From a bacterium (lineage in GTDB: Bacteria; JAJVIF01; JAGGVT01), in NCBI GenBank assembly GCA_021157815.1, contig JAGGVT010000156.1, positions 1 through 52,414 of the forward strand: 52,414 bases of DNA, in the 5' to 3' direction. The position numbers and the translations under genes are program-made. Under the pieces are notes generated by a model. That model had not been told where the DNA came from. It was given only the letters and a program-made list of their open reading frames with translations, and searched no databases. This document shows, piece by piece, positions 1-52,414 of this stretch (positions are counted from its first letter, which is position 1; every line of letters starts with the position of its first letter).

Positions 1-80
1 CCGTGCCTATTTCTAACTCCTCAATTTGGTTGTATTCGAGATATCTACAATTTTATAAATCCCGATTAACAGTGCTGTTT

Positions 81-140
81 TAATTCGTAACCCTGGAATT
101 CTTTCCCGGGAAAATCCCGGCAAGGGGTTGCCGGGTTACA
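81..140. repeat. REP-like doublet (GTAR-CCCGG family, two inverted hairpin units)
   Basis: TAATTCGTAACCCTGGAATTCTTTCCCGGGAAAA followed by inverted TCCCGGCAAGGGGTTGCCGGGTTACA; the same motif recurs at 428, 4912, 17566, 17705, 31085, 32711, 49401. Confidence 0.75.
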
Positions 141-142
141 TA

Positions 143-304
143 TTACATATCCTCTATTCCGAAACTCTCTATATATAGTTCCACAGCCTCCAGAAGGTTG
201 ACTTGCGCTTCCTCGATTGTTTTACCCTGGCTGACCACACCCAGCTCCACGCATCGGGCGACATACCACTTTTTCTCTTTTGTAATCAAAGCCGTAAATT
301 TCAT
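143..304 (-). CDS. hicB: HicB-family antitoxin-like protein (short, 53 aa, no DNA-binding domain)
   Basis: YVARCVELGVVSQGKTIEEAQVNLLEAVELY is a typical HicB RNase-H-like fold motif; GGAGG 7 nt before the ATG at 304. Confidence 0.8.
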   Translation of the reverse strand: MKFTALITKEKKWYVARCVELGVVSQGKTIEEAQVNLLEAVELYIESFGIEDM

Positions 305-427
305 ATACATGCCTCCGGAAAACGGTTTTGTTATCCTTACGTTCAATCGTGTTATTGGTTATTGTACGTTCTTAATATACTTCAGCTTTTGTCTAAAAAT
401 CAAGTTAGTTGCACTGAATGATGAATA

Positions 428-477
428 AATTCGTAACCCGGGAACTTTTCCCCGGCGAAGGGACGCCGGGTTACATA
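428..477. repeat. REP-like element (GTAR-CCCGG family)
   Basis: AATTCGTAACCCGGGAACTTTTCCCCGGCGAAGGGACGCCGGGTTACATA, same orientation as the copy at 81-140. Confidence 0.75.
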
Positions 478-494
478 TTGGGAAAATCCCCTCT

Positions 495-566
495 TGGGAA
501 CGCGACTGTCTTGGTTGCCTTGTTGCTGAAGCGACAGGCTTTGCGACCGAGACGGTCGCGTTCCCA
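495..566. repeat. Inverted-repeat (REPIN-like) element, second family
   Basis: TGGGAACGCGACTGTCTTGGTTGC (495-518) / GCGACCGAGACGGTCGCGTTCCCA (543-566): 21/24 complementary, all 3 mismatches G-U compatible. Confidence 0.65.
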
Positions 567-643
567 GAAATAAAAAAGCGCCAGGGATTAACTTGGCGCG
601 TGGATTTATTTCGTTATTAATTGCAATATAAATATCCCGATAT

Positions 644-2413
644 TTAAAACTCGATCTCACGACCCTCCGACCTCGCGAACGCTGTTTCAGCGCCGAGGTC
701 ATCCTGCAGTGAATCGCCCTCGAGTACCTCATCCTCACTCGGAATATAGAGGTCGCCCGGGACACATGCCGGGAGCGGGAATGTGAAGAACAACGGCTGT
801 GTGAATTTCGCGTGTTTGAGAAGCAAAGTACCTCGCGGCACCGTACTCAGACGTGCTTTCAACTCGGGACTCAGCCAGCCGTAGATTTCATCTTTCAATT
901 CAGCGTAACCGGTTCGCCCATACATAAGAGTTGCAGCGTTATCTACAATCTGCTTGTCAACCTCGGATGCGAACTGCTCGATTCCGAATAGTGTTACGCC
1001 AAGAGAACGGCCGCGAGCGGCAAGGTGGATGAGGTCGGTTTTAATTGAACTGGCAAACGCGTCGCCGCGGGGAGCGAATTTATTCAGCTCGTCAACGAAC
1101 ACGATGATGTTGTCGAGATGCGCCTCGCCTTTTCTTGTTTCAAGCAATTCCTCAAGACGCCTGATAACCTTGTTGAATATGAGCCGCTGGCCGCGCTCGT
1201 TTATTCCCTGCATGTCTATTACGAAAATGTCCCCGTTTTTCAATTGCTCGACTGGAATATCAACCGGCTTGTCCTGCCCCATAGCGATGAGGCCATCGTA
1301 GAATAAGGGAAGACCGGACAGGTTCTTAACTGTTTTATAGAAAATATGTTTCGGATGCCCATGCCAGTTTGTATGTCGCGGGTCGTAAGTTGCCCGGCGT
1401 TCCTCTGCGAGCCATGCCATCAAACTGTCATAATCGTCAATGTCCTGTTTTTCGAGAACGGCCTGGATATCGACCCAGACAGCCTCGATAGCGTCATCCC
1501 ACGCCATGCGGTCAAATAGTACATTAATGTTGTCCTGGATTTCACCAATCGACCAGATGAAAGGTTCGACCTTGCCGTCTTTTCTGTTCGATATGACACG
1601 CGCCGCGCTTTTTCTATCGAAAGGCGCGAATATTCGCACGTTGCTAAACGGTTCGGGGTCGATTCCCATAATGTCATACATCTTGCGGCTTCTAACCGCC
1701 AGAGTATCATTTCCCCATAATGCCGGATTTGGTTTGTCGAAATAAAGAAGGTCCTTGCCCTTTACGTTGAATACCACAACGCCTATTTTACGGCCACGCT
1801 GCTCGGCACAGTATGTGAAAATCGATTTCAGAATGAACTCAACAACGGATGTTTTTGTTGCAAGGCCGGAAATTCCGCTTACATTCAGATGCGCCCCCTC
1901 AGGCCCCATAACGAAGGACTCATCAATAATCAACGATGTCATTTCACCATCACCGTTTTCAAAGACACCAATCGGAATACCCTTGTCTTCACCCTTGTAC
2001 TGGTCCATGCCCAATGCGTATTCGATGCCGTCGGGAGATGCGAAATAGACATCGCTTCGATGCACCGGACGCACTTTTCCAATCGTGTTGCCGATTGTTT
2101 CGCATTTTGCCAGCATGACCTCCTCGGGTTTGGTCGGCGGTTCAGCCTCTGGTGTGCCAAAGTCATGCGAAATATAGTCCATTAAAAAATCGTCCGTGTT
2201 CATGACAGACTGCATCGAGACTATAATTCCGAATGTGATGACACCATCCTCATCAACACAAGCCATCAGGTTTCCCAGCTCGACATTATTAGCATCGTGG
2301 CTGATCCAGAAATGAAATTCAGCCGTTGTGGATGGATATGTCTTTGTTGAGACCGTTTTCCCAATTACATTTTCGAGAAGATTCAAATACCTGGCATTCT
2401 CTTCTGTTATCAT
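644..2413 (-). CDS. herA: HerA/FtsK-family ATPase (bacterial HerA with N-terminal HAS barrel)
   Basis: N-terminal barrel (TTAEFHFWI...FGIIVSM), variant Walker A GAHLNVSGISGLATKTS, FNVKGKDL, Walker B IIVFVDELNKFAP, arginine finger ARGRSLGVTLFGIEQ; lies downstream of a nurA-like gene. Confidence 0.85.
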   Translation of the reverse strand: MITEENARYLNLLENVIGKTVSTKTYPSTTAEFHFWISHDANNVELGNLMACVDEDGVITFGIIVSMQSVMNTDDFLMDYISHDFGTPEAEPPTKPEEVMLAKCETIGNTIGKVRPVHRSDVYFASPDGIEYALGMDQYKGEDKGIPIGVFENGDGEMTSLIIDESFVMGPEGAHLNVSGISGLATKTSVVEFILKSIFTYCAEQRGRKIGVVVFNVKGKDLLYFDKPNPALWGNDTLAVRSRKMYDIMGIDPEPFSNVRIFAPFDRKSAARVISNRKDGKVEPFIWSIGEIQDNINVLFDRMAWDDAIEAVWVDIQAVLEKQDIDDYDSLMAWLAEERRATYDPRHTNWHGHPKHIFYKTVKNLSGLPLFYDGLIAMGQDKPVDIPVEQLKNGDIFVIDMQGINERGQRLIFNKVIRRLEELLETRKGEAHLDNIIVFVDELNKFAPRGDAFASSIKTDLIHLAARGRSLGVTLFGIEQFASEVDKQIVDNAATLMYGRTGYAELKDEIYGWLSPELKARLSTVPRGTLLLKHAKFTQPLFFTFPLPACVPGDLYIPSEDEVLEGDSLQDDLGAETAFARSEGREIEF

Positions 2414-2493
2414 AATCTATACCTCAGAATTCATTTTTTCCTTTGTGATGCTTTTAATTTATTTAAATCCCCTGAGGGCATTCATAAATACAT

Positions 2494-3474
2494 TTAGAAA
2501 AATCGTAAAATCGAATTCTCATCAGTTGTTTGTATATTAAGAAAAACCCGGGCGGTAATCAACGGATATAACCGCCAGTTCTCCTTTTCGGAATGCGGAT
2601 GTATCGGATATCGCTCGGCAAGTATCCCGGAACTGATTACCGTGATCTTGCTTTCCATGTCATCGGTGTTTACAAGCGAATTTTCGATTTTAATAATTCC
2701 CCAGCTTGGGCCTTTTCTGATATCGGAGTACATTCTAAGATGCCAGAAATAACCGTTTCCATTTGCGCCAATCTTAAACGGCGCGCCGACTTCATCCTCG
2801 CCAAGCCCAAGGCTGGCCTCTTCCTCAATTGGAGTCAGTTCCGGATTATTGTAAATCCCAATCCAGTTTCCATACTTAAGAATATCCTCTGACGGCCTTA
2901 GTGAGCCATCCACAAGAATCATGTGATCCTCATCACCGATTAATTCCGCATAGGTTAAAAAGACACTTTCCTTGACATCCGCAAGGATATCCATGATGCG
3001 AGTCGCGGCGCTGTCGCAAATTCCCAGATATGAATCGGATATTGGATACCGCTCAATATCAAGCCCCGATTCGATATGGGCATCCACAATCTCATCGCTG
3101 CCGTCAACGCCGTCCGGGACAAGCACAACCTCACGAATTATCGGTGCAAAAAACGGCTGCATCTGCCCGTTGTTTCGTGCCAGAACTCCGGATGTTACAA
3201 TCGCGTACAGAATTGGAAGCGACGGGGCATCCTCTCGTGGGATATGGCCAATAATGTATGCTCGTGCCAAAGCGCCCTGAAAGAAGACAAACTCCGTCGG
3301 TTCGAATTTCCTGTTACCGGGTTTTAAATCCATCATTTCAGGAGGGGGAGCATCAGAATTTCCCGAGGTTTTAAGCTCGAAAATCTCCGGTGATGGAATC
3401 CCGCCAAGTGATACCAGAAGGTTATTCGTTAGTCGTAAATATTCGCTCATTGATTTTAAGACTCTGCAAAACAT
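2494..3474 (-). CDS. NurA-like nuclease-fold protein, possibly catalytically degenerate (start may be ATG 3450)
   Basis: MILVDGSL motif, FWHLRM, C-terminal RLYPLITARVFL, directly upstream of herA; the first catalytic motif reads FFQG instead of FxDG. Confidence 0.6.
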   Translation of the reverse strand: MFCRVLKSMSEYLRLTNNLLVSLGGIPSPEIFELKTSGNSDAPPPEMMDLKPGNRKFEPTEFVFFQGALARAYIIGHIPREDAPSLPILYAIVTSGVLARNNGQMQPFFAPIIREVVLVPDGVDGSDEIVDAHIESGLDIERYPISDSYLGICDSAATRIMDILADVKESVFLTYAELIGDEDHMILVDGSLRPSEDILKYGNWIGIYNNPELTPIEEEASLGLGEDEVGAPFKIGANGNGYFWHLRMYSDIRKGPSWGIIKIENSLVNTDDMESKITVISSGILAERYPIHPHSEKENWRLYPLITARVFLNIQTTDENSILRFF

Positions 3475-3771
3475 CGACCGGCGATGCAGTCAGCCGGGTT
3501 GTTAAAGGTAAAAAAGATAAAGCTCAATCACGACGCATGACAATCATGCAAATTGCGCTAAGCGCAAAAGCTGTATGATTTTACAGGATTTGAAGTGGGA
3601 TTTCAATCAGGAATTGGGGGTAAAGTTGATTTCGTGGCGGATGTGGTACGTTGGAAATCCTGAGCGTGGTCGAAGGGCAGACGGTATCGACCCCGTCTCG
3701 GGGCGCATGGGGAGATTGGCTGGCACTTGGGCTGACATTTAAGATAAGAAGAAAATTGAGACATGGATAAT

Positions 3772-4128
3772 TTAAGTCTCAGTTTTTAAGGGAACAGATT
3801 TGGAATAATAACGATAGATGAATTTGAAAGCAAGATAAAGCCCTACAACTGGAATCAAAGATAAAAAGGCATATAGAAATCCCAATAATACTTCCATGAA
3901 TGATTTAATCTTGATTGCTAATATAATGCCTAATACAATTGACGGAAAAAAATAAATTGATGTAATGGATATGAAAAGTCCCATAAAAAAGTTAATATGA
4001 AAAAGGTATTAAATTTTGAAAGGTTTGGGTATAGATGACAAACTTGAGATTAATGCGATACCTATGAAAATAAACCACAATGTTAATGCTTTTCTATAGA
4101 TAATATCTTCACTCTTCACATTTACCAT
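3772..4128 (-). pseudogene. Small AT-rich membrane protein gene with an in-frame premature TAA
   Basis: AGGAG RBS 7 nt before ATG 4128; MVNVKSEDIIYRKALTLWFIFIGIALISSLSSIPKPFKI*(4011-4009)YLFHINFFMGLFIS... continues in frame into ORF 3772..3984. Confidence 0.55.
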
Positions 4129-4580
4129 TTCTCGTCTCCTTGGACTACTGTCTTGTCAGCGTTGTAAGAGTATCATTTATCATTGTTTTAATCAAGATGA
4201 TAGAATATAATCAGGTGTTAATAACCTTCTGGCAAGTCCTGAGGGTGACAAGATGTTCACAAAACCTGAGAAAGAGGTGAAACAAAAACTGGAACCAAGT
4301 TATACTTCCCAGGAGAAGTCTAGAAAAAGGGGATAGCGGCTTTTACAGCATTATATTGGCGTAGCGTTAATGAATCGTTATAAAAGGCGCTGTTTTCTTT
4401 AAAAGACTGGTTTTTTTGCAAATCAAAGGATGTTTTGATATACTCAGAAAGCATCTTAAGTAATAATCTTGACCAATGCTAATTATAGAAGGGGTTGGTC
4501 TAAGTGTATTATAAGAAATGGTTTGCATGCATATCACAGAATCTAAATCAGATTTTGCAAATTCGAAATAATAATATAAG

Positions 4581-4796
4581 TTAAAGGGGACAGGCACCTT
4601 TATTGACCTCGTTCCTGCATCTTTTTCCTTGGTAGCAAATAAAGGTGCCTGTCCCCTTTATCGAGTGCTTTTTTGTGAAACCGTCCGCTAGACCATTCTT
4701 GTGCTGGTACACTCGTTTTATTAGATCGGATGTGAGTCCTATGTATAGTGTTCCTCTTTCTCTGCTTGCGAGGATGTAGATGTAGAATTGTTTCAT
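4581..4796 (-). pseudogene. GIY-YIG nuclease (UPF0213-like), C-terminally truncated by an inverted-repeat element
   Basis: MKQFYIYILASRERGTLYIGLTSDLIKRVYQHKNGLADGFTKKH is the typical N-terminal half; the expected helix with the metal-binding Glu is replaced by repeat-derived KGTGTF...KGACPL. Confidence 0.75.
4582..4660. repeat. 23-bp perfect inverted repeat (GGGACAG family)
   Basis: TAAAGGGGACAGGCACCTTTATT (4582-4604) / AATAAAGGTGCCTGTCCCCTTTA (4638-4660). Confidence 0.85.
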
Positions 4797-4832
4797 AGTG
4801 AATATTATCGCATATTTGGAATTAGAAGAAAA

Positions 4833-4859
4833 ATGGATTCCCGCTTTCGCGGGAATGAC
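4833..4859. repeat. ATTCCC-N8-GGGAAT palindrome (dRS3/RPE-like)
   Basis: TGGATTCCCGCTTTCGCGGGAATGAC; the minus strand encodes VIPAKAGI; directly upstream of the GIY-YIG gene. Confidence 0.7.
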
Positions 4860-4878
4860 GGGGGTTTTCAACCTTGTG

Positions 4879-5012
4879 TAATTGGTACCGGTTACGAATT
4901 TACGAATTAATATGCAACCCGGCGACGCCTTGCCGGGCGAAGACAAAATACGACTAAAGCCCATAGATGCGTCCCCGAATTAATCGGTACCGGGTACAAA
5001 TTTACGAATTAA
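4879..5012. repeat. Two 32-bp direct repeats (4879-4910, 4981-5012) enclosing a GCAACCCGG REP-like unit (4912-4943)
   Basis: TAATTGGTACCGGTTACGAATTTACGAATTAA vs TAATCGGTACCGGGTACAAATTTACGAATTAA (29/32); third partial copy at 5711-5736. Confidence 0.75.
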
Positions 5013-5272
5013 AGAGCCCTTAATATTTCAAGAAATTCCTCGACGTTTGATTCTGCTTTTCGAATCAGGCTTTTTATCAGCGATGGTTGAAGTTCTTTGT
5101 TGTGGAAGGGGATAGCAAGGTTTAACAACTTTTGAGGATGGTTATATACTTTATGTGAGCCATGTTGCGTGGTTAATTCATAGCCCATTTTCTCAAAAAC
5201 CATTGCAACCAACTCAGGCTTGACAGGTTTGAGAATTTTGCTTCCCGATGGTTTTTTCTTTCGAGCTATCAT
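5009..5272 (-). CDS. hicA: HicA-family mRNA interferase toxin
   Basis: FEKMGYELTTQHGSHKVYNHP...AIPFHNKELQPSLIKSLIRKA, HicA dsRBD-like motif with the GSH histidine. Confidence 0.85.
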   Translation of the reverse strand: MIARKKKPSGSKILKPVKPELVAMVFEKMGYELTTQHGSHKVYNHPQKLLNLAIPFHNKELQPSLIKSLIRKAESNVEEFLEILRAL

Positions 5273-5275
5273 CGA

Positions 5276-5650
5276 TTATGCTGTAATGGAGGTTTCCTTT
5301 AAAAGTGGGAAGTGGCTTTTGACGGGTAATGGATTGGTTCCTTCGTCGTATGTGGCGGGTTGTTTATAGTAATTGCGGTTGGGGATGTTGATTTTCTCTT
5401 TAGTAAAGCCCAATTCAACCAGCATTTCATCAATCTTGCCGGCGCTGATTGCATCGATCAAAGTTGCAATTATCATATTCGCGAGATTGTTCATGGCTTC
5501 CGTGCGTGATTCTCCCTGGTCAATAAGCCTTAATTCAGTGCATTCGGCAAAGAACCAGCCATCCTCTTCCGAGTAGCTGCATGATAGAACAGCCTCAACA
5601 ATTCGGAAATTCCAGTCAATGAAAATATATGAATGATCTGATACAGCCAT
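5276..5650 (-). CDS. hicB: HicB-like antitoxin
   Basis: EEDGWFFAECTELRLIDQGESRTEAMNNL motif; 3 nt upstream of hicA. Confidence 0.7.
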   Translation of the reverse strand: MAVSDHSYIFIDWNFRIVEAVLSCSYSEEDGWFFAECTELRLIDQGESRTEAMNNLANMIIATLIDAISAGKIDEMLVELGFTKEKINIPNRNYYKQPATYDEGTNPLPVKSHFPLLKETSITA

Positions 5651-5710
5651 GTTTCACCTGATGTTTATAAATATCGACATTTTACATTATACCATTATTC
5701 AACATTTAAT

Positions 5711-5736
5711 GAATTAATTCGTACCGGGTACAAATT
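5711..5736. repeat. Direct repeat copy bounding the hicBA module
   Basis: GAATTAATTCGTACCGGGTACAAATT vs GAATTAATCGGTACCGGGTACAAATT at 4977-5002 (24/26). Confidence 0.7.
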
Positions 5737-5840
5737 AATCAATGACAGTAATCCTCTTTTATCGCTTTGATTTATCCGCGACTTCATCATATACTTTCAT
5801 ATTCGTTTTATCGCGTTAAGTTGATGCGTGCGAATCGTTC

Positions 5841-7235
5841 ATGATGAAAAGACAGCTTATTATAATACTGGTGATTAACGCTATCGCTCTTGCGGTGCTG
5901 GGGAATCATGGGCCCACGACAACGCGCGAGGCGCTGGGGCTTTTCGCGATGGCGAATATCGCTGACAGCCGGACGGTGGTTCTGCCGTCGGCGTTTGGGC
6001 ATTATCAGGAAGCTGTTAAAATTGATAATGACAAATATCTCGCGCCGCAGCCTTTATGGCAGCAGATTGGCGGTTCGATTTCATATGAAATTGCGAAAGT
6101 GTTTTTCGGCGTTGAGCATGACTGGGATGGCCTTCGGCGATTCTACAGGATTGCATCGTACCTGGGCAACCTGATAGCATCGACGATGCTGATAATCCTG
6201 TTCGCACGAGCACTGGAGGTCAAGGGTGTCAGGGGAAAGGAGATTCTTCTGATGCTTGTCCCGCTGGCATTTTTCAGCCTTGTTTTTACCGCCGGCATGG
6301 TTCTGCAGGTTCATCTTTTTGTCGCGGCGCTTTGTTTCTGGGCGCTTCATGAGATCAACACGGGAGTTTACAGGATTAATCGCGATTTGCCGTCCTGGAA
6401 ATCGTTCATTTTAGCCGGAGTTCTTCTGGCGTTTGCCGGATGCCTGTCCATTCCCGCAATAGGCGTAGGGGTTGGTTTTCTCGCGATGTTCATCACGCAG
6501 AAAGATAAACGATTCGCGCGCGCGGTTGTGAACATGATCGTTGGAGCGCTGATTCCGATTATTCTCACAGCGATTGTAATCGCGATTTTCTCCAAACAGG
6601 TTGGCGGATTCATCCCTCCATGGCCTGAGGCGGTGGTGAGGGGCGATGACAGTCCGGGTGCGGTTATCAGATACTTCTTCCATTCAACAATTGGATTCAA
6701 CGGTTTCTTTCTATATTGCCCGTTGGCGCTGATTGGAGTTCTGTCGCTAGTGAAGAGATTGAATCATTTCCAGAGGCTGGCTGAAAAGAAAAAGAAACTC
6801 GATCACTACGCGCGCGGGCAGTCATTGATAGCGATGTCGGTTTACTGGGGCGGAATTCTCAGCCTTGTCCTGTTCTGGCTCGCGGCATTGATGAACGGTA
6901 TTCCGCCAAATTTCACACCGGAACATCTCCAGATGGCGTCAATTAAAATCGGCGGAAGTTCAATCGCGCTGGCATCAAATCTGCGCTCCTACGGCACCAT
7001 GCAGCTTCTGTTTCTCCTTCCGCTTCTGCATTATTTCAACCTTCACATTTTCAAGGAGCGTCCATTTGCCAAATTCAAGGTGTTCTATCATGAAGCTGTT
7101 AGGATTGGCGCTCTTGTCGCGATTGTCGGGCTGGCATCGCCGGCAGGAGGGTATCTGGTGCCGTTTATCTGGTCGCTGAACCAGATTGCGCTGTCGGTGA
7201 CATCGTATTTCCCGATGGGGACGTTGTTGTGGTGA
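5841..7235 (+). CDS. Multi-pass membrane protein, probable GT-C-fold glycosyltransferase-like
   Basis: About 10-11 hydrophobic segments, an N-terminal TM followed by an external loop, a GFFLYCP motif; 8 nt upstream of a polyprenol-P-mannose synthase. Confidence 0.5.
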   Translation: MMKRQLIIILVINAIALAVLGNHGPTTTREALGLFAMANIADSRTVVLPSAFGHYQEAVKIDNDKYLAPQPLWQQIGGSISYEIAKVFFGVEHDWDGLRRFYRIASYLGNLIASTMLIILFARALEVKGVRGKEILLMLVPLAFFSLVFTAGMVLQVHLFVAALCFWALHEINTGVYRINRDLPSWKSFILAGVLLAFAGCLSIPAIGVGVGFLAMFITQKDKRFARAVVNMIVGALIPIILTAIVIAIFSKQVGGFIPPWPEAVVRGDDSPGAVIRYFFHSTIGFNGFFLYCPLALIGVLSLVKRLNHFQRLAEKKKKLDHYARGQSLIAMSVYWGGILSLVLFWLAALMNGIPPNFTPEHLQMASIKIGGSSIALASNLRSYGTMQLLFLLPLLHYFNLHIFKERPFAKFKVFYHEAVRIGALVAIVGLASPAGGYLVPFIWSLNQIALSVTSYFPMGTLLW

Positions 7236-7243
7236 TGGTATAA

Positions 7244-7978
7244 ATGAAAACGCTGATTATCATACCGACATACAAGGAAAAAGAGAATGTGCCTAATCTC
7301 GTTCCGCGAGTGCTTGAACAGGACAAGGGTGTCGAAATTCTTTTCATCGATGACAACTCACCCGATGGCACAGGTGAAATCATAGATGGAATCTGTGCTG
7401 AAAATCCGAGAGTGCATGTAATCCATCGCGAGGGGAAACTGGGACTCGGGACAGCGTATGTAACCGGATTCAAATGGGTGCTTGAAAGGGATTACGGTCG
7501 CGTTTTTGAAATGGATGCCGATTTCTCGCATGATCCGAATGACATCCCGCGGCTTATCGCGGCAAGCAACGAATATGACCTGGTAATCGGTTCAAGGTTT
7601 GTGGGCGGAATCCGTATCATGAACTGGCCTTTCAAGCGACTGCTTCTATCGATGATGGCAATGGTTTATGTCAAATGGATTACGGGGCTTAAACTTGAGG
7701 ACCCCACTAGCGGATTCAAATGCTACAACCGCCGTGTCCTTGAGGGTATTGACCTTGATCGAATACGCTCAAACGGATATTCGTTCCAGATTGAAACCAA
7801 CTACAAATCGAAACTGGCAGGATTCACAACCATAGAGGTTCCAATCGTTTTCACGGAACGCGCGGATGGTGTTTCGAAGATGAATAAGAAGATAGTTTTC
7901 GAGGCAATCTGGATAGTATATAAGTTACGAGTGTATGGAATCCTGAGATGTCTGCTCAGACGAAAAGGCAAGCCGTGA
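7244..7978 (+). CDS. Polyprenol monophosphomannose synthase (GT2, Ppm1/DPM1-like)
   Basis: IIPTYKEKEN, DDNSPDGTG, GKLGLGTAY, EMDADFSHDP, DPTSGFKCY, SNGYSFQIE, FTERADGVSKM. Confidence 0.9.
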   Translation: MKTLIIIPTYKEKENVPNLVPRVLEQDKGVEILFIDDNSPDGTGEIIDGICAENPRVHVIHREGKLGLGTAYVTGFKWVLERDYGRVFEMDADFSHDPNDIPRLIAASNEYDLVIGSRFVGGIRIMNWPFKRLLLSMMAMVYVKWITGLKLEDPTSGFKCYNRRVLEGIDLDRIRSNGYSFQIETNYKSKLAGFTTIEVPIVFTERADGVSKMNKKIVFEAIWIVYKLRVYGILRCLLRRKGKP

Positions 7979-8583
7979 TGCAAATTGCCATACAGGATGA
8001 AACAGCCTGTCTTTAAGCGGTATTTAAGCTGCGTAAAAATTTGTCAATTTTCAAATAATGATGAAAATTGCATCATAAAATTGAAATCTCGTTGAGTTAA
8101 ATCTGCATTGTCGTTTCGGAATCTCTTAGAAAACGATTAAATTAAATCAGATTATAGTACGATTTAATGTATAACAGGAGTATTTCAGAAAAAGTTATGT
8201 CATATTGGACATTTCGTTGAATTATTTTCATTTCGGGCATATGCTGGCAATGAAATTGTTATAACATAAGGCGTCGTTATCCCTGGAATGCCCCCTTTCC
8301 TCATTAGAAGGCCTGGGAAAGGGGGATTTGAAAAATAGTATTAACTTTTATATAATGAAAAGTATTATTTTAAAAAGTTGGGAAGTTTAATTTAACCAAA
8401 GGGGAGAGGAGTTAAATGTGAGATAGTGTTTTCGAAACTGGCGCGGGTTCCATCAGGGGCGCGTTAGTTTGTGTGCATTTTTGGCGATGCTATAAAGGTT
8501 GCTCTTTATTTGCATGGGCGATACTTTTTTAACGAAGTACAAACGTGGAGGTTAAGGAATAAACCTGGAGGTTAATTAAAATA

Positions 8584-11229
8584 ATGAAAGTGTTTTTTGG
8601 ATTCAAATTGATTTCCTGGGATGAACGAGGCGCGTCGCTTGTAGCCATCGCGATTATTTCTTTCTTCGTGGCGCTTGTTGCTCTGACTACACTTGCGTTG
8701 ACAAAAGCTGAAATCGAGTCTGTTGATGATCAGACCAGTGTTCAGCAGGCGAAGCTGGTTGCCGAGGTTGGATTGGAGCATGCTCTTGTGGGCCTGCGCC
8801 AGGGTCAGGACGACTATGTCCCCGAGGAAACCGAGGGTCTTCGCGATATGACCATGCAGGAGTTGTCTGATTACCTGCGCGACCCGGAATCCAACAGAGG
8901 GGTTGTTTATGATGAGGATCCCGACAGAACGTATTATTCCGCAATGGAGAAAACGAATATTGAATCGACTCCTTCCCCAACCTTCGAGACCATTCCCGGT
9001 GACAGTGCAAAGATAAACCTCACTTATGTTGATGACACAACTGTTGTTCGCGACATGAAAGAATATGATTACCAAAAACGTGTCGATAAGAATGAAAACT
9101 ACATCGTTTCACTTGGTGAGTCTCGCCGCAGCGATTCAGATGCTCGAAGCGCGATCAGCGCGAAATCATTTGAGGAATCGTCCACAATACTGGAACGGCG
9201 TGAGGTTCAGACTCAGGTTTTTAATGAAAATCATCTTGACCCGCCATATATCGAATCGGAACATGATTCCTATGACAGCAGCCTCAACAGAAGCTGGGTT
9301 GTTTCATATCCGAACGACCCATCAAACCAGTATCGTGGAATAACTGGAATCAACGTGGTAATTGACCAGGCGAGTCTTGGGCTTGGTTCCGTTGGCGATA
9401 CGCTTTCCTTCAGTTCGTGGAATGAGGCGACATCATCGTTTGACCCGCCATTTGATATTCTGTCGGGACCGCTTTCTGAAGGAACGTTGATGTATCAGTC
9501 AGCTTCACCAATTCCGACCAAGGCGATTAAAATCACGATGCTTACGGATTCGACTGATGATACGGCAAATGCCACTGCCAACTACGGATTTAAAGTAACC
9601 GGAATTGAGTACCATTATGACAGCGATGTTATCGAAGCATGTTATGAAACACCCCATCCTTATTCTGAAATTGAAAACAACATTTCATTCGCTGCCAAAC
9701 CGGATTTAATCCAGGTTATCTATTCTCCTTACGCTTTGCCAACATGGCGTGTAAATCCCATTGAGAAACCGGGGGATGGCATTGTTCTGCCCTGGGACAA
9801 GGATGAGCTTGCCACGGAGTTACCTGAAAATGAAGGCAGCGGAAGTTTAAGCGAGAGCTTGTATGAAAAGATCCGTCTTAAAAATGTAGGCGGTAATGAA
9901 TATCAGGTTATGCGGATTCATTTTGACAGTGAGTTCTATATAGAAAGCGGTGATGTACTGGATGTTTTCAATGGTAATACGGGTGCGATGATTGCATCCT
10001 ATACCGGCGCTGCCGGTGCGAATGCATACACGCCGTATGCTTTCCGTTCGAATCCCGATTTCCCGCTTGCCCTGATTCTCATGCTGCGACGCGACGGCAA
10101 CAACGATGAGCTTCCCGATCCGTATGGATATAAAGTTGATATTCTTGAATACAGTGATGAGAATGGCAACAGGGCTGTTATTTACAATCCTGTGCAGGGA
10201 ACGGCTCATGCTGAAAATATTGGATACAACGACGGCATGGCTGGAGCGATGAGAACTAATTTTGTCTTCAAGCCTGGTCCGCCTGAAATGGGTGGAACAG
10301 TTACAAACTGGAAAGTTGTATTCGACTGGGACGCGGATCTTCTGAATCTGGCGTCTGATTCAGACAGAATAATTCTCAGAAGGTCAGCCATTACAGGTCC
10401 AATGGTTAATGATTTATATTTCGTTACACCGGATGGCACTTATGGAGGCAATATTGGTGTTGTTCCGGGTTATATCAACATTAGTGAATTACGCCATTAT
10501 ATAATTGATATGGGCACAAGGTTCTGGCTTGAGATAATCACTGAATTCGATACCGAGAATTCATTCGCGAGAGTTGTGTCGAACCATGGATGGAGCATAT
10601 CTCACATTGAGGTTGCTTATAACAATGCCATTGCCGTCGATAACACAGCGCCAAGGTTGAGATCATCGTCGGTTACGCTAAAGTCGGCGGAAACCTGCGA
10701 AGCGACGCTTCTGAATCTTGAGTATCCATCATTTGGAAGCGAAGCTGATAATCGTGGTGAATGGTGGGTGAATTCAAAAGACCAGAAACAAATCCTTCTG
10801 CATTTTGACCTTGAGAGTTTCCGTCTTGAAGAGAATGACGCTATTTACATTTACAATGAAAATGGCTACTTGATGAAACTTATCCGTCCGGAAGGATATG
10901 ATGATAGTGGATTTACACATGGTGGAATATACGATCCGGACAATGATGACACGGGCGGCGGGACCATTGGATTTGAATTCCCGCCCAATCCGCCTGAAGA
11001 ATTAATCGAATCGCACGGTTGGGTTATCGTTACATCCGATTCAGCTCAGATTGTGCTTATGGGTGACGGCTCACCGAATATCGGATATTCCGGGTTCGAC
11101 ATCGACCGTATTGCATACTGGAGTCCTGTGGTAAATATTCGTAACATCATGACTGAATTCAGTTCAGATGATACGGATGAGTATTCGTTTAAGGTTACAG
11201 ATCCGGTCGATAAATTCCGTCAGTATTAA
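8584..11229 (+). CDS. PilX-like minor pilin with about 4 CUB-like repeats (putative tip adhesin)
   Basis: DERG|ASLVAIAIISFFVALV (class III signal lacking E5), QAKLVAEVGLE PilX N-terminal motif; repeats with ESEH/ETPHPY, RIHFD/LLHFD, D-x-L/I and YGFKV/YGYKV/HGWSI/YSGFDI ends. Confidence 0.7.
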   Translation: MKVFFGFKLISWDERGASLVAIAIISFFVALVALTTLALTKAEIESVDDQTSVQQAKLVAEVGLEHALVGLRQGQDDYVPEETEGLRDMTMQELSDYLRDPESNRGVVYDEDPDRTYYSAMEKTNIESTPSPTFETIPGDSAKINLTYVDDTTVVRDMKEYDYQKRVDKNENYIVSLGESRRSDSDARSAISAKSFEESSTILERREVQTQVFNENHLDPPYIESEHDSYDSSLNRSWVVSYPNDPSNQYRGITGINVVIDQASLGLGSVGDTLSFSSWNEATSSFDPPFDILSGPLSEGTLMYQSASPIPTKAIKITMLTDSTDDTANATANYGFKVTGIEYHYDSDVIEACYETPHPYSEIENNISFAAKPDLIQVIYSPYALPTWRVNPIEKPGDGIVLPWDKDELATELPENEGSGSLSESLYEKIRLKNVGGNEYQVMRIHFDSEFYIESGDVLDVFNGNTGAMIASYTGAAGANAYTPYAFRSNPDFPLALILMLRRDGNNDELPDPYGYKVDILEYSDENGNRAVIYNPVQGTAHAENIGYNDGMAGAMRTNFVFKPGPPEMGGTVTNWKVVFDWDADLLNLASDSDRIILRRSAITGPMVNDLYFVTPDGTYGGNIGVVPGYINISELRHYIIDMGTRFWLEIITEFDTENSFARVVSNHGWSISHIEVAYNNAIAVDNTAPRLRSSSVTLKSAETCEATLLNLEYPSFGSEADNRGEWWVNSKDQKQILLHFDLESFRLEENDAIYIYNENGYLMKLIRPEGYDDSGFTHGGIYDPDNDDTGGGTIGFEFPPNPPEELIESHGWVIVTSDSAQIVLMGDGSPNIGYSGFDIDRIAYWSPVVNIRNIMTEFSSDDTDEYSFKVTDPVDKFRQY

Positions 11230-11317
11230 ATTTCCCGGGTGTTTAATGAACACCTTTGGGAAACAGCCTGGGATAATGGCGTTGTATCAACTAACGCCAA
11301 ACGGGAGTAAACAGATA

Positions 11318-12946
11318 ATGAGAGCATTAAGAAGTAAAATATCTGAATTAATCTCCTCTGATGCTGGTTTTACGCTTCTTGAAGTTGCGTTTGCCGGTGC
11401 GATAATGGTTATTGTCGGACTTGCTTATCTTGGAACCATCTCTCAGAGCATTTCAATCGCGCAGCTTTACACGGATCAGAACCAGGCGAATATATTAATC
11501 GAACGCGAGATAGAAGTTCTTAGAAATACGAAATTCGATACGATTCCCTTTAAGCAAACATCAGAACCGGACAAGCTCGAGGAAGTTCCGGATTATTACG
11601 ACAATATTGCAATCGCCAATCTTGATCCACTTGAACCGGGCTTTGTCGGGTCAAGCGGCGATCAGCTTGATTGCGACGATTTCAACGTGTTCGATAGTGT
11701 TCGTGCCAGCGATGAAAATAGCAAACGATGGATGGCTGTTGAAAATGGGCCTCTTGTTACAGCCGGCAGTTTTGTGCCAAGAACTGATGAGCCAATTATC
11801 ATCGATAACCCGGACGATCCAACTGAACCAATCATTATCAATCCACAGGATTATCAGTTTCCCATGGAGATTAACAGCGAAAGCCAATATGTTTATGTTG
11901 CTTTCCAGAAGTTGCAGAAAATTCACAGGATTATTTACGATAACCGGTTTAATGTTCGAGGAGACGATTCGCTTCCTGATACGGATATTGATTACCGATG
12001 CCAGCGAAACAGCATCTGGCAGAGGGATTATCAGATTTTCATTTCAGCCGATAGTGAAATAATGCCCGGTCTCCCATTCAGGCCTGATTACAATTCAACC
12101 GAGGTAATCCAGGAAGAAACGGAGCTGGGATACGGTTCAACGGGATTAATTGAGGTTTACAATAACTTTGAAGAACCGCTTGAAGCTACCGTTCTCGGTG
12201 TGGCGAATATATCTGTGGAAACGGATTTTGATTCCACATACCATTATCCTTATGCAACCGAGCTTGAAGCGTATGGTTACAAACTGGCAACATCCTATAA
12301 GGAGCGGTATGTGTTCGAAAATGGCGATGTTCATGTAGGCAACTATATAATGTTCATGCCCAAATACCTTGATTCCGGTTTCGACCTTTTCAGGCGGATT
12401 TATCTGGTTGAGGGTGAAACTGATTTCCCGCCCACACTGCAAAAACAGCCTTTGTACAGGATTCAGCTGAAGATTTACATGCATGACGATTCACGCAACA
12501 CGGATAGTTTTGTGAAGGAATTCTGGTGGCAGGAGGACGACAAGGAAATCATGGAATTTACCATGACCCTGGCAAGGAAAGTTACACCTGCTCAGGATAA
12601 CCTTCCGGGCCTGCAGGATTTGCCAAGGCATACCTACTATTATAACGATGAAGATGCCGAGTTTTCCTATACTATTCCGGGTGCGAATCGAATAAGGGCG
12701 CATTTTAGCACATTCGAACTGCAGAATTATCCGGATACCGATTACTTGGAGTTTTATGACAAGACGGGTGACCAGTACGGTGGACAGTATTTTGGGACCA
12801 TGATATCGTTATTCAGCCTTGGCCCATACAGCCCGTGGGTTGATGGTGATACAATTAAAATTCAATTCAAATCAGATGATTATGCGTCCAGTATTCCGAA
12901 CGCGAATCTTGACGGATTTGAAGTTGACTTTGTTGAAATTGATTAA
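11318..12946 (+). CDS. PilV-like minor pilin with discoidin/F5-8-like and C-terminal CUB-like domains
   Basis: SDAG|FTLLEVA prepilin motif; GGGAG RBS before ATG 11318; C-terminal YTIPGANRIRAHFSTFEL...DYLEFYD...SPWVDGDTIKIQFKSD...GFEVDFVE. Confidence 0.75.
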   Translation: MRALRSKISELISSDAGFTLLEVAFAGAIMVIVGLAYLGTISQSISIAQLYTDQNQANILIEREIEVLRNTKFDTIPFKQTSEPDKLEEVPDYYDNIAIANLDPLEPGFVGSSGDQLDCDDFNVFDSVRASDENSKRWMAVENGPLVTAGSFVPRTDEPIIIDNPDDPTEPIIINPQDYQFPMEINSESQYVYVAFQKLQKIHRIIYDNRFNVRGDDSLPDTDIDYRCQRNSIWQRDYQIFISADSEIMPGLPFRPDYNSTEVIQEETELGYGSTGLIEVYNNFEEPLEATVLGVANISVETDFDSTYHYPYATELEAYGYKLATSYKERYVFENGDVHVGNYIMFMPKYLDSGFDLFRRIYLVEGETDFPPTLQKQPLYRIQLKIYMHDDSRNTDSFVKEFWWQEDDKEIMEFTMTLARKVTPAQDNLPGLQDLPRHTYYYNDEDAEFSYTIPGANRIRAHFSTFELQNYPDTDYLEFYDKTGDQYGGQYFGTMISLFSLGPYSPWVDGDTIKIQFKSDDYASSIPNANLDGFEVDFVEID

Positions 12947-13088
12947 TATATGATACGTTTGAGATTTGAGTTATAATCGGATTTATGAGAGTATTAGAGG
13001 TTATTATAAAGTGTAAACTTTATTAAATGATGGGGAATAAGCAGTTAAATGAAACTGCGGAGGTTCGTGGAGAAAAGGCAAGTTTAAA

Positions 13089-13757
13089 GTGGCAAGAGCG
13101 AAATATCAAAATATCCTGACACCATTCCTCAATGAGGATGGGTTTACCTTGCTTGAGGCAGTTATCGCATCCGCGATAACTGCTGGAACGCTGGTTATTG
13201 TTCTGCTGTTCAGCATGCGCTCATTTGAAATAGCGAGCGAGATAAATACTGTGAACGATGTCAATCATTCGTTCAGGCGCACCCAGAGAGCTTTTGTGCG
13301 TGATGTTCAGATGGCGCAGTATTTCTTTTTTGGCGCTGATGTGGATAATGAAAACAATCAGATTCCAAATGAGTTTATTGACAGAAGAGTTTTGACAGTT
13401 GGCCGCGAGAATGAAGATGGTGAGATGATCTGGTCGCGGTACGCGGTAAAAATTGGTACCGAGACAACAATATATTATCTTCTTGTTACTACAAACGAAC
13501 TTGAAGGCGCTGAACATTTCGAGACGAATATCATCGCCACAAATGTGCAGGACATGTATTTCGTTTACTATGACGAGGATGATATTGAAACAACAAAGGC
13601 TGAGGATGTTCGTCGAATTGAAATGACACTTGTTCTCGAAGAGAATAATGTTACAGAAATGATGCATTTCTCTTCGACTCTCAGGGGAAAGAATCTTGGA
13701 GTCGCCCTTCCTGATGAGAATATTGAAGTTCATCAGAATACGAACTTTGTGAAATAA
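13089..13757 (+). CDS. PilW/PulJ-like minor pilin
   Basis: NEDG|FTLLEAVIA; FVRDVQMA; IATNVQDMYFVYYD...VRRIEMTL C-terminus typical of PilW-like proteins; GTG start. Confidence 0.75.
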   Translation: MARAKYQNILTPFLNEDGFTLLEAVIASAITAGTLVIVLLFSMRSFEIASEINTVNDVNHSFRRTQRAFVRDVQMAQYFFFGADVDNENNQIPNEFIDRRVLTVGRENEDGEMIWSRYAVKIGTETTIYYLLVTTNELEGAEHFETNIIATNVQDMYFVYYDEDDIETTKAEDVRRIEMTLVLEENNVTEMMHFSSTLRGKNLGVALPDENIEVHQNTNFVK

Positions 13758-13768
13758 AACAGCGAATT

Positions 13769-14302
13769 ATGAACTTTTTTGAAAGACATACAAATCACCT
13801 TTTGGGCAATGCCTACGATGACAGCGGTTATACGTTAGTCGAAATGCTGTTTGTATGCATGATTATCGTAACAATTGCGATGATGAGCATGGGAGCATAC
13901 AGCAAGCAGAGGAAGTTCGGAATTGAGTCGATTTGTGTCACCAAACTCAAGCAGATTGCGCAGTATCAGGAATCATACAGAGACATTGGCGACCCGTCGT
14001 TGAATCCTGATGCATCATACGGAACGTTTTTCAATTTGCAGAATGCCGGGTTCATTCCATCGTGCTTTGTGTCGGCTGATAATGAAGCTCACGATGTCGA
14101 AGCGTTTATTAGGTATTACAAGATAGAGATTGTACGATCACCGACAGGACTGACCGAGGAGCCTGATAGAAACCAATATATGGTATTTGCTTCACCGATA
14201 GGGGCGCCGTACAAGAAAATGCGGATTTTCATGATGCAGGAAGATGGTGAGGTTTATTTCTTTTCAAACAATACTGACGGTGCGCGTATAGTCTGGGAAT
14301 AA
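13769..14302 (+). CDS. Type IV pilin paralogue 1
   Basis: DDSG|YTLVEMLFV prepilin motif plus hydrophobic alpha1. Confidence 0.85.
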   Translation: MNFFERHTNHLLGNAYDDSGYTLVEMLFVCMIIVTIAMMSMGAYSKQRKFGIESICVTKLKQIAQYQESYRDIGDPSLNPDASYGTFFNLQNAGFIPSCFVSADNEAHDVEAFIRYYKIEIVRSPTGLTEEPDRNQYMVFASPIGAPYKKMRIFMMQEDGEVYFFSNNTDGARIVWE

Positions 14303-14346
14303 TGTGCATATTACTGTCAGCGGTTTCCGCGGGACAGGAGCCTGAT

Positions 14347-14847
14347 ATGAAGTTCACTGAAATGAGAGACATATTGAAAGTACATGATGACAATGGATAT
14401 ACAATCCTTGAGGTTATCATGGTGGCGATGATAATCGGCATATTGATTACCATAGGCACGGCGCATTACCTCGAAGCCAGACGGCTGGCATCGGAGCATC
14501 TATGCGCCACAAGGCTTGCCAATATCGATGTGTATGAAAAAATGTATTATCGCCAATATGCGACATACGCCACATTTCAGGAACTTCAGGATGAGGGTTT
14601 CATTGATGCGGCATATACAGCGCATGATGATGTTCTGTCCAATGCAACACCATATATCCCCGAGTATTTCATGACGTTTAATATCTCAAGTGATACATAC
14701 CAGGTGTCGGCACAGACGGTTCATGGTGATTTCAACGCCGTTTATGTTCGCTGGCGCATGTCCGGCGGACTTGAAGACAAACGGGGCATGTTTGTTGATC
14801 AGACGGGAGTTGTCAGATATCTCTATAACAGACGTCCCGTGTTTTAG
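14347..14847 (+). CDS. Type IV pilin paralogue 2
   Basis: DDNG|YTILEVIMV; CAGGAG RBS before ATG 14347. Confidence 0.85.
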   Translation: MKFTEMRDILKVHDDNGYTILEVIMVAMIIGILITIGTAHYLEARRLASEHLCATRLANIDVYEKMYYRQYATYATFQELQDEGFIDAAYTAHDDVLSNATPYIPEYFMTFNISSDTYQVSAQTVHGDFNAVYVRWRMSGGLEDKRGMFVDQTGVVRYLYNRRPVF

Positions 14848-14850
14848 TTT

Positions 14851-15399
14851 ATGACTGGAGAAAGAGTGTTTAATCATTACGGCATATTCAGTAATTCAGA
14901 TTTGGAAAGCGGCATGACGCTGGCAGAGATTCTGGTTGTCATTGGGATTATCTTGATAATCGGGACACTCGCAATACCGAGTATCGTGCAGGTAAAGCGC
15001 AGGCATTTCGAGGATATCGCGATGCTTAAGCTCAAGGATGCCGCGAATGCAGAGAAACGCTACTTTCAGCAGTACAACAGGTTCGGGAAATATTATGAGC
15101 TTGTTGATGCCGGATTCCTGCCACATGGTTACACAACGAGGCTTGAATACTGGGGCCCAATTACAGGAATAAGCACAAGACCGTTCATTGAAGCGTACAG
15201 TGTTCGATTCCTGGTGCCGGAAAGTCCGAATTCGCTCTATTTTAAAATCGTGGCGTATCCTGTTGATGAGGCGCTTGGGCTCAGGGCATTTAATGTTAAT
15301 ATGTATCTGAACTTCGAGGGCAGGCCGGATTTAATATACCAGGACCCGCCTTTGAGAAATGGATTGCTGGATGACGGTTTGCCGATAGGGCATATTTAA
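14851..15399 (+). CDS. Type IV pilin paralogue 3
   Basis: LESG|MTLAEILVVIGIILIIGTLAIP. Confidence 0.85.
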   Translation: MTGERVFNHYGIFSNSDLESGMTLAEILVVIGIILIIGTLAIPSIVQVKRRHFEDIAMLKLKDAANAEKRYFQQYNRFGKYYELVDAGFLPHGYTTRLEYWGPITGISTRPFIEAYSVRFLVPESPNSLYFKIVAYPVDEALGLRAFNVNMYLNFEGRPDLIYQDPPLRNGLLDDGLPIGHI

Positions 15400-15464
15400 T
15401 AAAATAGTCAGTTTTGGGTAATAACTATATGGAAGAAAGGTCGGAATAAATCAGGAAGAATCGG

Positions 15465-15929
15465 ATGGCTTTGAGAATGGACAGAAACAGGCAGAAAGAA
15501 TCAGGATTCACGCTAATCGAGGTGCTGGTAGTTGTTGGTATTCTTGGAATCCTCGCGGTTCTGGCGATTCCATCACTGACCGGGACTGAAAGGTCGGCGA
15601 GGGAATCGGCGTGTGTCCGGGGTTTGCGCTCACTGGCTGATGCGGAAGAGATTTACTATGTACATCAGAAGCATTATCCCGGCGGCGAGGATGGCGTCCA
15701 CTGGTTTCGCCTTAGAAGCGTAGATGCCATCGACCCGAAAGTCTATAAAGGAAGCAAGAATGATTCGTTCATTCGCGACTATTCACTGTTATTCTATTCG
15801 ATTGGCCCATGGGCGCAGGCGTATTCGGTTGTGGCATACCCGATTAATCCTGAGCTGGGGATGCGGACTTTTATTATGAAAGATGACGGTATCATCAGAA
15901 ACACTGATAACGAGCCGATTAGGGGCTAA
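15465..15929 (+). CDS. Type IV pilin paralogue 4
   Basis: KESG|FTLIEVLVVVGILGILAVLAIP. Confidence 0.9.
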   Translation: MALRMDRNRQKESGFTLIEVLVVVGILGILAVLAIPSLTGTERSARESACVRGLRSLADAEEIYYVHQKHYPGGEDGVHWFRLRSVDAIDPKVYKGSKNDSFIRDYSLLFYSIGPWAQAYSVVAYPINPELGMRTFIMKDDGIIRNTDNEPIRG

Positions 15930-15980
15930 TTTTTACAAGGCTGTTGTTTGATAAAAAAACAAAAAGAGCGGAAGCGCGTT

Positions 15981-16475
15981 ATGACTGAAAACTTTAACAG
16001 AAAGAAAGACAAAAACGGATTCACGCTGGTGGAGATACTGGTCGTTGTTGGAATCCTTGGCATAATCACAGTACTTGCGATTCCGGCATATTCGAGAGTG
16101 CAGAATTCCGCTCTGGAAGCGGGAGCGGTAAAAGGCCTGGAAGCGGTCTATAGCGCTTATCAGCTTTACTATCGCGACCACGGATATTATCCGCCCGCGC
16201 GATCAACATATACAACAGAGTTCTATCATCATGTCAGGATGTATCTTCCCAGAGACCTTACAGATGCTTCCGTTACAGACAGTTTTATAAAAGGCTACGA
16301 GTTAAGGGCGCTGACAAGGCCATTCGCTGGTGGTGTGGTTGAGAATGGGCTCATACGGGGTTCGCATTATTTTACAATCATGGCGATTCCGGTGAACACA
16401 AATCGAGGTTTAAGGACGTTCTTTATCGAACCGAACGGAATTGTTACTGACGGCAATACTGAAAACCCGATTTAA
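15981..16475 (+). CDS. Type IV pilin paralogue 5
   Basis: DKNG|FTLVEILVVVGILGIITVLAIPAY; ATG 15981 preferred over the TTG start. Confidence 0.9.
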   Translation: MTENFNRKKDKNGFTLVEILVVVGILGIITVLAIPAYSRVQNSALEAGAVKGLEAVYSAYQLYYRDHGYYPPARSTYTTEFYHHVRMYLPRDLTDASVTDSFIKGYELRALTRPFAGGVVENGLIRGSHYFTIMAIPVNTNRGLRTFFIEPNGIVTDGNTENPI

Positions 16476-16515
16476 TGAAATCGGGATGATGAAAATAAAT
16501 TCGAGGTATCGTTGC

Positions 16516-16992
16516 ATGAAAAGCTCGAAAGACATATTTAAAAATAACAGTGGTTTCACGCTGATAGAAATCCTGCTTGTTGTTGCGATAATCGCGATTC
16601 TGGTAACGATGGCGATTCCGCAAATTACCGGAACCCGCCATTCAAGCTATGAACTAAGCGCGATGCGTGCGTTGAAAGCTGTAGGCGCGGCGCAGCAGGC
16701 ATACAATAACGCATACGGCACTTTCATTCCGTATGAATGGCTGCAGGCGCGTAATTATATCTCGCCGAACTATCTCAAAGGTTCCGTTTCGGACAGGGGC
16801 AGGATAGCGAAGCATTATTCAATCAGGGTAATTATCGATGGCCCTATCACGACCCCGAGAGGTGTGAGATATACGGGATTCAGTGTAATAGCTGTCCCCG
16901 ACAGGGGTTTCGGGTTGAGGTATTTCAGATTGCAGGAGGATGGCGAAATTGAGCAAAGCGCGTCGGGAGCAGGGGGCTGGGAAGTAAGGTAG
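16516..16992 (+). CDS. Type IV pilin paralogue 6
   Basis: NNSG|FTLIEILLVVAIIAILVTMAIP; GAGGT RBS before ATG 16516. Confidence 0.9.
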   Translation: MKSSKDIFKNNSGFTLIEILLVVAIIAILVTMAIPQITGTRHSSYELSAMRALKAVGAAQQAYNNAYGTFIPYEWLQARNYISPNYLKGSVSDRGRIAKHYSIRVIIDGPITTPRGVRYTGFSVIAVPDRGFGLRYFRLQEDGEIEQSASGAGGWEVR

Positions 16993-17072
16993 TTAAATTA
17001 GAACGGCGGTTTTTCGCCTGAGATAAAATATTTTCTGAAGCTCGATCAACTAACAGTGGAGCTGCAATAGAA

Positions 17073-17549
17073 ATGGTGAATCGATTGAAAATAATAAAAA
17101 ATGATGAGGGTTTCACCCTCTTGGAAATACTTGTCGTGGCATTTATAATTTCAATTCTGGTCACGATGGGAATAACCAGTTTCATCAAAACTCGCCAGCG
17201 TGGAATAGAAGCCGCGGGCATGCATGGGATGCAGGCTCTTGGCGCGGCGATGCAGGCGTATCACAACGACTACGGCCGATTCACGAATTTCTATTCACTG
17301 CAGCCGGCATATATTGAAGCTGGTGTAAGGCTGAGCGATACATATCCGCCGAGGCCAAATCCGTTTATCAGGCACTTTTCGCTCTCATGGACCTTTGCTT
17401 CCGCACAACCGCATATATTCAGTATTAATGCGATTGGGATATATGACCACTGGCGCGCTGGAAATGACAGAATTGAGTTGATGATTACTAATAATGGAGT
17501 ATTGAAAAAACGTCAGGCGGGTGTGGGTGAGTTTGTGCCTGCGAATTAA
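17073..17549 (+). CDS. Type IV pilin paralogue 7
   Basis: NDEG|FTLLEILVVAFIISILVTM. Confidence 0.9.
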   Translation: MVNRLKIIKNDEGFTLLEILVVAFIISILVTMGITSFIKTRQRGIEAAGMHGMQALGAAMQAYHNDYGRFTNFYSLQPAYIEAGVRLSDTYPPRPNPFIRHFSLSWTFASAQPHIFSINAIGIYDHWRAGNDRIELMITNNGVLKKRQAGVGEFVPAN

Positions 17550-17565
17550 GTGTAACTGACTGGCA

Positions 17566-17735
17566 GCAGCCCGGTTTCTCATTAACCGGGATTATGACAA
17601 GTTAAGTTGTGTTTTCCCCGGTTAATGAGAAACCGGGCTACGAAGAAGTAAGTGGCATAACTGGATTTTTTGATTGAAGAGGTTATGTGCGGGTTGAGTT
17701 AGATTTTTCCCGGGAAATGGATTCCCGGGCTACAT
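17566..17735. repeat. REP-like doublet (17566-17641) plus single unit (17705-17735) inside the pilin array
   Basis: GCAGCCCGGTTTCTCATTAACCGGG / CCCGGTTAATGAGAAACCGGGCTAC (24/25 inverted); minus strand ATGTAGCCCGGGAATCCATTTCCCGGGAAAA. Confidence 0.8.
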
Positions 17736-17776
17736 AGAAAAAAACGACTGGTTCAGTGAAAGTGTTGTGAGGTAAT

Positions 17777-18247
17777 ATGAACTTCATAAGAAATAAAATG
17801 AACAATGATAGCGGTTTTACGCTTATCGAAATGGTGCTTGTGGCGCTGATGGTTCTGATTCTAGCCACGATGGCCATTGCGAGCATGCGCAGGGCGCGTG
17901 AGGCAGGCCTTGAAACGGCCGCCCAGAAAGCTCTGAAATCGCTGGCTGAATCGCAGGAAATGTTCTACCAGGACAACTATGATTACGCGGATGATTTCAG
18001 CCAGCTTCTTCAGCGATATCTGCCGCGAACATATACTGACGCGGACAGGTCGAATGGTTTTATTCGTTCCTACAGCGTCCTGTTCCAGGTAAATGGCACA
18101 CCTGTACTTGGAACGAGCCGTATCGCCCAGAACAGTGTCTATCCCAATTACACGATATACGCAGTTCCGCTTGCCAGTAATCTCTCGCTAAGAACCTATT
18201 GGATAACGCAGTCAGCGCGTGTTTCCGATTATGTGGCACTGCCATGA
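17777..18247 (+). CDS. Type IV pilin paralogue 8
   Basis: NDSG|FTLIEMVLVALMVLILATMA; GAGGT RBS. Confidence 0.9.
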   Translation: MNFIRNKMNNDSGFTLIEMVLVALMVLILATMAIASMRRAREAGLETAAQKALKSLAESQEMFYQDNYDYADDFSQLLQRYLPRTYTDADRSNGFIRSYSVLFQVNGTPVLGTSRIAQNSVYPNYTIYAVPLASNLSLRTYWITQSARVSDYVALP

Positions 18248-18260
18248 CAGAGGACAACCG

Positions 18261-18734
18261 ATGAGATTGAATATTACAAATAGATATTTGAAAGACGAAA
18301 AGGGATTTACCCTTATCGAGGTTCTCACAGTAGCCGCGATGATTGCCATACTCGCGACAGTGGCACTCGCCAGCATGCATAGAAGCAGGGAGGCGGCTTA
18401 TGAAGCGCAGGCAATCGGCGCGCTTCGAACGCTGTCAAGCATGGAATATGTTTATTTCTTCGATAACAAAGTGTTCGCTGACTGGCATCAACTGCAGGCT
18501 GTGGGTGATTTGGTCGATTCGGATTATGTCAAAGCGGACGATATGGATAACGCGTTTGACCATCCGATCGCAATGAAATACTCGCTGCATTTTGTAATCA
18601 ACGATAACGGCAGTGATTTTACAATTTACGCTTATCCCCAGTTGACAGCGCATTATTACTTGAGAGCTTTCAGTGTTTTTAGTGATGGCGCGATTAATAA
18701 CGCGGGATTTGAATTGAACCCAACATCGCCGTAG
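18261..18734 (+). CDS. Type IV pilin paralogue 9
   Basis: DEKG|FTLIEVLTVAAMIAILATVA; GAGGA RBS before ATG 18261. Confidence 0.9.
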   Translation: MRLNITNRYLKDEKGFTLIEVLTVAAMIAILATVALASMHRSREAAYEAQAIGALRTLSSMEYVYFFDNKVFADWHQLQAVGDLVDSDYVKADDMDNAFDHPIAMKYSLHFVINDNGSDFTIYAYPQLTAHYYLRAFSVFSDGAINNAGFELNPTSP

Positions 18735-18820
18735 CGGTGTTGAAATAGAAATTATTATTTTGTTTAACGAAAGAAACTGATTCTTGCTGATATGAGATTC
18801 AGATAACATCGGAGGCAGCG

Positions 18821-19258
18821 ATGATAAAAATGTTTAATAATCTTCTCCACAGGAATGACCGGGGATTTACACTACTGGAACTTCTGGTGGTCAGTTCGAT
18901 TATCGGAATTCTTGCGGCGATAGCCATCCCATCGCTTGGCGGGTCGCGTCGAAGCGCGTTGCAGGCGGCTTGTGTCAAGGGATTGAAATCAATTTGCGAC
19001 AGTGAGGAGATGTTCTATCGCCTGAACGGGCGCTACACGGATAACTGGAGCGAGCTGGATGACTTTCTGCCAAGCGCGTATTCAAGCTATGCGATGAAGC
19101 GTTATTTCATCGAGTCATACAGCCTGCAATTTTCAAGTGATCCATCTCGACAGACTTTTACCGTTTATGCATGGCCTTACTATGGCAAGATGCGACTTGG
19201 CACTTTCAAGATAAACGATGAGGGTGTTGTTACCACAGAGACCAACAGGCCGGTTTAA
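18821..19258 (+). CDS. Type IV pilin paralogue 10
   Basis: NDRG|FTLLELLVVSSIIGILAAIAIP; GGAGG RBS. Confidence 0.9.
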   Translation: MIKMFNNLLHRNDRGFTLLELLVVSSIIGILAAIAIPSLGGSRRSALQAACVKGLKSICDSEEMFYRLNGRYTDNWSELDDFLPSAYSSYAMKRYFIESYSLQFSSDPSRQTFTVYAWPYYGKMRLGTFKINDEGVVTTETNRPV

Positions 19259-19290
19259 TGATATTTCAGTATTTTGCTTTTTGGAAAGTC

Positions 19291-19899
19291 ATGTTGAAGA
19301 ACATTTTTCTACATAATGAATCCGGCCATACATTGGTTGAAATCCTTGCTGTTTGCGGCATAATAACGATACTTGCGACCATTCCGGTAGCGTATATGCG
19401 TGAGGCGAAAATCCGTGCGAATGAAACAGCCGCTCTGGGCGCGCTTAATCAAATGGCAGCCGCGTATGAGATGTACCGCGTGGTTGGCGACCGCCAGCGC
19501 TTCTATCCGCATTTCTATTCACATGGTTTAATCACTGATACGGTTACTTTTCACAATCCTGAGGAAATATGGGATGAGCTAATCAGGCAGGGACTTTTGC
19601 CGTACAAGTACGCAGCTAATAATCACAATACGCCGAACCTGCTGGCACCAGGTTATTCTTTTTCAATCTACCCGGTAAATTATGACGTAGTGGATAATTA
19701 CAGCATTAATCCGTGGGATAGTTATGCCTTCGCGCTGATTCCATTTCCCGGAAGCCGTCAACCCAGAACAATGGCGCTTATTCATGGTGAGTATTTCGAT
19801 CATTATTTTACAAACGCCCGCGCGTATAAAACATCATCAACATCGTCGGACATTTCAGACGCGCGGATATTCACTTTCAAGGACCCTGAGCCTGATTAG
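19291..19899 (+). CDS. Type IV pilin paralogue 11 (His at +1); start may be ATG 19258
   Basis: NESG|HTLVEILAVCGIITILATIP; ANETAALGAL motif. Confidence 0.85.
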   Translation: MLKNIFLHNESGHTLVEILAVCGIITILATIPVAYMREAKIRANETAALGALNQMAAAYEMYRVVGDRQRFYPHFYSHGLITDTVTFHNPEEIWDELIRQGLLPYKYAANNHNTPNLLAPGYSFSIYPVNYDVVDNYSINPWDSYAFALIPFPGSRQPRTMALIHGEYFDHYFTNARAYKTSSTSSDISDARIFTFKDPEPD

Positions 19900-19921
19900 A
19901 AACAGGATTAAATCAGGTGGC

Positions 19922-20518
19922 ATGCGAGTTTTGCTTTTGAAATTGGAAAATAGAAAATCGATATCTAACAACGACATGGGGTTCACTTTGCTTGAGCTCC
20001 TTATCGTTTGCACTATCATTGGCATATTGGCAACGATGTCGGTCTCACTTGTAAGTCGCGCGCGAGTGAACGCTCGTGAGACTGCGGCAGTTGTCACACT
20101 GAATTCATTCGCAGGCGCCTGGGAATCATACTGGGCACGACACGGCACGTATCCTCACTGGGGCGAGGGCATGAAATATTCCGATCCGCAGCAGCTGTTC
20201 AGAACGCTTACTCGTGAGGGATATCTGCCATCAGCCTATAGCCAGGTGCCGTATTATGAACCTGACAAGCAGTTTTACCAAATCACCGATGACTATGCTC
20301 TTGAGATTTTTCCGTTCACTGACGGCGACGGAAGACGTGCGCCATCTAATTACTACTGGCTGCTCTTGCATCCACTGGGATTTCAAAGACAACAGGGATA
20401 TCTTGGAATAGGAACTGATTCGAGTTGTGGAAAAGCGGCGGTTAGGGTGCGTCTTGGTGACTCGAGAGGTGATATTAACCAGTTTACGATTTATAGCCTT
20501 CACCACAGGGAAAATTAA
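19922..20518 (+). CDS. Type IV pilin paralogue 12
   Basis: NDMG|FTLLELLIVCTIIGILATM; AGGTGG RBS before ATG 19922. Confidence 0.85.
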   Translation: MRVLLLKLENRKSISNNDMGFTLLELLIVCTIIGILATMSVSLVSRARVNARETAAVVTLNSFAGAWESYWARHGTYPHWGEGMKYSDPQQLFRTLTREGYLPSAYSQVPYYEPDKQFYQITDDYALEIFPFTDGDGRRAPSNYYWLLLHPLGFQRQQGYLGIGTDSSCGKAAVRVRLGDSRGDINQFTIYSLHHREN

Positions 20519-20801
20519 TTAATGCTGTAATATAAAGCGCTTTAAGGCTAATTCAAATTAAATTAATTGTTACCGATAGATTTTTATGGATGCGTTTGAT
20601 GGATTCAGTAATGAGTATTCTTTTATTTATTTAATTTCGATTGAGTCTTTTAAAGTTATGTGATGTACTTCATACTGATGAGCGATTGAGATTTCAGGTT
20701 TTCCGTTTATTCAAGGGTTAGATAGCGTTTTTAGTAATTTCTGATTGTCAGGCTGATATTAAAGATGCAGGAAAATGTGGCATTTTAGCATACGTGTTTT
20801 C

Positions 20802-20830
20802 TTGACAATGAACAGGGTTTTAAGTACAGT
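20802..20830 (+). promoter_or_regulatory. Sigma70-type promoter for pilMNOP(Q)
   Basis: TTGACA-N17-TACAGT about 50 nt upstream of pilM. Confidence 0.55.
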
Positions 20831-20879
20831 TTTGGTTTAAGTACTTTACAAGTATTCCTTTGAAATACTGGAGGTTTAT

Positions 20880-22073
20880 GTGGCTTTACCGTTTTTAAAC
20901 ACCACCCCCAAGAAAGCTCTGGGTTTGCATATTGGCGCCAGTCAAATCAGAGTGGTGGAGATTGAACGGGGCAAGGCTGATTTGATGCTGACGAATATCG
21001 GCTGGATTGAAACGCCGTCAGAAGCGTATGTGGGCAGCCACCTGGAAAACCCCAGCATAATCGCTGGCGCGGTTTCCCGTCTGCTTGCATCGCGAAACAT
21101 CCGAACGAAACGTGTGTTGGCGACAATTGATGCAAACGATACTATCGCGCGAACGATATTGCTTCCATCCATGGCAAAAAAAGATCTTAGAAAAGCGATT
21201 ATTTTCGAGATGGAAGCTTCTCTGCCATCAACTGGTGAAGAGAATATTCTCGATTACCAGGTTCTCAGGGTTTTCGAAAATCCCGAGGATAACTCCGAGC
21301 AGGTGTCAGTGTTGATTCTCTCGACCCAAAGGCAGAATACTGTCGCCGTGGCCGAGGCTATGACACAGGCTGATTTGAAGCCGGTTGCGATTGACCTTAC
21401 TCCGGTTGCCTCTTTCCGCGCTGAGAAGCGAAGTGACACATATTTGGAAAATGGAGAGGACCTGATAATAATCACGATTAATGACCGATGCACGGACCTC
21501 ACGATTATCAACCAGGGTAACGTTAGATTTGTGCGTTCACTGCCGATAGGTTCCGCAAATATTCTAGATGCCATAGGTGAAAAGCCCTTGTTCAACGATG
21601 TGGTTGACCGACTGGCAAAGGAGCAGGAAAAAGAACATGAACCCGCTGATGAACCTGAGGATGAAGTGAAAGCGTTTGACCCGTTCGGCGGTTCTGATGC
21701 TCCATCACCATTTGCAGGCAGCGCCGGCCAGCCCATGATGATGGATAAAGACGAAAAACCGGGTATCGGTCGCATTGAAAGTTTGATTACTGAACTTGCC
21801 GACGAAACTCTGAATACAATGCGATACGGCCAGTCTATTGGCAAGGAACAGACCGATGTCAAGTACGCGATGTTAAACGGTTATTTCCCATACAAGGAAG
21901 AATTTATTTCAAGTTTGAAGGAAAAACTTGGCCAGGACGTTTACCCGGGAGACCCGTTCTCCTCTCTTGATTTGACAAGTCCTGGACTGGAGGAAGAATT
22001 GATTGACAGGTTTGCTCCAAACTTTTCTGCGGCATGCGGTCTTGCGCTGAGGGGGGTGGGTGAGTATGAATGA
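20880..22073 (+). CDS. pilM: Type IV pilus assembly protein PilM (actin-like fold)
   Basis: GLHIGASQIRVVE, IARTILLP, ILDYQVL, LKPVAIDL, FVRSLPIG, C-terminal FSAACGLALRG; first gene of an MNOPQ-like run. Confidence 0.85.
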   Translation: MALPFLNTTPKKALGLHIGASQIRVVEIERGKADLMLTNIGWIETPSEAYVGSHLENPSIIAGAVSRLLASRNIRTKRVLATIDANDTIARTILLPSMAKKDLRKAIIFEMEASLPSTGEENILDYQVLRVFENPEDNSEQVSVLILSTQRQNTVAVAEAMTQADLKPVAIDLTPVASFRAEKRSDTYLENGEDLIIITINDRCTDLTIINQGNVRFVRSLPIGSANILDAIGEKPLFNDVVDRLAKEQEKEHEPADEPEDEVKAFDPFGGSDAPSPFAGSAGQPMMMDKDEKPGIGRIESLITELADETLNTMRYGQSIGKEQTDVKYAMLNGYFPYKEEFISSLKEKLGQDVYPGDPFSSLDLTSPGLEEELIDRFAPNFSAACGLALRGVGEYE

Positions 22074-22656
22074 TGATTATCTCATTAATTTACTCCCGTC
22101 AGAATATTTGCCCAAGCCGGAATTCAAAGGATTTCCGCTTTTTGTTATCGCTGTTCTTGTGCTTGTTGGCGTGTTTGTTTTTTTGGATAACACAAGAATA
22201 ACGGGCAGAATTAATACACTTAAGGAATTAAAAAAAAATCAAACAGCGTTGGTTAATAGGCGAACTCCGCTGGCATTGGAGGCTCTGGACGTTCAGGCGC
22301 GAAGCAGAGTGCTTTTTTCCTATGGTGTTTCCATTTGGTCAATGTTGCATCAGATCCCTCCCTGGATTGATGTCTATAATGAGATTGAGGAGAGTATTCC
22401 AAAGGGAATGTGGATTGAGAGCCTGACACTTGTCGGAGGGGGCGAAAGGAAATGGCCCAGTTTTACCATGGTGGGTATTGTCGCGGGAAACAAACCGGGG
22501 ACTGTATTGGATTTCTATGCATTAATGTTGGAACCGGATAGCAAGTTTGAGAAAGTCAAGATATCCGGTTATACATTTATCAAGCATGACAGGCAGGACG
22601 CGGTCATGTTTAATATGAGGTTCTCAATAAAGAAATCCGGATTTGAGGGTTTTTAA
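22060..22656 (+). CDS. pilN: PilN-like protein
   Basis: INLLP PilM-binding motif, single TM, IPKGMWIESL. Confidence 0.8.
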   Translation: MSMNDDYLINLLPSEYLPKPEFKGFPLFVIAVLVLVGVFVFLDNTRITGRINTLKELKKNQTALVNRRTPLALEALDVQARSRVLFSYGVSIWSMLHQIPPWIDVYNEIEESIPKGMWIESLTLVGGGERKWPSFTMVGIVAGNKPGTVLDFYALMLEPDSKFEKVKISGYTFIKHDRQDAVMFNMRFSIKKSGFEGF

Positions 22657-22674
22657 CGCAAGGAGCATTGGACT

Positions 22675-23466
22675 ATGCTGAAGATTTACCTACAGATATT
22701 TGGCACGCTTGCGTTGGGTTTGATAATTCTGTTGAATTATAACGTCTTTATGAAAAAACCCAACAAAGAGAAGATAGTGGAACTGCAAAAAGAGATGAAA
22801 ACTCTTGAGGTAACAGCGCAGACACTTGACAAAGTACTGAATCATCGCCCTCATTTTGGCACGCTTGAGAATTTTCAATCGCAGGATCTCGATGATGTTC
22901 GTGTGTTTTATGCGGACTCTTTTAATGAACCGGCGTTTATGGGTAAGCTGCAAAAGCTGGTTGACCTTTCAGGATGCACAACAAACGGAATTATCGTTGG
23001 GAATATCAAAGGAGTATCGAATCCTTTGAAATATGAGTTTTTTAAAACCAAACAGAAGGAAAACCTGGAAAAGAGCATTAACTCGTTTGTAAGCACCATG
23101 GATGAATATGCCGGTAATACCGCAAAATGGCAGTCGATTGTTGGTGATAACAGCGATTATTCATCAAGATTGGTGTTTTACCATTCGATATCAGGAGGAA
23201 AGAAATTTCCATCTTCGATGAATAAGGGATTTGAGGTTCACAGGTTTAAACTGAATCTTAAGGGCAATTACACAAGCTGCAAGAAATTCCTGTATCTCGT
23301 CAGCAGAAACAGGCCATTTACGGAAGCCATTGTTCATTCATTTGTACCAATAAATGAAAAGCAGGGCGTTGAAAAGATGTTTGCCTGCCGCGTGACAATC
23401 CTTACGTATAGGGACAAGAATGAGAAGATGCACCCAATACAGAAAATGGTGGATGTTCAGGTTTAA
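22675..23466 (+). CDS. pilO: PilO-like protein
   Basis: N-terminal TM plus coiled coil, FKLNLKGNYTSCKKFL motif; position after pilN. Confidence 0.7.
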   Translation: MLKIYLQIFGTLALGLIILLNYNVFMKKPNKEKIVELQKEMKTLEVTAQTLDKVLNHRPHFGTLENFQSQDLDDVRVFYADSFNEPAFMGKLQKLVDLSGCTTNGIIVGNIKGVSNPLKYEFFKTKQKENLEKSINSFVSTMDEYAGNTAKWQSIVGDNSDYSSRLVFYHSISGGKKFPSSMNKGFEVHRFKLNLKGNYTSCKKFLYLVSRNRPFTEAIVHSFVPINEKQGVEKMFACRVTILTYRDKNEKMHPIQKMVDVQV

Positions 23467-23515
23467 CGGCACCAGGGGGTGAAGTTAACCTAACAGAGTT
23501 GTCAGAGGTAAAGAG

Positions 23516-24448
23516 ATGAACAAGAAAAATACAAAAAGAACAGACAAGTGGGCTATGTTGCTCATAGTTGCCGGAATCATTCTTGGGATAAATCTTTTCG
23601 TTGCGGTGTTGAGCCCTGACTGGACGAATACAGTGCAGGAAAACGCTGTAGGCAGGCTGGATGCATATTTCAATAGCAAAGTGGTTTTAAGCGAAAGTGA
23701 TACGCATGCGGTTACCGCCGGGCAGGGTGGAGTTAACGTTCAAAGAGCCAGAGATAATGCTAAGAGAGCAAGGAGAGATATCGAGGGTGGAGGTTCTCTG
23801 AACTCAGGAACTACAGAAAGCGCGGAAACACAATCTCCAGCAGCAGGATCAATTGCTGGTGAAAAACCGCCGCCACCGCCTCCTGCTGATTCGCCTGCTA
23901 AAAAAGGCGCCAAAGGCAAACAGGAAATCGACCCGGTAGTTCTGAAAAAAGCGCTTAAATATTTCCAGGATTCACTTTCTGACAGGGATGTTATCTGGGA
24001 AGGGCAAACCGAACCTGACAGGCCTTACGTCTCAAAATCATTCAGAGATAATCCGTTCGACAAGGTTGAGGAAATAAATATTGGCTCGGTTCTAGAAGGA
24101 CTAAATCAGATTCCGTCGGAACCATTCTATCCTCCGCCGGGTGAGTCTAAAAGAATCACCCCGGACGAACTTGAGGAATATCTTAAAACCGTCAGCCTTC
24201 AGGGTATCATTGTTATCGATGATCGGTTTTACGCCGTTATGAGATCTGGCCCAAGACATTTCACCAGAGCGGTGGGTGATGAATTCAAGGACAAGTTTGT
24301 TATTAATGTGGTTGATATAAGCTTTGAAAACGTATTGCTCTCAGATGAATTTGGCAACAAGGGCCTGATTGGTTTTGATTACGCGCGCGGATTTGAGGCT
24401 CAATCCATTGATAATGTGCTGTATTTATCGCACTATGGTAAGAAATGA
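23516..24448 (+). CDS. PilP-like (GspC HR-like) protein with TM anchor and Pro-rich linker
   Basis: RDNPF motif, C-terminal LQGIIVIDDRFYAVM...VGD...VVDI beta domain; between pilO and the secretin. Confidence 0.6.
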   Translation: MNKKNTKRTDKWAMLLIVAGIILGINLFVAVLSPDWTNTVQENAVGRLDAYFNSKVVLSESDTHAVTAGQGGVNVQRARDNAKRARRDIEGGGSLNSGTTESAETQSPAAGSIAGEKPPPPPPADSPAKKGAKGKQEIDPVVLKKALKYFQDSLSDRDVIWEGQTEPDRPYVSKSFRDNPFDKVEEINIGSVLEGLNQIPSEPFYPPPGESKRITPDELEEYLKTVSLQGIIVIDDRFYAVMRSGPRHFTRAVGDEFKDKFVINVVDISFENVLLSDEFGNKGLIGFDYARGFEAQSIDNVLYLSHYGKK

Positions 24449-24674
24449 TATTCTCCGGTTTGATTACTGGTGGATATAAATATAGGAAAAATGGTATAAT
24501 CCGTTGTTTTACAGGCGGGGAAATGGTTTTAGATTTGTGTTTTAACTGATATAATCGGCAACGTGATGGGAGGTTTCGAATTAGGTTTTCCGAACACCCG
24601 TCAATGTCTTTTATGAGGAGATTGATAATATATTTGCTTTAACTTTCAGTTATATTAAATGTATTAAAATCGGA

Positions 24675-27600
24675 TTGGAATTCTTAACAAGGCGAAATAT
24701 GAAAACGATACAAATGCCGGGCAGTTTACATAGAGCGATGTCGGTATATAAGAACATCAGTAATCGAAACAACAAAAGCCGAGGAGTTTACCACTCGATG
24801 AGCCTTCCGAACGACCGAAGGATAAAAGCAATACGAAACTTAACCGGATTGTGCATACTTTTCGTGGTTCTAAGTTTCACGCAGGCCTCACGGGCAAATC
24901 CCATGGCCTCCACCACTCTGGATGATATCCGCTTTACCACATGCGGAGAGGGGTGTATCCAGGTGATTGTCAGCGGGTCCGGTGAACTGGATCCCGGACA
25001 GGCAACCTATATCGCGAATCCAGCGAGACTTGTTTATGATTTCAAGGATACAGTCCTTGGATATAATGATGGTCGCACGCGCAAATTCCCGATCGAGGTT
25101 GGTGACCTTAACACAATTGGGATTTCCCAATACAAGCGTCATCCGGATGTGGTCCGGCTTGTTCTGTACTTCAGAAGCGGTAATGAGAAAAGCCTGCGTA
25201 ACACGATTCTGGCATCGAATGATGATGGCAAATTGGTTATGACATATTCTCTCGATGGCACCATGCCGGGAGTCGAAAAGATTCCGGGCGATAGTAATGG
25301 CCTTATCGACAAGCTTCTTCATCAGAGGATGGGTCCCGAAAGAGACCGTTTTGACCTTCATGGTGACATTGCCTTTGAGGATCCCGTTGTACGGTTTGTT
25401 AAAGGCGGATTAATCATTAACTTGAAAGGTATTCAATTTAAGGTGCCGGCGGAATCAGGCAATAACATGCAGGTACCTGTCAGTGGCGCGTTGATAGATG
25501 AAATACAGGTTGTGAATCAGCCTGATGGCGCTACTTTGTTCCTTCGAATCAAGGATTCCGCAAGGACATACCTGGTTGATTATGAGATTGATCGCAATGA
25601 TAGCATGTCATTGGGACTTGAAGTGCATCGATCATATCAGTCAGATTCGGGTAAGGAACTGGCTATACCGAAACCCAAACCTGTAACATCCAGCGATGGC
25701 AAAGTTACGGGCATGGTTTATGTGCTTGGAAGTTCGATGGAGAAAGGCGACTCCGTCGATGCCTCAGGCGTGTCAAGGATTATCAGGATCCAGTATCAGC
25801 CGCTTTCAATCGGTGAGAGATTCATCATTGAGGCTACCGGCGATTTCAATCCCAGTTTCCAGAAGCTCGGATTCCCAAATCGCCTGAACATGAGATCGGA
25901 CAACACGACTGTGATATTGCCCCGCGAAGCTGATGATAAGTTCCAGGTGAGAATTGAAGGCGCGATGTCCAAACTTATGAAGGTGTTCTTGAAGGATCAT
26001 GACGGCACACCTGAATCTGTAATCCAGTTTTATTATGAAATAGAAGAAAACGAAGATATTCAGTATGACCTGTATATCACAGATACCGAGAATGTTTATT
26101 ATCTTGATTTGATTCCAATAGCGATGTCTTATTCGGCAACTCCGCCTGTCAAGGTTGATATTCCGCTGAAACCCGAACAAGCCCCCATTGATTTGAAACC
26201 AGTAGTGACTATTCCGGTTGAACCGGTTAAAGCTGAGAAAGTCGAGACGGTAGAAGCGGAGACGGTTGAGCCCGAAGTGGAACCAGTCGAGGATGATGTT
26301 GTTTCCTTCAATATTCCCAATGAAACGGAATATGAATCGGTTGTCAGCATTCCAATATCACCCGACAAAATTGAAGAGACAGCTGAACCGGCAGAACCTG
26401 TAATGCCGATTGAACCTGAGATTGAAAAAGAACCTGAGGTAGTTGTCGAAAAGCCGGTTGAATCCATTGTCGAAATTGAAAAAAATTGTGAAGCCGCGCC
26501 TGAGCCAGTTAAGGCTGCTCCAGTGGAAACCTCACCAGTCAGGATTGAGTTTGTCAAACTTGATAATTTTGACAGGTTTATAATCTCAAGCGATACTCCA
26601 ATTGATGAATACAACCATAACGAGCTTAACTATCCGAGCCGGTTCGCGATTGAATTCCCGGGAAGGTCTATCGATTTCAATGCGCTGGAATCCGGCAAAT
26701 CGAGATACATTCAAGGTAACGCGACTGAAAGCGTTAGAATCATTGCGCGTGATTTACCTGTTCAAAAATCTGTATTCTACATATTCCTGAATGGCAAATG
26801 GGATGAGACTGACTGTGAAATATCAGGAAGCCCCAACAGGATTGTTATTGATGTCCGCTCGCTTGCTTCTCAAATTGAGGAACAGATAGATGAAACAATT
26901 ACAGAACCCACACCGGCGTTTTTCGAACCGGATATCATAGAGGTTGAACCTGAACCTGAACCTGTGGTTGAGATACCAAAGGTTGTTAACCCGGAGGTTG
27001 TTAAACCTGTAACTGTTGCAACAGTTGAACCAGAGGAAGAAGAAAGCAGGAGCATGTCTTTCCTGCTTGATGATGTTGAGCTGGACAAAGACGATGCAAT
27101 TGAAGAAGTTATCATAGAAGCGCCTGTAGTCGAGGTTATAGAGGAAGAGCCGATTGAGGAAGAGGTTGCTCCACTCGTTGAGGATGAGCCGATTCAAGAG
27201 GCTATTGTTGAAGAAGAAGACGATTTCATTGAAATAAAAGTCTCTGAAACCAAAGAGGAGAAACCGGAAGAGACTCAGGTTGCGGCGCTGTACCATAAGA
27301 CAGATGCTTTCCCGCTAAAGAAAGGCGAGATTAAGAAAGCGGATATATGCATTAATTCCATTAAGTTAAATGGGGGCACAGGGCTAGGCCAGATTATTGT
27401 TTACACAGATGGTGGCAGGATACCTGAGCCGGATGTTAAATGGTGGAACTATCCTGTCAGATTAAGTTTCGATTTCGATGATATTGGCGTTGATCTGAAT
27501 GGCGTTGATCCGACCAAATGGAGCAGCGATATTGACAGTACGGTAATAAGCAGGATTCAGGTAGATCAACATTCCGGCGGGCGAGTTCCGCTTGGCGCGT

Positions 27601-29198
27601 CGATGAATCTTTATCTCAACCCGGGATATGACAGTTCCAATATTTCCGTCAGCTTTGAACCTGTCAGCGATTCAGCTCTTAAAATTTCGTTTGTAGAACC
27701 GGGACAACTTGTTGCTCAGGTTGAACCGGAAGAAATAGAAGAACCCAAGGAACCGGAAAATACAATCAAGATTACAGATGAGGATTTCACAATCGAGGAC
27801 CTTGAAAGCGAACCTGCGGAGGAAGCCAAATCGGAAACTACGTTAGTGGCTGGCACAGGCCGTTATCTTGCCGGTTCAAAAGTTGCAGTGGTATCTGAGG
27901 ATGGTTCGGATGGCGAAGGTGCGGCTGAAGAGCCGCTTGTTACGATGGTTATGCAGAATGCGGAAATCGAGGACCTCCTGTTCCTGATAGCGGAGAATAC
28001 AGGCATCGACATCTCGATTGAATCAAGATCTGTAAGAGGCACAATTTCCCTGAAAATAACGAAAAAACCAATTAGTGAAGTGTTTGACCTTATTGCAACA
28101 CAGGGTAATTTTAAATGGAACAACTACAAGGGAACATACATATTCGGTAGTGAGGATTTCATTTGGGATATCCCCGGCGTGATAACACCTCGTGTTATCA
28201 GATTGAAATACGCTGACCCGCTTAGGGTGCGCCAGGTGCTTACTCAGCTTCGACTAGGTGGCGCCAGGTCTGTAACGCTTTATCAGGCCGGGAATATTGG
28301 CAGTTCAAGCGGCAGGGGACAGGTTCCAACCGCGCAGAATGCACTTATTCTCAAGGGTGACACTCAGCAGTTGAGAGCCATGATGGATGTTATCAAGCAG
28401 ATTGACGTTCCGCCGCTTCTGATAAAAGTCAACATGAAAGTTATTGAGTATTCTCTCGCCAATGATAAAAACACCGGATTCAACTGGTCGATAATGCCGC
28501 GAGGCGGATCATCAGGGGGAACCGATAAAGGGTTTATCTCGTTTAGTTTAGCAGAGAAAGCTGATCCGGGAGGTCTGCCGCTGACTTTCCAGGGATTCAA
28601 ACGGCAGTTCCCGTTTGATATAAGCATGATCTACAACTTCCTGGAAGACAAAGGCGATGCTAAACTTCTTGCCGATTCAACATTGACAGTAACCAATGGC
28701 GGTCGCGGTGAGTTCTTTGTCGGTGAAACGGTACCGTATAGAAGCACGTTCCAAGTGTCTGATTTCGGGCGTGTAACACAGCGAGTCCAGCAGGAAAGCG
28801 TTGGTATCAATATGAGTTTCCAGGCTCAGGCATCGGATGACGGCATGATTACGTTGTATATTGACCCGAACATTTCAAACCTGAAAGAGATTACCGATAT
28901 TGGTCCCAGGACGTCCAACAAGACGTTTAAAACGACGATTCGAATACCATCAGGGCAGCCATACGCTATTGGCGGCCTGATTAACGAGAGCGACAGGACA
29001 TCCTATGACAAAATCCCGTTCCTGGGTGATCTTCCGTTGCTTGGCAATTTGTTCAAGGGTAAGAGCAGGAGCGTTCAGAGAAGTGAAATGGTTATTGTGT
29101 TCACGCCTGAAATAGTGCATGATGCGGCAACAAGGAAGTACTCAGATATTTATGATTTCGAGCCTGATGAAGGCGTGGCTTTCAGCCTTAATGATTAA
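24675..29198 (+). CDS. pilQ: Giant PilQ-type secretin with about 5 AMIN domains (true start possibly ATG 24798)
   Basis: Signal peptide; AMIN motifs (NPARLVYDF, FPNRL, YPSRFAIEF, YPVRLSFDF); N0 domain (MQNAEIEDLL), N3 (IRLKYADP); secretin core (VGETVPY, IGGLI, KIPFLGDLPLLGNLFK, EMVIVFTPEIV). Confidence 0.9.
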   Translation: MEFLTRRNMKTIQMPGSLHRAMSVYKNISNRNNKSRGVYHSMSLPNDRRIKAIRNLTGLCILFVVLSFTQASRANPMASTTLDDIRFTTCGEGCIQVIVSGSGELDPGQATYIANPARLVYDFKDTVLGYNDGRTRKFPIEVGDLNTIGISQYKRHPDVVRLVLYFRSGNEKSLRNTILASNDDGKLVMTYSLDGTMPGVEKIPGDSNGLIDKLLHQRMGPERDRFDLHGDIAFEDPVVRFVKGGLIINLKGIQFKVPAESGNNMQVPVSGALIDEIQVVNQPDGATLFLRIKDSARTYLVDYEIDRNDSMSLGLEVHRSYQSDSGKELAIPKPKPVTSSDGKVTGMVYVLGSSMEKGDSVDASGVSRIIRIQYQPLSIGERFIIEATGDFNPSFQKLGFPNRLNMRSDNTTVILPREADDKFQVRIEGAMSKLMKVFLKDHDGTPESVIQFYYEIEENEDIQYDLYITDTENVYYLDLIPIAMSYSATPPVKVDIPLKPEQAPIDLKPVVTIPVEPVKAEKVETVEAETVEPEVEPVEDDVVSFNIPNETEYESVVSIPISPDKIEETAEPAEPVMPIEPEIEKEPEVVVEKPVESIVEIEKNCEAAPEPVKAAPVETSPVRIEFVKLDNFDRFIISSDTPIDEYNHNELNYPSRFAIEFPGRSIDFNALESGKSRYIQGNATESVRIIARDLPVQKSVFYIFLNGKWDETDCEISGSPNRIVIDVRSLASQIEEQIDETITEPTPAFFEPDIIEVEPEPEPVVEIPKVVNPEVVKPVTVATVEPEEEESRSMSFLLDDVELDKDDAIEEVIIEAPVVEVIEEEPIEEEVAPLVEDEPIQEAIVEEEDDFIEIKVSETKEEKPEETQVAALYHKTDAFPLKKGEIKKADICINSIKLNGGTGLGQIIVYTDGGRIPEPDVKWWNYPVRLSFDFDDIGVDLNGVDPTKWSSDIDSTVISRIQVDQHSGGRVPLGASMNLYLNPGYDSSNISVSFEPVSDSALKISFVEPGQLVAQVEPEEIEEPKEPENTIKITDEDFTIEDLESEPAEEAKSETTLVAGTGRYLAGSKVAVVSEDGSDGEGAAEEPLVTMVMQNAEIEDLLFLIAENTGIDISIESRSVRGTISLKITKKPISEVFDLIATQGNFKWNNYKGTYIFGSEDFIWDIPGVITPRVIRLKYADPLRVRQVLTQLRLGGARSVTLYQAGNIGSSSGRGQVPTAQNALILKGDTQQLRAMMDVIKQIDVPPLLIKVNMKVIEYSLANDKNTGFNWSIMPRGGSSGGTDKGFISFSLAEKADPGGLPLTFQGFKRQFPFDISMIYNFLEDKGDAKLLADSTLTVTNGGRGEFFVGETVPYRSTFQVSDFGRVTQRVQQESVGINMSFQAQASDDGMITLYIDPNISNLKEITDIGPRTSNKTFKTTIRIPSGQPYAIGGLINESDRTSYDKIPFLGDLPLLGNLFKGKSRSVQRSEMVIVFTPEIVHDAATRKYSDIYDFEPDEGVAFSLND

Positions 29199-29237
29199 TA
29201 GATTATATTCAGATATCTTATTATCTGGAGGAATGAA

Positions 29238-29825
29238 TTGAAAATGCGAATAATAAATATGGTGATGGTTCTATTGGTTCTGATTGCTTTGACAGGATGT
29301 GAAGCGATCACTGGCAACAAAGGCGGACCACCTAACCCGTATTATTTCGAAATGAAGGGTTCGTGTGGTGGTGATGTTGTTACATTAGATGGACCTTTAA
29401 TCGGCACGAAGACTTTCATGTATATTGATTTTGAAACAGGCAATGTGAATGATGAATTCGACATTTCCATATTGATTGACTCTCCTTCTGTGCCGGCGGC
29501 GGATAGACCCATTCCATTGATTGATACTGTTGTCTTCAGAACTATTAGTACGAAACCGCATTCAGCCAATGGTGTCAAACGAGCTGAATTTTATTTGTAC
29601 GCGCCATGTTTCAGTGATGGCCCTTACTCGATCACTTTTGTTATTACTGATCCTCATGGTGACAGCGGAACTTTCTTTGCCGGGTTTACCATCGGTGAAT
29701 CATGTATGTTTGCAAGTGATCCATGCAAGTGTGTAACTCAGTGCGGAGAGTGCACGTTGTTACGCTACAAGTTGAGTGATCGATGCTATTGTAATTGTCC
29801 GTTATGGAATGAGAAATGTGAGTAA
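29238..29825 (+). CDS. Lipoprotein with Cys-rich C-terminus
   Basis: Lipobox LIALTG|C; C-terminal SCMFASDPCKCVTQCGECTLLRYKLSDRCYCNCPLWNEKCE; GGAGG RBS. Confidence 0.7.
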   Translation: MKMRIINMVMVLLVLIALTGCEAITGNKGGPPNPYYFEMKGSCGGDVVTLDGPLIGTKTFMYIDFETGNVNDEFDISILIDSPSVPAADRPIPLIDTVVFRTISTKPHSANGVKRAEFYLYAPCFSDGPYSITFVITDPHGDSGTFFAGFTIGESCMFASDPCKCVTQCGECTLLRYKLSDRCYCNCPLWNEKCE

Positions 29826-29876
29826 ATTTAATAAAATTACTTTGAACCTATTATCCCTTCGAGGAGATAAGAGTAT

Positions 29877-30857
29877 ATGATTAAGAAAACCATACTTGGA
29901 ATAATTTTATCGGGAATCCTGATTTTTCCCGCGTATGCACATGACTGTGCCCAACCTTCTGATTCGGGCAGTTCCTGTCACGGAGATAAAGCCATTTCAA
30001 ATCATGCGCCCATGCAGGACTGGATGATGCATGCTATTATGCCGTCAAATCCGCTTGATGCGGAAGCCAAGGAATTCATCGCTTCAGATGTCAAGAGGAT
30101 TGCCATTCTGCCATTCAGCGACTATTCATCCATATCGCCGCTGCCATCCGAATCAGGCACGTATTGGGCATCCAGGCGTATCCATGATTTCATGAGCGCT
30201 GAATTTATCAAGATGGGGAAACTGGTTGTTCCTTATGACGTGATGTCAGCCGCACTTGCTGAAATCCGTGGGGAGAAAGCCGCTGAACTTACAGGCATGG
30301 CTTTCCTGCAAAACCAGATGACGGACCTGGCGATATCCGGTGAAGCGCAGAAAACTGTTGCTGAGGTGATGGTCAAAGGCGGACAGGTTAGCGCCGCGTC
30401 GGGTGTTTATTCACTTGACCTTACAGCGGATGAGATTGTCCTGCTTGGAAAAGTTCTCAACGTGGATGCGGTATTCATGGGCAGTATCAGTGATTACGGA
30501 ACTGATGAATATATCAAAGCTGATGCCCGCACTTTCATCCCGCCATTCCTGGGGGTGTGGAATCCAACTCAAAAAGCCCAGATTCGAATGCTTGTATATT
30601 TGTACGAGACTGGAAATGGCCAGTTGATATGGGCTTCGATGGAGGAAACATCCTACGAGCCAACTTTCCCCTTGTTATCAAGCGCGAACAAGAACTATGA
30701 GAAACTGAACCGGCGCCTTGCGGAAAATATAGTGAATCATTTCAGGGATGTTTTTCTGAACATGAAGTTTACTGGCAGATTCAAACCATCTCCAACAGGT
30801 GGACCCGGTACAGTCAGGCGGGAGAAGGATATCAGGATTATTATGAAACAGAAATGA
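29877..30857 (+). CDS. Exported protein, CsgG/LpoB/GNA1162-like fold
   Basis: Signal peptide AYA|H; KRIAILPF, LGKVLNVDAVFMGSISDYG, LYETGNGQLIWA motifs. Confidence 0.6.
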   Translation: MIKKTILGIILSGILIFPAYAHDCAQPSDSGSSCHGDKAISNHAPMQDWMMHAIMPSNPLDAEAKEFIASDVKRIAILPFSDYSSISPLPSESGTYWASRRIHDFMSAEFIKMGKLVVPYDVMSAALAEIRGEKAAELTGMAFLQNQMTDLAISGEAQKTVAEVMVKGGQVSAASGVYSLDLTADEIVLLGKVLNVDAVFMGSISDYGTDEYIKADARTFIPPFLGVWNPTQKAQIRMLVYLYETGNGQLIWASMEETSYEPTFPLLSSANKNYEKLNRRLAENIVNHFRDVFLNMKFTGRFKPSPTGGPGTVRREKDIRIIMKQK

Positions 30858-30886
30858 TATCTTTGCGTTTATAACCATGAAATCTT

Positions 30887-30917
30887 AAGGGGAGCATTCG
30901 CTCCTCTTTTTTCTTTT
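30887..30917 (+). terminator. Rho-independent terminator of the pil operon
   Basis: AAGGGGAGC-ATTC-GCTCCTCTT followed by a T-run. Confidence 0.7.
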
Positions 30918-31084
30918 GCAGTCAGCAGGTCGGGATTATATGTCAGAACTTAAAGCATACTCAGAGGTCTTTGCGTTCAGTAGCGTGATTGCGTTTTTCG
31001 CGTTTCTGATTGTGAGGGCATACATGCTGTATCTTCAGGTGCACTCGGCGCTTAACATGTCGTTTTGAATGAATCCAGGATTTA

Positions 31085-31194
31085 ATGTAACCCGGCATCC
31101 CTTTGCCGGGGAAACAGATGGCTATCTCGTGCAAAGCCGCGGTAAAAAGAAACCGCGGTAAAAAGAAACCGCGGTAAAAAGAAACCGGATTACA
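31085..31194. repeat. REP-like doublet with internal 3x16-bp tandem expansion
   Basis: ATGTAACCCGGCATCCCTTTGCCGGGGAAAC...GGCTATCTC..GCAAA then (CCGCGGTAAAAAGAAA)x3 at 31137-31184, then CCGGATTACA. Confidence 0.8.
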
Positions 31195-31429
31195 ATTAAA
31201 TGTGTTAAGAGACAGTTGGATTTAATGAATTGGTTTTCGGTATGATTAACCGGATTAGTTGTTATGATGCATTTTTACTGGCTGAATCATGATAATATAT
31301 TCCACAATAGCCTTGAATAATGGTAAACTGAATATAAATTACAATTTGTTTTGTGAGAATTATTCCGGGGGAGATTTTATTAATACCTGCAAGGGGTAAT
31401 GCATAAATAATCCCGGAAGGTGATGGGGA

Positions 31430-32647
31430 ATGATTAAGATCAAATATGTAATCGCTGATGGCAGTTCATTCGAGGCGATAACGCAAAGGGTGCATCATCT
31501 CGCCGGAAAACTATCCAAGGACGAGTATGTCCTTTACATAGAGGAACCGGGAAACATAGTATCGGTTTTCCTCAGCCAGGAAAAACCGATATCGAACTTA
31601 TGGCGATGGAAAGAGGGGCTGCGTCTTGTGCGCAAGAATACCTATGTTTTCACGCCGCCGGTGATGCTGCCGTTTGGCTATATCCTCCCGTCAGTCAATG
31701 CTTTCAATCATTTTATTCAAGGGCTTTTCCTTCGGCTTTTTCTCAAGGGCATTGACTTGTCCAACGCGACTGTCATTGTGCCGAACATACTGGGGAAAGC
31801 GTGGCGGCATTTCTTCTTGAAATCACCAATGGTTTATGACTGCTGCGATGAAATCACCGAATTCAAGATTCCATCGATGAGGAGGGATGTTGTAAAACGC
31901 GAGGAGATAGACCTGATGCACGATTCGGATCTCGTTGTTGTCTCCTCTCAACTTCTCTATGAAAAGAAGCGAATATACAACAACAACATGGAGGTTATCC
32001 GTAACGGATGCGAGTATGAATTCTTCGCTCGCACGGAGGAACTTCGCGATTCCGAACCGCCGGCTGATATCGCGAATATCAAACGGCTGGGGCCTGTAAT
32101 CGGGTTCTTCGGCAATATAAGCACATGGTTTGATATTGATATCATTTCAGGCATTTTAAATAAACACAACAAATGGCAGATTGTGTTAATTGGGCCGGTG
32201 TTCATTTCGAAAGAGCGTTTGAAAGCGTTCCCGAATTGCCATTTTCTTGGCAAGAAACCATATAGTGAACTGCCGCGTTATCTTGCGCATTTCGACTGCG
32301 GGATTATTCCATTCATGCAGAACGAACTGACTAAATATGTCAATCCTGTCAAAGCTTATGAGTATCTTGCTGGAGGGGTTGGCGTAGTCGGAACGCCGCT
32401 TGATGAATATAAATACTTTGATAATCATGTTATTCAGGCGGACTCGGCAGACGGATTCGTGAAAGCAATCGAGCAAGTTATGAGACAGAATTACCGTGAG
32501 GCGCGCGCCAGGAGAATGGAATTCGCAAAGAAGAACGACTGGCAGGAACGTCTGGATGGATACGTTAAGCTAATCACTGCAGCTGAAAAAGAGCATGCCG
32601 GGAAACTGTCGATGCTCTCCAACGCGGCGTCAACTCTGGCGGAATAA
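31430..32647 (+). CDS. Glycosyltransferase, GT4-like (TuaH-like)
   Basis: QRVHHLA, VYDCCDE, IRNGCEY, IGFFGNI, LGKKPYSELPRYL, NPVKAYEYLAGG. Confidence 0.85.
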   Translation: MIKIKYVIADGSSFEAITQRVHHLAGKLSKDEYVLYIEEPGNIVSVFLSQEKPISNLWRWKEGLRLVRKNTYVFTPPVMLPFGYILPSVNAFNHFIQGLFLRLFLKGIDLSNATVIVPNILGKAWRHFFLKSPMVYDCCDEITEFKIPSMRRDVVKREEIDLMHDSDLVVVSSQLLYEKKRIYNNNMEVIRNGCEYEFFARTEELRDSEPPADIANIKRLGPVIGFFGNISTWFDIDIISGILNKHNKWQIVLIGPVFISKERLKAFPNCHFLGKKPYSELPRYLAHFDCGIIPFMQNELTKYVNPVKAYEYLAGGVGVVGTPLDEYKYFDNHVIQADSADGFVKAIEQVMRQNYREARARRMEFAKKNDWQERLDGYVKLITAAEKEHAGKLSMLSNAASTLAE

Positions 32648-32710
32648 CGCATCAAGTTGAATAATACGTCATTCCCGAGAAAGGCTCTATTGAAAAAACT
32701 TAGGTATTTA

Positions 32711-32788
32711 ATGTAGCCCGGCATCCCTTTGCCGGGGAAACATGAGGCTATCTCACGCAAAACCCCGGTGAAGGGACACCGGGTTACT
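32711..32788. repeat. REP-like doublet (GTAR-CCCGG family)
   Basis: ATGTAGCCCGGCATCCCTTTGCCGGGGAAAC...GGCTATCTC..GCAAAACCCCGGTGAAGGGACACCGGGTTAC; between convergent genes. Confidence 0.8.
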
Positions 32789-32828
32789 ATTAGTGGCAGT
32801 TGAAAAAAACTTTTTCAGAAACGACTGA

Positions 32829-33695
32829 CTAATTGCTGTACTCAGGAGGGTTGTTTTTATTATGAAGGTCCCGATTTATTCTCTTTATCTCACTCGCGTG
32901 TTTGCGATGGAAAATCCGGTATGATTTTATCTGAATCAAGGTCATCTTTGAAAGAGGGTTTTTCTTTGTGAGGCGCTGGTGATGATGTATAAAAACTATT
33001 CGTGGAAAGTAAACCACTTTCCTGCCGCTTCTAATCACTCTAGCGCAGAAATCGGAATCCTCGTAACCGTAGAACATGCTTTCATCGAGATAGCCGATTT
33101 CATCCAGAAGGCCGCGATGAAAAAACTGGCTCGCGCCTGAAACAAAACCCGCCTCCCTTAGGGACATAGGGTCAAAATCCCTCATGCGGTGGCGTCTGAA
33201 TGTAAGCGATTCCCTGACGCGGTCGGAGCCGTCAAGACGGTTTACAACAAGGTCCATCGGTGTCGGCAGTGTTCGCCCCGTGTCCTGAAGATCGCCAGCC
33301 GGGTAGTAGAGCCTGAATCCAACCATACCGACATCGGGATTCGCTTTAAGGTATTTGACAGCCTCGTAAAAATCACCCTCGCGGTACTCGCAATCGGCAT
33401 CCACGATGTAAATGTAATTCCCCAGGCAATTTTTCAACGCCTGATTTCTAGCCAGCGCGACACCGTTGTTGGTGTCGTTTTCAATCAGGATGACATCGCT
33501 GTAATCGGATTTCAGCATCTCGATTGTGCCGTCAGTCGAGGCGTTGTCAACAAACACGATTTCATGCGGAATGTTTCGCAGGGGCTTTTTAAGAGAATCC
33601 AGCAGGCGTTTAACGTGTTCGCGGCAATTCATCGCGATTACAGCGACACTTATTTCCGGTGTTTGGAATATATCTTTTTCTATTTCCATATCCAC
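32829..33695 (-). CDS. Glycosyltransferase family 2
   Basis: VDNASTDGT, NNGVALARN, VDAD, GYLDESMFYGYEDSDFC. Confidence 0.9.
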   Translation of the reverse strand: MDMEIEKDIFQTPEISVAVIAMNCREHVKRLLDSLKKPLRNIPHEIVFVDNASTDGTIEMLKSDYSDVILIENDTNNGVALARNQALKNCLGNYIYIVDADCEYREGDFYEAVKYLKANPDVGMVGFRLYYPAGDLQDTGRTLPTPMDLVVNRLDGSDRVRESLTFRRHRMRDFDPMSLREAGFVSGASQFFHRGLLDEIGYLDESMFYGYEDSDFCARVIRSGRKVVYFPRIVFIHHHQRLTKKNPLSKMTLIQIKSYRIFHRKHASEIKRINRDLHNKNNPPEYSN

Positions 33696-35185
33696 CCAAG
33701 CTTTTTGAAAAACGTTCTCACTGTCTTAATAAAATCGACCGGATTTCTCAGGCGATGAAGCTGTCTGAGGAAAAATCTTGGCCGGAAGAAGAACGTGCGA
33801 TTCGCCCAGCGGAGCATTTCATCCATGTCATCCCGCGTGAAATGCGGGTATTCCATGACCCATTCGCGCTGTGAATCGGAGGGGTAATAATCGCCTTTAA
33901 CGAACCACCCGTTTTCCTTTGCCAGTGTGTAAAAAACTGTTCCGGGAAATGGATTTGTCGCGCCGACCATGATGCTGTCAACGTCGAGTTCAATCGCGCG
34001 TTTGATAGTGTGCCTGATTGTTTCCTTCGTTTCAAGCGGCGATGAGCCAATCAGGATATTCGCCTTGATAAACACATTGTGTTTTCGAAGCAGTTTGATT
34101 GCGTTCTCTGTCTGCTCAACAGAAACGCCTTTTTTGATATATTCAAGAATTGCGGGATTAAACGATTCAACGCCAATATCAACAAATTTGCAGTTGGTCT
34201 CGGACAGGATTTTCGCGATTGGTTCGGTGACCATATCAGCGCGAGCAAGGCAACCCCAGGCGAGATTGTGTTTCTTGAAAGCCTCGGCAATTGCCCGTGT
34301 GCGTTCTTCTCCCCATAAAAACTGGTCATCTATAATGCTGACAGCCTTGTAGCCGTCCTTTGCAATCTGCTCAATTTCCTCTATGACATTTTCCACCGAC
34401 CTCATTCGAACGGGCGGTTTGTTTTCGTTTGTCTTTTTATATTCCAATTCTCTTGCGAAACTAAGTGAGCAGGGTACGCAGTATATGCACTTTGCGGTGC
34501 ATCCGCGGCTGGTCAGCATGACAGTTACAGGCGATACGCCAAACTTGGGCGAGAAATATTTCGATGCATCCACAAGATGCCGTGCCGGATGATTCAGCGC
34601 GTCCAGGTTTTCAATCACGCCGCCGGTAGGGTAATTCTCAACCTTGCCGTTGAGTTTTGCCGAGATACCGGGGATCGCGGTTTGAATGTCGAACATGTCT
34701 CGGTCTGATTTTCCGCTAAGCGTATTGATAATGTCCACGCAGGAAAGTTCCGGCTCGCCTCTGATTACAAAAGTTCTGTCATCAACAAGGAAAAAATCAG
34801 GATCATCGGTCGGAGCGGGACCTGAATAAATCACGGGAACATCAGGATTTATCTCCCGGAGTATTGCGTGAGCGTTGATATCCATTTCCTTTGCGAGCAG
34901 GGTTGAGTAAACAACGTAAGCCGCAGACTTGTCATTTTTCAAATAATCGCGATACTGCTCTTCAGACCATTTCTCAATTGGTACATCCATTATTTTTACT
35001 TCGTAGCCGGCCGCTTCAAGTTCGCTCGCTGTGTACAGCACGAAGATATTGGGCATGGGGTACAGTCCATAGTTGCATCCGAAAATGCGTTCTACGGCTC
35101 GTTTGCCGTTCGGGACATAAGGTGTCAGCATTGTAACGCGGGTCATAACAGGCAATAGTTTATTAAGCTGTTTTAATGGTGTCAA
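33680..35185 (-). CDS. B12-binding-domain radical SAM protein (HpnJ/BchE-like)
   Basis: TSRGCTAKCIYC CxxxCxxC, VIRGEPE, RSVENVIEEI, GVESFN, PFPGT. Confidence 0.85.
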   Translation of the reverse strand: MTPLKQLNKLLPVMTRVTMLTPYVPNGKRAVERIFGCNYGLYPMPNIFVLYTASELEAAGYEVKIMDVPIEKWSEEQYRDYLKNDKSAAYVVYSTLLAKEMDINAHAILREINPDVPVIYSGPAPTDDPDFFLVDDRTFVIRGEPELSCVDIINTLSGKSDRDMFDIQTAIPGISAKLNGKVENYPTGGVIENLDALNHPARHLVDASKYFSPKFGVSPVTVMLTSRGCTAKCIYCVPCSLSFARELEYKKTNENKPPVRMRSVENVIEEIEQIAKDGYKAVSIIDDQFLWGEERTRAIAEAFKKHNLAWGCLARADMVTEPIAKILSETNCKFVDIGVESFNPAILEYIKKGVSVEQTENAIKLLRKHNVFIKANILIGSSPLETKETIRHTIKRAIELDVDSIMVGATNPFPGTVFYTLAKENGWFVKGDYYPSDSQREWVMEYPHFTRDDMDEMLRWANRTFFFRPRFFLRQLHRLRNPVDFIKTVRTFFKKLGWIWK

Positions 35186-35234
35186 GCATCATTGTGAAAC
35201 AGCAGCGATTATTTTTTAGATGATTTAAGCCTGC

Positions 35235-35262
35235 TTGACAATCAGCCTGAAATGAATAAAAT
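35235..35262 (+). promoter_or_regulatory. Sigma70-type promoter for kbl
   Basis: TTGACA-N16-TAAAAT. Confidence 0.45.
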
Positions 35263-35353
35263 TGCTGCGCGGCATAAGCGGATTTCATTGTCACGTTTTC
35301 CCGCTGTTATTCAGGTTAAAATACGCATAATTGACTTCGTCGGAGGTTATCAA

Positions 35354-36553
35354 ATGTTCAAAGATTACAAAGAGCATCTTCAAAAGGAACTGGAAGGCAT
35401 CCATTCAGCGGGATTGTACAAGGATGAAAGAGTCATCATGGGACCTCAATCTGCCGCAATCAAGGTTAAAACGGGAGAAGAAGTGCTCAACTTTTGCGCT
35501 AACAACTATCTTGGTTTGTCATCCCATCCGAAAGTCATAGAGGCAGCGCACAAAGGACTGGATGAATGGGGTTACGGGATGAGTTCGGTTCGCTTTATCT
35601 GCGGAACACAAGACATTCATAAAATCCTTGAAAAGAAAATTGCCGATTTCCTTGGAATGGAGGATTGTATTCTTTATTCCTCATGTTTTGACGCTAACGG
35701 TGGGTTGTTTGAAACGCTGCTTCCGGGACCGGAATATGCAATCATATCAGAGCAGTTGAATCACGCATCAATTATTGACGGCGTCCGACTGTGCAAGGCT
35801 GAACGCTATCGATATGAACATAACAACATGCGTAATCTGGAGGAAATTCTCCAGAAAACACAGGATAAAAAAGCAAGGTGTATCGCGACGGACGGCGTTT
35901 TCTCGATGGATGGAGACATTGCGAGACTCGATGAAATCTGCGAACTTGCTGACAAATACAACTCGATGGTAATGATTGATGACGCTCACGCGACAGGTTT
36001 CATGGGGAAGACGGGACGAGGCACGCATGAATATCGCGGCGTGATGGACAGGGTTGATATTATTACATCAACACTCGGCAAGGCAATGGGCGGCGCATCG
36101 GGCGGATTCACAGCCGCGCGCAAGGAAATCGTTGACATGCTGCGTCAGCGATCACGCCCATACCTGTTCTCGAATACAGTGCCGCCTCCGATTGTGGCAT
36201 CCGCAATCGCTGTTATCGACCTGCTCAGTGAAACAACAGAGCGCCGGGACAAGCTCGAAGCGAACACGAAATATTTCCGAAAGAAGATGACTGAAGCCGG
36301 ATTCGATATCAAACCGGGCGAGCATCCGATTGTTCCGATTATGCTTTATGATGCCAAGCTCAGCCAGGATTTCGCGCGCGACCTTCTTGATGAGGGTATC
36401 TACGTTATCGGATTCTATTATCCGGTGGTTCCGAAGGGGCAGGCGAGAATTCGAGTCCAGCTAAGCGCCGGCCATGACATGGAGCATCTCGACAGGGCAA
36501 TTGAGGCGTTCACTAAAATCGGCAAGAAGTACGATTGCCTTAAGAAGAACTAG
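35354..36553 (+). CDS. kbl: Glycine C-acetyltransferase (2-amino-3-ketobutyrate CoA ligase)
   Basis: [49 protein letters not shown] lysine, [11 protein letters not shown]; GGAGG RBS before ATG 35354. Confidence 0.93.
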
Positions 36554-36615
36554 AATTTCCTATTAGAAATTTGCAGATATTATAAAGCAGAGGGTTAAAA
36601 CCCTCTGCAATACAT

Positions 36616-36641
36616 AACCGGACATAATGTCCGGTTTTTTT
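36616..36641 (+). terminator. Rho-independent terminator after kbl
   Basis: AACCGGACAT-A-ATGTCCGGTT plus T-run. Confidence 0.6.
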
Positions 36642-36642
36642 G

Positions 36643-36755
36643 CCCCACCCCAACCCTCCCCACAAGTGGGGAGGGAGCAGATTGTTTACCCCTACTTGGT
36701 GGGGGGATTAGGGTGGACAATTGTTTCCACCTGCTTCGTGGGAATGAGGGTGGGT
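36643..36755. repeat. C/G-rich REP-like palindromic element
   Basis: CCCCACCCCAACCCTCCCCACAAGTGGGGAGGG followed by degenerate inverted copies (...GGGGGATTAGGGTGG, ...GAGGGTGGG). Confidence 0.55.
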
Positions 36756-36763
36756 GATGTATA

Positions 36764-37594
36764 ATGTTAATAATGAACAGCAGCATCCCTAGAATATTCA
36801 CGCCAATTCTATTCCTTCTTGTACTCGCGACCAATTCCGCGGGACAAAGCAACCATCCGGATTCCGTTGCGATGATTCCCTGTGTCGATGATTATATCCG
36901 CATCCAGTTAAAAGACGATTCGTTTGCCGATTATGTTCGCCATCTCCCTTTGAAGGAAATCGGCTCGCCTGTGAAATCGTGGAGCGGCAGCATTATTCAT
37001 GAAGGCGATGAGATTCATGCCGTAATTGATTGGCAGTTGCCGCATAAAGTGCAGCAATGTGCGGATGTCGCGATTCGTCTTCGTGCTGAATATCTGAGTG
37101 AACACGGTCAGATTGAAAAAATCAAATTCAAATCACTCAGTGGGAACAGCATTGAATATTCGAAATGGCTTCATGGGCGATATGCTCTGAACAGTGCGGG
37201 GAGCAAAATTGAATATCGCAAATCGCAACGGGGCAGGCGGGATACGGATGAGGAATTCGAGAAATATCTGCGTTTCGTTATGACCTACGCGAACAGTTCA
37301 TCTCTGGCACGTGATTTGAAAACCGTTGGGGAATCCGGATTGCTGCCGGGTGATATTTATATCCAGCCTGACCCATCCGGGCGTGGCGGAATCGGGCATG
37401 TGTCTGTAATTCTGGATGTATGCGAAAACACACATGGCGAGCGCCTTTATCTTTTCGGTTACGGCTTCATCCCCGCACAGGATTTTCATTTGCCGCTGCC
37501 GGAGACGGGTCAGGGAATCGGGAAATGGTTCACTCTCGATGGATACAGGGATTTCATCGCGATGTTCGGAGACGGTGATTTCCACCGGCTTTAG
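36764..37594 (+). CDS. Exported DUF4846-like protein
   Basis: Signal peptide; SFADYVRHLPLK, QQCADVAIRLRAEYL, YANSSSL, PGDIYI, GHVSVILDV, PAQDFH motifs. Confidence 0.7.
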   Translation: MLIMNSSIPRIFTPILFLLVLATNSAGQSNHPDSVAMIPCVDDYIRIQLKDDSFADYVRHLPLKEIGSPVKSWSGSIIHEGDEIHAVIDWQLPHKVQQCADVAIRLRAEYLSEHGQIEKIKFKSLSGNSIEYSKWLHGRYALNSAGSKIEYRKSQRGRRDTDEEFEKYLRFVMTYANSSSLARDLKTVGESGLLPGDIYIQPDPSGRGGIGHVSVILDVCENTHGERLYLFGYGFIPAQDFHLPLPETGQGIGKWFTLDGYRDFIAMFGDGDFHRL

Positions 37595-37596
37595 GG

Positions 37597-37693
37597 AAAT
37601 AGGGACAGTTACCTGTTTTATAATCCGCATGGTTAAGGCAAAGTCAATCGCCAGTGTTTATCGGCGACATAAAATAGGTAACTGTCCCTATTT
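37597..37693. repeat. 25-bp inverted repeat (GGGACAG family)
   Basis: AAATAGGGACAGTTACCTGTTTTAT / ATAAAATAGGTAACTGTCCCTATTT (24/25). Confidence 0.8.
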
Positions 37694-37768
37694 TTCCCCG
37701 TTGCTTTTAACATAAATAATATATAGACTGTTCAATCGAATCCCAAAAGCGTCTGGTGATTTAAAACC

Positions 37769-38590
37769 ATGATTGAGCCATGTTATCAATTCCCAAATGA
37801 CCCCGCTGAAATTCTTGAGTTTCTGGAATTGGAATCTCCCGCATGGAAATTTGAATTTGAGTCGGAACATTCATCCACGCAGATACTCGCGAAAGACGCT
37901 TTCAAAAGTGGGTTAAGAGATAGAACTGTTTTTTTCGTAAGGAGCCAGACAGCCGGACGCGGGAGGAAAGATCGATCATGGCTGAGCTCCAGCGAGGGGT
38001 TTGATCTTGCGATGACGCTTCTAATCCCGGTATCCGTGCAATTAAAAAACGTCGCGATTATGAGCCTTGCCGGTGGGATATCGACAGCGGAGGCTCTTCG
38101 CGAAATAACAGGCAAAGACTTTCGTGTTAAATGGCCCAACGACATTTGTTTCCAGAATTCAAAAGTGTGCGGGATTCTCTCAGAACTTCTGATTAACCAG
38201 GATGATCGTGCTGTGGCAATGGGGATTGGAATTAATGTCAATTCCAAAGCGGATGATTTCCCGCAGGATGAATTTATGTATGCAGTCAATACTGTTTCAT
38301 CGATTGCGGGATGTGAAATTGATCTGGCGGATTTGACGGTTGAGATATTAAGGCGCATTGATGATAACGTTACGCATCTTGAAAATAATGCTGTGGATAA
38401 AGTTCTTGTGAAGTGGGATTCAATTGGCTGGATGACGAGACGGAAAATCAGGTTTCGTGAAATATCTGGAGAGTGGGAGCGAGGCATTGCCATTGGGATT
38501 TCAGGGGATGGTCACCTGGTTATCAGGGATATTGAGAGCGATGCGGTCAGGACATTGATTGAGGGGGATGTAATCCCGGATGATAAATAA
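37769..38590 (+). CDS. birA: Biotin--[acetyl-CoA-carboxylase] ligase (class I, no HTH)
   Basis: SSTQ, QTAGRGRKDRSW, VKWPND, KVCGIL, GIGINV. Confidence 0.9.
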   Translation: MIEPCYQFPNDPAEILEFLELESPAWKFEFESEHSSTQILAKDAFKSGLRDRTVFFVRSQTAGRGRKDRSWLSSSEGFDLAMTLLIPVSVQLKNVAIMSLAGGISTAEALREITGKDFRVKWPNDICFQNSKVCGILSELLINQDDRAVAMGIGINVNSKADDFPQDEFMYAVNTVSSIAGCEIDLADLTVEILRRIDDNVTHLENNAVDKVLVKWDSIGWMTRRKIRFREISGEWERGIAIGISGDGHLVIRDIESDAVRTLIEGDVIPDDK

Positions 38591-38646
38591 GATGATAAAT
38601 AAATAGAAATATTGTTGTTTTGTGGCGTTTGCAGTATAATGAAAGT

Positions 38647-38828
38647 GTAACCCGATTTTTTACGATGACCTCGGGGTGGCGGTAAGGATAGAGTTACTCC
38701 TCTCTTTTGTATTTTCCTCTTTGCAAATCTTTCCGCTTCGGAAGCCCCACCCCGGGGAGAGAGATTAATTTCCTTCACATAGTGAGGAATCGATATAAAG
38801 AGCTCGGTTTCGAGCTCTTTTATTATTT
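38647..38828 (+). ncRNA. Candidate small RNA (unassigned family)
   Basis: TTGTTG-N17-TATAAT promoter (38612-38640), 11-bp GC stem 38669-38679/38747-38757, terminator 38797-38830, no + strand ORF in the track. Confidence 0.4.
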
Positions 38829-38830
38829 TT
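38797..38830 (+). terminator. Rho-independent terminator
   Basis: AAAGAGCTCG-GTTT-CGAGCTCTTT-TATTATTTTT. Confidence 0.8.
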
Positions 38831-38843
38831 TACACTGAAATAA

Positions 38844-38872
38844 TTGCCATTGGCCTGATTAAATCTTATAAT
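38844..38872 (+). promoter_or_regulatory. Sigma70-type promoter for dnaE
   Basis: TTGCCA-N17-TATAAT. Confidence 0.6.
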
Positions 38873-38909
38873 TCAGATAGTATCAAATTATTTTCAGAAA
38901 AGGTGAATT

Positions 38910-41900
38910 ATGCCCGGGCGGGGATTCAGCCATCTTCATGTTCACAGCGAGTATTCCATTCTCGACGGTTTAATCCGTATCGAGGAGTTGATAGCATGGA
39001 CAAAGGAACATGGCAAGGATTATGTGGCGCTTACAGACCACGGCAATATGTATGGAGCCGTGCATTTTTTCAAAGCCGCCAAAGAGGCTGGATTGAAGCC
39101 CATTATCGGAATTGAGGCTTATATCTCACCGACAAACAGGTTTGATAAGGAACTTGCGCAGGCGGATGCCAGCAATCATATTGTCCTTTACGTGGCTGAT
39201 TCCGTTGGTTATAAAAATCTAATGAAGTTAACGACCCTGTCATTTCAAGAGGGTTTTTTCTACAAACCGCGAATCGACCTTGAACTGCTTCGAGAGTATA
39301 ACGAGGGGATTATCGCGACAACCGCTTGCCTGAAGGGAAGAGTCAACCAACTGTTCAGGAGGGGGCATCCTGAAGATGCGCGAAAAGTATTCGAGGAATA
39401 TCTTGATATCTTTGGCAAAGACAGGCTTTTCATTGAGTACATGAATAACGGCATGCCTGAACAGGTTCAGCTAAAACCATATCTTGAGAAGCTCAGCGAT
39501 GACTATGGGATTCCGATTATCGCCACCAATGACGCGCATTATGTGAAACTGTCCGATGCGCCTTATCAGGATGTCATGTTGTGTATCCAGACGAAAGCCA
39601 AACTTAAGGATACCGACCGCATGAGATTCCCCACTAACCAGTTCTACCTGAAAACCCAAGATGAAATGCTCGATGCCATGGATGGCAACTCACAGTGGCT
39701 TGAGAATTGCGACCTTGTCGCGAAGATGGTTGATTTCGAAATGGAGCTTGGCACTTTCCACTTTCCGAATTTCGAAACACCGGATGGTTCCACATCGGAA
39801 GAGTATCTTGCGAAAATTTCGCATGAGGGTTTGAAAAACAGGTTTCAGGGAAAGGAGGTTTCCGAGGAGTATTCATCAAGGCTTGATTATGAAATTGGAT
39901 GGATAAACAAACTCAGTTTCGCCCCATATTTTCTAATCATAGATGATTTTGTTCGATACGCTATTAAGAAAGGAATCAGCAAAGGTCCCGGTCGCGGCTC
40001 GGGCGCTGGTAGTCTGGTTAGCTATGCGCTGGGCATTACGGATGTTGACCCGATTAAATTTGATCTGCTGTTCGAGAGGTTCATCAATCCGGCAAGGAAG
40101 AGCATGCCGGACATGGACCTCGATTTCGACCCGATAAGGCGTGAGGAAGTAATTGATTACGTAAGGGAAAAATACAATTCCGAATATGTCTGCAACATCA
40201 TTACATTCAACCGGATGAAAGCGCGAGCGGCGATTCGAGACAGCGCCAGGATTCTTGATATTCCAATCCCCATGTCTGACAGGATTGCCAAAATGATTCC
40301 GATGGGAAATACCATCAGTGAAGCGATGGAAGAAACCCCGGAACTCGCAAACCTGTACAAAAATGACAACACGGTTCGATGGTGGATTGATACCGCGATG
40401 GCTATTGAGGGATTGATTCGAAATGAGGGAGTTCATCCGGCGGGGATTGTTATCGCGAACAAACCGGTTGTCGAATATGCCCCACTGATGGTGTCACGTC
40501 GAGACAACCTTATGGTCTGCCAATACCCGATGAAGGATGTCGATGCGATTGGGCTGATAAAAATGGATTTTCTTGGCCTTCGAACGCTTACATACATGGA
40601 GGATTGTATAAACCTTGTAAAAGAAACAAAGGGAATTGAGATTAAGCCGATGGAGATTCCCCTTGATGATGCCAATACATACAGCCTGCTTTGCGAAGCC
40701 AACACCCTGGGCGTATTCCAGCTGGAAAGTTCCGGAATGAGAAGTTTGATGATGGATATTCGACCTGACTGGATAGGGGACGTTATCGCGCTTATCGCTT
40801 TGTATCGCCCGGGGCCAATCAAGCGCGCGCCAAGATTCGCGGCTCGCAAGCACAAGCGGGAAAAAATTTATTACGCTCATCCCGAACTTCAACCGATTCT
40901 TGAAGAGACCTACGGCGTTATCACATACCAGGAACAGATTACGATGATCCTGGTTAAACTGGCTGGAATTCAACTTACGGACGCTGTCAGCATTATCAAG
41001 ATTATATCCAAGAAACGCAGCGCTGATGAGATTAACCAGTACAGAGATGAATTTGTTCAGGGCACAATCGCCAAGGGGATTGCCCCCGGAATCGCTAATG
41101 AGGTTTTCAGTGACATTGTCGAGTTTGCCGGATATGGTTTTAACAAGTCGCATTCCGCCGCTTACGGCCTGCTTGCGTACTGGACAGCGTATCTTAAAGC
41201 CAACTACCCGTTGGAATTTTACTGCTCGTTTCTCTCATCGGAGATGCAAGATACGGATAAAATCGCCCAGATACTTGGTGAGATTCAAAGGAGGAAGATT
41301 GAGATCTTTCCACCTGATGTGAATACATCATTTGACAAATTCACGGTTGAGAATGAAGGAATCAGATTCGGCCTTGTCGCAATCAAGGGAGTCGGCGAAC
41401 AGGCGGCGGTGGAGATTATGAAAGCACGCGGCAAGGGTGGGGAATTCGCAAGTTTACTGGATTTCACAAAACGCGTGGACCTTCACCTGGCAAACAAGGG
41501 AGCCATTGAAAACCTGATTAAAGCAAGCGCGATGGACAGCCTTCCCGGACACCGCGCGCAAAAATGTGAAGCTCTGAATAGAGCTATCGACATTGGAAAA
41601 CGAACTCAGGAGGATAAAACAAGAGGACAGGAACAGCTGTTTAATATGTCGAGTACTGCGGATGATGACGGCATGAGCACCCTTATGAATATCCAGGAGT
41701 TTTCCGAACAGCAGATGCTTCGAATGGAAAAGAAACTAACCGGTTTCTATCTGACAGGACATCCGCTTGAACGGTATAGAAAGAGGCTTGAGAAGGCGAT
41801 TACGCATAATATTGACGAACTCAATAAACTGGAGGACGATACTGAAGTCACGATTGGAGGGCTGGTTTCACATCTGGAGTTTAAAACCTCACAGAATAAT

Positions 41901-42482
41901 GAGGATTATGCAATCATGTCGCTGGAGGATTTTACAGCTTCAACTCAGGTGATGGTGTTTGAAAGCAAACTGGAAAAGGTGAGAAAGGACCTTATCCCTG
42001 AGGCGGTATTGCGAGTGAAGGGAATTGTTCGCAGCGAGACAAGGGAAACTCAATCTGACAGCGGGGACGCAATTGAAACAAGGCAGGTCAAACTGTTTCT
42101 TAACTCGTTGAAGAGGTATTCAAAAGATACAGTGGAAATCGATGAATCCGACCGGCAGGATATTGGCGTGGCGACGGTATCCCACAAGGTTGACAAGTGC
42201 GAAACCATGGAACTCGGTTATTCATCAGATGAATCAATGCCAACTGTAAAATATGCTGAACTGACATTTATTCTTCCCATGGAGACTGAGAAACTCAGGG
42301 AAGTGGGTACGCGTGTCAGAAATGTTGTTAATGAACATGAGGGCGAAACCAGATTAAACGTGTATTTCAAATTAAACGGCGGACGATTCAGGATTGACCT
42401 TGGCCTGGACAGCGGTTGTGATTATTCCAAAGTAAGGGAAATAATCAGAAAGGAACTGAATGGCGCGAGATTTAATCCGTAA
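38910..42482 (+). CDS. dnaE: DNA polymerase III alpha subunit
   Basis: PHP domain HLHVHSEYS/TDHG, GRGSGAGS, MPDMDLDF, KMDFLGL, YGFNKSH, C-terminal OB fold. Confidence 0.97.
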   Translation: MPGRGFSHLHVHSEYSILDGLIRIEELIAWTKEHGKDYVALTDHGNMYGAVHFFKAAKEAGLKPIIGIEAYISPTNRFDKELAQADASNHIVLYVADSVGYKNLMKLTTLSFQEGFFYKPRIDLELLREYNEGIIATTACLKGRVNQLFRRGHPEDARKVFEEYLDIFGKDRLFIEYMNNGMPEQVQLKPYLEKLSDDYGIPIIATNDAHYVKLSDAPYQDVMLCIQTKAKLKDTDRMRFPTNQFYLKTQDEMLDAMDGNSQWLENCDLVAKMVDFEMELGTFHFPNFETPDGSTSEEYLAKISHEGLKNRFQGKEVSEEYSSRLDYEIGWINKLSFAPYFLIIDDFVRYAIKKGISKGPGRGSGAGSLVSYALGITDVDPIKFDLLFERFINPARKSMPDMDLDFDPIRREEVIDYVREKYNSEYVCNIITFNRMKARAAIRDSARILDIPIPMSDRIAKMIPMGNTISEAMEETPELANLYKNDNTVRWWIDTAMAIEGLIRNEGVHPAGIVIANKPVVEYAPLMVSRRDNLMVCQYPMKDVDAIGLIKMDFLGLRTLTYMEDCINLVKETKGIEIKPMEIPLDDANTYSLLCEANTLGVFQLESSGMRSLMMDIRPDWIGDVIALIALYRPGPIKRAPRFAARKHKREKIYYAHPELQPILEETYGVITYQEQITMILVKLAGIQLTDAVSIIKIISKKRSADEINQYRDEFVQGTIAKGIAPGIANEVFSDIVEFAGYGFNKSHSAAYGLLAYWTAYLKANYPLEFYCSFLSSEMQDTDKIAQILGEIQRRKIEIFPPDVNTSFDKFTVENEGIRFGLVAIKGVGEQAAVEIMKARGKGGEFASLLDFTKRVDLHLANKGAIENLIKASAMDSLPGHRAQKCEALNRAIDIGKRTQEDKTRGQEQLFNMSSTADDDGMSTLMNIQEFSEQQMLRMEKKLTGFYLTGHPLERYRKRLEKAITHNIDELNKLEDDTEVTIGGLVSHLEFKTSQNNEDYAIMSLEDFTASTQVMVFESKLEKVRKDLIPEAVLRVKGIVRSETRETQSDSGDAIETRQVKLFLNSLKRYSKDTVEIDESDRQDIGVATVSHKVDKCETMELGYSSDESMPTVKYAELTFILPMETEKLREVGTRVRNVVNEHEGETRLNVYFKLNGGRFRIDLGLDSGCDYSKVREIIRKELNGARFNP

Positions 42483-42595
42483 AAGAAAAAAAATAATATG
42501 AACATTTGTCTGGTAATTTAGTTGTAATGTGTTTATAATATTAAGTCATATCAACAGAAAACCAACAGGATTTCACATCCTGAAAGGAGACAGTT

Positions 42596-43087
42596 ATGTC
42601 AGGAGTAAACAAAGTTATTTTAGTCGGCAATCTTGGTGCGAAACCCGAGGCAACGTTCACAAAATCCGGTATTCCTATGACGAAATTTCGTATTGCTACA
42701 ACTGAATGGATTGGCAAGGATGAGAGCGGGAATAAAAAGGAACACACCGAATGGCACAGAATAGTTACATGGCGAGGACTTGCTGAAGTCTGCGACAAGT
42801 ATCTTGATAAAGGCACGAAAGTCTATATCGAGGGAAAGATTCGAACAAACAAATGGACCGGGGATGATAATGTAACGCGTTACACTACAGAAATCATAGC
42901 TGATAATATGGTTATTCTAACGCCAAAGGGAACACGTGAATCTGTTCCTGAAATGGAAGTTGACGCACCCGGCGTATACCCGTCATCGTCGGGAACATCA
43001 TTTCCACCCAAGGATTCCGGTACAGGCGGGGGCGCAACCAATGTCGATCTGGATAAAGACGAAGACCTCGACAATACGTTTTTATAA
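42596..43087 (+). CDS. ssb: Single-stranded DNA-binding protein
   Basis: VNKVILVGNLG, TEWHRIV, KGTKVYIEGK, acidic tail. Confidence 0.95.
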   Translation: MSGVNKVILVGNLGAKPEATFTKSGIPMTKFRIATTEWIGKDESGNKKEHTEWHRIVTWRGLAEVCDKYLDKGTKVYIEGKIRTNKWTGDDNVTRYTTEIIADNMVILTPKGTRESVPEMEVDAPGVYPSSSGTSFPPKDSGTGGGATNVDLDKDEDLDNTFL

Positions 43088-43124
43088 TTTGGATTTGTTG
43101 GCAGTTAAAATGAGTCAGTGGTGA

Positions 43125-44120
43125 TTATGTAATCATCTCGGTTTCGCCGCGCGCGATAATGATTTCGCCGGCATCCTCGAGTGATCGAATCACCTTGACA
43201 ATGCGTTGCTGTCCCGCCTCGACATCTTTAAGGCGCACCGGACCCATGAATTCCATGTCCTCTTTGAGCATTTCAGCGGCGCGTTTTGACAGGTTGCCAA
43301 GAATCTTGCTCTGAACTTCCTCAGCGACTCCCTTGAGCGCGAGTGAAAGTTCTTTGGTGTCAATCTCTCTAAGAACCTGCTGTATTGAACGGTCATCAAG
43401 AGTAACAATATCCTCGAAAACAAACATCTTGTTTTTAATCTCAGCGGCGAGGTCTGCATCTTCTTTTTCGATGTTCTCGAGGATTGACTTTTCCGTGCTT
43501 CTGTCCACATTGCTGAGGATTTGGACAACTGATTCCACGCCGCCAGCCTGTGTCATTTCCTGGCTCATGACACTTGACAGATTTTTTTCAAGAACATGTT
43601 CAACCTCGCGAATGACTTCCGGAGATGTTCTATCCATCAGAGCGATTCGACGGGTTACATCAGTTTGTATTTTTGGTGTAAGTTGGGAGATGACCATTGA
43701 TGACTGGGCTGGTCGAAGATATGCCAGCACCAGCGCTATGGTTTGCGGATGCTCGTTTCGAAGGAAATTCGCCAGGTTGGACGAGTCGGTTCTTCGGATG
43801 AAATCAAAAGGTGTAACCTGCAGGAATGTGCTCAGTTTATGCACTACCTCATCAGCTCTGTCAGCGCCCAGAGATTTTTCAAGGAGTTCCCGGGCGTAAT
43901 CCACACCGCCTTCAGTGATATATTTCTCCGCGATCACAGTTTGGTAGAAATCCTCGAAGACCTCGTCAAACGCGTCACTCTCAACCTTCCCGATATTGGC
44001 GATCTGCATCGTGAGATCCTCAATCTCGCTATCGACAAGGTGAGGATATACGCTGGCTGCTATCTCCTCGCCGAGAGCAATCATGAAAAGAGCCGCTTTC
44101 TGTCCACCGGTTAATGCCAT
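43125..44120 (-). CDS. fliG: Flagellar motor switch protein FliG
   Basis: QKAA, EHPQTIAL, GGVES, MFVFEDI, GPVRLKDVE. Confidence 0.97.
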   Translation of the reverse strand: MALTGGQKAALFMIALGEEIAASVYPHLVDSEIEDLTMQIANIGKVESDAFDEVFEDFYQTVIAEKYITEGGVDYARELLEKSLGADRADEVVHKLSTFLQVTPFDFIRRTDSSNLANFLRNEHPQTIALVLAYLRPAQSSMVISQLTPKIQTDVTRRIALMDRTSPEVIREVEHVLEKNLSSVMSQEMTQAGGVESVVQILSNVDRSTEKSILENIEKEDADLAAEIKNKMFVFEDIVTLDDRSIQQVLREIDTKELSLALKGVAEEVQSKILGNLSKRAAEMLKEDMEFMGPVRLKDVEAGQQRIVKVIRSLEDAGEIIIARGETEMIT

Positions 44121-44171
44121 AAGTTCAGATTTAATTATACCGTAGTTTGGATATTTTATAAATATCCAGTT

Positions 44172-45755
44172 TTATTCTTTTAGCCACGTCTTGAGCACTC
44201 GCGCGGCTTCTTCCGGATTCTCCTTCGCGATTCTCACAACTTCCTCCCGCAACTTGGCAGTAACAGCATCCGGGCCTTGCGCTGAAAAAATATCCGGATC
44301 AACTGCCCCGATCGTCTCTGCTGCAAGTTCACCAGACTCAAGCCCTGGCAATGAAGCTGCAACGGGCAGTTTGATTGGCTTCATGAGTTTGAACAGAGTG
44401 AATCCAAGCAATACTGCTGTAAGTATTAAAAGACCATAAGTGATATTCTGTTTTTGAGATGCCGCTGCGATGGTTTTCGCTCGCGCTTCTTCCATTTCCT
44501 TCTGGAATGTCGTATCGAATATCTGCGCGGAGACTGTCAGTGTGTCTCCACGTGTTTTATCGAAATTGACAGCGTTCCGGACAAGATTTTCCAAACTTGT
44601 TTTTTCGGACGGTTCCAGTTTCTCAGCGTTAAGAAGAACAGAGACACTCAGGCGTTTTATCGCTCCCTGGGCGAATAATGTTTTTGTCAGTTTTTCGTTT
44701 ACTTCGTAATTTCTGGTTTCCGAAGTTTCATCCGATTTGCTGGATGTTTCCTGAGTGTTGGATGCTGCCTGGTATGATGGCAGGTTCGCTGTAGCTCCGG
44801 CGACACCGCCACCGCTTGCAGGTGAATTTCGTGTTGATATTTCAGATATCTCATGGCTTCGCAGTATTCCGGTATCGGTTCCGGCGATTGGATCGTATTC
44901 GGTTTTTTGTTCCTCAACCTTGTCGAAATCGAGATCAGCGCTGACAGCAATCGTGATGTTGCCCATGCCATACGCCGGTTCAAGCACCATTTTGATCTTT
45001 CTCTTCAGTGATTCCTCGAACTGCCTTAGATAGCTCTGTTGATTGGGAAGCGGCTGCAGGTCATATCCATCTGCCATTGAACCACCAGCCAGCATGTTCG
45101 CTTTGTCATCCATTACTGTGACATTGGATGAGTCCAGTCCGGGAACAGCGCTGGCGACAAGGGCTGAAATAGCAGCCATTTTTGACGACTTAATCTTCAT
45201 GGCTCCCTGCAGTTTAAGCACGACAGACGCGGTTGGTTCCTGCTGGTCCTCCATGAAGGGTGTTGGATCCGGTATAACCAGATGGACACGCGCGAATTCA
45301 ACCTCTTCAAGGCTGATGAGAGTTCTGGCAAGTTCGCCCTCAAGCGCGCGCTTGTAATCCACCTGCTGCTGGAACGATGACAGTGTCATCCGGTTCTTGT
45401 CGAAGAGTTCATATCCTGTTTGCGCGGATGGCAGAAATCCTTTTCCAGCGAGTGCGATTCGCATTCTGTCGCGATCTACCAGGGGAACATGAATATCCTT
45501 GCCACCGGCACGAACTTTGTAGGTGATATTTTGGGCATCCAGTTCCTGGATTATTTCAGAGGCATCTTTCAAATCCAGTCCGCCGTACAGAAGAACATAA
45601 TCGGGTTTGAATGCGTAAGTGACCAACAGAAAGATTCCAACCACAACCAGTATCAGAGCGCTGCTGATTATGATTTTCGAATTCAGATCAAGCGAATTGA
45701 ACATGTTCTTGATCTGGTCGATTCCTGTTGCTTGTGTTTCGTTTTCCGGTTCCAT
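44172..45755 (-). CDS. fliF: Flagellar M-ring protein FliF
   Basis: GYELFD, RALEGELARTL, ARVHLVIP, PTASVVL, NYEV, RLSVSVL, RGDTL; GGGGA RBS before ATG 45755. Confidence 0.95.
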   Translation of the reverse strand: MEPENETQATGIDQIKNMFNSLDLNSKIIISSALILVVVGIFLLVTYAFKPDYVLLYGGLDLKDASEIIQELDAQNITYKVRAGGKDIHVPLVDRDRMRIALAGKGFLPSAQTGYELFDKNRMTLSSFQQQVDYKRALEGELARTLISLEEVEFARVHLVIPDPTPFMEDQQEPTASVVLKLQGAMKIKSSKMAAISALVASAVPGLDSSNVTVMDDKANMLAGGSMADGYDLQPLPNQQSYLRQFEESLKRKIKMVLEPAYGMGNITIAVSADLDFDKVEEQKTEYDPIAGTDTGILRSHEISEISTRNSPASGGGVAGATANLPSYQAASNTQETSSKSDETSETRNYEVNEKLTKTLFAQGAIKRLSVSVLLNAEKLEPSEKTSLENLVRNAVNFDKTRGDTLTVSAQIFDTTFQKEMEEARAKTIAAASQKQNITYGLLILTAVLLGFTLFKLMKPIKLPVAASLPGLESGELAAETIGAVDPDIFSAQGPDAVTAKLREEVVRIAKENPEEAARVLKTWLKE

Positions 45756-45895
45756 GACTATCCCCAGTCTTGAAAAAGTTTTGAAATGCAAATTTCGCGT
45801 CCCGGATGTTACCTTGTTTTAAGAACATTCAAGAAGCGATTCCAACGTATGTATTTATAAATCTACCCCTAACCTAAAAGCCCCCTCTGCTTTTA

Positions 45896-46195
45896 TTAAA
45901 CCGGCATACGGGATATCTCCTGGTATGCCTCGACTATCTTGTTTCTGACCGACATCATAAGTTCCATCGCTATTGAATATTTCTCCATCGCGATGACAAC
46001 CTCGTGCAGTTCAACATTCTCGCCTTTGGTGAACGCAATCTGCATCGAGTCAGATTCCGTTTTCAGCTGGTTTATTTTATCTATCGCTTCAGTCAGCATA
46101 TCGCCAAAGGAGGAGCTGTCGCCGCCCGCCTGTTTTAACGGCTGTGACTGGCCTTTACCGATAAGCATGTCTATTTGATTTATTCCATGGACCAT
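45896..46195 (-). CDS. fliE: Flagellar hook-basal body protein FliE
   Basis: SFGDML, LHEVVIAMEK, VRNKIVEAYQEISRM. Confidence 0.95.
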   Translation of the reverse strand: MVHGINQIDMLIGKGQSQPLKQAGGDSSSFGDMLTEAIDKINQLKTESDSMQIAFTKGENVELHEVVIAMEKYSIAMELMMSVRNKIVEAYQEISRMPV

Positions 46196-46217
46196 TTATC
46201 TATCCTGCTTTGTTTGT

Positions 46218-46625
46218 TTAACTGCTAATCTGCAACGCTCTAAGCAATATCTCCTTTGATGTTTCCAGGGTTGTCAGGTTCGCCTGATACGCTCTGCTCG
46301 CGGCGATCAGATCAACCATTTCGAGAATAGGATTAACATTGGCGTAAGCGACATAACCCTGTTCATTCGCATGCGGATGAGATGGGTCGTAAACAAGTTT
46401 CGGCGGCGCATTGTCATCCACAATCGCTGCAACTTTCACGCCGGAGATGCCATCGCCGGCTGTAACCGGATTGGACTGGAAAATCGCAAGTTTCCGCCTG
46501 AAGATGTCATCGCCGGGTTTGGCGGTGTTATTCGCGTTTGCCAGATTGGATGCGATGAGATCCATCCGGACTCTTTCCGCTGTAAGCCCTGAACCTGATA
46601 TTTGAAAACTTTCAAAAAGTCCCAT
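46218..46625 (-). CDS. flgC: Flagellar basal-body rod protein FlgC
   Basis: SGLTAERVRMDLIASNLANA, YDPSHPHA, NVNPILEMVDLIAASRAYQAN. Confidence 0.97.
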   Translation of the reverse strand: MGLFESFQISGSGLTAERVRMDLIASNLANANNTAKPGDDIFRRKLAIFQSNPVTAGDGISGVKVAAIVDDNAPPKLVYDPSHPHANEQGYVAYANVNPILEMVDLIAASRAYQANLTTLETSKEILLRALQISS

Positions 46626-46640
46626 GATTTATTCTCCCTG

Positions 46641-47051
46641 CTAACGTCTGCCCTCGGATATAACCGATTTCAATCCCGCGAAATTCTTCGACAAGAATCT
46701 GCTAACCGCAGTGAAATAAATTGAGTTCGCGCTCAGTTCGGCAAGTTCATGTTCAAGGTCAACATTGTTGCCATCCTGGCGCATCGTTGTGCTTTTATCC
46801 CGAATGATTGACATGTTGCCTGACAATTTGGATTTCGAACCTGCCAGGTGGCGTGGATGGGTTTTTGTCAGAACGGACGGATTGACACTTCCCGCCGCAC
46901 TCTTCTTTTCATCCATTAAAACCTTGAACGCTTTATATCCGGGTGTTTCGATGTTTGCGATGTTCGATGAAATAGCACGGTTTTTTGCCGTACTGTAATC
47001 CAGTCCTTCGGATAGAATCTGGATTCTGTCTGAAAATATTTGTGGTGACAT
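46641..47051 (-). CDS. flgB: Flagellar basal-body rod protein FlgB
   Basis: ISSNIANIETPGYK, THPRH, DGNNVDLE. Confidence 0.95.
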   Translation of the reverse strand: MSPQIFSDRIQILSEGLDYSTAKNRAISSNIANIETPGYKAFKVLMDEKKSAAGSVNPSVLTKTHPRHLAGSKSKLSGNMSIIRDKSTTMRQDGNNVDLEHELAELSANSIYFTAVSRFLSKNFAGLKSVISEGRR

Positions 47052-47151
47052 GCTGTTTCCCTGTTAATCAAAACTTATAAGACTTAAAGTCGTAAACCAA
47101 AAAAAAATGCATTTCCCGTTATTCTTTCGTCATTTCCCAATTATTCTTTAA

Positions 47152-48045
47152 TTACTGTTCAGATATCTCGACAAGCTTGACTGACTTATTATCATCCGGG
47201 AAAAGATCTCCCATCTGTGTCATTTCGCTTGAGAGGTATTCCTCAACGTGCTTTTTAACAGTCTCGTCAATGCCCAGTTCCTTGATGATAAATTCCTCAA
47301 GGCTTTCTGAGTCTTCGTTATTGCCGATGCCGATTCCGAATTCCCTGACCCATGTATCAGCGAGATTCACAATTCCAATCAGCGCTTTATTATCATCGCT
47401 TTCGAGCGGGTTATGGTGTTTTCTAACAGCAAAGGCCATGAACTCGGGAAAGTTCCATTTTTCAAGGATTCGTCCGCCTACCTCAGCATGATGAATTCCC
47501 AGAAGTCTTTCTTCAGCGATTGCAAAGTTGATTTTATGTTCATTGGCGAGTTCCACAACTTCGTTGTATGATCCTTTGAGGAAATTACCGAGAATCAGTT
47601 TACCGATATCATGAAGAATACCTACAGTGAAAGCTTCATCCGGTTTGGCTTTTTCAGAGAGTTTTGATATCAATCCAGCGACGTAAGCGACTGCATAGGA
47701 ATGTTTCCACAGTTCGCCCTTGGAGATCATATAGCCCTCGACAGCGCCGTTGAGATGAGTTGACGCGGAAGCTGTAATCAGAAGAGTTCGAATTTGGCGG
47801 AATCCAAGAATGACAATCGCTTCCGATAACGTGCGAATTTGTCGTGGGTATCCATAAAACGCCGAGTTCGCCATTTTGATTATTTTAGCCGTTATCGATT
47901 GGTCCTTGCTGATCAAATCGGTAAGATCACGAATTGAGCACGCCGGATCATTCAGCATAGCAATGCTTCGATTGACAACCTCGGATAAAACCGGCAGATT
48001 ATTCACCGATTCCAGTATTTGTTTATCTGTTACTTTCTTTAGCAT
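47152..48045 (-). CDS. HDOD-domain signal transduction protein
   Basis: LPVLS, DQSITAKIIKMANSAFYG, LWKHS, GILHDIGKL, HAEVG...W.FP...HH. Confidence 0.9.
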   Translation of the reverse strand: MLKKVTDKQILESVNNLPVLSEVVNRSIAMLNDPACSIRDLTDLISKDQSITAKIIKMANSAFYGYPRQIRTLSEAIVILGFRQIRTLLITASASTHLNGAVEGYMISKGELWKHSYAVAYVAGLISKLSEKAKPDEAFTVGILHDIGKLILGNFLKGSYNEVVELANEHKINFAIAEERLLGIHHAEVGGRILEKWNFPEFMAFAVRKHHNPLESDDNKALIGIVNLADTWVREFGIGIGNNEDSESLEEFIIKELGIDETVKKHVEEYLSSEMTQMGDLFPDDNKSVKLVEISEQ

Positions 48046-48258
48046 AATTGTATAAGTTTACCCAATAAAACTAGACGCTTATTTTGCTCTTATGACAAAC
48101 TTGTGCAAAATTGTGAATAATTTGTGTGTAATATTTTCATGAAATCTTTTCAGTAAAATTAAATCCTATTAAATTTAATCAAATCTGTACACGTCTAATT
48201 TTTACTCAAAAACGTGTCCTGACTTGTTAAAGTTATTCACATGCATAGTCAACCTGAC

Positions 48259-49278
48259 CTACGTTGATTTCAATTTCCTGGCAATTCGTCCGCCGCGAAT
48301 AAACTCTTTCAACCTGCCATATTCTTTCCCGTCAGCGTATATTATTCTGCCCTTGTTGATTGCCCTCACAGCTTTTGACGGGAAAACAAACCAACTTAGT
48401 AAGAGCAGAGGCGATGTTATGAACGTTCGAATGAACTGATATAGTTCCTGCAGGGCGATTGGAAAAAAATCTCTAATCAACCCTGACATCTCCTCATTTT
48501 TCAACCAGACAAGGTATCTGTTTGTATGCGCCTTGAACCTGATTGGAAACGATTTACGTCCGCCGCTTCCGCCGCCTGCGTGTTTCGCCTGTGCATCCGG
48601 GACATATCTTGATTCATAACCTTTGAAAAGAAGCCTGTAATCCAGATCAACATCCTCAAGGTAACTGAAAAAGTCCCGGTCAAAAATCTCGCTGCCTATT
48701 GACACATCGGAAAGCGCTTTGCGGTTATACAATGCCGCGGAGGCGCTTACTCCGAATACTTCGCAGGATTTGTCATAATCTCCTGCCGGTTCGTTTTTTC
48801 CTCTCGCCTGTACGATTCTATCGGTGAATATTTCATGCCCGGCGGAATCGATTGTTTTGTCCTTATTATTAATATCTATCCGCCAATTTAGAATTTTCCC
48901 CGCAACTGAACCTTTCGGACGATTTCCCCCGATTTCAATCTCATTCACAAGCCTGGAAATGTAGTCAGGATTCATGACGACATCCTGGTTGAGCGCCAGG
49001 ATATAGTCTCCTGATGCGTGTGCTATTCCGCGATTCATTCCCCGGGCGAATCCGATATTGGCGGGGAGAAGTTCCAGTTTCCAGATAATGTTTTTATTGG
49101 AGCTAACGGAGTCCAGCAGTGGGCGAAGCGTATCCGCGCTGCCATCAGTGGAACCGTTGTCAACGACAATTAACTCCAACGGCAAATAGCTCTGGGAGAC
49201 AATACTCTCAAAGCAATCATTCAGAAATCGCTTTGGATTCCATGTGAGGAGAATTATCGAGACAAGCTTATACGACAT
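48259..49278 (-). CDS. Glycosyltransferase family 2
   Basis: VVDNGSTDGS, NIGFARGMN, LNQD, FFSYLEDVDL. Confidence 0.9.
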   Translation of the reverse strand: MSYKLVSIILLTWNPKRFLNDCFESIVSQSYLPLELIVVDNGSTDGSADTLRPLLDSVSSNKNIIWKLELLPANIGFARGMNRGIAHASGDYILALNQDVVMNPDYISRLVNEIEIGGNRPKGSVAGKILNWRIDINNKDKTIDSAGHEIFTDRIVQARGKNEPAGDYDKSCEVFGVSASAALYNRKALSDVSIGSEIFDRDFFSYLEDVDLDYRLLFKGYESRYVPDAQAKHAGGGSGGRKSFPIRFKAHTNRYLVWLKNEEMSGLIRDFFPIALQELYQFIRTFITSPLLLLSWFVFPSKAVRAINKGRIIYADGKEYGRLKEFIRGGRIARKLKST

Positions 49279-49400
49279 CCGTTAATCCTGCACCGGACGC
49301 CATAATAATCCACTGAGATTATACATTAGTTTTAATCTGATTTAAAGTCTTATATTGGATTATTTGGTTATTTCTGAATACATCTTTTTCGAAATTAAAA

Positions 49401-49494
49401 ATGTAACCCGGTATCCCTTTATCGCGGAAACATGTAACCCGGTATCCCTTTACCGACGAAACATGTAACCCGGTGTCCCTTCACCGGGGAAAAC
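49401..49494. repeat. Three tandem 31-bp REP-like units (GTAR-CCCGG family)
   Basis: ATGTAACCCGGTATCCCTTTATCGCGGAAAC / ATGTAACCCGGTATCCCTTTACCGACGAAAC / ATGTAACCCGGTGTCCCTTCACCGGGGAAAAC; the third unit matches the reverse complement of 32763-32787 over 25 bp. Confidence 0.85.
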
Positions 49495-50505
49495 CTAATT
49501 TACATTTACATTCATGACAGATGCCAGTTTGCGAATCTCAACCATAAGCGATTTGAACTCATCCGGATTCAATGACTGGCCGCCATCCGAAAGTGATAAC
49601 TCCGGATTTGTATGAACTTCAATAAGAAGGCCATCCGCTCCCGCGGCGAGAGCGGCTTTGCTCATCGAGGATATGAAATTGCGCTTTCCTGTTGCATGCG
49701 ATGGGTCAACGATTATCGGCAGATGCGATTTCTCTTTCACGGCGGGAATAATCGAAAGGTCGAGAGTGTTTCGAGCGAAATTGCCAAACGTGCGTATTCC
49801 ACGCTCGCAGAGAATGACATTCTCATTTCCGCCTGAAATAATATATTCAGCCGCAAGAAGCAGTTCCTCGATTGTCGCCGACATTCCGCGCTTCAACAGA
49901 ATCGGTTTTGATGTTTTCCCCAGGCGTTTCAAAAGCGAAAAATTCTGCATGTTGCGCGAACCGACTTGAATCGCATCGGCAATCTTCTCGACCCTGCCAA
50001 CGGAATTGACATCGATTGCCTCGGTTACAACAAGCACACCGGTTTGTTTTCGGATTTCAACCAGGATATCAAGGCCCTCATACTCCAAACCCTGGAAGGA
50101 GTAGGGGCTGGTTCTAGGCTTAAACGCGCCACCGCGCATCAGCGCAAGGTTTTCAGATTTCAAAAGTGACGCGATTTCCAATCCAAGTTCGACACTCTCA
50201 ACCGCGCAGGGGCCTGCCATAACACAGAAATTCCCGCCACCGATACGGCGGTCGCCGACCTCAATAATCGTGTCCTCAGGTTTGTGATTTCGCGACGCCA
50301 GTTTGTATCGCGCCTCTGTATGGACAATCCGCTCAATTCCGTTAAACGCGCTCAGCGACGGCACCTCGACACTATCATCTTTGACATAAATCATTGCAGC
50401 CGTGCCGTTGCGAAGAACATCAGCATTCAGGTTGAACTCATCCAGACGTTCAACCACACGATTGACATCGCTTTCACTTGCACTATTTCGCATGAAGATT
50501 AGCAT
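49495..50505 (-). CDS. aroF: 3-deoxy-7-phosphoheptulonate (DAHP) synthase, type I-beta with N-terminal regulatory domain
   Basis: MAGPCAVES, RGGAFKPRTSPYSFQG, QVGSRNMQN, LLKRG, CERGIRTF, DPSHATG, SDGGQSL. Confidence 0.95.
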   Translation of the reverse strand: MLIFMRNSASESDVNRVVERLDEFNLNADVLRNGTAAMIYVKDDSVEVPSLSAFNGIERIVHTEARYKLASRNHKPEDTIIEVGDRRIGGGNFCVMAGPCAVESVELGLEIASLLKSENLALMRGGAFKPRTSPYSFQGLEYEGLDILVEIRKQTGVLVVTEAIDVNSVGRVEKIADAIQVGSRNMQNFSLLKRLGKTSKPILLKRGMSATIEELLLAAEYIISGGNENVILCERGIRTFGNFARNTLDLSIIPAVKEKSHLPIIVDPSHATGKRNFISSMSKAALAAGADGLLIEVHTNPELSLSDGGQSLNPDEFKSLMVEIRKLASVMNVNVN

Positions 50506-50762
50506 GATTTACCTTAAAAACTCCCTGCTGAAAAGAGTATGGAATTATAACATATTGAGGCTGGATTTAAGGAGTCTGCAAATTGCAGGTTGAGGAAGAG
50601 CCGAACAGTTTGTGGATGAGAACTTAAAAAATGGTGAGGTGAAGTAATAATTTTGTTTTCTATTTCTCATGAATCAATTGATCAATTTATCTTTTTAAGG
50701 TACGATCAAATAAGTAAAACTTATTCGGGCTTATCAACTATAAAACATGAAATGGAGAGGCG

Positions 50763-51107
50763 ATGAAACGTATGGATAAAATCGTATTAAGTCCTGAAAC
50801 AAAAGAGCGAATGAAAAAATTTAATCTTTCGCATGAATCGTTTACTGATTCCAAGTGTTTTCTCGTTGATAGCGGAGTAGAAAATAACGATGGGAGCGAA
50901 TCATTATTTTTCGCATGGGAAGATGCTGGAAAAGTCTTCTCACTTGACTACATTCCCCAAGATTATCCAATGGTATCAGTTACCAGATGGGGAACGCTTG
51001 AAATTTTTGCAAAAGAGACTATATGGCATGATTGGATTTATCATGGTATTAACAACGATAAATTACGGAAAATGGTTGATAAATTCAAGGGGGAAAACGA
51101 TGATTAA
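50763..51107 (+). CDS. Hypothetical protein
   Basis: 114-aa ORF with GGAGAGG RBS in an AT-rich islet; no recognised motif. Confidence 0.5.
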   Translation: MKRMDKIVLSPETKERMKKFNLSHESFTDSKCFLVDSGVENNDGSESLFFAWEDAGKVFSLDYIPQDYPMVSVTRWGTLEIFAKETIWHDWIYHGINNDKLRKMVDKFKGENDD

Positions 51108-51312
51108 GCAAAATATCTTGAAAAATACAGATTGGGCACACGCAATTGCCAGGAGAATCGCAGACGAATGGGATGGACAAAAAGATTCTCCTGAGGACGC
51201 TAAGCTCTTGAAGGATGTCCTGGCAGATTCGTTATCAAAATCGCCAATTGCTTGTGAGAAACTGATTGGAACCGGAATTATTGAAGAAGACTACTTTGAA
51301 CCCTTAACTTGA
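51100..51312 (+). CDS. Hypothetical protein (70 aa)
   Basis: ATG 51100 with AGGGGG RBS overlapping the preceding stop; MIKQNILKNTDWAHAIARRIADEW... Confidence 0.5.
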   Translation: MIKQNILKNTDWAHAIARRIADEWDGQKDSPEDAKLLKDVLADSLSKSPIACEKLIGTGIIEEDYFEPLT

Positions 51313-51511
51313 GTTTAAGTAATTTGTGAATGGTGCAAAATGAATAAACCGAAAAGGTCACGTTTAAGAAATCGTTTAGATTCAGTTCGCGGACAAATTC
51401 AACAGCTAAGAAATATCAAGATTGATATTGAGGATTATCGAATAGCAGACGCAGCTTATGAGATTTAAGCAGGAATAATTACAGACATATCATCAGCATA
51501 AGGAAATAATT

Positions 51512-52243
51512 ATGAAGCAATATGAAGCAGTGATAAAAGTTATGGAAGAAAATGGAGGTTTTGCAACTTTGGGATATCTATATCAGCACGTTCTTAAAGT
51601 CGAAGATTGTATATGGAGAACAAAAACACCTCATGAAAGCATAAGAAGAATAGTGCAGGATAAACGTTTCTTTTTCAAAATCAGACCGGGATTGTGGGCA
51701 TTGAACTCCCGCAGACATGAATTGCCAGATAATATATTATTGCGAAAACAAGACTTAAAAGAAAAACAAGAGGAATATTCACATAGTTACTATCAAGGTC
51801 TCTTAGTTGAGATTGGCAACCTTAAACAATTCAATACTTTCGTTCCTAACCAGGATAAGAACAAATTATTTCTTAGCAAAAAACTGTCCGATATAACCAC
51901 ACTTCCAAATATATTAGAGTTTACATATGAAAATATTATTAGCTATGCGAAAACAATTGATGTTATCTGGTTTAATAGTCGAAAGATGCCCTCAGATTTA
52001 TTCGAGGTTGAACACACAACAGATTTTCATAGATCCCTACTGAAATTTGCCGAATTGCAGGATTTCTATGCCAATTTTGTCATCGTTGCCGATTCGAGCA
52101 GAAAGGAAAATTTCATTTCGAAATTATCTTTAACTTCTTTTAGTTCTATTAAAAATCGAGTAGGATTCTGGAGCTATGAACAGGTTGCCAAATATCACTC
52201 CAAAACCAGTGAATTGAATGATTTAGGATATGATTTTAATTAA
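51512..52243 (+). CDS. HTH plus PD-(D/E)XK-like nuclease-fold protein (restriction-endonuclease-like)
   Basis: N-terminal WRTKTPHESIRRIVQ...GLWAL winged-HTH-like region; HSYYQGLLVEIG, IDVIW...FEVEHT nuclease-like motif. Confidence 0.6.
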   Translation: MKQYEAVIKVMEENGGFATLGYLYQHVLKVEDCIWRTKTPHESIRRIVQDKRFFFKIRPGLWALNSRRHELPDNILLRKQDLKEKQEEYSHSYYQGLLVEIGNLKQFNTFVPNQDKNKLFLSKKLSDITTLPNILEFTYENIISYAKTIDVIWFNSRKMPSDLFEVEHTTDFHRSLLKFAELQDFYANFVIVADSSRKENFISKLSLTSFSSIKNRVGFWSYEQVAKYHSKTSELNDLGYDFN

Positions 52244-52414
52244 CAGGATATCACATCCTTAACGACATCAGCTGGTTTAAACCGAATGCAAGTCCCAATC
52301 TATCATGTAGGTATTTCACTGCGAGCCATGAGACATTAATCTGGGCGAGAAAACACAAAAGCGCGAGGCATATTTTCAATTATCAAGCGATGAAAAATGG
52401 TTTCTTCCCAGAAG

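Follow-up and report, generated by a model that had tools for sequence, protein, structure and literature searches.

We found that the window, a 52,414-nucleotide stretch of DNA from an uncultured vent/seep bacterium, carries what is probably a functional type IVa-like pilus (T4aP-like) locus, one that is fixed in a single class of uncultured bacteria; we put the probability of this reading at roughly 65%. The class is represented by 14 species genomes. The initial annotation had described a run of about 25 kb of co-oriented pilus genes with 15 pilins, ending in a terminator, and its gene content, order, strand and counts were all confirmed, in support of a type IVa-like filament locus (Table 1). 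All genes are on the + strand, in the order polytopic membrane protein, GT2, PilX-like, PilV-like, PilW-like, twelve small prepilins and PilM, then PilN/O/P-like proteins, an AMIN secretin (1466-1507 aa), a lipoprotein, a periplasmic protein and the terminator. The terminator-like hairpin proper occupies 30887-30908, with the T run directly after it, and the GT1 glycosyltransferase gene on its 3' side keeps its position in 5/5 relatives. The locus is collinear in all five relatives examined (families f1, f2 and f3). In 25 genes compared with those of a congener (G001), dN/dS lies at 0.07-0.33 in the twelve small pilins and at 0.07-0.36 in the other genes, and the locus is therefore not vestigial.

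Table 1. Features of the pilus locus and its flanks, with their positions in the window.
Feature	Position	Strand	Evidence or remark
Polytopic membrane protein, GT-C-like candidate glycosyltransferase, 464 aa	5841..7235	+	at least 9 hydrophobic segments
GT2 glycosyltransferase, polyprenyl-phosphate-sugar synthase type	7244..7978	+	PF00535 1.5e-28
Sigma-70-like promoter match, upstream of pilin operon	8328..8356	+	TTGAAA-17-TATAAT, 11/12 positions; consensus match only
PilX/GspK-like tip pilin (predicted), four CUB-like modules, 881 aa	8584..11229	+	N-terminus and AF2 model/Foldseek
PilV/GspI-like modular pilin, C-terminal CUB-like module	11318..12946	+	GFTLLE motif; ORF opens at 11168, probable start 11318
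PilW/GspJ-like minor pilin (by position)	13089..13757	+	GFTLLE motif; position kept in 5/5 relatives
Small prepilin p1	13769..14302	+	G|YTLVE motif; orthologue clade support 99
Small prepilin p2	14302..14847, probable start 14347	+	prepilin motif; clade support 97
Small prepilin p3	14851..15399	+	G|MTLAE motif; clade support 99
Small prepilin p4	15465..15929	+	N_methyl 2.2e-8; GspG model 1e-13, below cut-off; clade support 88
Small prepilin p5	15948..16475, probable start 15981	+	N_methyl, prepilin motif; clade support 98
Small prepilin p6	16441..16992, probable start 16516	+	N_methyl, prepilin motif; clade support 98
Small prepilin p7	17073..17549	+	N_methyl, prepilin motif; clade support 99
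Small prepilin p8	17777..18247	+	N_methyl, prepilin motif; clade support 99
Small prepilin p9	18219..18734, probable start 18261	+	N_methyl, prepilin motif; clade support 99
Small prepilin p10, candidate major pilin	18821..19258	+	shortest mature form, 130 aa
Small prepilin p11	19258..19899	+	G|HTLVE motif; clade support 96; sister to p12, support 100
Small prepilin p12	19784..20518, probable start 19922	+	prepilin motif; clade support 83
PilM	20880..22073	+	PF11104 (PilM_2) 2.5e-25; no TM segment
PilN-like bitopic protein	22060..22656	+	one N-terminal TM segment
PilO-like bitopic protein	22675..23466	+	one N-terminal TM segment
PilP-like protein (by position; weak assignment)	23516..24448	+	one N-terminal TM segment
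Giant secretin	24798..29198	+	1466 aa by public gene call P0014; longest ORF opens 24675, 1507 aa
Lipoprotein, 195 aa, pilotin candidate	29238..29825	+	lipobox LTGC; Cys-rich C-terminus
Periplasmic protein, possible CsgG/LpoB/FlgT_M-type domain	29877..30857	+	position kept in 5/5 relatives
Intrinsic-terminator-like hairpin and T run	30887..30917	+	9-pair stem (5 GC pairs), then TTTTTTCTTTTG
GT1 glycosyltransferase, conserved downstream neighbour	31430..32647	+	PF13692 9.8e-7

We compared the locus with T4aP systems that combine PilMNOPQ with FimU-PilVWX or PilHIJK minor pilins. With the machines of P. aeruginosa, M. xanthus and Neisseria it shares PilM, PilN/O/P-like proteins and an AMIN-bearing secretin in canonical order. 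The likeness extends to the head of the pilin operon (a Glu5-less K/X-like, an I/V-like and a J/W-like pilin) and to the presence of PilB, PilC and PilT in the genome. It differs from these systems in carrying twelve more conserved pilins, well above the expected handful, in the CUB-like modules of its predicted tip pilins, in a secretin about twice the usual length and in its unlinked motor genes; no PilY1-type gene was found, in a search that had no working positive control, and none of the locus proteins passes a curated equivalog model, those for T4aP included.

Of the 15 pilin-like proteins, 14 have a prepilin signal, made up of a G|[FYMH]T[LI]xE motif and, after it, a hydrophobic helix. 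The sole exception is the PilX-like protein, whose PilX-type N-terminus (ERG|ASLVAIAII) has no Glu5; the subunit that caps a tip complex is expected to be without this residue (PMC10191384). Its AF2 model (pLDDT 69.5) has a helix at residues 14-73, a pilin-type sheet up to about residue 216 and beta modules beyond. The best Foldseek match of this model is cubilin CUB5-8 (E 2.9e-10), and parts of the model within residues 217-345 and 691-846 align with single CUB domains over 97-104 residues (VIA-align Z 9.1-9.7, rmsd 1.9-2.8 A). The PilV-like protein matches the gspI model weakly (0.0054) and its own model is poor outside the C-terminal module (pLDDT 46 overall). Within that module, residues 429-542 align with CUB structures over about 100 residues (Z 10-11, rmsd 2.3-3.0 A); 49 of the 50 structure matches listed are CUB proteins, as are the best 10 of 12 matches of its sequence profile, which reaches cubilin at 7.6e-4. 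Profile-profile comparisons show the modules to be mutually homologous (X_D4 with V_C 96.9%, X_D2 with V_C 94.5%, X_D1 with X_D2 92.3%), while the controls, the pilin module and the middle part of PilV, score at most 1.7%. As judged from the models, the conclusion holds that the four modules of the PilX-like and the one of the PilV-like protein are CUB-like at the level of fold.

The initial annotation had read about four CUB domains in the PilX-like protein and a discoidin plus a CUB domain in the PilV-like one. The former stands at the level of fold and not in Pfam, where neither a CUB nor a discoidin family was matched at E<=0.01 in a search of the locus proteins. Of the latter, the single C-terminal CUB-like module survives; the putative discoidin region (pLDDT <50) is a lead from one match, ranked 50th, to the C-terminal domain of a fucosidase. 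The modules share the beta-sandwich fold of metazoan CUB domains (cubilin, C1r/C1s, MASPs, neuropilin a1/a2, PCPE-1), and the sequence pattern F..F.LE....D....D....G......G....i.F.SD.....GF is visible in HMMER alignments, but here Pfam CUB does not match and the context is a bacterial pilin. CUB domains carry disulfides; these are absent from residues 429-542 of the PilV-like protein because this region has no cysteines. PilX-like homologues number only 13 among 5.77e9 proteins. The PilX-like protein is present in 13/13 genomes of the same class and 0/27 others, and the PilV-like one in 13/14 class genomes. For the PilW-like protein, Pfam and NCBIfam gave no family match above threshold.

The fusion of adhesion-type modules onto the PilX-like and PilV-like pilins is supported, but the architecture first taken as distinct has precedent, modular type IV pilins being described as widespread (264 architectures; PMC8179133). 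Examples include S. sanguinis PilB (vWA module) and PilC (lectin module), ETEC CofB and T2SS GspK, whose C-terminally grafted functional modules are predicted to lie at the tip and bind ligands (PMC8179133), a description that would suit the PilX-like and PilV-like proteins as well. What differs here is the module, a CUB-like beta sandwich, of which one pilin has four copies and another has one; the main text of PMC8179133 does not contain "CUB", and a literature search returned no paper combining "CUB domain" and "minor pilin". We propose that the Glu5-less PilX/GspK-like, PilV/GspI-like and PilW/GspJ-like proteins form a priming tip complex, which would display the five homologous modules as an adhesin in the stead of PilY1.

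The twelve small-prepilin ORFs (145-244 aa) span 13769-20518. Pfam N_methyl is matched at E<=0.01 in 11 of them, eight passing the gathering score, and Glu5 is kept in all 72 small-pilin sequences of six genomes. The positional groups form single clades in 12/12 cases (SH-aLRT >=95 in nine). The twelve are 20-42% identical to one another (17-37% after residue 30), and each is found 1:1 and in unchanged order in the six genomes, which come from three families, with none lost, duplicated or moved. DNA repeats among them amount to the N-terminal coding motif (60-78% identical), and no invertible-element signature was seen among the twelve genes. Given their separate orthologue clades and low dN/dS, we regard them as an old fixed set and not a switchable cassette array; the suggestion that the pilins are switchable was not supported by these old paralogues.

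One small pilin, p10, appears from its sequence to be the most like a major pilin. It is the best conserved of the twelve, sharing 55-65% identity with other families where the remaining eleven share 36-51%, and has the shortest branches in the pilin tree. Its profile matches the first 57-65 residues of the chains of Geobacter PilA-N (3.6e-14), PilA 6xxd (5.2e-10) and GspG (2.6e-8), and it matches the Myxococcus PilA model at 2.1e-10. Its ATG is preceded at 5 nt by a GGAGG Shine-Dalgarno sequence. Orphan pilins on two other contigs (C90 and C150) group with p10, with a support of only 83. We suggest that p10, perhaps with these orphan relatives, is the main subunit, and that the other eleven conserved pilins would be non-redundant accessory subunits of the same filament. 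The distinctness of p10 in conservation and major-pilin likeness counts against an obligately heteropolymeric filament, in which most or all of the twelve would be structural, in comparable amounts and perhaps in a defined order or lattice; to our knowledge, no filament has more than two major pilins. In favour of a heteropolymer, S. sanguinis has a type 4 pilus of this kind, with two major pilins (PMC10628169). Such a filament would also fit twelve old orthologue groups frozen in order in one tight co-oriented array (junctions short or overlapping), all under purifying selection and all, in six genomes, with Glu5, a canonical alpha1-N and mature lengths typical of their position, but we consider it unlikely.

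We find it less probable still that the twelve are alternative major pilins, picked by regulation and not by recombination to make different fibres under different conditions. Sets of the alternative antigen type are usually gained, lost and reshuffled, whereas this one is intact in six genomes, and internal terminators are unremarkable (19 found, 15 expected). The wide divergence of the globular parts could suit such a use, as could promoter-like matches within the array, though 54 were found where 34 are expected by chance; in Thermus, as PDB titles on components of a wide and a narrow pilus indicate, two major pilins give two different pili.

The machine genes point to the type IVa-like pilus with varying clarity. 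PilM matches positions 5-348 of the 348 of TIGR01175, with 112 bits against a cut-off of 133. PF05137 (PilN) is the only family matched, below threshold, in 6/6 PilN-like orthologues (best 6.9e-4). The PilO and PilP assignments are weak, being made from position and topology only: PF04350 appears in 2/5 PilO-like orthologues at 0.059 or weaker, and the top PDB match of the PilO-like protein, M. xanthus PilO, is not significant (0.36). The PilP-like position holds a 309-332-aa ORF in four relatives (G002, G003, G004 and G007); in G002 an extra 188-aa ORF between it and PilQ gives the sole PF04351 match (0.16).

The giant pilQ-type secretin (about 1500 aa in the initial annotation) was borne out here and in all relatives examined (longest ORFs of 1507-1668 aa). 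It has Pfam Secretin (6e-39), Secretin_N (1.3e-8) and AMIN (4.1e-7) domains; its N-terminal 1090 residues hold one Pfam AMIN and three Glu/Pro-rich linkers, and several further beta-rich modules there look AMIN-like when read by eye. It has 16 close homologues (1143-1763 aa), after which matches drop to 1e-24. Its NCBIfam scores are 156 bits for GspD and 123 bits for PilQ, both below cut-off. This preference for GspD, the best scores of p4, p5, p7, p11 and p12 on the GspG model and a K/I/J-like trio at the operon head, common to T2SS (PMC10191384), would suit a type II secretion-like endopilus. In that case the locus would form no external pilus but a short pseudopilus within the periplasm, by which cargo, perhaps including the large CUB-bearing proteins, is driven through the secretin. 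This is the least likely reading: PilM and PilN are separate genes and not a fused GspL, neither GspC nor a PDZ protein was seen, the secretin bears an AMIN domain, the match to the PilM model runs over its full length and the genome has PilT-type ATPases. The CUB-bearing proteins carry pilin N-termini and are therefore better seen as filament subunits than as free cargo. In the type IVa-like pilus, the fibre would grow below the tip on a PilM-PilN-PilO-PilP scaffold and exit through the secretin, which may be tethered to the wall by its additional AMIN-like modules and acidic linkers.

The lipoprotein is present as described, but its Cys-rich tail is genus-specific and absent from the lipoproteins at the other loci (206-221 aa in the same four relatives); Pfam and NCBIfam searches gave it no family match. 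The label "CsgG-like" for the periplasmic protein is a lead: ESM Atlas lists CsgG/LpoB clusters at 0.90-0.92 and FlgT_M is matched below threshold in 4/5 relatives (best 3.5e-5), with no Pfam CsgG match and no PDB sequence match.

Motor, platform and peptidase genes had been expected elsewhere in the genome. Other contigs of the host assembly indeed encode three PilB/GspE-like, three PilC-like and three PilT-like proteins; there are seven T2SSE matches over cut-off (three PilB/GspE-sized, three PilT-sized and one TadA-like) and four T2SSF proteins. In relative G002 (99% complete), about 183 kb separate the locus from the closest motor or platform gene. The host assembly yielded no PilD. PilD is present in 5/5 relatives, and the gene beside it in G001 has its counterpart 217 bp short of the end of a host contig (C135), so its absence is due to an assembly gap and not to loss. 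The initial annotation had held that the locus would be vestigial if pilB, pilC and pilD were lacking; PilB and PilC are encoded elsewhere, PilD is present in relatives and the genes are under purifying selection. The fourteen prepilins would be cut at G|[FYMH]TLxE by a peptidase encoded elsewhere, and the unlinked PilB/PilC would drive fibre growth.

The polytopic membrane protein, with a loop at residues 25-103 after its first hydrophobic segment, adjoins the locus in all four families, its partner being GT2 in three and UbiA in the fourth (f3). A homologue lies just upstream of the pilus genes on the PilX contig in 12/14 class genomes; that of f3, a 496-aa protein, was matched by hhalign (95%, E 3.8e-8, 419 columns). 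Its earlier label, GT-C-like, is not established, as Pfam and PDB sequence searches gave no match; ESM Atlas matches include clusters with PMT (44% of members) or PMT_2 (11%), and PMT_2 is matched, below threshold, in only 1/10 remote homologues. The synthase called Ppm1-like is a GT2 enzyme, kept in position in G001, G002 and G011, whose best NCBIfam matches (AglJ, PpgS, ArnC) are all far below cut-off and indicate no sugar. In f3 a UbiA prenyltransferase gene precedes the membrane-protein gene; the DPPR synthase Rv3806c, too, belongs to the UbiA family. Since the partner is GT2 or UbiA depending on the family, lipid-linked glycosylation is supported, but the proposed mannosylation from polyprenyl-P-mannose is not supported as to the sugar. 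Pilin glycosylation by a GT-C enzyme has precedent in TfpW of P. aeruginosa group IV, which is encoded beside pilA and uses a lipid-linked D-Araf pathway that includes DPPR synthase, a Rv3806c homologue (bioRxiv 10.1101/2020.04.19.049825). The locus resembles this system in setting a putative polytopic membrane glycosyltransferase beside pilin genes, with a lipid-phosphate-linked sugar. It differs in that the membrane protein (464-497 aa) lacks the large periplasmic domain of TfpW and could not be related by sequence to any named GT-C family, that the partner enzyme varies and that the target is only a candidate. Together with the GT2/UbiA-type lipid-phosphate-sugar enzyme, the membrane protein probably glycosylates a periplasmic component, most plausibly the pilins.

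Type IVa-like pili and modular pilins thus have precedent. What is new is the fixed set of twelve small pilins, the collinearity of the locus, p10 as the candidate major pilin and the switch between GT2 and UbiA partners from family to family. With fifteen pilins in the same order class-wide, one may ask what a single filament does with this many different subunits.

The fifteen pilin genes of this locus are kept in number and in order across related genomes. A search for synteny, suggested by the initial annotation, found the locus collinear in all five relatives compared (G001, of the same genus as the genome carrying the window; G002, of family f2; G003, G004 and G007, of family f3). In each of them the order runs PilX, PilV, PilW, 12 small pilins, PilM, PilN, PilO, a PilP-sized ORF, the secretin (1515-1668 aa in the relatives), a lipoprotein (about 200 aa in the relatives), a periplasmic protein and a GT1 gene. 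A search of 5.77 billion proteins gave only 13 homologues of the large PilX-like protein (E ≤ 1e-3); in a species-level genome set, it is present in 13/13 genomes of the same class and in 0/27 of the others sampled. The PilV-like protein is found in 13 of the 14 class genomes; it is missing from one 79%-complete genome, where the PilX contig breaks off at this gene.

The small pilins p1 to p12, numbered in gene order, can be followed one by one. Each small pilin of the relatives has its closest match in the window at the same position, and in a maximum likelihood tree of 74 mature pilins, labelled by position rather than by best match, all 12 positional groups form single clades (SH-aLRT ≥ 95 in 9/12), a result matched by 0/200 shuffles. 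Within every one of these clades the branching mirrors the relationships of the genomes. Within the window, paralogues share only 20-42% identity; in the comparison with G001, the 12 small pilins have dN/dS of 0.07-0.33 and the 13 other genes compared 0.07-0.36. By gene order, clades, paralogue divergence and dN/dS, the twelve small pilins are an ancient, fixed and non-redundant set. The most interesting aspect of the locus, which is real, conserved, under selection and T4aP-like, is this frozen set of 12+3 pilins. The initial annotation had suggested that the fibre may be heteropolymeric or switchable. We reject the reading as switchable cassettes, since the set is fixed 1:1 in the same order, the DNA repeats among the 12 pilins amount to the N-terminal coding motif (60-78% identical), and no invertible-element signature was seen in the pilin array.

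The spacer between p7 and p8 holds a 72-nt palindrome, a copy of a genome-wide REP-like element (unit AGCCCGGTTTCTCATTAACCGGG) with 93 matches at ≤3 mismatches over the contigs of the genome, often in pairs about 50 nt apart. The same spacer in G001 has no such palindrome and measures 57 bp vs 228 bp in the window.

Open reading frames, Pfam and motif searches confirmed the gene inventory, the gene order and the count of 15 pilins in the initial annotation (see table). All long ORFs between 5841 and 30917 are on the plus strand, and a terminator-like hairpin follows the last gene of the locus. Promoter and terminator scans were less telling: a sigma-54 pattern gave 14 matches in the window vs 23.6 expected, i.e., no signal, and sigma-70 and terminator scans within the pilin array were scarcely above chance. 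The N_methyl model matched 11/12 small pilins at E ≤ 0.01 and exceeded its gathering score in 8/12. By motif search, 14 of the 15 pilin-like proteins carry G|[FYMH]T[LI]xE followed by a hydrophobic helix, i.e., the class III prepilin signal (G|FxxxE) and hydrophobic alpha1-N characteristic of T4aP. Mature small pilins measure 130-190 aa; when the start closest to a Shine-Dalgarno match is taken, their leaders have about 11-22 residues. The one protein outside the motif is PilX-like, with a PilX-type start (ERG|ASLVAIAII) that lacks Glu5; the absence of Glu5 is described in PMC10191384 as a hallmark of the subunit capping the minor-pilin tip complex. Pfam and NCBIfam give it no PilX_N or GspK match. 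The PilV-like protein has a weak match to the NCBIfam gspI model (0.0054), PilW-like is assigned as a J/W-like minor pilin by position only, and no H-like core minor pilin was identified at the locus.

Coordinates of features in the window
Feature	Positions	Strand	Evidence or description
589-aa ORF, upstream of the locus	644-2413	-	Walker-type ATPase motifs, by eye; no Pfam family at E ≤ 0.01
326-aa ORF, adjacent to the former	2494-3474	-	no Pfam family at E ≤ 0.01
GT-C-like candidate	5841-7235	+	464-aa polytopic membrane protein
GT2	7244-7978	+	Pfam PF00535, 1.5e-28
PilX-like	8584-11229	+	881 aa
PilV-like	11318-12946	+	
PilW-like	13089-13757	+	
Small prepilins (n = 12)	13769-20518	+	N-terminal methylation motif in 11/12 (Pfam)
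Palindrome, p7-p8 spacer	17568-17639		REP-like, 72 nt
p10	18821-19258	+	candidate major pilin
PilM	20880-22073	+	Pfam PilM_2 (PF11104), 2.5e-25
Secretin	24675-29198	+	Pfam Secretin 6e-39, Secretin_N, one AMIN domain
Periplasmic protein	29877-30857	+	
Terminator-like hairpin	30887-30908		3' of last locus gene
Tandem repeat	31137-31185		three copies of a ~19-nt motif (GCCGCGGTAAAAAGAAACC-like), between locus terminator and GT1 gene; part flagged on minus strand by terminator scan
GT1, GT2, B12-binding radical SAM enzyme	31430-35185	+, -, -	3' of the locus
Two ORFs	43125-45791	-	resemble flagellar FliG and FliF, by eye

By the resemblance of the last two ORFs to FliG and FliF, the organism may have flagella in addition to pili. 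A look-up of positions 13000-21000 in sequencing runs gave no RNA run; two DNA runs labelled hydrothermal vent metagenome contain 0.96-0.97 of the sequence words of this part and may come from the source sample.

The initial annotation had placed the motor, platform and peptidase genes elsewhere in the genome. For the motor and platform this is borne out. The genome carrying the window (G000; 3.2 Mb in 221 contigs, 90.9% complete, the window being contig C80) encodes PilB, PilC and PilT on other contigs: three PilB/GspE-sized ATPases (C89, C211, C38), three PilT-sized ones (C68, C89, C178) plus one TadA-like, three PilC-like platforms plus TadB/C, and four secretins, of all of which C80 carries only the locus secretin. 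In G002 (99% complete, 4 contigs) the genes are unlinked: the locus lies at C1:1.545-1.585 Mb, the closest ATPase is at 1.768 Mb, and two pilB-pilT-pilC clusters are found at C2:120-127 kb and C1:1.220-1.231 Mb. The prepilin peptidase PilD (PF01478, A24) was matched in 5/5 relatives but had 0 matches in the 90.9%-complete G000. The neighbour of PilD in G001 has a counterpart in G000 (92.6% identity) that ends 217 bp from the end of contig C135, so PilD of G000 would fall across an assembly break. We also reject the reading of the locus as vestigial, which the initial annotation had tied to missing pilB, pilC and pilD: the motors are in G000, PilD is in all five relatives, and dN/dS against G001 stays within 0.07-0.36.

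A PilT-like ATPase fragment lies 3' of PilD in G001 (C56, 2800-3339). Its best G000 matches are only ~41% identical, so G000 may lack a further PilT-type gene, or the assembly may have missed it along with PilD. G000 also has a second PilM-containing cluster adjoining a secretin (C67) and a Tad-like set (C131, C11).

Several traits liken the locus to T4aP. PilM and PilN are separate ORFs, and PilM matches PF11104 at 89.6 bits (cut-off 27) and TIGR01175 end to end at 112 bits, under the cut-off of 133. The putative PilN, PilO and PilP are all bitopic, with a single N-terminal transmembrane segment; PF05137 is the only match of PilN, sub-threshold, in 6/6 orthologues, PF04350 is found for PilO in 2/5 orthologues at 0.059 or weaker, and PF04351 for PilP at 0.16 in one extra G002 ORF. 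The locus encodes an AMIN-bearing outer-membrane secretin with all domains over their cut-offs (Secretin 133.8 bits, Secretin_N 35.4, AMIN 30.5), and the genome has PilT-type ATPases. It nevertheless departs from a clean T4aP: no curated equivalog cut-off is passed, several small pilins score best on the GspG model, and the secretin core scores slightly higher on GspD (156 bits, cut-off 351) than on the PilQ model TIGR02515 (123 bits, cut-off 284). Both scores fall below their cut-offs, and the two models do not tell the secretin subtypes apart. We file the locus as T4aP-like rather than as a certified T4aP member.

The extra length of the secretin is N-terminal. One Pfam AMIN domain and three Glu/Pro-rich linkers (residues ~485-615, 735-875 and 1010-1090) are accompanied by several further beta-rich modules that look AMIN-like by eye, with one weak self-match (900-966, E 0.035). 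The public gene call (P0014) has 1466 aa and fits an ATG at 24798 with AGGAG 5' of it. The core has sixteen close homologues, all of 1143-1763 aa, after which the next match falls to 1e-24. The label CsgG-like for the periplasmic protein did not hold at the level of the family: PF03783 had no match at E ≤ 1 in the window protein and 4 orthologues, and the label draws on ESM Atlas leads only. PDB profile searches with this protein and with PilN returned nothing. PilY1 (PF05567) had no match in G000, an uninformative result because the control was likewise silent in 14/14 genomes.

Among the small pilins, p10 is, on indirect evidence, the best candidate for the major pilin. Its mature form is the shortest (130 aa), its identity to families f2 and f3 is the highest (55-65%, vs 36-51% for the other eleven) and its branches in the tree are the shortest. 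The p10 profile covers the first 57-65 residues of the chains of Geobacter PilA-N (3.6e-14), PilA 6xxd (5.2e-10), which we take to be from Thermus, and GspG (2.6e-8), vs the first 24-34 residues only for other pilin chains, and p10 matches the Myxococcus PilA model at 2.1e-10. A GGAGG lies 5 nt 5' of its ATG; Shine-Dalgarno strength, as a proxy of expression, gives a weak hint in the same direction.

Two orphan short pilins are encoded elsewhere in G000 (C90:14074-14649 and C150:13522-14046); both share 38% identity with p10 and cluster with it (support 83). The genome also has twelve further prepilin-like ORFs of 349-551 aa across contigs C17, C29, C44, C84, C85, C87, C96, C141 and C205, most of them with GspG-like N-termini (GFTLIELLVVITIIGILAA...).

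The initial annotation had assigned CUB domains to the PilX-like and PilV-like proteins. The fold stands, in four modules of the former and one of the latter, but the Pfam CUB model and the cysteines of PilV-like do not. Pfam reports no family at E ≤ 0.01 for either protein, PF00431 included, NCBIfam finds nothing beyond the weak gspI match, and a PDB profile search with PilX-like gave nothing. The AF2 model of PilX-like (from 15 homologues, pLDDT 69.5) opens with a long helix at the N-terminus (14-73) and a pilin-type sheet that runs to about residue 216; beta-rich modules follow. In Foldseek the model is matched best by cubilin CUB5-8 (E 2.9e-10, probability 1.00), then by enteropeptidase, neuropilin and PCPE-1. 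With VIA-align, model ranges 217-345 and 691-846 superpose on single CUB domains at Z 9.1-9.7 (rmsd 1.9-2.8 Å over 97-104 residues), two-domain alignments span 220-526 and 535-846, and 35 chains reach Z ≥ 8. The PilV-like model has a low overall pLDDT (46), with residues 435-542 well modelled; its residues 429-542 match CUB domains at Z 10-11 (rmsd 2.3-3.0 Å, ~100 residues), with CUB proteins making up 49 of the 50 entries listed. A PilV-like profile of 11 orthologues matches cubilin at 7.6e-4, CUB proteins being the top 10 of 12 rows, and the usual CUB sequence pattern is visible in the HMMER alignments.

When the profiles of the four PilX-like modules and of the PilV-like C-terminus were compared pairwise, six pairs gave probabilities of 96.9%, 94.5%, 92.3%, 89.2%, 78.6% and 71.0% and the other four 59.9%, 30.6%, 6.0% and 0.8%; the controls (pilin module, PilV-like middle part) gave ≤1.7%. 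This shows the five modules to be mutually homologous. CUB domains have conserved cysteines that form two disulfides; there is no Cys in the translation of PilV-like residues 429-542. Given the fold matches, the cubilin profile match and the mutual homology, we class the modules, four plus one, as CUB-like domains outside Pfam CUB. The discoidin/CBM32 label of the PilV-like middle part has no Pfam match; CBM32 chains occur among the Foldseek rows, a rank-50 VIA match falls at 190-322, and residues 30-433 are mostly below pLDDT 50.

The head of the locus had been read as a linked mannosylation module with a Ppm1-like synthase. The 464-aa membrane protein, used as query, has matches in only 3/14 class genomes. 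In family f3, a UbiA prenyltransferase (1.3e-18, 7.2e-21) and a 496-aa membrane protein lie directly upstream of PilX, and the latter aligns with the window protein over 419 columns (95% probability, E 3.8e-8). A profile of this f3 protein has a match in 9/9 f3 genomes, which in 8/9 lies immediately upstream of PilX on the same contig. The profile also matches the window protein (2.7e-6). In G011 (family f4) it matches a 485-aa ORF that lies upstream of PilX, with a GT2 (1.7e-29) between the two. All four families thus retain a homologous polytopic protein at the start of the locus. In f1 (the family of the window), f2 and f4 the partner enzyme is a GT2 (adjoining in G000, G001, G002 and G011), and in f3 it is a UbiA (G003, G004), a pairing with a polyprenyl-phosphate-sugar synthase as expected of GT-C enzymes. 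GT2 types make lipid-phosphate-linked sugars in the ArnC/ArnT and Ppm1/PMT pathways, and UbiA types do likewise in the DPPR synthase/Emb or TfpW pathway. The retention of the polytopic protein with either partner strengthens the case for periplasmic lipid-donor-dependent glycosylation tied to the pilus, with pilins as the most plausible target, and argues against naming mannose. The window enzyme itself matches as a general GT2 and not as Ppm1/DPM1: there is no equivalog-level match, the best NCBIfam models being far under their cut-offs (AglJ 57 bits, cut-off 325; PpgS 57, 370; ArnC 53, 529).

Searches of Pfam, NCBIfam and PDB sequences linked the 464-aa protein to no GT-C family, also when a 36-sequence profile was used. 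ESM Atlas leads include PMT and PMT_2 clusters, and a sub-threshold PMT_2 match (0.0014) occurs in only 1/10 remote homologues. The 464-aa protein has at least 9 hydrophobic segments, the first transmembrane one being followed by a loop (25-103) whose E30 is invariant in 7/7 aligned homologues. The most useful correction concerns the linked module: rather than a mannosylation system, it is a conserved GT-C-like candidate whose donor enzymes are exchangeable. The GT1 gene downstream keeps its position in 5/5 relatives and so may be part of the same glycan pathway.

Much of this has precedents. The T4aP parts list is known (PMC10191384), modular pilins with adhesion modules are described as widespread and diverse (PMC8179133), and TfpW is reported as a GT-C enzyme that is encoded beside pilA and glycosylates the pilin (bioRxiv 10.1101/2020.04.19.049825). 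CUB-like modules on minor pilins were not found in print: our literature search gave no paper joining "CUB domain" and "minor pilin", and the main text of the modular-pilin paper (PMC8179133) nowhere mentions "CUB". They would join the list of modules grafted onto pilins, and the locus would be a putative PilY1-less way of arming a pilus tip. Its head makes a second case, independent of the first, in which a polytopic transferase-like protein is tied to pilin genes; here the lipid-sugar partner enzyme has been swapped.

Type IV filaments are usually described as having one major pilin and a few minor ones. Fifteen pilins kept 1:1, in the same order class-wide and under purifying selection, are hard to attribute to redundancy or antigenic variation. 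A speculative reading, to which we give a probability of only about 15%, is a compositionally ordered filament: 12 non-interchangeable pilins, their gene order fixed before the class radiated, would each have a defined place or layer in one fibre, which would end in a two-pilin, five-module CUB-like adhesin cap and be modified by locus-encoded lipid-linked glycosylation with a sugar swapped between families. If true, no type IV filament described so far would be as complex. As the organisms are uncultured, what the locus offers at present is a target for structural studies and heterologous expression, and it is a natural system for asking what role many distinct subunits play in one fibre.

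What the first reader, a model, noticed from the sequence alone, without database searches (positions are those of the whole stretch)
8584..11229. 881-aa PilX-like pilin carrying about 4 CUB-like domains
Seen: a PilX-type N-terminus (no E5; QAKLVAEVGLE) followed by four repeats. They run IESEHDSY...SW...YGFKVTGIEY; YETPHPY...MRIHFD...GDVLDVF...YTG...YGYKVDILEY; GTAH...WKVVFD...HGWSISHIEV; and W...ILLHFD..FRLEENDAIYIY...YSGFDIDRIAY. The protein is very acidic. Known: this pattern resembles bacterial CUB domains, which are Ca2+-binding interaction or lectin modules, and modular adhesive pilins are known from Streptococcus sanguinis PilB/PilC. Inference: it replaces PilY1 as the tip adhesin. I do not know of a described CUB-bearing PilX.
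Basis: partly seen in the sequence, partly recalled or inferred. Interest (0 to 1): 0.72.

Follow-up and report, generated by a model that had tools for sequence, protein, structure and literature searches.

The report
Cap-type pilin with four CUB modules
A very large pilus-subunit gene, present in every sequenced genome of one small uncultured bacterial phylum, encodes a cap-type pilin whose fold is interrupted by four CUB-like binding modules, most likely forming a sticky head at the pilus tip.

Summary
It has a class-III-like leader (G16 in 22 of 22 homologues) and never has Glu at +5 (0 of 23). An AlphaFold2 model (mean pLDDT 79) shows a 61-residue N-terminal helix, a long-stranded sheet and four beta-sandwiches. 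In an unbiased search of 48,161 PDB chains the sandwiches match CUB domains best (Z 9.6 and 8.9, rmsd 2.1-2.4 A, about 100 residues). The helix/sheet part, together with the last ~30 residues, matches tip pseudopilins (S. sanguinis PilA, Thermus ComZ, GspK). The CUB array therefore appears to be inserted into the pilin fold, as the solenoid is in ComZ. Pfam finds neither CUB nor PilX_N in this protein. Sequence homology to CUB is transitive, through the CUB domain of the next gene, a 538-aa pilin: a joint profile hits cubilin at E 1.5e-14. The gene, two following minor pilins and twelve collinear pilin genes are conserved in 14 of 14 genomes of the phylum. Tip adhesin function and Ca2+ binding are inferred, not shown. 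This is a new variant of a known kind (ComZ, cyanobacterial PilX, modular pilins).

The parts
8584..11229 (+). gene of the 881-aa cap-type modular pilin (P0001), stop codon included
   Evidence: ORF list and translation. GGAGG lies 12 nt upstream of the ATG, after a ~600-bp AT-rich intergenic region. Homologue in 14 of 14 genomes of the phylum.
8584..8631 (+). leader peptide, residues 1-16, ending in E-R-G; cleavage after Gly16 is inferred
   Evidence: G16 in 22 of 22 rows that cover it; E14 in 20 of 22. Processing was not tested.
8632..9231 (+). N-terminal part of the pilin module, residues 17-216: hydrophobic alpha1 without Glu5, helix 13-73, long strands 107-216
   Evidence: AF2 model m9e7e599129a0, pLDDT 70-85 in this stretch. 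VIA-align: PilA 7o5y_B Z 7.5, ComZ 6qvi_A Z 7.3, GspK 3ci0_K Z 6.2, TT_C0855 6qvf_A Z 5.9. +5 residue never Glu.
9232..9624 (+). CUB-like module R1, residues 217-347
   Evidence: Z 9.6, rmsd 2.4 A, 99 residues aligned to the enteropeptidase CUB domain (7wqx_A); C1s CUB1 Z 9.2. pLDDT 82-94.
9625..10164 (+). CUB-like module R2, residues 348-527, with a low-confidence loop at 392-438
   Evidence: R1+R2 (221..526) align to C1s, MASP and PCPE-1 CUB pairs with ~199 residues aligned. hhalign R1-R2 95%, R2-R4 94%, R2-MP2 CUB 92%.
10165..10647 (+). CUB-like module R3, residues 528-688; the most divergent of the four
   Evidence: R3+R4 (533..846) align to enteropeptidase, MAP-1, MASP-2 and C1r two-CUB stretches with 200-203 residues aligned. 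hhalign R1-R3 83.9%; links to R2, R4 and MP2 CUB are weak.
10648..11133 (+). CUB-like module R4, residues 689-850, with a Gly/Pro/Asp-rich loop at ~770-810
   Evidence: Z 8.9, rmsd 2.1 A, 98 residues aligned to C1s CUB2 (4lot_A). hhalign to the neighbour's CUB domain 96.2%, E 2.2e-9. Joint profile hits cubilin at E 1.5e-14.
11134..11226 (+). C-terminal tail, residues 851-881: two short strands that appear to rejoin the pilin sheet
   Evidence: Strands 869-872 and 877-880, pLDDT 56-68. Pilin matches span model 44/45..881 with only 89-103 aligned residues. Q880 and Y881 are invariant in the close family.
11318..12946 (+). next gene: second modular minor pilin (MP2) with G|FTLLE and Glu5. The start at ATG 11318 is inferred; the ORF opens at 11168.
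   Evidence: ORF. Weak GspI-like N-terminus, E 0.0054, under cut-off. Present in 13 of 14 genomes, adjacent to the big gene.
12581..12943 (+). C-terminal CUB domain of MP2
   Evidence: Profile against PDB sequences: cubilin E 1.3e-8 for the domain alone. For the whole protein, 11 of 13 hits are CUB proteins. Pfam CUB E 0.029, below cut-off.
13089..13757 (+). third minor pilin (MP3, 222 aa) with G|FTLLE and Glu5
   Evidence: ORF. Present in 14 of 14 genomes, adjacent.
13769..20518 (+). array of 12 small pilin genes (131-191 aa after the Gly)
   Evidence: N_methyl motif (E up to 0.005) in 11 of the 12 array pilins scanned, over the 21.2-bit cut-off in 8 of them. 12 of 12 are collinear best hits in two other families of the phylum.
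20880..29198 (+). assembly genes: PilM (20880-22073), a PilN-sized ORF (22060-22656), two ORFs without a family, and a 1507-aa secretin with an AMIN domain (24675-29198)
   Evidence: Pfam PilM_2 E 2.5e-25. Secretin E 6e-39, Secretin_N, AMIN.

Best explanation
P0001 is the cap (K/PilX-class) minor pilin of a type IVa-pilus-like machine. Inferred steps: after cleavage behind Gly16 its hydrophobic helix enters the filament core. Because it has no Glu5, no subunit can be added above it, so it sits at the very tip. Between the main sheet and the last strand(s) of its pilin fold it carries an inserted string of four disulfide-free CUB-like beta-sandwiches (about 630 residues). Together with the two next genes it most likely forms the complex that primes assembly and crowns the pilus. 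Those genes are an I-like pilin that ends in a fifth CUB domain, and a J-sized pilin. The five acidic CUB modules would be displayed outward as the adhesive head, binding a ligand through the conserved acidic cluster that holds Ca2+ in animal CUB domains. Shown here: the gene, its conservation and synteny, the leader features, the predicted folds and their best matches, and the homology among the repeats and to CUB. Inferred: processing, tip position, the complex, Ca2+ binding and adhesion. The ligand is unknown.
For: Context: the gene is followed by two minor pilins, 12 small pilins, PilM, a PilN-sized ORF and a secretin. The same order is seen in 7 of 7 loci examined from 5 further genomes. 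The big gene is in 14 of 14 genomes, MP2 in 13 of 14 and MP3 in 14 of 14. Leader: Gly16 in 22 of 22 and no Glu5 in 23 of 23; that K/PilX subunits lack Glu5 and cap the complex comes from PMC9934059 and PMC13759059 (passages). Fold: AF2 mean pLDDT 79, pTM 0.64, helix 13-73. Pilin-module matches are PilA Z 7.5, ComZ Z 7.3 (22% identity over 102 residues), GspK Z 6.2, all spanning model 44/45 to 881. CUB: Foldseek cubilin E 3.6e-10. The 16 best rows among 48,161 chains are CUB proteins, with R1 at Z 9.6 and R4 at Z 8.9. Two-module alignments cover R1+R2 and R3+R4. Repeat homology by hhalign. The R4+MP2C profile finds 15 CUB proteins at E<=1e-3 (cubilin 57.4 bits), against 1 (38.0 bits) for MP2C alone. 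Acidic cluster: D272 23/23, D457 26/26, D594 26/26, D752 26/26, D828 26/26, N832 26/26, E/D454 24/26, E/D749 23/26. In the HMMER alignment to MASP-1/3 CUB1, three acidic consensus positions of the joint R4+MP2C profile (fdlE, Daieiy, vsDgs) fall opposite Glu49, Asp57 and Asp102; in P0001's own R4 the Asp57 and Asp102 columns hold D752 and D828, whereas the Glu49 column holds R747 in the MAFFT register and E749 lies two residues later. Those are Ca2+ ligands (PMC5300068, passage). A prepilin peptidase is present in 9 of 14 genomes, including the same genus.
Against: No curated family recognises the protein: Pfam 0 at E<=10, NCBIfam 0, PHROGs 0. PilX_N and T2SSK give no hit in the genome. Profiles made only from P0001 repeats find no CUB protein in the PDB, so CUB homology of this protein rests on fold plus a transitive link through the neighbour. 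VIA Z values of 9-9.6 are only modestly above the 7-8 that the tool says is typical for models without a clear match, and the pilin-module Z values of 6-7.5 lie within that range. The best pilin match (PilA) is I-like, not K-like. The canonical CUB disulfides are absent: 2 Cys in the whole protein. D504 is kept in only 17 of 26, and one subfamily has no acid at 747 or 749 in R4. The register of the first acidic ligand is ambiguous between positions 747 and 749. The own MAG (91% complete) has no Peptidase_A24 hit. The C-terminal tail has pLDDT of only 56-68. Gene order is K-I-J, not the usual H-I-J-K, and no H-like subunit was identified.
Confidence: 0.6

Rival explanations
1. It caps a short pseudopilus or another type IV filament used for secretion or for uptake of a substrate, not for adhesion. 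The CUB modules would engage cargo or the secretin from inside, like GspK in type II secretion.
For: GspK and ComZ are among the fold matches. The secretin is unusually long at 1507 aa. Three PilB-like ATPases in the genome suggest several filament systems. No experiment ties the locus to adhesion.
Against: The machinery next to it is of the PilM/secretin-with-AMIN type, not GspC/L/M. PilT-like ATPases are present. Twelve conserved pilins fit a long exposed fibre better than a piston. The protein is strongly acidic (net -78), which argues against DNA binding as in ComZ.
Confidence: 0.15
2. The four modules are generic beta-sandwich spacers that only resemble CUB by convergence. Their role would be structural: a bulky plug that caps the fibre or gates the secretin, with no ligand and no Ca2+ site.
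For: Pfam CUB does not match. P0001-only profiles find no CUB. There are no disulfides. Non-CUB sandwiches (InhA2 Z 8.2, XepA 7.2, PirA 6.8, MAM 5.9) follow closely in the list. A pure capping role has been proposed for the solenoid of cyanobacterial PilX (PMC13759059, passages).
Against: The 16 best rows of the unbiased search are all CUB proteins. Foldseek probability for cubilin is 1.00. Adding R4 sequences to the neighbour's CUB profile raises the scores for cubilin by 19 bits and for MASP-3 by 10 bits, rather than diluting them. The acidic positions are invariant across 27-30% identical homologues.
Confidence: 0.15
3. It is not a pilin at all but a membrane-anchored or secreted surface protein whose N-terminal helix is an ordinary signal anchor. 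On this reading its place before the pilin genes is coincidental.
For: No pilin family or N_methyl motif is detected in it. No prepilin peptidase hit in the own MAG.
Against: The Gly before the hydrophobic stretch is conserved in 22 of 22. The helix runs for 61 residues into a sheet that matches pseudopilins. Synteny with pilins is strict in 7 of 7 loci, and all 14 genomes have the gene. K-class pilins and ComZ are likewise missed by pilin detectors (PMC6561018 and PMC9934059, passages).
Confidence: 0.05

Closest known systems
ComZ of Thermus thermophilus (PDB 6qvi; PMC6561018, passages read)
   Same: A large pilin without the usual motifs, with a GspK-like pilin fold. [quoted passage not shown] It is argued to sit at the tip and is encoded next to its partner pilin. 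Fold match here: Z 7.3, 102 residues, 22% identity, spanning both ends of both proteins.
   Different: ComZ carries one ~380-residue beta-solenoid and binds DNA. P0001 carries four CUB-like sandwiches and is strongly acidic. There is no detectable sequence relation.
Cyanobacterial PilX with a beta-solenoid (PMC13759059, passages read)
   Same: A PilX-class subunit without Glu5, with a bulky domain built into the pilin fold. It is proposed to take over the capping role of PilY1 in a lineage said to lack PilY1/PilC.
   Different: The module type differs (solenoid versus CUB array). The lineage differs. Here the next pilin also carries a CUB domain.
GspK / PilX (K subunit of the H-I-J-K minor pilin set; PDB 3ci0)
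   Same: No Glu5. Domain inserted into the pilin sheet. Followed here by I-like and J-sized pilins. Fold match Z 6.2 over 96 residues.
   Different: Pfam PilX_N and T2SSK do not match. GspK's insertion is an alpha-domain at another position in the sheet (PMC6561018). Gene order here is K-I-J. P0001 is about three times larger.
Modular pilins PilB (vWA) and PilC (lectin) of Streptococcus sanguinis (PMC8179133 and PMC9934059, passages read)
   Same: An adhesive module is presented by a pilin at the tip. Two modular pilins and a Glu5-less pilin are encoded in one operon.
   Different: In PilB and PilC the module is appended after a short pilin module and the pilins keep Glu5. Here the array is inserted in the Glu5-less subunit itself, in a diderm-type machine with a secretin.
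Animal multi-CUB proteins (cubilin 3kq4, C1r/C1s, MASPs, PCPE-1, neuropilins, enteropeptidase)
   Same: Tandem CUB jelly-rolls; best structural matches. Profile hit for the joint R4+MP2C profile. An acidic triad lies at the positions of the Ca2+ ligands.
   Different: No disulfides, long extra loops (392-438, 770-810), 9-23% identity. Pfam CUB is below threshold. Bacterial origin and fused into a pilin.
PilY1/PilC tip adhesin
   Same: The proposed role: a large, Ca2+-dependent, tip-associated adhesin riding on the minor pilin complex.
   Different: PilY1 is not a pilin and has a beta-propeller. No PF05567 match was found in 14 genomes, but the control genomes were silent too.

Membership tests
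Type IV pilin (class III signal peptide) | Short charged leader ending in Gly, followed by ~20 hydrophobic residues that start a long alpha1 helix | tested here: met
   G16 in 22 of 22 rows, followed by a hydrophobic stretch. Helix 13-73 in the model.
Type IV pilin (class III signal peptide) | Match to the N-terminal methylation motif model (Pfam PF07963) | tested here: not met
   No Pfam family at E<=10. This is expected for Glu5-less pilins, according to PMC9934059.
Type IV pilin (class III signal peptide) | Cleavage and methylation by a prepilin peptidase | not testable with these tools
   Peptidase_A24 is found in 9 of 14 genomes of the phylum, including the same genus, but not in the own 91%-complete MAG.
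K-class minor pilin (GspK/PilX) | No Glu at position 5 of the mature protein | tested here: met
   A/T/V/I/L in 23 of 23 rows.
K-class minor pilin (GspK/PilX) | Match to Pfam PilX_N (PF14341) or T2SSK (PF03934) | tested here: not met
   P0001 has no family. 1 of 27 members reaches PilX_N at E 0.13. No hit for either family in the genome while controls ring. The language-model neighbour list includes a PilX_N cluster at 0.89, which is a lead only.
K-class minor pilin (GspK/PilX) | Pseudopilin fold with an extra domain inserted in the beta-sheet | tested here: inconclusive
   ComZ Z 7.3, GspK Z 6.2 and PilA Z 7.5, with model ranges 44/45..881. These Z values are within the tool's 'common' range. 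The tail pLDDT is 56-68. No coordinates were available to inspect.
K-class minor pilin (GspK/PilX) | Forms a tip complex with I and J subunits | not testable with these tools
   Adjacent I-like and J-sized pilin genes in 13-14 of 14 genomes. Binding itself was not established.
CUB domain (Pfam PF00431) | Match to the Pfam model above the gathering score | tested here: not met
   P0001 has no hit. 1 of 27 members at E 0.039. The neighbour MP2 scores E 0.029, 15.1 bits against a 21.4-bit cut-off.
CUB domain (Pfam PF00431) | CUB jelly-roll fold | tested here: met
   R1 Z 9.6 (rmsd 2.4 A, 99 aligned) and R4 Z 8.9 (rmsd 2.1 A, 98 aligned); the 16 top rows of 48,161 chains are CUB proteins. R1+R2 and R3+R4 align to two-CUB fragments. 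Foldseek cubilin E 3.6e-10. R2 and R3 were not tested as single domains.
CUB domain (Pfam PF00431) | Sequence homology to known CUB domains | tested here: inconclusive
   Transitive only. R4 to MP2C: hhalign E 2.2e-9. R4+MP2C profile: cubilin E 1.5e-14, MASP-3 E 4.9e-6, and 37 of 38 hits are CUB proteins. MP2C alone: E 1.3e-8. Profiles of P0001 repeats alone find none.
CUB domain (Pfam PF00431) | Two conserved disulfide bonds (recalled from general knowledge of the family) | tested here: not met
   2 Cys in 881 residues, one in R2 and one in R4.
Ca2+-binding CUB subset | Glu/Asp/Asp (+Ser/Asn) ligands as in MASP-1 CUB1 Glu49, Asp57, Asp102, Ser104, Asn105 (PMC5300068) | tested here: inconclusive
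   Conserved acids occupy the aligned columns in the HMMER alignment and across the family. The register of the first ligand is ambiguous, D504 is only 17/26, and no metal-bound model was made.
PilY1/PilC | C-terminal beta-propeller (PF05567) | tested here: not met
   P0001 has no such domain. Whether the genomes encode a PilY1 elsewhere is open, because the controls were silent.

The most novel reading that the evidence does not exclude
An entire uncultured phylum has replaced the PilY1-type tip adhesin by a pilin-built head of about 1,600 residues. In it the Glu5-less cap pilin carries four CUB modules inside its fold and the next pilin carries a fifth. These bacterial, disulfide-free CUB domains would work like those of cubilin or the MASPs: a Ca2+ held by three acids clamps a basic residue of a protein ligand. 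The fibre below would be a heteropolymer drawn from twelve anciently diverged pilins.
Probability: 0.25. Interest if true: 0.7.

Novelty: new variant of a known kind. Interest (0 to 1): 0.5.

Why it matters
It adds a new module type, a tandem CUB array, to the short list of cap pilins with a functional domain built into the pilin fold; the known examples are the ComZ and cyanobacterial PilX solenoids and the GspK alpha-domain. It also shows that this solution is fixed across a whole candidate phylum. It gives a prokaryotic, disulfide-free branch of the CUB fold with a conserved acidic cluster. That branch is a tractable object for asking whether Ca2+-dependent CUB recognition predates animals. 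The protein and its family (about 20 sequences among 1.84 billion representatives) have no annotation at present. Naming the gene and its two partners makes a large unannotated pilus locus of these vent- and seep-associated bacteria readable.

Tried and rejected
- Pfam, NCBIfam and PHROGs on P0001: no family.
- BLASTP self-comparison: no internal repeat.
- PDB sequence search with the whole-protein profile A1: only a scaffoldin at E 0.13.
- PDB sequence search with R4 alone (A4), R1 alone (A5) and pooled R1+R2+R4 (A9): no CUB protein.
- First AF2 model from 12 close homologues: mean pLDDT 45.5, too poor to use, although Foldseek already ranked cubilin first. It was replaced by the 27-row model.
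- The search for homologous proteins with the profile A2 gave no new members.
- ESM Atlas on the whole protein: best score 0.83, not informative. On the N-terminal part: 0.89-0.90, a lead only.
- Complex prediction on P0001 40-216 with MP2 36-420 and MP3 40-222 returned 'no answer' (score 0.00, controls not run). This is no evidence either way. The split pilin module could not be sent whole.
- The look-up of sequencing runs listed no RNA holder, so expression is untested. The DNA holders with full share are two runs labelled hydrothermal vent metagenome, which may be the source.
- PilY1 family search: 0 of 1 and 0 of 14 genomes, but the control genomes were silent, so nothing follows.
- HMMs of R1-R4 and MP2C against all ORFs of the own genome found no further copies.
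- DNA binding as in ComZ was considered and rejected because of the net charge of -78.
- Halophile-type general acidity was considered and rejected because neighbouring proteins range from pI 4.6 to 9.9.
Full report
THE OBSERVATION

The ORF 8584-11229 (+) exists, starts with ATG and encodes 881 residues. A GGAGG lies 12 nt upstream, and the gene follows a ~600-bp AT-rich intergenic stretch, so it looks like the first gene of its operon. The protein has 142 acidic and 64 basic residues (net -78, pI 4.31). This is not a genome-wide trait. The two next proteins and the secretin are similarly acidic, but the small pilins and the housekeeping proteins in the window span pI 4.6-9.9.

HOW RARE THE FAMILY IS

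- A word-indexed search of 5.8 billion proteins gave 11 relatives, all at least 50% identical and none with a name or a Pfam domain.
- A full HMMER profile search of 1.84 billion cluster representatives gave 14.
- In the genome collection, the phylum of this MAG has 14 species genomes. All 14 carry one full-length, stop-free copy: 14 of 14 overall, and 6 of 6 among high-quality genomes.
- One relative's record is titled 'uncultured Planctomycetota bacterium' and another 'uncultured bacterium'.
- The family is therefore confined to one small uncultured lineage, and within it the gene is universal.

CONTEXT

Downstream, in order, lie:
- a ~538-aa pilin with G|FTLLE (called MP2 here);
- a 222-aa pilin (MP3);
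- twelve pilin genes of 131-191 residues;
- PilM, a PilN-sized ORF and two ORFs without a family;
- a 1507-aa secretin with an AMIN domain.

The order 'big gene, MP2, MP3, pilin array' holds in 7 of 7 loci examined: the window, L001 and L015-L019. MP2 is found in 13 of 14 genomes and MP3 in 14 of 14, next to the big gene wherever contigs allow. PilB-like and PilT-like ATPases lie on other contigs. A prepilin peptidase was not found in this 91%-complete MAG. It is present in 9 of 14 genomes of the phylum, including the same genus and both 99%-complete genomes.

THE N-TERMINUS

The leader ends in E-R/L-G. The Gly is present in 22 of 22 homologues that cover it and is followed by about 25 hydrophobic residues. 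The fifth residue after the Gly is A, T, V, I or L in 23 of 23 and never Glu. Lack of Glu5 is the hallmark of the K/PilX subunit that caps the minor-pilin complex (PMC9934059 and PMC13759059, passages read). No curated model sees this. Pfam, NCBIfam and PHROGs give nothing for the protein. PilX_N is touched by 1 of 27 family members at E 0.13. PilX_N and T2SSK find nothing in the genome although their controls ring.

STRUCTURE

A first AlphaFold2 model from 12 close homologues was poor, with mean pLDDT 45.5. I added the distant members to make alignment A3 (27 rows, down to 27% identity). That raised the mean pLDDT to 79.0 and the pTM to 0.64. The model has these features:
- a helix at 13-73;
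- very long strands at 107-216;
- four beta-sandwiches at about 217-347, 348-527, 528-688 and 689-850;
- two low-confidence loops at 392-438 and about 773-794;
- two short terminal strands at 869-872 and 877-880.

MATCHES FOR THE SANDWICHES

Foldseek against the PDB ranks cubilin CUB5-8 first (E 3.6e-10, prob 1.00), then neuropilins and enteropeptidase.

VIA-align against 48,161 representative chains, without any Foldseek prefilter, gives the following:
- 14 chains at Z>=8;
- the 16 best rows are all CUB-containing proteins;
- residues 222-345 match the enteropeptidase CUB domain at Z 9.6 (rmsd 2.4 A, 99 residues);
- residues 691-846 match C1s CUB2 at Z 8.9 (rmsd 2.1 A, 98 residues).

In the second look at Foldseek's top 982 chains, the 43 best rows are CUB proteins. 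Residues 221..526 and 533..846 each align about 200 residues to CUB1-EGF-CUB2 fragments, so all four modules take part. That these PDB entries contain CUB domains is stated in many entry titles and is otherwise recalled. The tool warns that a best Z of 7-8 is common for models without a real match, so Z 9-9.6 alone is moderate evidence. The uniformity of the list and the Foldseek probability add to it.

MATCHES FOR THE PILIN MODULE

In the same unbiased list the only other coherent group is pseudopilins:
- S. sanguinis PilA: Z 7.5, 103 residues;
- Thermus ComZ: Z 7.3, 102 residues, 22% identity, chain range 5..524;
- ETEC GspK: Z 6.2, 96 residues;
- Thermus TT_C0855: Z 5.9.

Their model ranges run from residue 44/45 to 871/881 with only 89-103 aligned residues. 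So both the N-terminal part and the C-terminal tail are used. I infer that the four-module array is inserted into the pilin fold, before its last strand(s). [quoted passage not shown] The tail is conserved: Q880 and Y881 are invariant in the close family. Caveats apply. The tail has pLDDT 56-68, ranges give only the first and last aligned residue, I had no coordinates, and these Z values are within the 'common' band.

ARE THE REPEATS HOMOLOGOUS TO EACH OTHER AND TO CUB?

BLASTP sees no repeat. Profile-profile comparison of sub-alignments of A3 gives the values below.

| Pair | Probability | E-value |
|---|---|---|
| R1-R2 | 95.2% | 2.5e-8 |
| R2-R4 | 94.4% | 8.7e-8 |
| R1-R3 | 83.9% | 7.8e-6 |
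| R4-MP2C | 96.2% | 2.2e-9 |
| R2-MP2C | 92.2% | not quoted |
| R1-MP2C | 74% | not quoted |
| R3-R4, R2-R3, R1-R4, R3-MP2C | 3-31% | weak |

MP2C is the C-terminal domain of MP2. R3 is therefore linked only through R1.

Against PDB sequences the profiles behave as follows:
- The MP2 whole-protein profile finds cubilin at E 6.7e-4, and 11 of its 13 hits are CUB proteins; the other 2 are geopilins matching the pilin N-terminus.
- MP2C alone gives cubilin at 38.0 bits (E 1.3e-8) and MASP-3 at 20.3 bits.
- MP2C plus the nine R4 sequences (A8) gives cubilin at 57.4 bits (E 1.5e-14) and MASP-3 at 29.9 bits (E 4.9e-6, aligned over the whole domain). It finds 15 CUB proteins at E<=1e-3, and 37 of its 38 hits are CUB proteins.
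- Profiles built only from P0001 repeats (R4; R1; R1+R2+R4 pooled) find no CUB protein.
- Pfam CUB is below threshold everywhere: MP2 at E 0.029, and 1 of 27 family members at 0.039.

My reading is this. MP2's last domain is a CUB domain by sequence. P0001's modules are CUB by fold and by a transitive profile link, which adding R4 strengthens rather than dilutes. They are a very divergent branch, with only two Cys in the whole protein and so no CUB disulfides.

THE ACIDIC CLUSTER

Each module keeps an invariant Asp in a G-D-x-[LI] turn: D272 23/23, D457 26/26, D594 26/26, D752 26/26. Each also keeps a late Asp: D322 21/25, D504 17/26, D656 25/26, D828 26/26 with N832 26/26. R2 and R4 keep an earlier acid as well: E/D454 24/26 and E/D749 23/26.

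In the HMMER alignment of A8 to MASP-1/3 CUB1, three conserved acidic profile positions fall opposite residues 49, 57 and 102 of the chain (numbering counted by me). Glu49, Asp57 and Asp102, with Ser104 and Asn105, are the Ca2+ ligands of MASP-1 CUB1, and that site binds a collagen lysine (PMC5300068, passages).

This makes a Ca2+ site plausible, above all in R4 and MP2C, but it is not shown. The register of the first acid is ambiguous (747 or 749). One subfamily has neither (rows L006, P0013, P0018). No metal-bound model was made.

MECHANISM PROPOSED

The protein is the Glu5-less cap pilin of a type IVa-pilus-like machine. With MP2 (I-like by a weak GspI match, E 0.0054) and MP3 (J-sized) it primes assembly and ends up at the tip. 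There, five CUB modules form an acidic, probably Ca2+-dependent adhesive head.

The tip position follows from three points: the missing Glu5, the bulk of the insertion (the same argument is made for ComZ in PMC6561018) and the gene neighbourhood. A complex prediction for the three pilin modules returned no answer and is not evidence either way. No RNA data were found.

RIVALS

- A secretion or uptake pseudopilus cap: 0.15.
- Sandwiches that are only structural or convergent: 0.15.
- Not a pilin: 0.05.

COMPARISON AND NOVELTY

[quoted passage not shown] 'CUB' does not occur in that paper's text or in its three held supplement files. The published census required the IPR012902 motif, which this protein lacks.

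PilX-class pilins with a bulky domain built into the fold, proposed to stand in for PilY1, are described for Thermus (ComZ) and, in 2026, for cyanobacteria; in both cases the domain is a beta-solenoid. A full-text search for 'CUB domain' + pilin + 'type IV' gave 3 papers, none about a CUB-bearing pilin.

This is therefore a new variant of a known kind. The principle is the same. The module is new (a four-fold CUB array, plus a fifth on the partner pilin), and it is fixed across a candidate phylum.

PF05567 was not found in 14 genomes, but the search had no positive control.

Noticed in passing
window 13769-20518 (+); L015, L016, L017: Twelve tandem pilin genes are one-to-one collinear orthologues in other families of the phylum. 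12 of 12 best BLASTP hits are in the same order in L016 and L017 (36-63% identity), and 11 of 12 have their counterparts in the same order in L015, where only 11 array genes were detected (p3's best hit, 29%, is out of order). Paralogues within the window are only 21-46% identical. The tenth gene (18821-19258, 145 aa) is the most conserved (58-65%) and may be the major pilin. An array this large and this old suggests a heteropolymeric or switchable fibre.
   Followed up: partly
window 11318-12946 (+): MP2 is itself a modular pilin. It has a Glu5-bearing pilin N-terminus and a conserved ~200-300-residue middle region, with motifs such as RILYDNRFNV and YPY..E.E.YG that look discoidin-like to my eye (not tested, no Pfam hit). 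More pilin-like strands follow, and then a C-terminal CUB domain that is significant by sequence (cubilin E 1.3e-8).
   Followed up: partly
window 5841-7978 (+); L002 6987-9461: Directly upstream lies a conserved multi-pass membrane protein without any family (464 aa here, 496 aa in L002). It is paired with a GT2 glycosyltransferase in the window and with a UbiA prenyltransferase (E 1.3e-18) in L002. This recalls lipid-linked-sugar pilin glycosylation systems (recalled, not tested).
   Followed up: partly
window 24675-29198 (+): The secretin is 1507 aa, about twice the usual length. It has one AMIN match near the N-terminus and about 1,000 residues without any family, and it is very acidic (net -100, pI 4.55).
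   Followed up: no
window 9757-9897 and 10900-10965 (residues 392-438 and 773-794): There are two low-confidence, Gly/Pro/Asp/Glu-rich loops inside modules R2 and R4. Their length and sequence vary widely among homologues: the R2 loop is absent in three close relatives, and the R4 loop is present in all.
   Followed up: no
own genome, contigs C89, C211, C38, C68, C178: Three PilB-like (613-632 aa) and three PilT-like (362-383 aa) ATPase genes lie on other contigs. No Peptidase_A24 hit was found in this MAG, although 9 of 14 relatives have one.
   Followed up: partly
window 43125-45791 (-): FliG and FliF genes show that the organism is also flagellated.
   Followed up: no

Follow-up and report, generated by a model that had tools for sequence, protein, structure and literature searches.

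Several features separate the subunits of type IV filament systems. The class III signal peptides of type IV pilins are described by the families PF07963 (N_methyl) and TIGR02532; such a pilin has Gly at -1 in a cleavage motif and Glu at +5 once processed, and its hydrophobic alpha1N of about 20 residues continues into an amphipathic alpha1C that packs against an antiparallel beta-sheet. The T4a major pilin (PilA/PilE) is the most abundant subunit, and its gene has a leader under about 10 aa together with its own strong promoter and terminator. Among the core minor pilins, a missing Glu5 is the hallmark of GspK/PilX, which also has a large inserted domain and makes up the tip together with I and J, the FimU/GspH fold shows a strand swap, and GspI/PilV has a small I-type head that pairs with J. 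A PilM_2 protein and an AMIN-domain secretin typify T4aP (PilMNOPQ) and not T2SS (GspL/M/C). Neisserial pilS copies carry neither the N-terminus (leader and alpha1) nor a promoter and act as donors in gene conversion; a shufflon depends on an invertase, a site-specific recombinase, and on inverted repeats at the borders of its segments. Thermus thermophilus has two major pilins, PilA4 in a wide pilus and PilA5 in a narrow one (PDB 6xxd, 6xxe), one machine giving more than one filament.

The window analyzed here (the whole stretch of DNA, 52,414 nt) carries, at positions 13769-20518, 12 consecutive full-length type IV prepilin ORFs, all on the + strand of the ORF list. The 12 pilins read as a fixed set of specialized parts, not as a fast-changing disguise kit. 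With major and minor roles assigned from gene features and conservation, we give a probability of roughly 0.6 to the following reading: each of the 12 is a distinct PilA/PilE-like accessory (minor) pilin, the set is ancient and has stayed fixed, and all of them serve a single T4aP-like machine that also has a K/J-type tip complex and takes its shaft pilin from an unlinked gene.

The pilin operon and its assembly genes

Coordinates of the pilin block and the genes that follow it are collected in Table 1. All 12 small pilins have the motif G↓[FYMH]T[LI]xE and, next to it, a hydrophobic segment some 20 residues long, and the broader G↓x[TS]xxE was found in 12/12 small genes and both larger E5 pilins; Glu5 was invariant in an alignment of 150 small-pilin sequences. 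Pfam N_methyl (PF07963) matched 11/12 small genes at E<=0.005, 8 of those above the curated cut-off; the gene at 14851 (OG5) had no Pfam match, with the G↓MTLAE motif present. Mature lengths range from 130 to 190 aa, mean alpha1N identity among paralogues is 42% (25-64%), and the heads share 13-37% pairwise identity on a skeleton (E..A...L, EE.Y, F..L, FI..YS, A.P, LRTF....DG) visible in the consensus of the 12 and of the 150 sequences. DNA similarity is confined to the alpha1-coding stretch, at 60-78% identity, and no repeats longer than that stretch were found between array paralogues. By Cys positions, the C-terminal pair that forms the D-region disulfide of proteobacterial T4a pilins is in none of the 12; this disulfide is not universal, and Thermus PilA4 is likewise not known to have it.

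The initial annotation had described 12 complete pilin genes, each with a cleavage motif and hydrophobic alpha1, a loose shared head skeleton, DNA diverged even in alpha1 and no D-region Cys pair, and the ORF list, motif scan and alignments agree with it. It had also set aside pilS-like silent cassettes and a shufflon, rightly: both readings fail because all N-termini are present, no inverted repeats were found flanking the array genes, which lie on one strand, and no recombinase or invertase family was found among the 25 large ORFs scanned in the window. Its array of 12 holds for the small pilins but stops short of the whole pilin block, which comprises 15 genes (an 881-aa protein, a 525-aa pilin, a GspJ/PilW-fold pilin and then the 12), two larger E5 pilins and the E5-less 881-aa gene lying directly upstream. 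Across 80 loci of other bacteria used for comparison, a motif-based and biased sample, prepilin-motif ORFs formed tandem runs of 6 at most, so a run of 12 is more than chance.

Table 1. Features of the pilin block and downstream assembly genes in the window; ↓ marks the cleavage site.
Feature	Positions	Strand	N-terminal motif	Mature length (aa)	Likely start	dN/dS	Remarks
881-aa pilin-like protein	8584..11229	+	ERG↓ASLVAIAIISFF				no Glu5; large C-terminal region without assigned fold
OG1, large pilin	11168..12946	+	G↓FTLLEV	525	11318	0.16	CUB-like C-terminal domain
OG2 pilin	13089..13757	+		204			GspJ/PilW-class core minor pilin by predicted fold
OG3 (no. 1)	13769..14302	+	G↓YTLVE	157		0.14	
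OG4 (no. 2)	14302..14847	+	G↓YTILE	149	14347	0.32	
OG5 (no. 3)	14851..15399	+	G↓MTLAE	161		0.16	G↓WTLIE in most relatives
OG6 (no. 4)	15465..15929	+		140		0.05	
OG7 (no. 5)	15948..16475	+		151		0.09	
OG8 (no. 6)	16441..16992	+		145	16516	0.10	
OG9 (no. 7)	17073..17549	+		145		0.16	
OG10 (no. 8)	17777..18247	+		143		0.12	
OG11 (no. 9)	18219..18734	+		142	18261	0.16	
OG12 (no. 10)	18821..19258	+		130			PilA4/PilE-like predicted fold
OG13 (no. 11)	19258..19899	+	G↓HTLVE	190		0.21	
OG14 (no. 12)	19784..20518	+		178	19922-19931	0.22	
pilM	20880..22073	+					Pfam PilM_2, E 2.5e-25
Three ORFs in pilN, pilO, pilP place	22060..24448	+					198, 263, 310 aa; names from position and size only
PilQ-like secretin	24675..29198	+					1507 aa; Pfam Secretin 6e-39, Secretin_N, AMIN

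For several array genes (e.g. 19784) the long ORF start probably lies too far upstream; from the likely starts, predicted leaders are 12-20 aa, and OG14 has no real overlap with OG13. Shine-Dalgarno sequences of array genes are 4-5-nt matches or missing, the best being GGAGG of OG12, and no terminators were found between array genes. From stop codon to the next Gly(-1) codon, leader included, median distances are 53-135 nt across genomes, as in a compact operon.

Homologues of the 881-aa protein, which had no Pfam or NCBIfam match, adjoin the array, with matches in 14/14 genomes, and their position 5 is not Glu in 7/7 readable N-termini (an eighth locus, L012, was unreadable in the stretch seen). 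This E5-less N-terminal motif points to a putative protein of the GspK/PilX class. A profile of 10 OG1 orthologues gave weak CUB matches only, at positions 419-520, to cubilin (6.4e-4) and then to MASP, C1r, TSG-6 and Kremen (E 0.03-0.9), and the OG1 N-terminus gave a weak NCBIfam GspI match. The AF2 model of OG2 (pLDDT 87.5) had 14 Foldseek matches in the PDB at E<=1e-3, the best 12 of the 14 all being XcpW/EpsJ-type minor pseudopilin chains (TMq 0.40-0.50); GspJ came at rank 20 (E 0.011), with Thermus TTHA1219 further down. The predicted pilin fold with two beta-sheets, as in XcpW/EpsJ/GspJ, assigns OG2 to the GspJ/PilW class.

AF2 models cover 2/15 block proteins (OG12 and OG2), and the fold of the other 11 small pilins is taken from alignment to OG12. 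The OG12 model (pLDDT 84.5) consists of a helix at 3-54 and 4 strands; its top Foldseek match was Thermus PilA4 (6xxd) at TMq 0.68, P. aeruginosa PilE and a Shewanella pilin were also matched, and PulG stood at rank 26 (TMq 0.34). A profile of the 150 small pilins matched solved pilins over alpha1 only (Geobacter PilA, Myxococcus PilA, PilA4 and PulG). For several small pilins the best NCBIfam match was GspG, below cut-off (OG6, 51.5 bits vs 88.85), and matches of the small genes to the GspH/FimU and GspI/PilV families were N-terminal and sub-threshold only. With the models covering two proteins of the block, the 12 may include members that are core minor pilins of the FimU/GspH or PilV/GspI class rather than PilE-like accessory pilins.

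Downstream, pilM follows the array in 10/10 relatives' loci that reach past OG14. The next three ORFs had no Pfam match; the first two (pilN/O-like) are conserved in 10/10 loci, and the third was found with this query only in the same-genus genome G001. The secretin lies downstream in 8/10 of these loci (L015 and L023 either stop short of it or gave no match), and glycosyltransferases flank the locus. This genome (G000) has 3 PilB/GspE-like ATPases, 3 PilC-like proteins, 4 secretins and three PilT-like ATPases, the PilB-, PilC- and PilT-like genes being encoded away from the array. No A24 prepilin peptidase (PF01478) was found in G000 (91% complete); 9/14 phylum genomes, including G001, have one.

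The same genes bear on whether the locus might build a T2SS-like short pseudopilus, in which a K/J/I-like tip and many G-like subunits would push substrates or polymers through the giant secretin instead of forming a pilus on the cell surface. Such an endopilus would suit the T2SS fold matches of OG2, the sub-threshold GspG matches and the flanking glycosyltransferases. It is nevertheless improbable, as the locus pairs PilM_2 with an AMIN-domain secretin, the genome has PilT-like ATPases, and the OG12 fold is nearer PilA4/PilE than PulG.

Conservation across the phylum

The array was present in 14/14 species genomes analyzed from this small uncultured bacterial phylum/class. Wherever a contig covers them, the 14 E5 pilin genes are colinear 1:1 orthologues in the same order; two apparent gaps in relatives' arrays proved to be genes whose motifs are unusual (G↓TTLLE, G↓YNLPE). 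In a quick tree of 156 rows each of the 12 array positions formed one clade with one gene per genome, and an 85-row IQ-TREE (LG+C20) recovered the same 12 clades at UFBoot 96-100 and needed 12 label changes, the fewest that can occur. Position-specific clades, one gene per genome and the same order in 14 genomes place the duplications before the phylum ancestor. As homologous full-length pilins of one head family, the 12 plausibly descend from one ancestor by duplication. An in-situ duplication of one ancestor, as initially proposed, is thus upheld as to homology but not as a recent or ongoing expansion, since the position clades span the phylum. The alternative raised alongside it, that the genes are orthologues of distinct known minor pilins, is nearly borne out, the genes being orthologous position by position, except that the array pilins fall in no named minor-pilin family.

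Gene-wide dN/dS between G000 and G001 was 0.05-0.32 for all 14 genes, with dS of 0.13-0.45 unsaturated. Of the array members OG12 is both the shortest and the best conserved: averaged over the phylum, identity is 91% in alpha1N and 58% in the head. No gain, loss or copy-number change was seen among the array genes in 14 genomes, nor any gene conversion, turnover or diversifying signal for the paralogues. These results tell against the use first suggested for the array, a repertoire of alternative subunits changing the fibre surface against phages or predators. Many divergent heads, all intact, do stand in one place, but strict 1:1 orthology in a fixed order across the phylum, gene-wide purifying selection, constant copy number, the lack of an invertase among the 25 large ORFs scanned and the lack of recombination substrates beyond alpha1 speak against it. 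Without turnover, conversion or diversification the repertoire is not supported; it is largely refuted, and we give it next to no weight.

An unlinked paralogue and the composition of the filament

Missed in the initial annotation was a thirteenth family member outside the array (G000 contig C150, L106:6523-7047), monocistronic, among unrelated genes and resembling a major pilin. It was present in 14/14 genomes. Its promoter is near-consensus (TTGACT-17-TATAAT), a 9-nt Shine-Dalgarno (AAGGAGGTG) lies 8 nt before the start, the predicted leader is 7 aa, and the terminator is a 12-bp hairpin of -27.1 kcal/mol, equalled by 0/200 shuffles. In the 85-row IQ-TREE its branches are the shortest of the family, and lineage-specific duplicates were found only in this pilin (in G003 and G008). 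As the slowest-evolving member and the only one with such duplicates, it is the leading major-pilin candidate, judged from sequence features. It could also serve another type IV filament system of the genome, and OG12, with its 130 aa, conserved alpha1N and a major pilin as best structural match, looks like a major pilin as well.

Such a role for OG12 would fit a heteropolymeric shaft, in which several or all of the 12, OG12 above all, would make up the bulk of a mixed fibre, while the unlinked pilin would belong to another system or be a further component. One PilA-like head family with E5 throughout, a compact operon shared with assembly genes, the resemblance of OG12 to PilA4 and its conserved alpha1N are consistent with this; given three PilB-like and four secretin genes, the unlinked pilin could work elsewhere, and a heteropolymeric T4P with two major pilins has been solved for a monoderm (PDB 8pfb). 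However, equivalent packing in one lattice would be hard at the mean alpha1N identity and range of head sizes (130-190 aa) given above, array ribosome-binding sites are weak vs that of the unlinked pilin, and the literature searched yielded no filament whose shaft has more than two or three pilins. We regard a mixed shaft as unlikely, while leaving it more room than the endopilus.

For the preferred reading, a fixed set of accessory pilins, the operon order is GspK/PilX-like protein, CUB-like large pilin, GspJ/PilW-fold pilin, the 12 small pilins, pilM, the pilN/O-like genes and the giant AMIN secretin, and the ATPases, platform protein and prepilin peptidase would be encoded elsewhere. Judging from the motifs, a prepilin peptidase would cleave all the pilins. 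The three large proteins may form a priming or tip complex with binding modules, as suggested by the J-like fold, the missing E5 and the CUB-like matches. The 12 small pilins, each separately conserved, would enter the fibre in few copies, close to the tip or spread along the shaft, and would presumably each have a conserved role of their own, and the bulk of the shaft would be polymerized from the unlinked paralogue, in keeping with its gene features.

By analogy with the flagellum, whose rod and hook proteins are paralogous, the 15 pilin-like proteins of the operon might instead not be interchangeable but be built in one after another, each a single time or in a small fixed number, as a 'programmed' type IV stalk or pseudopilus of defined composition. 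Gene order would then mirror assembly order, with the K/J-type complex and CUB-like modules at the tip and the unlinked pilin extending the shaft beneath. This is a long shot; if true, positional subunit identity in this type IV filament would go well past the four-member tip complex now known.

Comparison with known systems

The locus resembles Synechocystis sp. in having a large pilin set for a shared T4aP machine with major-pilin-like auxiliary pilins, K/X- and J/W-class core minor pilins enlarged by bulky extra domains, and pilin-like proteins without alpha1N. Cyanobacterial genes are spread over several loci with two alternative priming sets, whereas here 15 share a single operon with pilMNO and the secretin; 12 of these form one PilA-like family, their order is fixed across the phylum, and no second K/J set was seen within the window.

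With the tip complexes GspH-I-J-K (T2SS) and FimU-PilV-PilW-PilX (T4aP; PDB 3ci0, 5vtm, 6utu) the locus shares the predicted GspJ/XcpW fold of OG2 and a protein without Glu5, as in GspK/PilX, both at the 5' end of the pilin operon. Those complexes have four members, plus PilE in Pseudomonas, whereas here 12 more small pilins follow, and the proteins at the K and I positions measure 881 and 525-592 aa and carry additional CUB-like or unassigned domains.

Thermus thermophilus PilA1-PilA6 offer the best structural match to OG12 (PilA4) and likewise include several small disulfide-poor pilins, but paralogues are fewer there and are not known to form a 12-gene tandem family. Neisseria pilE/pilS and R64-type shufflons also gather many pilin-related sequences in one region; unlike them, the copies here are complete and evolutionarily static, no recombinase was found among the 25 large ORFs scanned, and no repeat system was found. 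Tandem duplication of major-pilin type is also described for myxobacterial pilA (Stigmatella, four pilA homologues; PMC3776727, PMC6060248), and the copies there are reportedly few and lineage-specific, a pattern that resembles the duplicates of the unlinked pilin in G003 and G008 and not the 12-gene array.

Gene content of the pilin block

The ORF listing of the window gave 12 consecutive plus-strand ORFs where the initial annotation had placed an array of 12 pilins, and all 12 bear a Gly(-1)/x-T-[LI]-x-Glu5 motif with a hydrophobic helix after it. Pfam N_methyl was matched by 11 of these genes at E ≤ 0.005 (8 of them exceeding the curated threshold). The exception, at 14851, was without a Pfam match but carries G|MTLAE. 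NCBIfam returned N-terminal, sub-threshold matches only, to GspG, PilA (Myxococcus), ComGC and similar families. The loose head skeleton reported in the same annotation was recovered in the consensus of the 12 and of 150 relatives, and its statement that a C-terminal Cys pair is lacking held for all 12 (0/12). Within the genome of the window (G000), identity between array pilins was 13-37% (mean 22%) in the heads and 25-64% (mean 42%) in alpha1N, and DNA likeness between copies was confined to the alpha1-coding stretch (60-78%).

The spacing between a stop codon and the Gly(-1) codon of the following gene, leader counted, had medians of 53-135 nt across genomes; the array thus makes up a compact operon. 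Its genes have Shine-Dalgarno matches of 4-5 nt or none and, from predicted starts, leaders of 12-20 aa. A search for terminators inside the array gave 19 terminator-like sites against 14.3 expected, none convincing between genes, and a sigma-54 promoter pattern gave no signal in the window (14 matches, 23.6 expected) or in L106, the locus of an unlinked family member (9 matches, 6.5 expected). The 227-nt gap between small pilins 7 and 8 (OG9-OG10) holds an inverted repeat (36-nt arms with 83% complementarity) as well as a directly repeated hairpin unit, CCCGG...CCGGG; the junction is shorter in G001, of the same genus, and in the remaining genomes than in G000, so a small repeat element seems to have inserted locally in this gap.

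Features of the pilin locus and of related loci in G000 (window coordinates unless a G000 contig, C, is named)
Feature	Coordinates	Location	Description
464-aa membrane protein and glycosyltransferase	5841-7978	upstream of pilin block	multi-pass, no family match; family 2
881-aa ORF	8584-11229	precedes both larger Glu5 pilins	pilin-like N-terminus without Glu5
Larger pilin OG1	11168-12946	directly 5' of array	Glu5 pilin, mature 525 aa
Larger pilin OG2	13089-13757	directly 5' of array	Glu5 pilin, mature 204 aa
Small pilins OG3-OG14	13769-20518	array, + strand	12 ORFs
Repeats	17568-17739	OG9-OG10 gap	inverted and direct
Small pilin no. 10 (OG12)	18821-19258	array	modelled
pilM		downstream of array	Pfam PilM_2
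Three ORFs at pilN/O/P positions		3' of pilM	no family match
Secretin	24675-29198	3' of pilN/O/P-position ORFs	1507 aa, with AMIN domain
fliG and fliF	43125-45791	- strand	Pfam
Unlinked pilin	C150:13522-14046	among unrelated genes	
Unlinked pilin, second copy	C90	among unrelated genes	
Two-head ORF	C162:17352-18284	outside window	329 aa
Dispersed prepilin-type proteins	C17, C29, C44, C84, C85, C87, C96, C103, C141, C205		

The pilin block is larger than initially described, taking in two larger Glu5 pilins and an 881-aa protein whose N-terminus reads ERG|ASLVAIAIISFF. Absence of Glu5 is a mark of the GspK/PilX tip subunit, and it is kept in 7 of the 7 readable N-termini of homologues of the 881-aa protein. 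A structure model of OG2 (pLDDT 87.5) gave 14 matches at E ≤ 1e-3 when searched against the PDB with Foldseek, the best 12 of the 14 all being XcpW/EpsJ-type minor pseudopilin chains, with GspJ itself at rank 20 (E 0.011); the OG2 sequence profile had no match in the PDB. The OG1 profile gave weak, consistent CUB-domain matches limited to its C-terminal end (cubilin 6.4e-4; others E 0.03-0.9), and Protein Atlas returned a sub-threshold F5/8 type C cluster lead for both big proteins (scores 0.83 and 0.77), which was given no weight. By eye, segments resembling the CUB-like segment of OG1 were seen in the 881-aa protein (for example HFDSEF...ESGD and HFDLESFRLEENDAIYIYNENGY) and in OG1.

The secretin is unusually long, with its Secretin domain at residues 1323-1481, AMIN near the N-terminus and about 1000 residues without any family match. 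The 464-aa membrane protein and the glycosyltransferase could be a periplasmic glycosylation pair; pilin glycosylation by this GT-C-like protein and GT2 was considered and rejected, and the membrane protein was placed outside the conserved system because it adjoins the array in just 3 of 14 genomes. As fliG and fliF are present, the organism probably has flagella besides several type IV filament systems.

Conservation and age of the array

The window makes up one contig of a MAG (3.2 Mb, 91% complete) from a lineage known from metagenomes only, whose class and phylum comprise the identical set of 14 species genomes in the collection. The array is present in all 14. The 14 Glu5 pilins stand in identical order in each genome whose contig covers them (prepilin ORF calls), and assignment by best match placed a single gene at each position in each genome, two seeming absences being genes whose motifs are atypical (G|TTLLE in G002, G|YNLPE in G005). 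The 881-aa gene has matches in 14/14 genomes, array-adjacent where contigs permit, and pilM and pilN/O-like genes lie 3' of the array in 10 of the 10 loci reaching past it, with a secretin in 8 of these.

In a quick tree on 156 small pilins (rows of 100-195 mature residues, without the two large groups and the truncated OG12 of G009), each array position formed its own clade. IQ-TREE (LG+C20+F+G4) was run on 85 rows, comprising the 12 positions from G000, G002, G003, G007, G008 and G011 and 13 unlinked copies; each of the 13 groups had UFBoot support of 96-100, and the label changes numbered 12, the lowest count possible. These phylogenies thus date the duplications to before the last common ancestor of the sampled phylum; since then, array members have been neither gained nor lost in any sampled lineage. 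Nei-Gojobori dN/dS, taken from the G000-G001 pair alone, deeper pairs being saturated (dS above 1 or undefined), was 0.05-0.32 in every one of the 14 genes, with dS at 0.13-0.45. Given these ratios, the fixed order and the single gene per position, the repertoire for phage or predator evasion proposed initially was not borne out.

Relatives of the array and other filament genes

The OG12 model (pLDDT 84.5) consists of a helix at 3-54 and four strands, and was best matched by Thermus PilA4 (TMq 0.68), followed by P. aeruginosa PilE and a Shewanella pilin. In sequence, the family matched solved pilins over alpha1 only, and a related-locus search with OG12 found only alpha1-level matches in other phyla, best in Elusimicrobiota. 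When 1.84 billion representatives were searched with a profile of the heads alone, 778 proteins matched at E ≤ 1e-3 and 59 at E ≤ 1e-10; no match reached E ≤ 1e-30. The best 150 of the 778 were sorted by group HMMs into 39 prepilin-type proteins assigning cleanly to one of the 12 array groups, 2 further proteins that lack the motif but likewise fall into an array group, 2 prepilin-type matches fitting no group (too few and too distant as an outgroup), 13 unlinked-pilin-type proteins without the prepilin motif and 94 weak matches without it. By this sorting, the array pilins have orthologues and no close outside relatives among the best 150 of 778 matches.

The pilin head also occurs apart from alpha1N: secreted proteins that have ordinary signal peptides (P0066, P0067, P0069, P0070, P0086, P0103) carry 2-6 heads in tandem. 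Pfam gave weak ComP_DUS, Pilin_GH and DUF2950 similarity only, in 6 of 9 such proteins scanned. The heads of the two-head ORF in G000 are closest to the unlinked pilin.

The family profile also matches small pilins outside the array, a thirteenth paralogue. Its C150 gene is equipped with a sigma-70-type promoter close to consensus (TTGACT-17-TATAAT), AAGGAGGTG 8 nt 5' of the GTG start, a leader of 7 aa (predicted start) and, directly past the stop, a GC-rich 12-bp hairpin with a U-run (-27.1 kcal/mol, z -3.6; none of 200 shuffles was as stable). The unlinked group is present in 14/14 genomes, has the shortest branches within the family (IQ-TREE) and is alone in having lineage-specific duplicates (two copies in G000 and G001, tandem pairs in G003 and G008). 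Because promoter, Shine-Dalgarno sequence, leader, terminator, short branches, presence throughout and duplicates are the traits expected of a major-pilin gene, the unlinked pilin is a candidate for that role, and we infer that it may be the shaft subunit of this particular machine. Its metagenomic relatives P0132, P0146, P0151, P0174 and P0203 keep its head and alpha1C, with long N-terminal extensions bearing ordinary transmembrane segments in place of the prepilin leader and cleavage motif; these could be real variants or gene-call artefacts.

Elsewhere, G000 encodes three long PilB/GspE-like, three PilT-like and one CpaF-like ATPase, three PilC-like platform proteins together with TadB/C-like ones, and four secretins. 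An A24 peptidase was not found in this 91% complete MAG, and was found in 9 of the 14 genomes of the phylum, G001 included. Some ten prepilin-type proteins of 330-390 aa are dispersed over the genome, along with three longer ones (460-533 aa); their alpha1 is near-identical (FTLIELLVVITIIGILAAIALPNY...) and is all that matches the array, their heads being unrelated to it.

Proposed filament and comparison with known systems

The findings agree with a T4aP-like machine, so assigned because PilM and an AMIN secretin are present. In such a machine a priming or tip complex of K/J type would carry large binding modules, the 12 conserved, PilA/PilE-like array pilins would act as accessory subunits, and the unlinked pilin would serve as the major pilin. 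It is possible instead that the shaft is heteropolymeric, and a secretion-type endopilus or an ordered 'programmed' stalk is likewise possible. That each of the 12 array pilins is conserved individually and in fixed order implies no fewer than 12 subunit roles, none of them redundant, within a single machine.

Type IV filaments are usually pictured with one major pilin and a four- or five-member minor-pilin complex. In this uncultured phylum, 12 extra, individually conserved PilA-like pilins have been kept in fixed order within the assembly operon since before the last common ancestor. Few type IV filament systems would, on confirmation, be as rich in subunits, and this one would lend itself to testing how filament function or architecture is specified by minor or auxiliary pilins. 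The locus also shows that a tandem array, however striking, can stay static in evolution, contrary to what is seen at antigenic-variation loci.

Among 80 comparison loci from other bacteria, a biased, motif-based sample, the longest tandem prepilin run was 6 (1 locus), with runs of 5 in 1, 4 in 2, 3 in 14, 2 in 19, 1 in 36 and 0 in 7. Full-text literature searches gave no account of a pilin array this large or of pili in this lineage; one may exist in print. The closest described situation is that of Synechocystis, which likewise has many pilins, 14 in six families, including 'auxiliary pilins' resembling the major pilin (PMC13759059). Unlike the array, the Synechocystis pilin genes are scattered and make up two alternative priming sets (PMC13759059).
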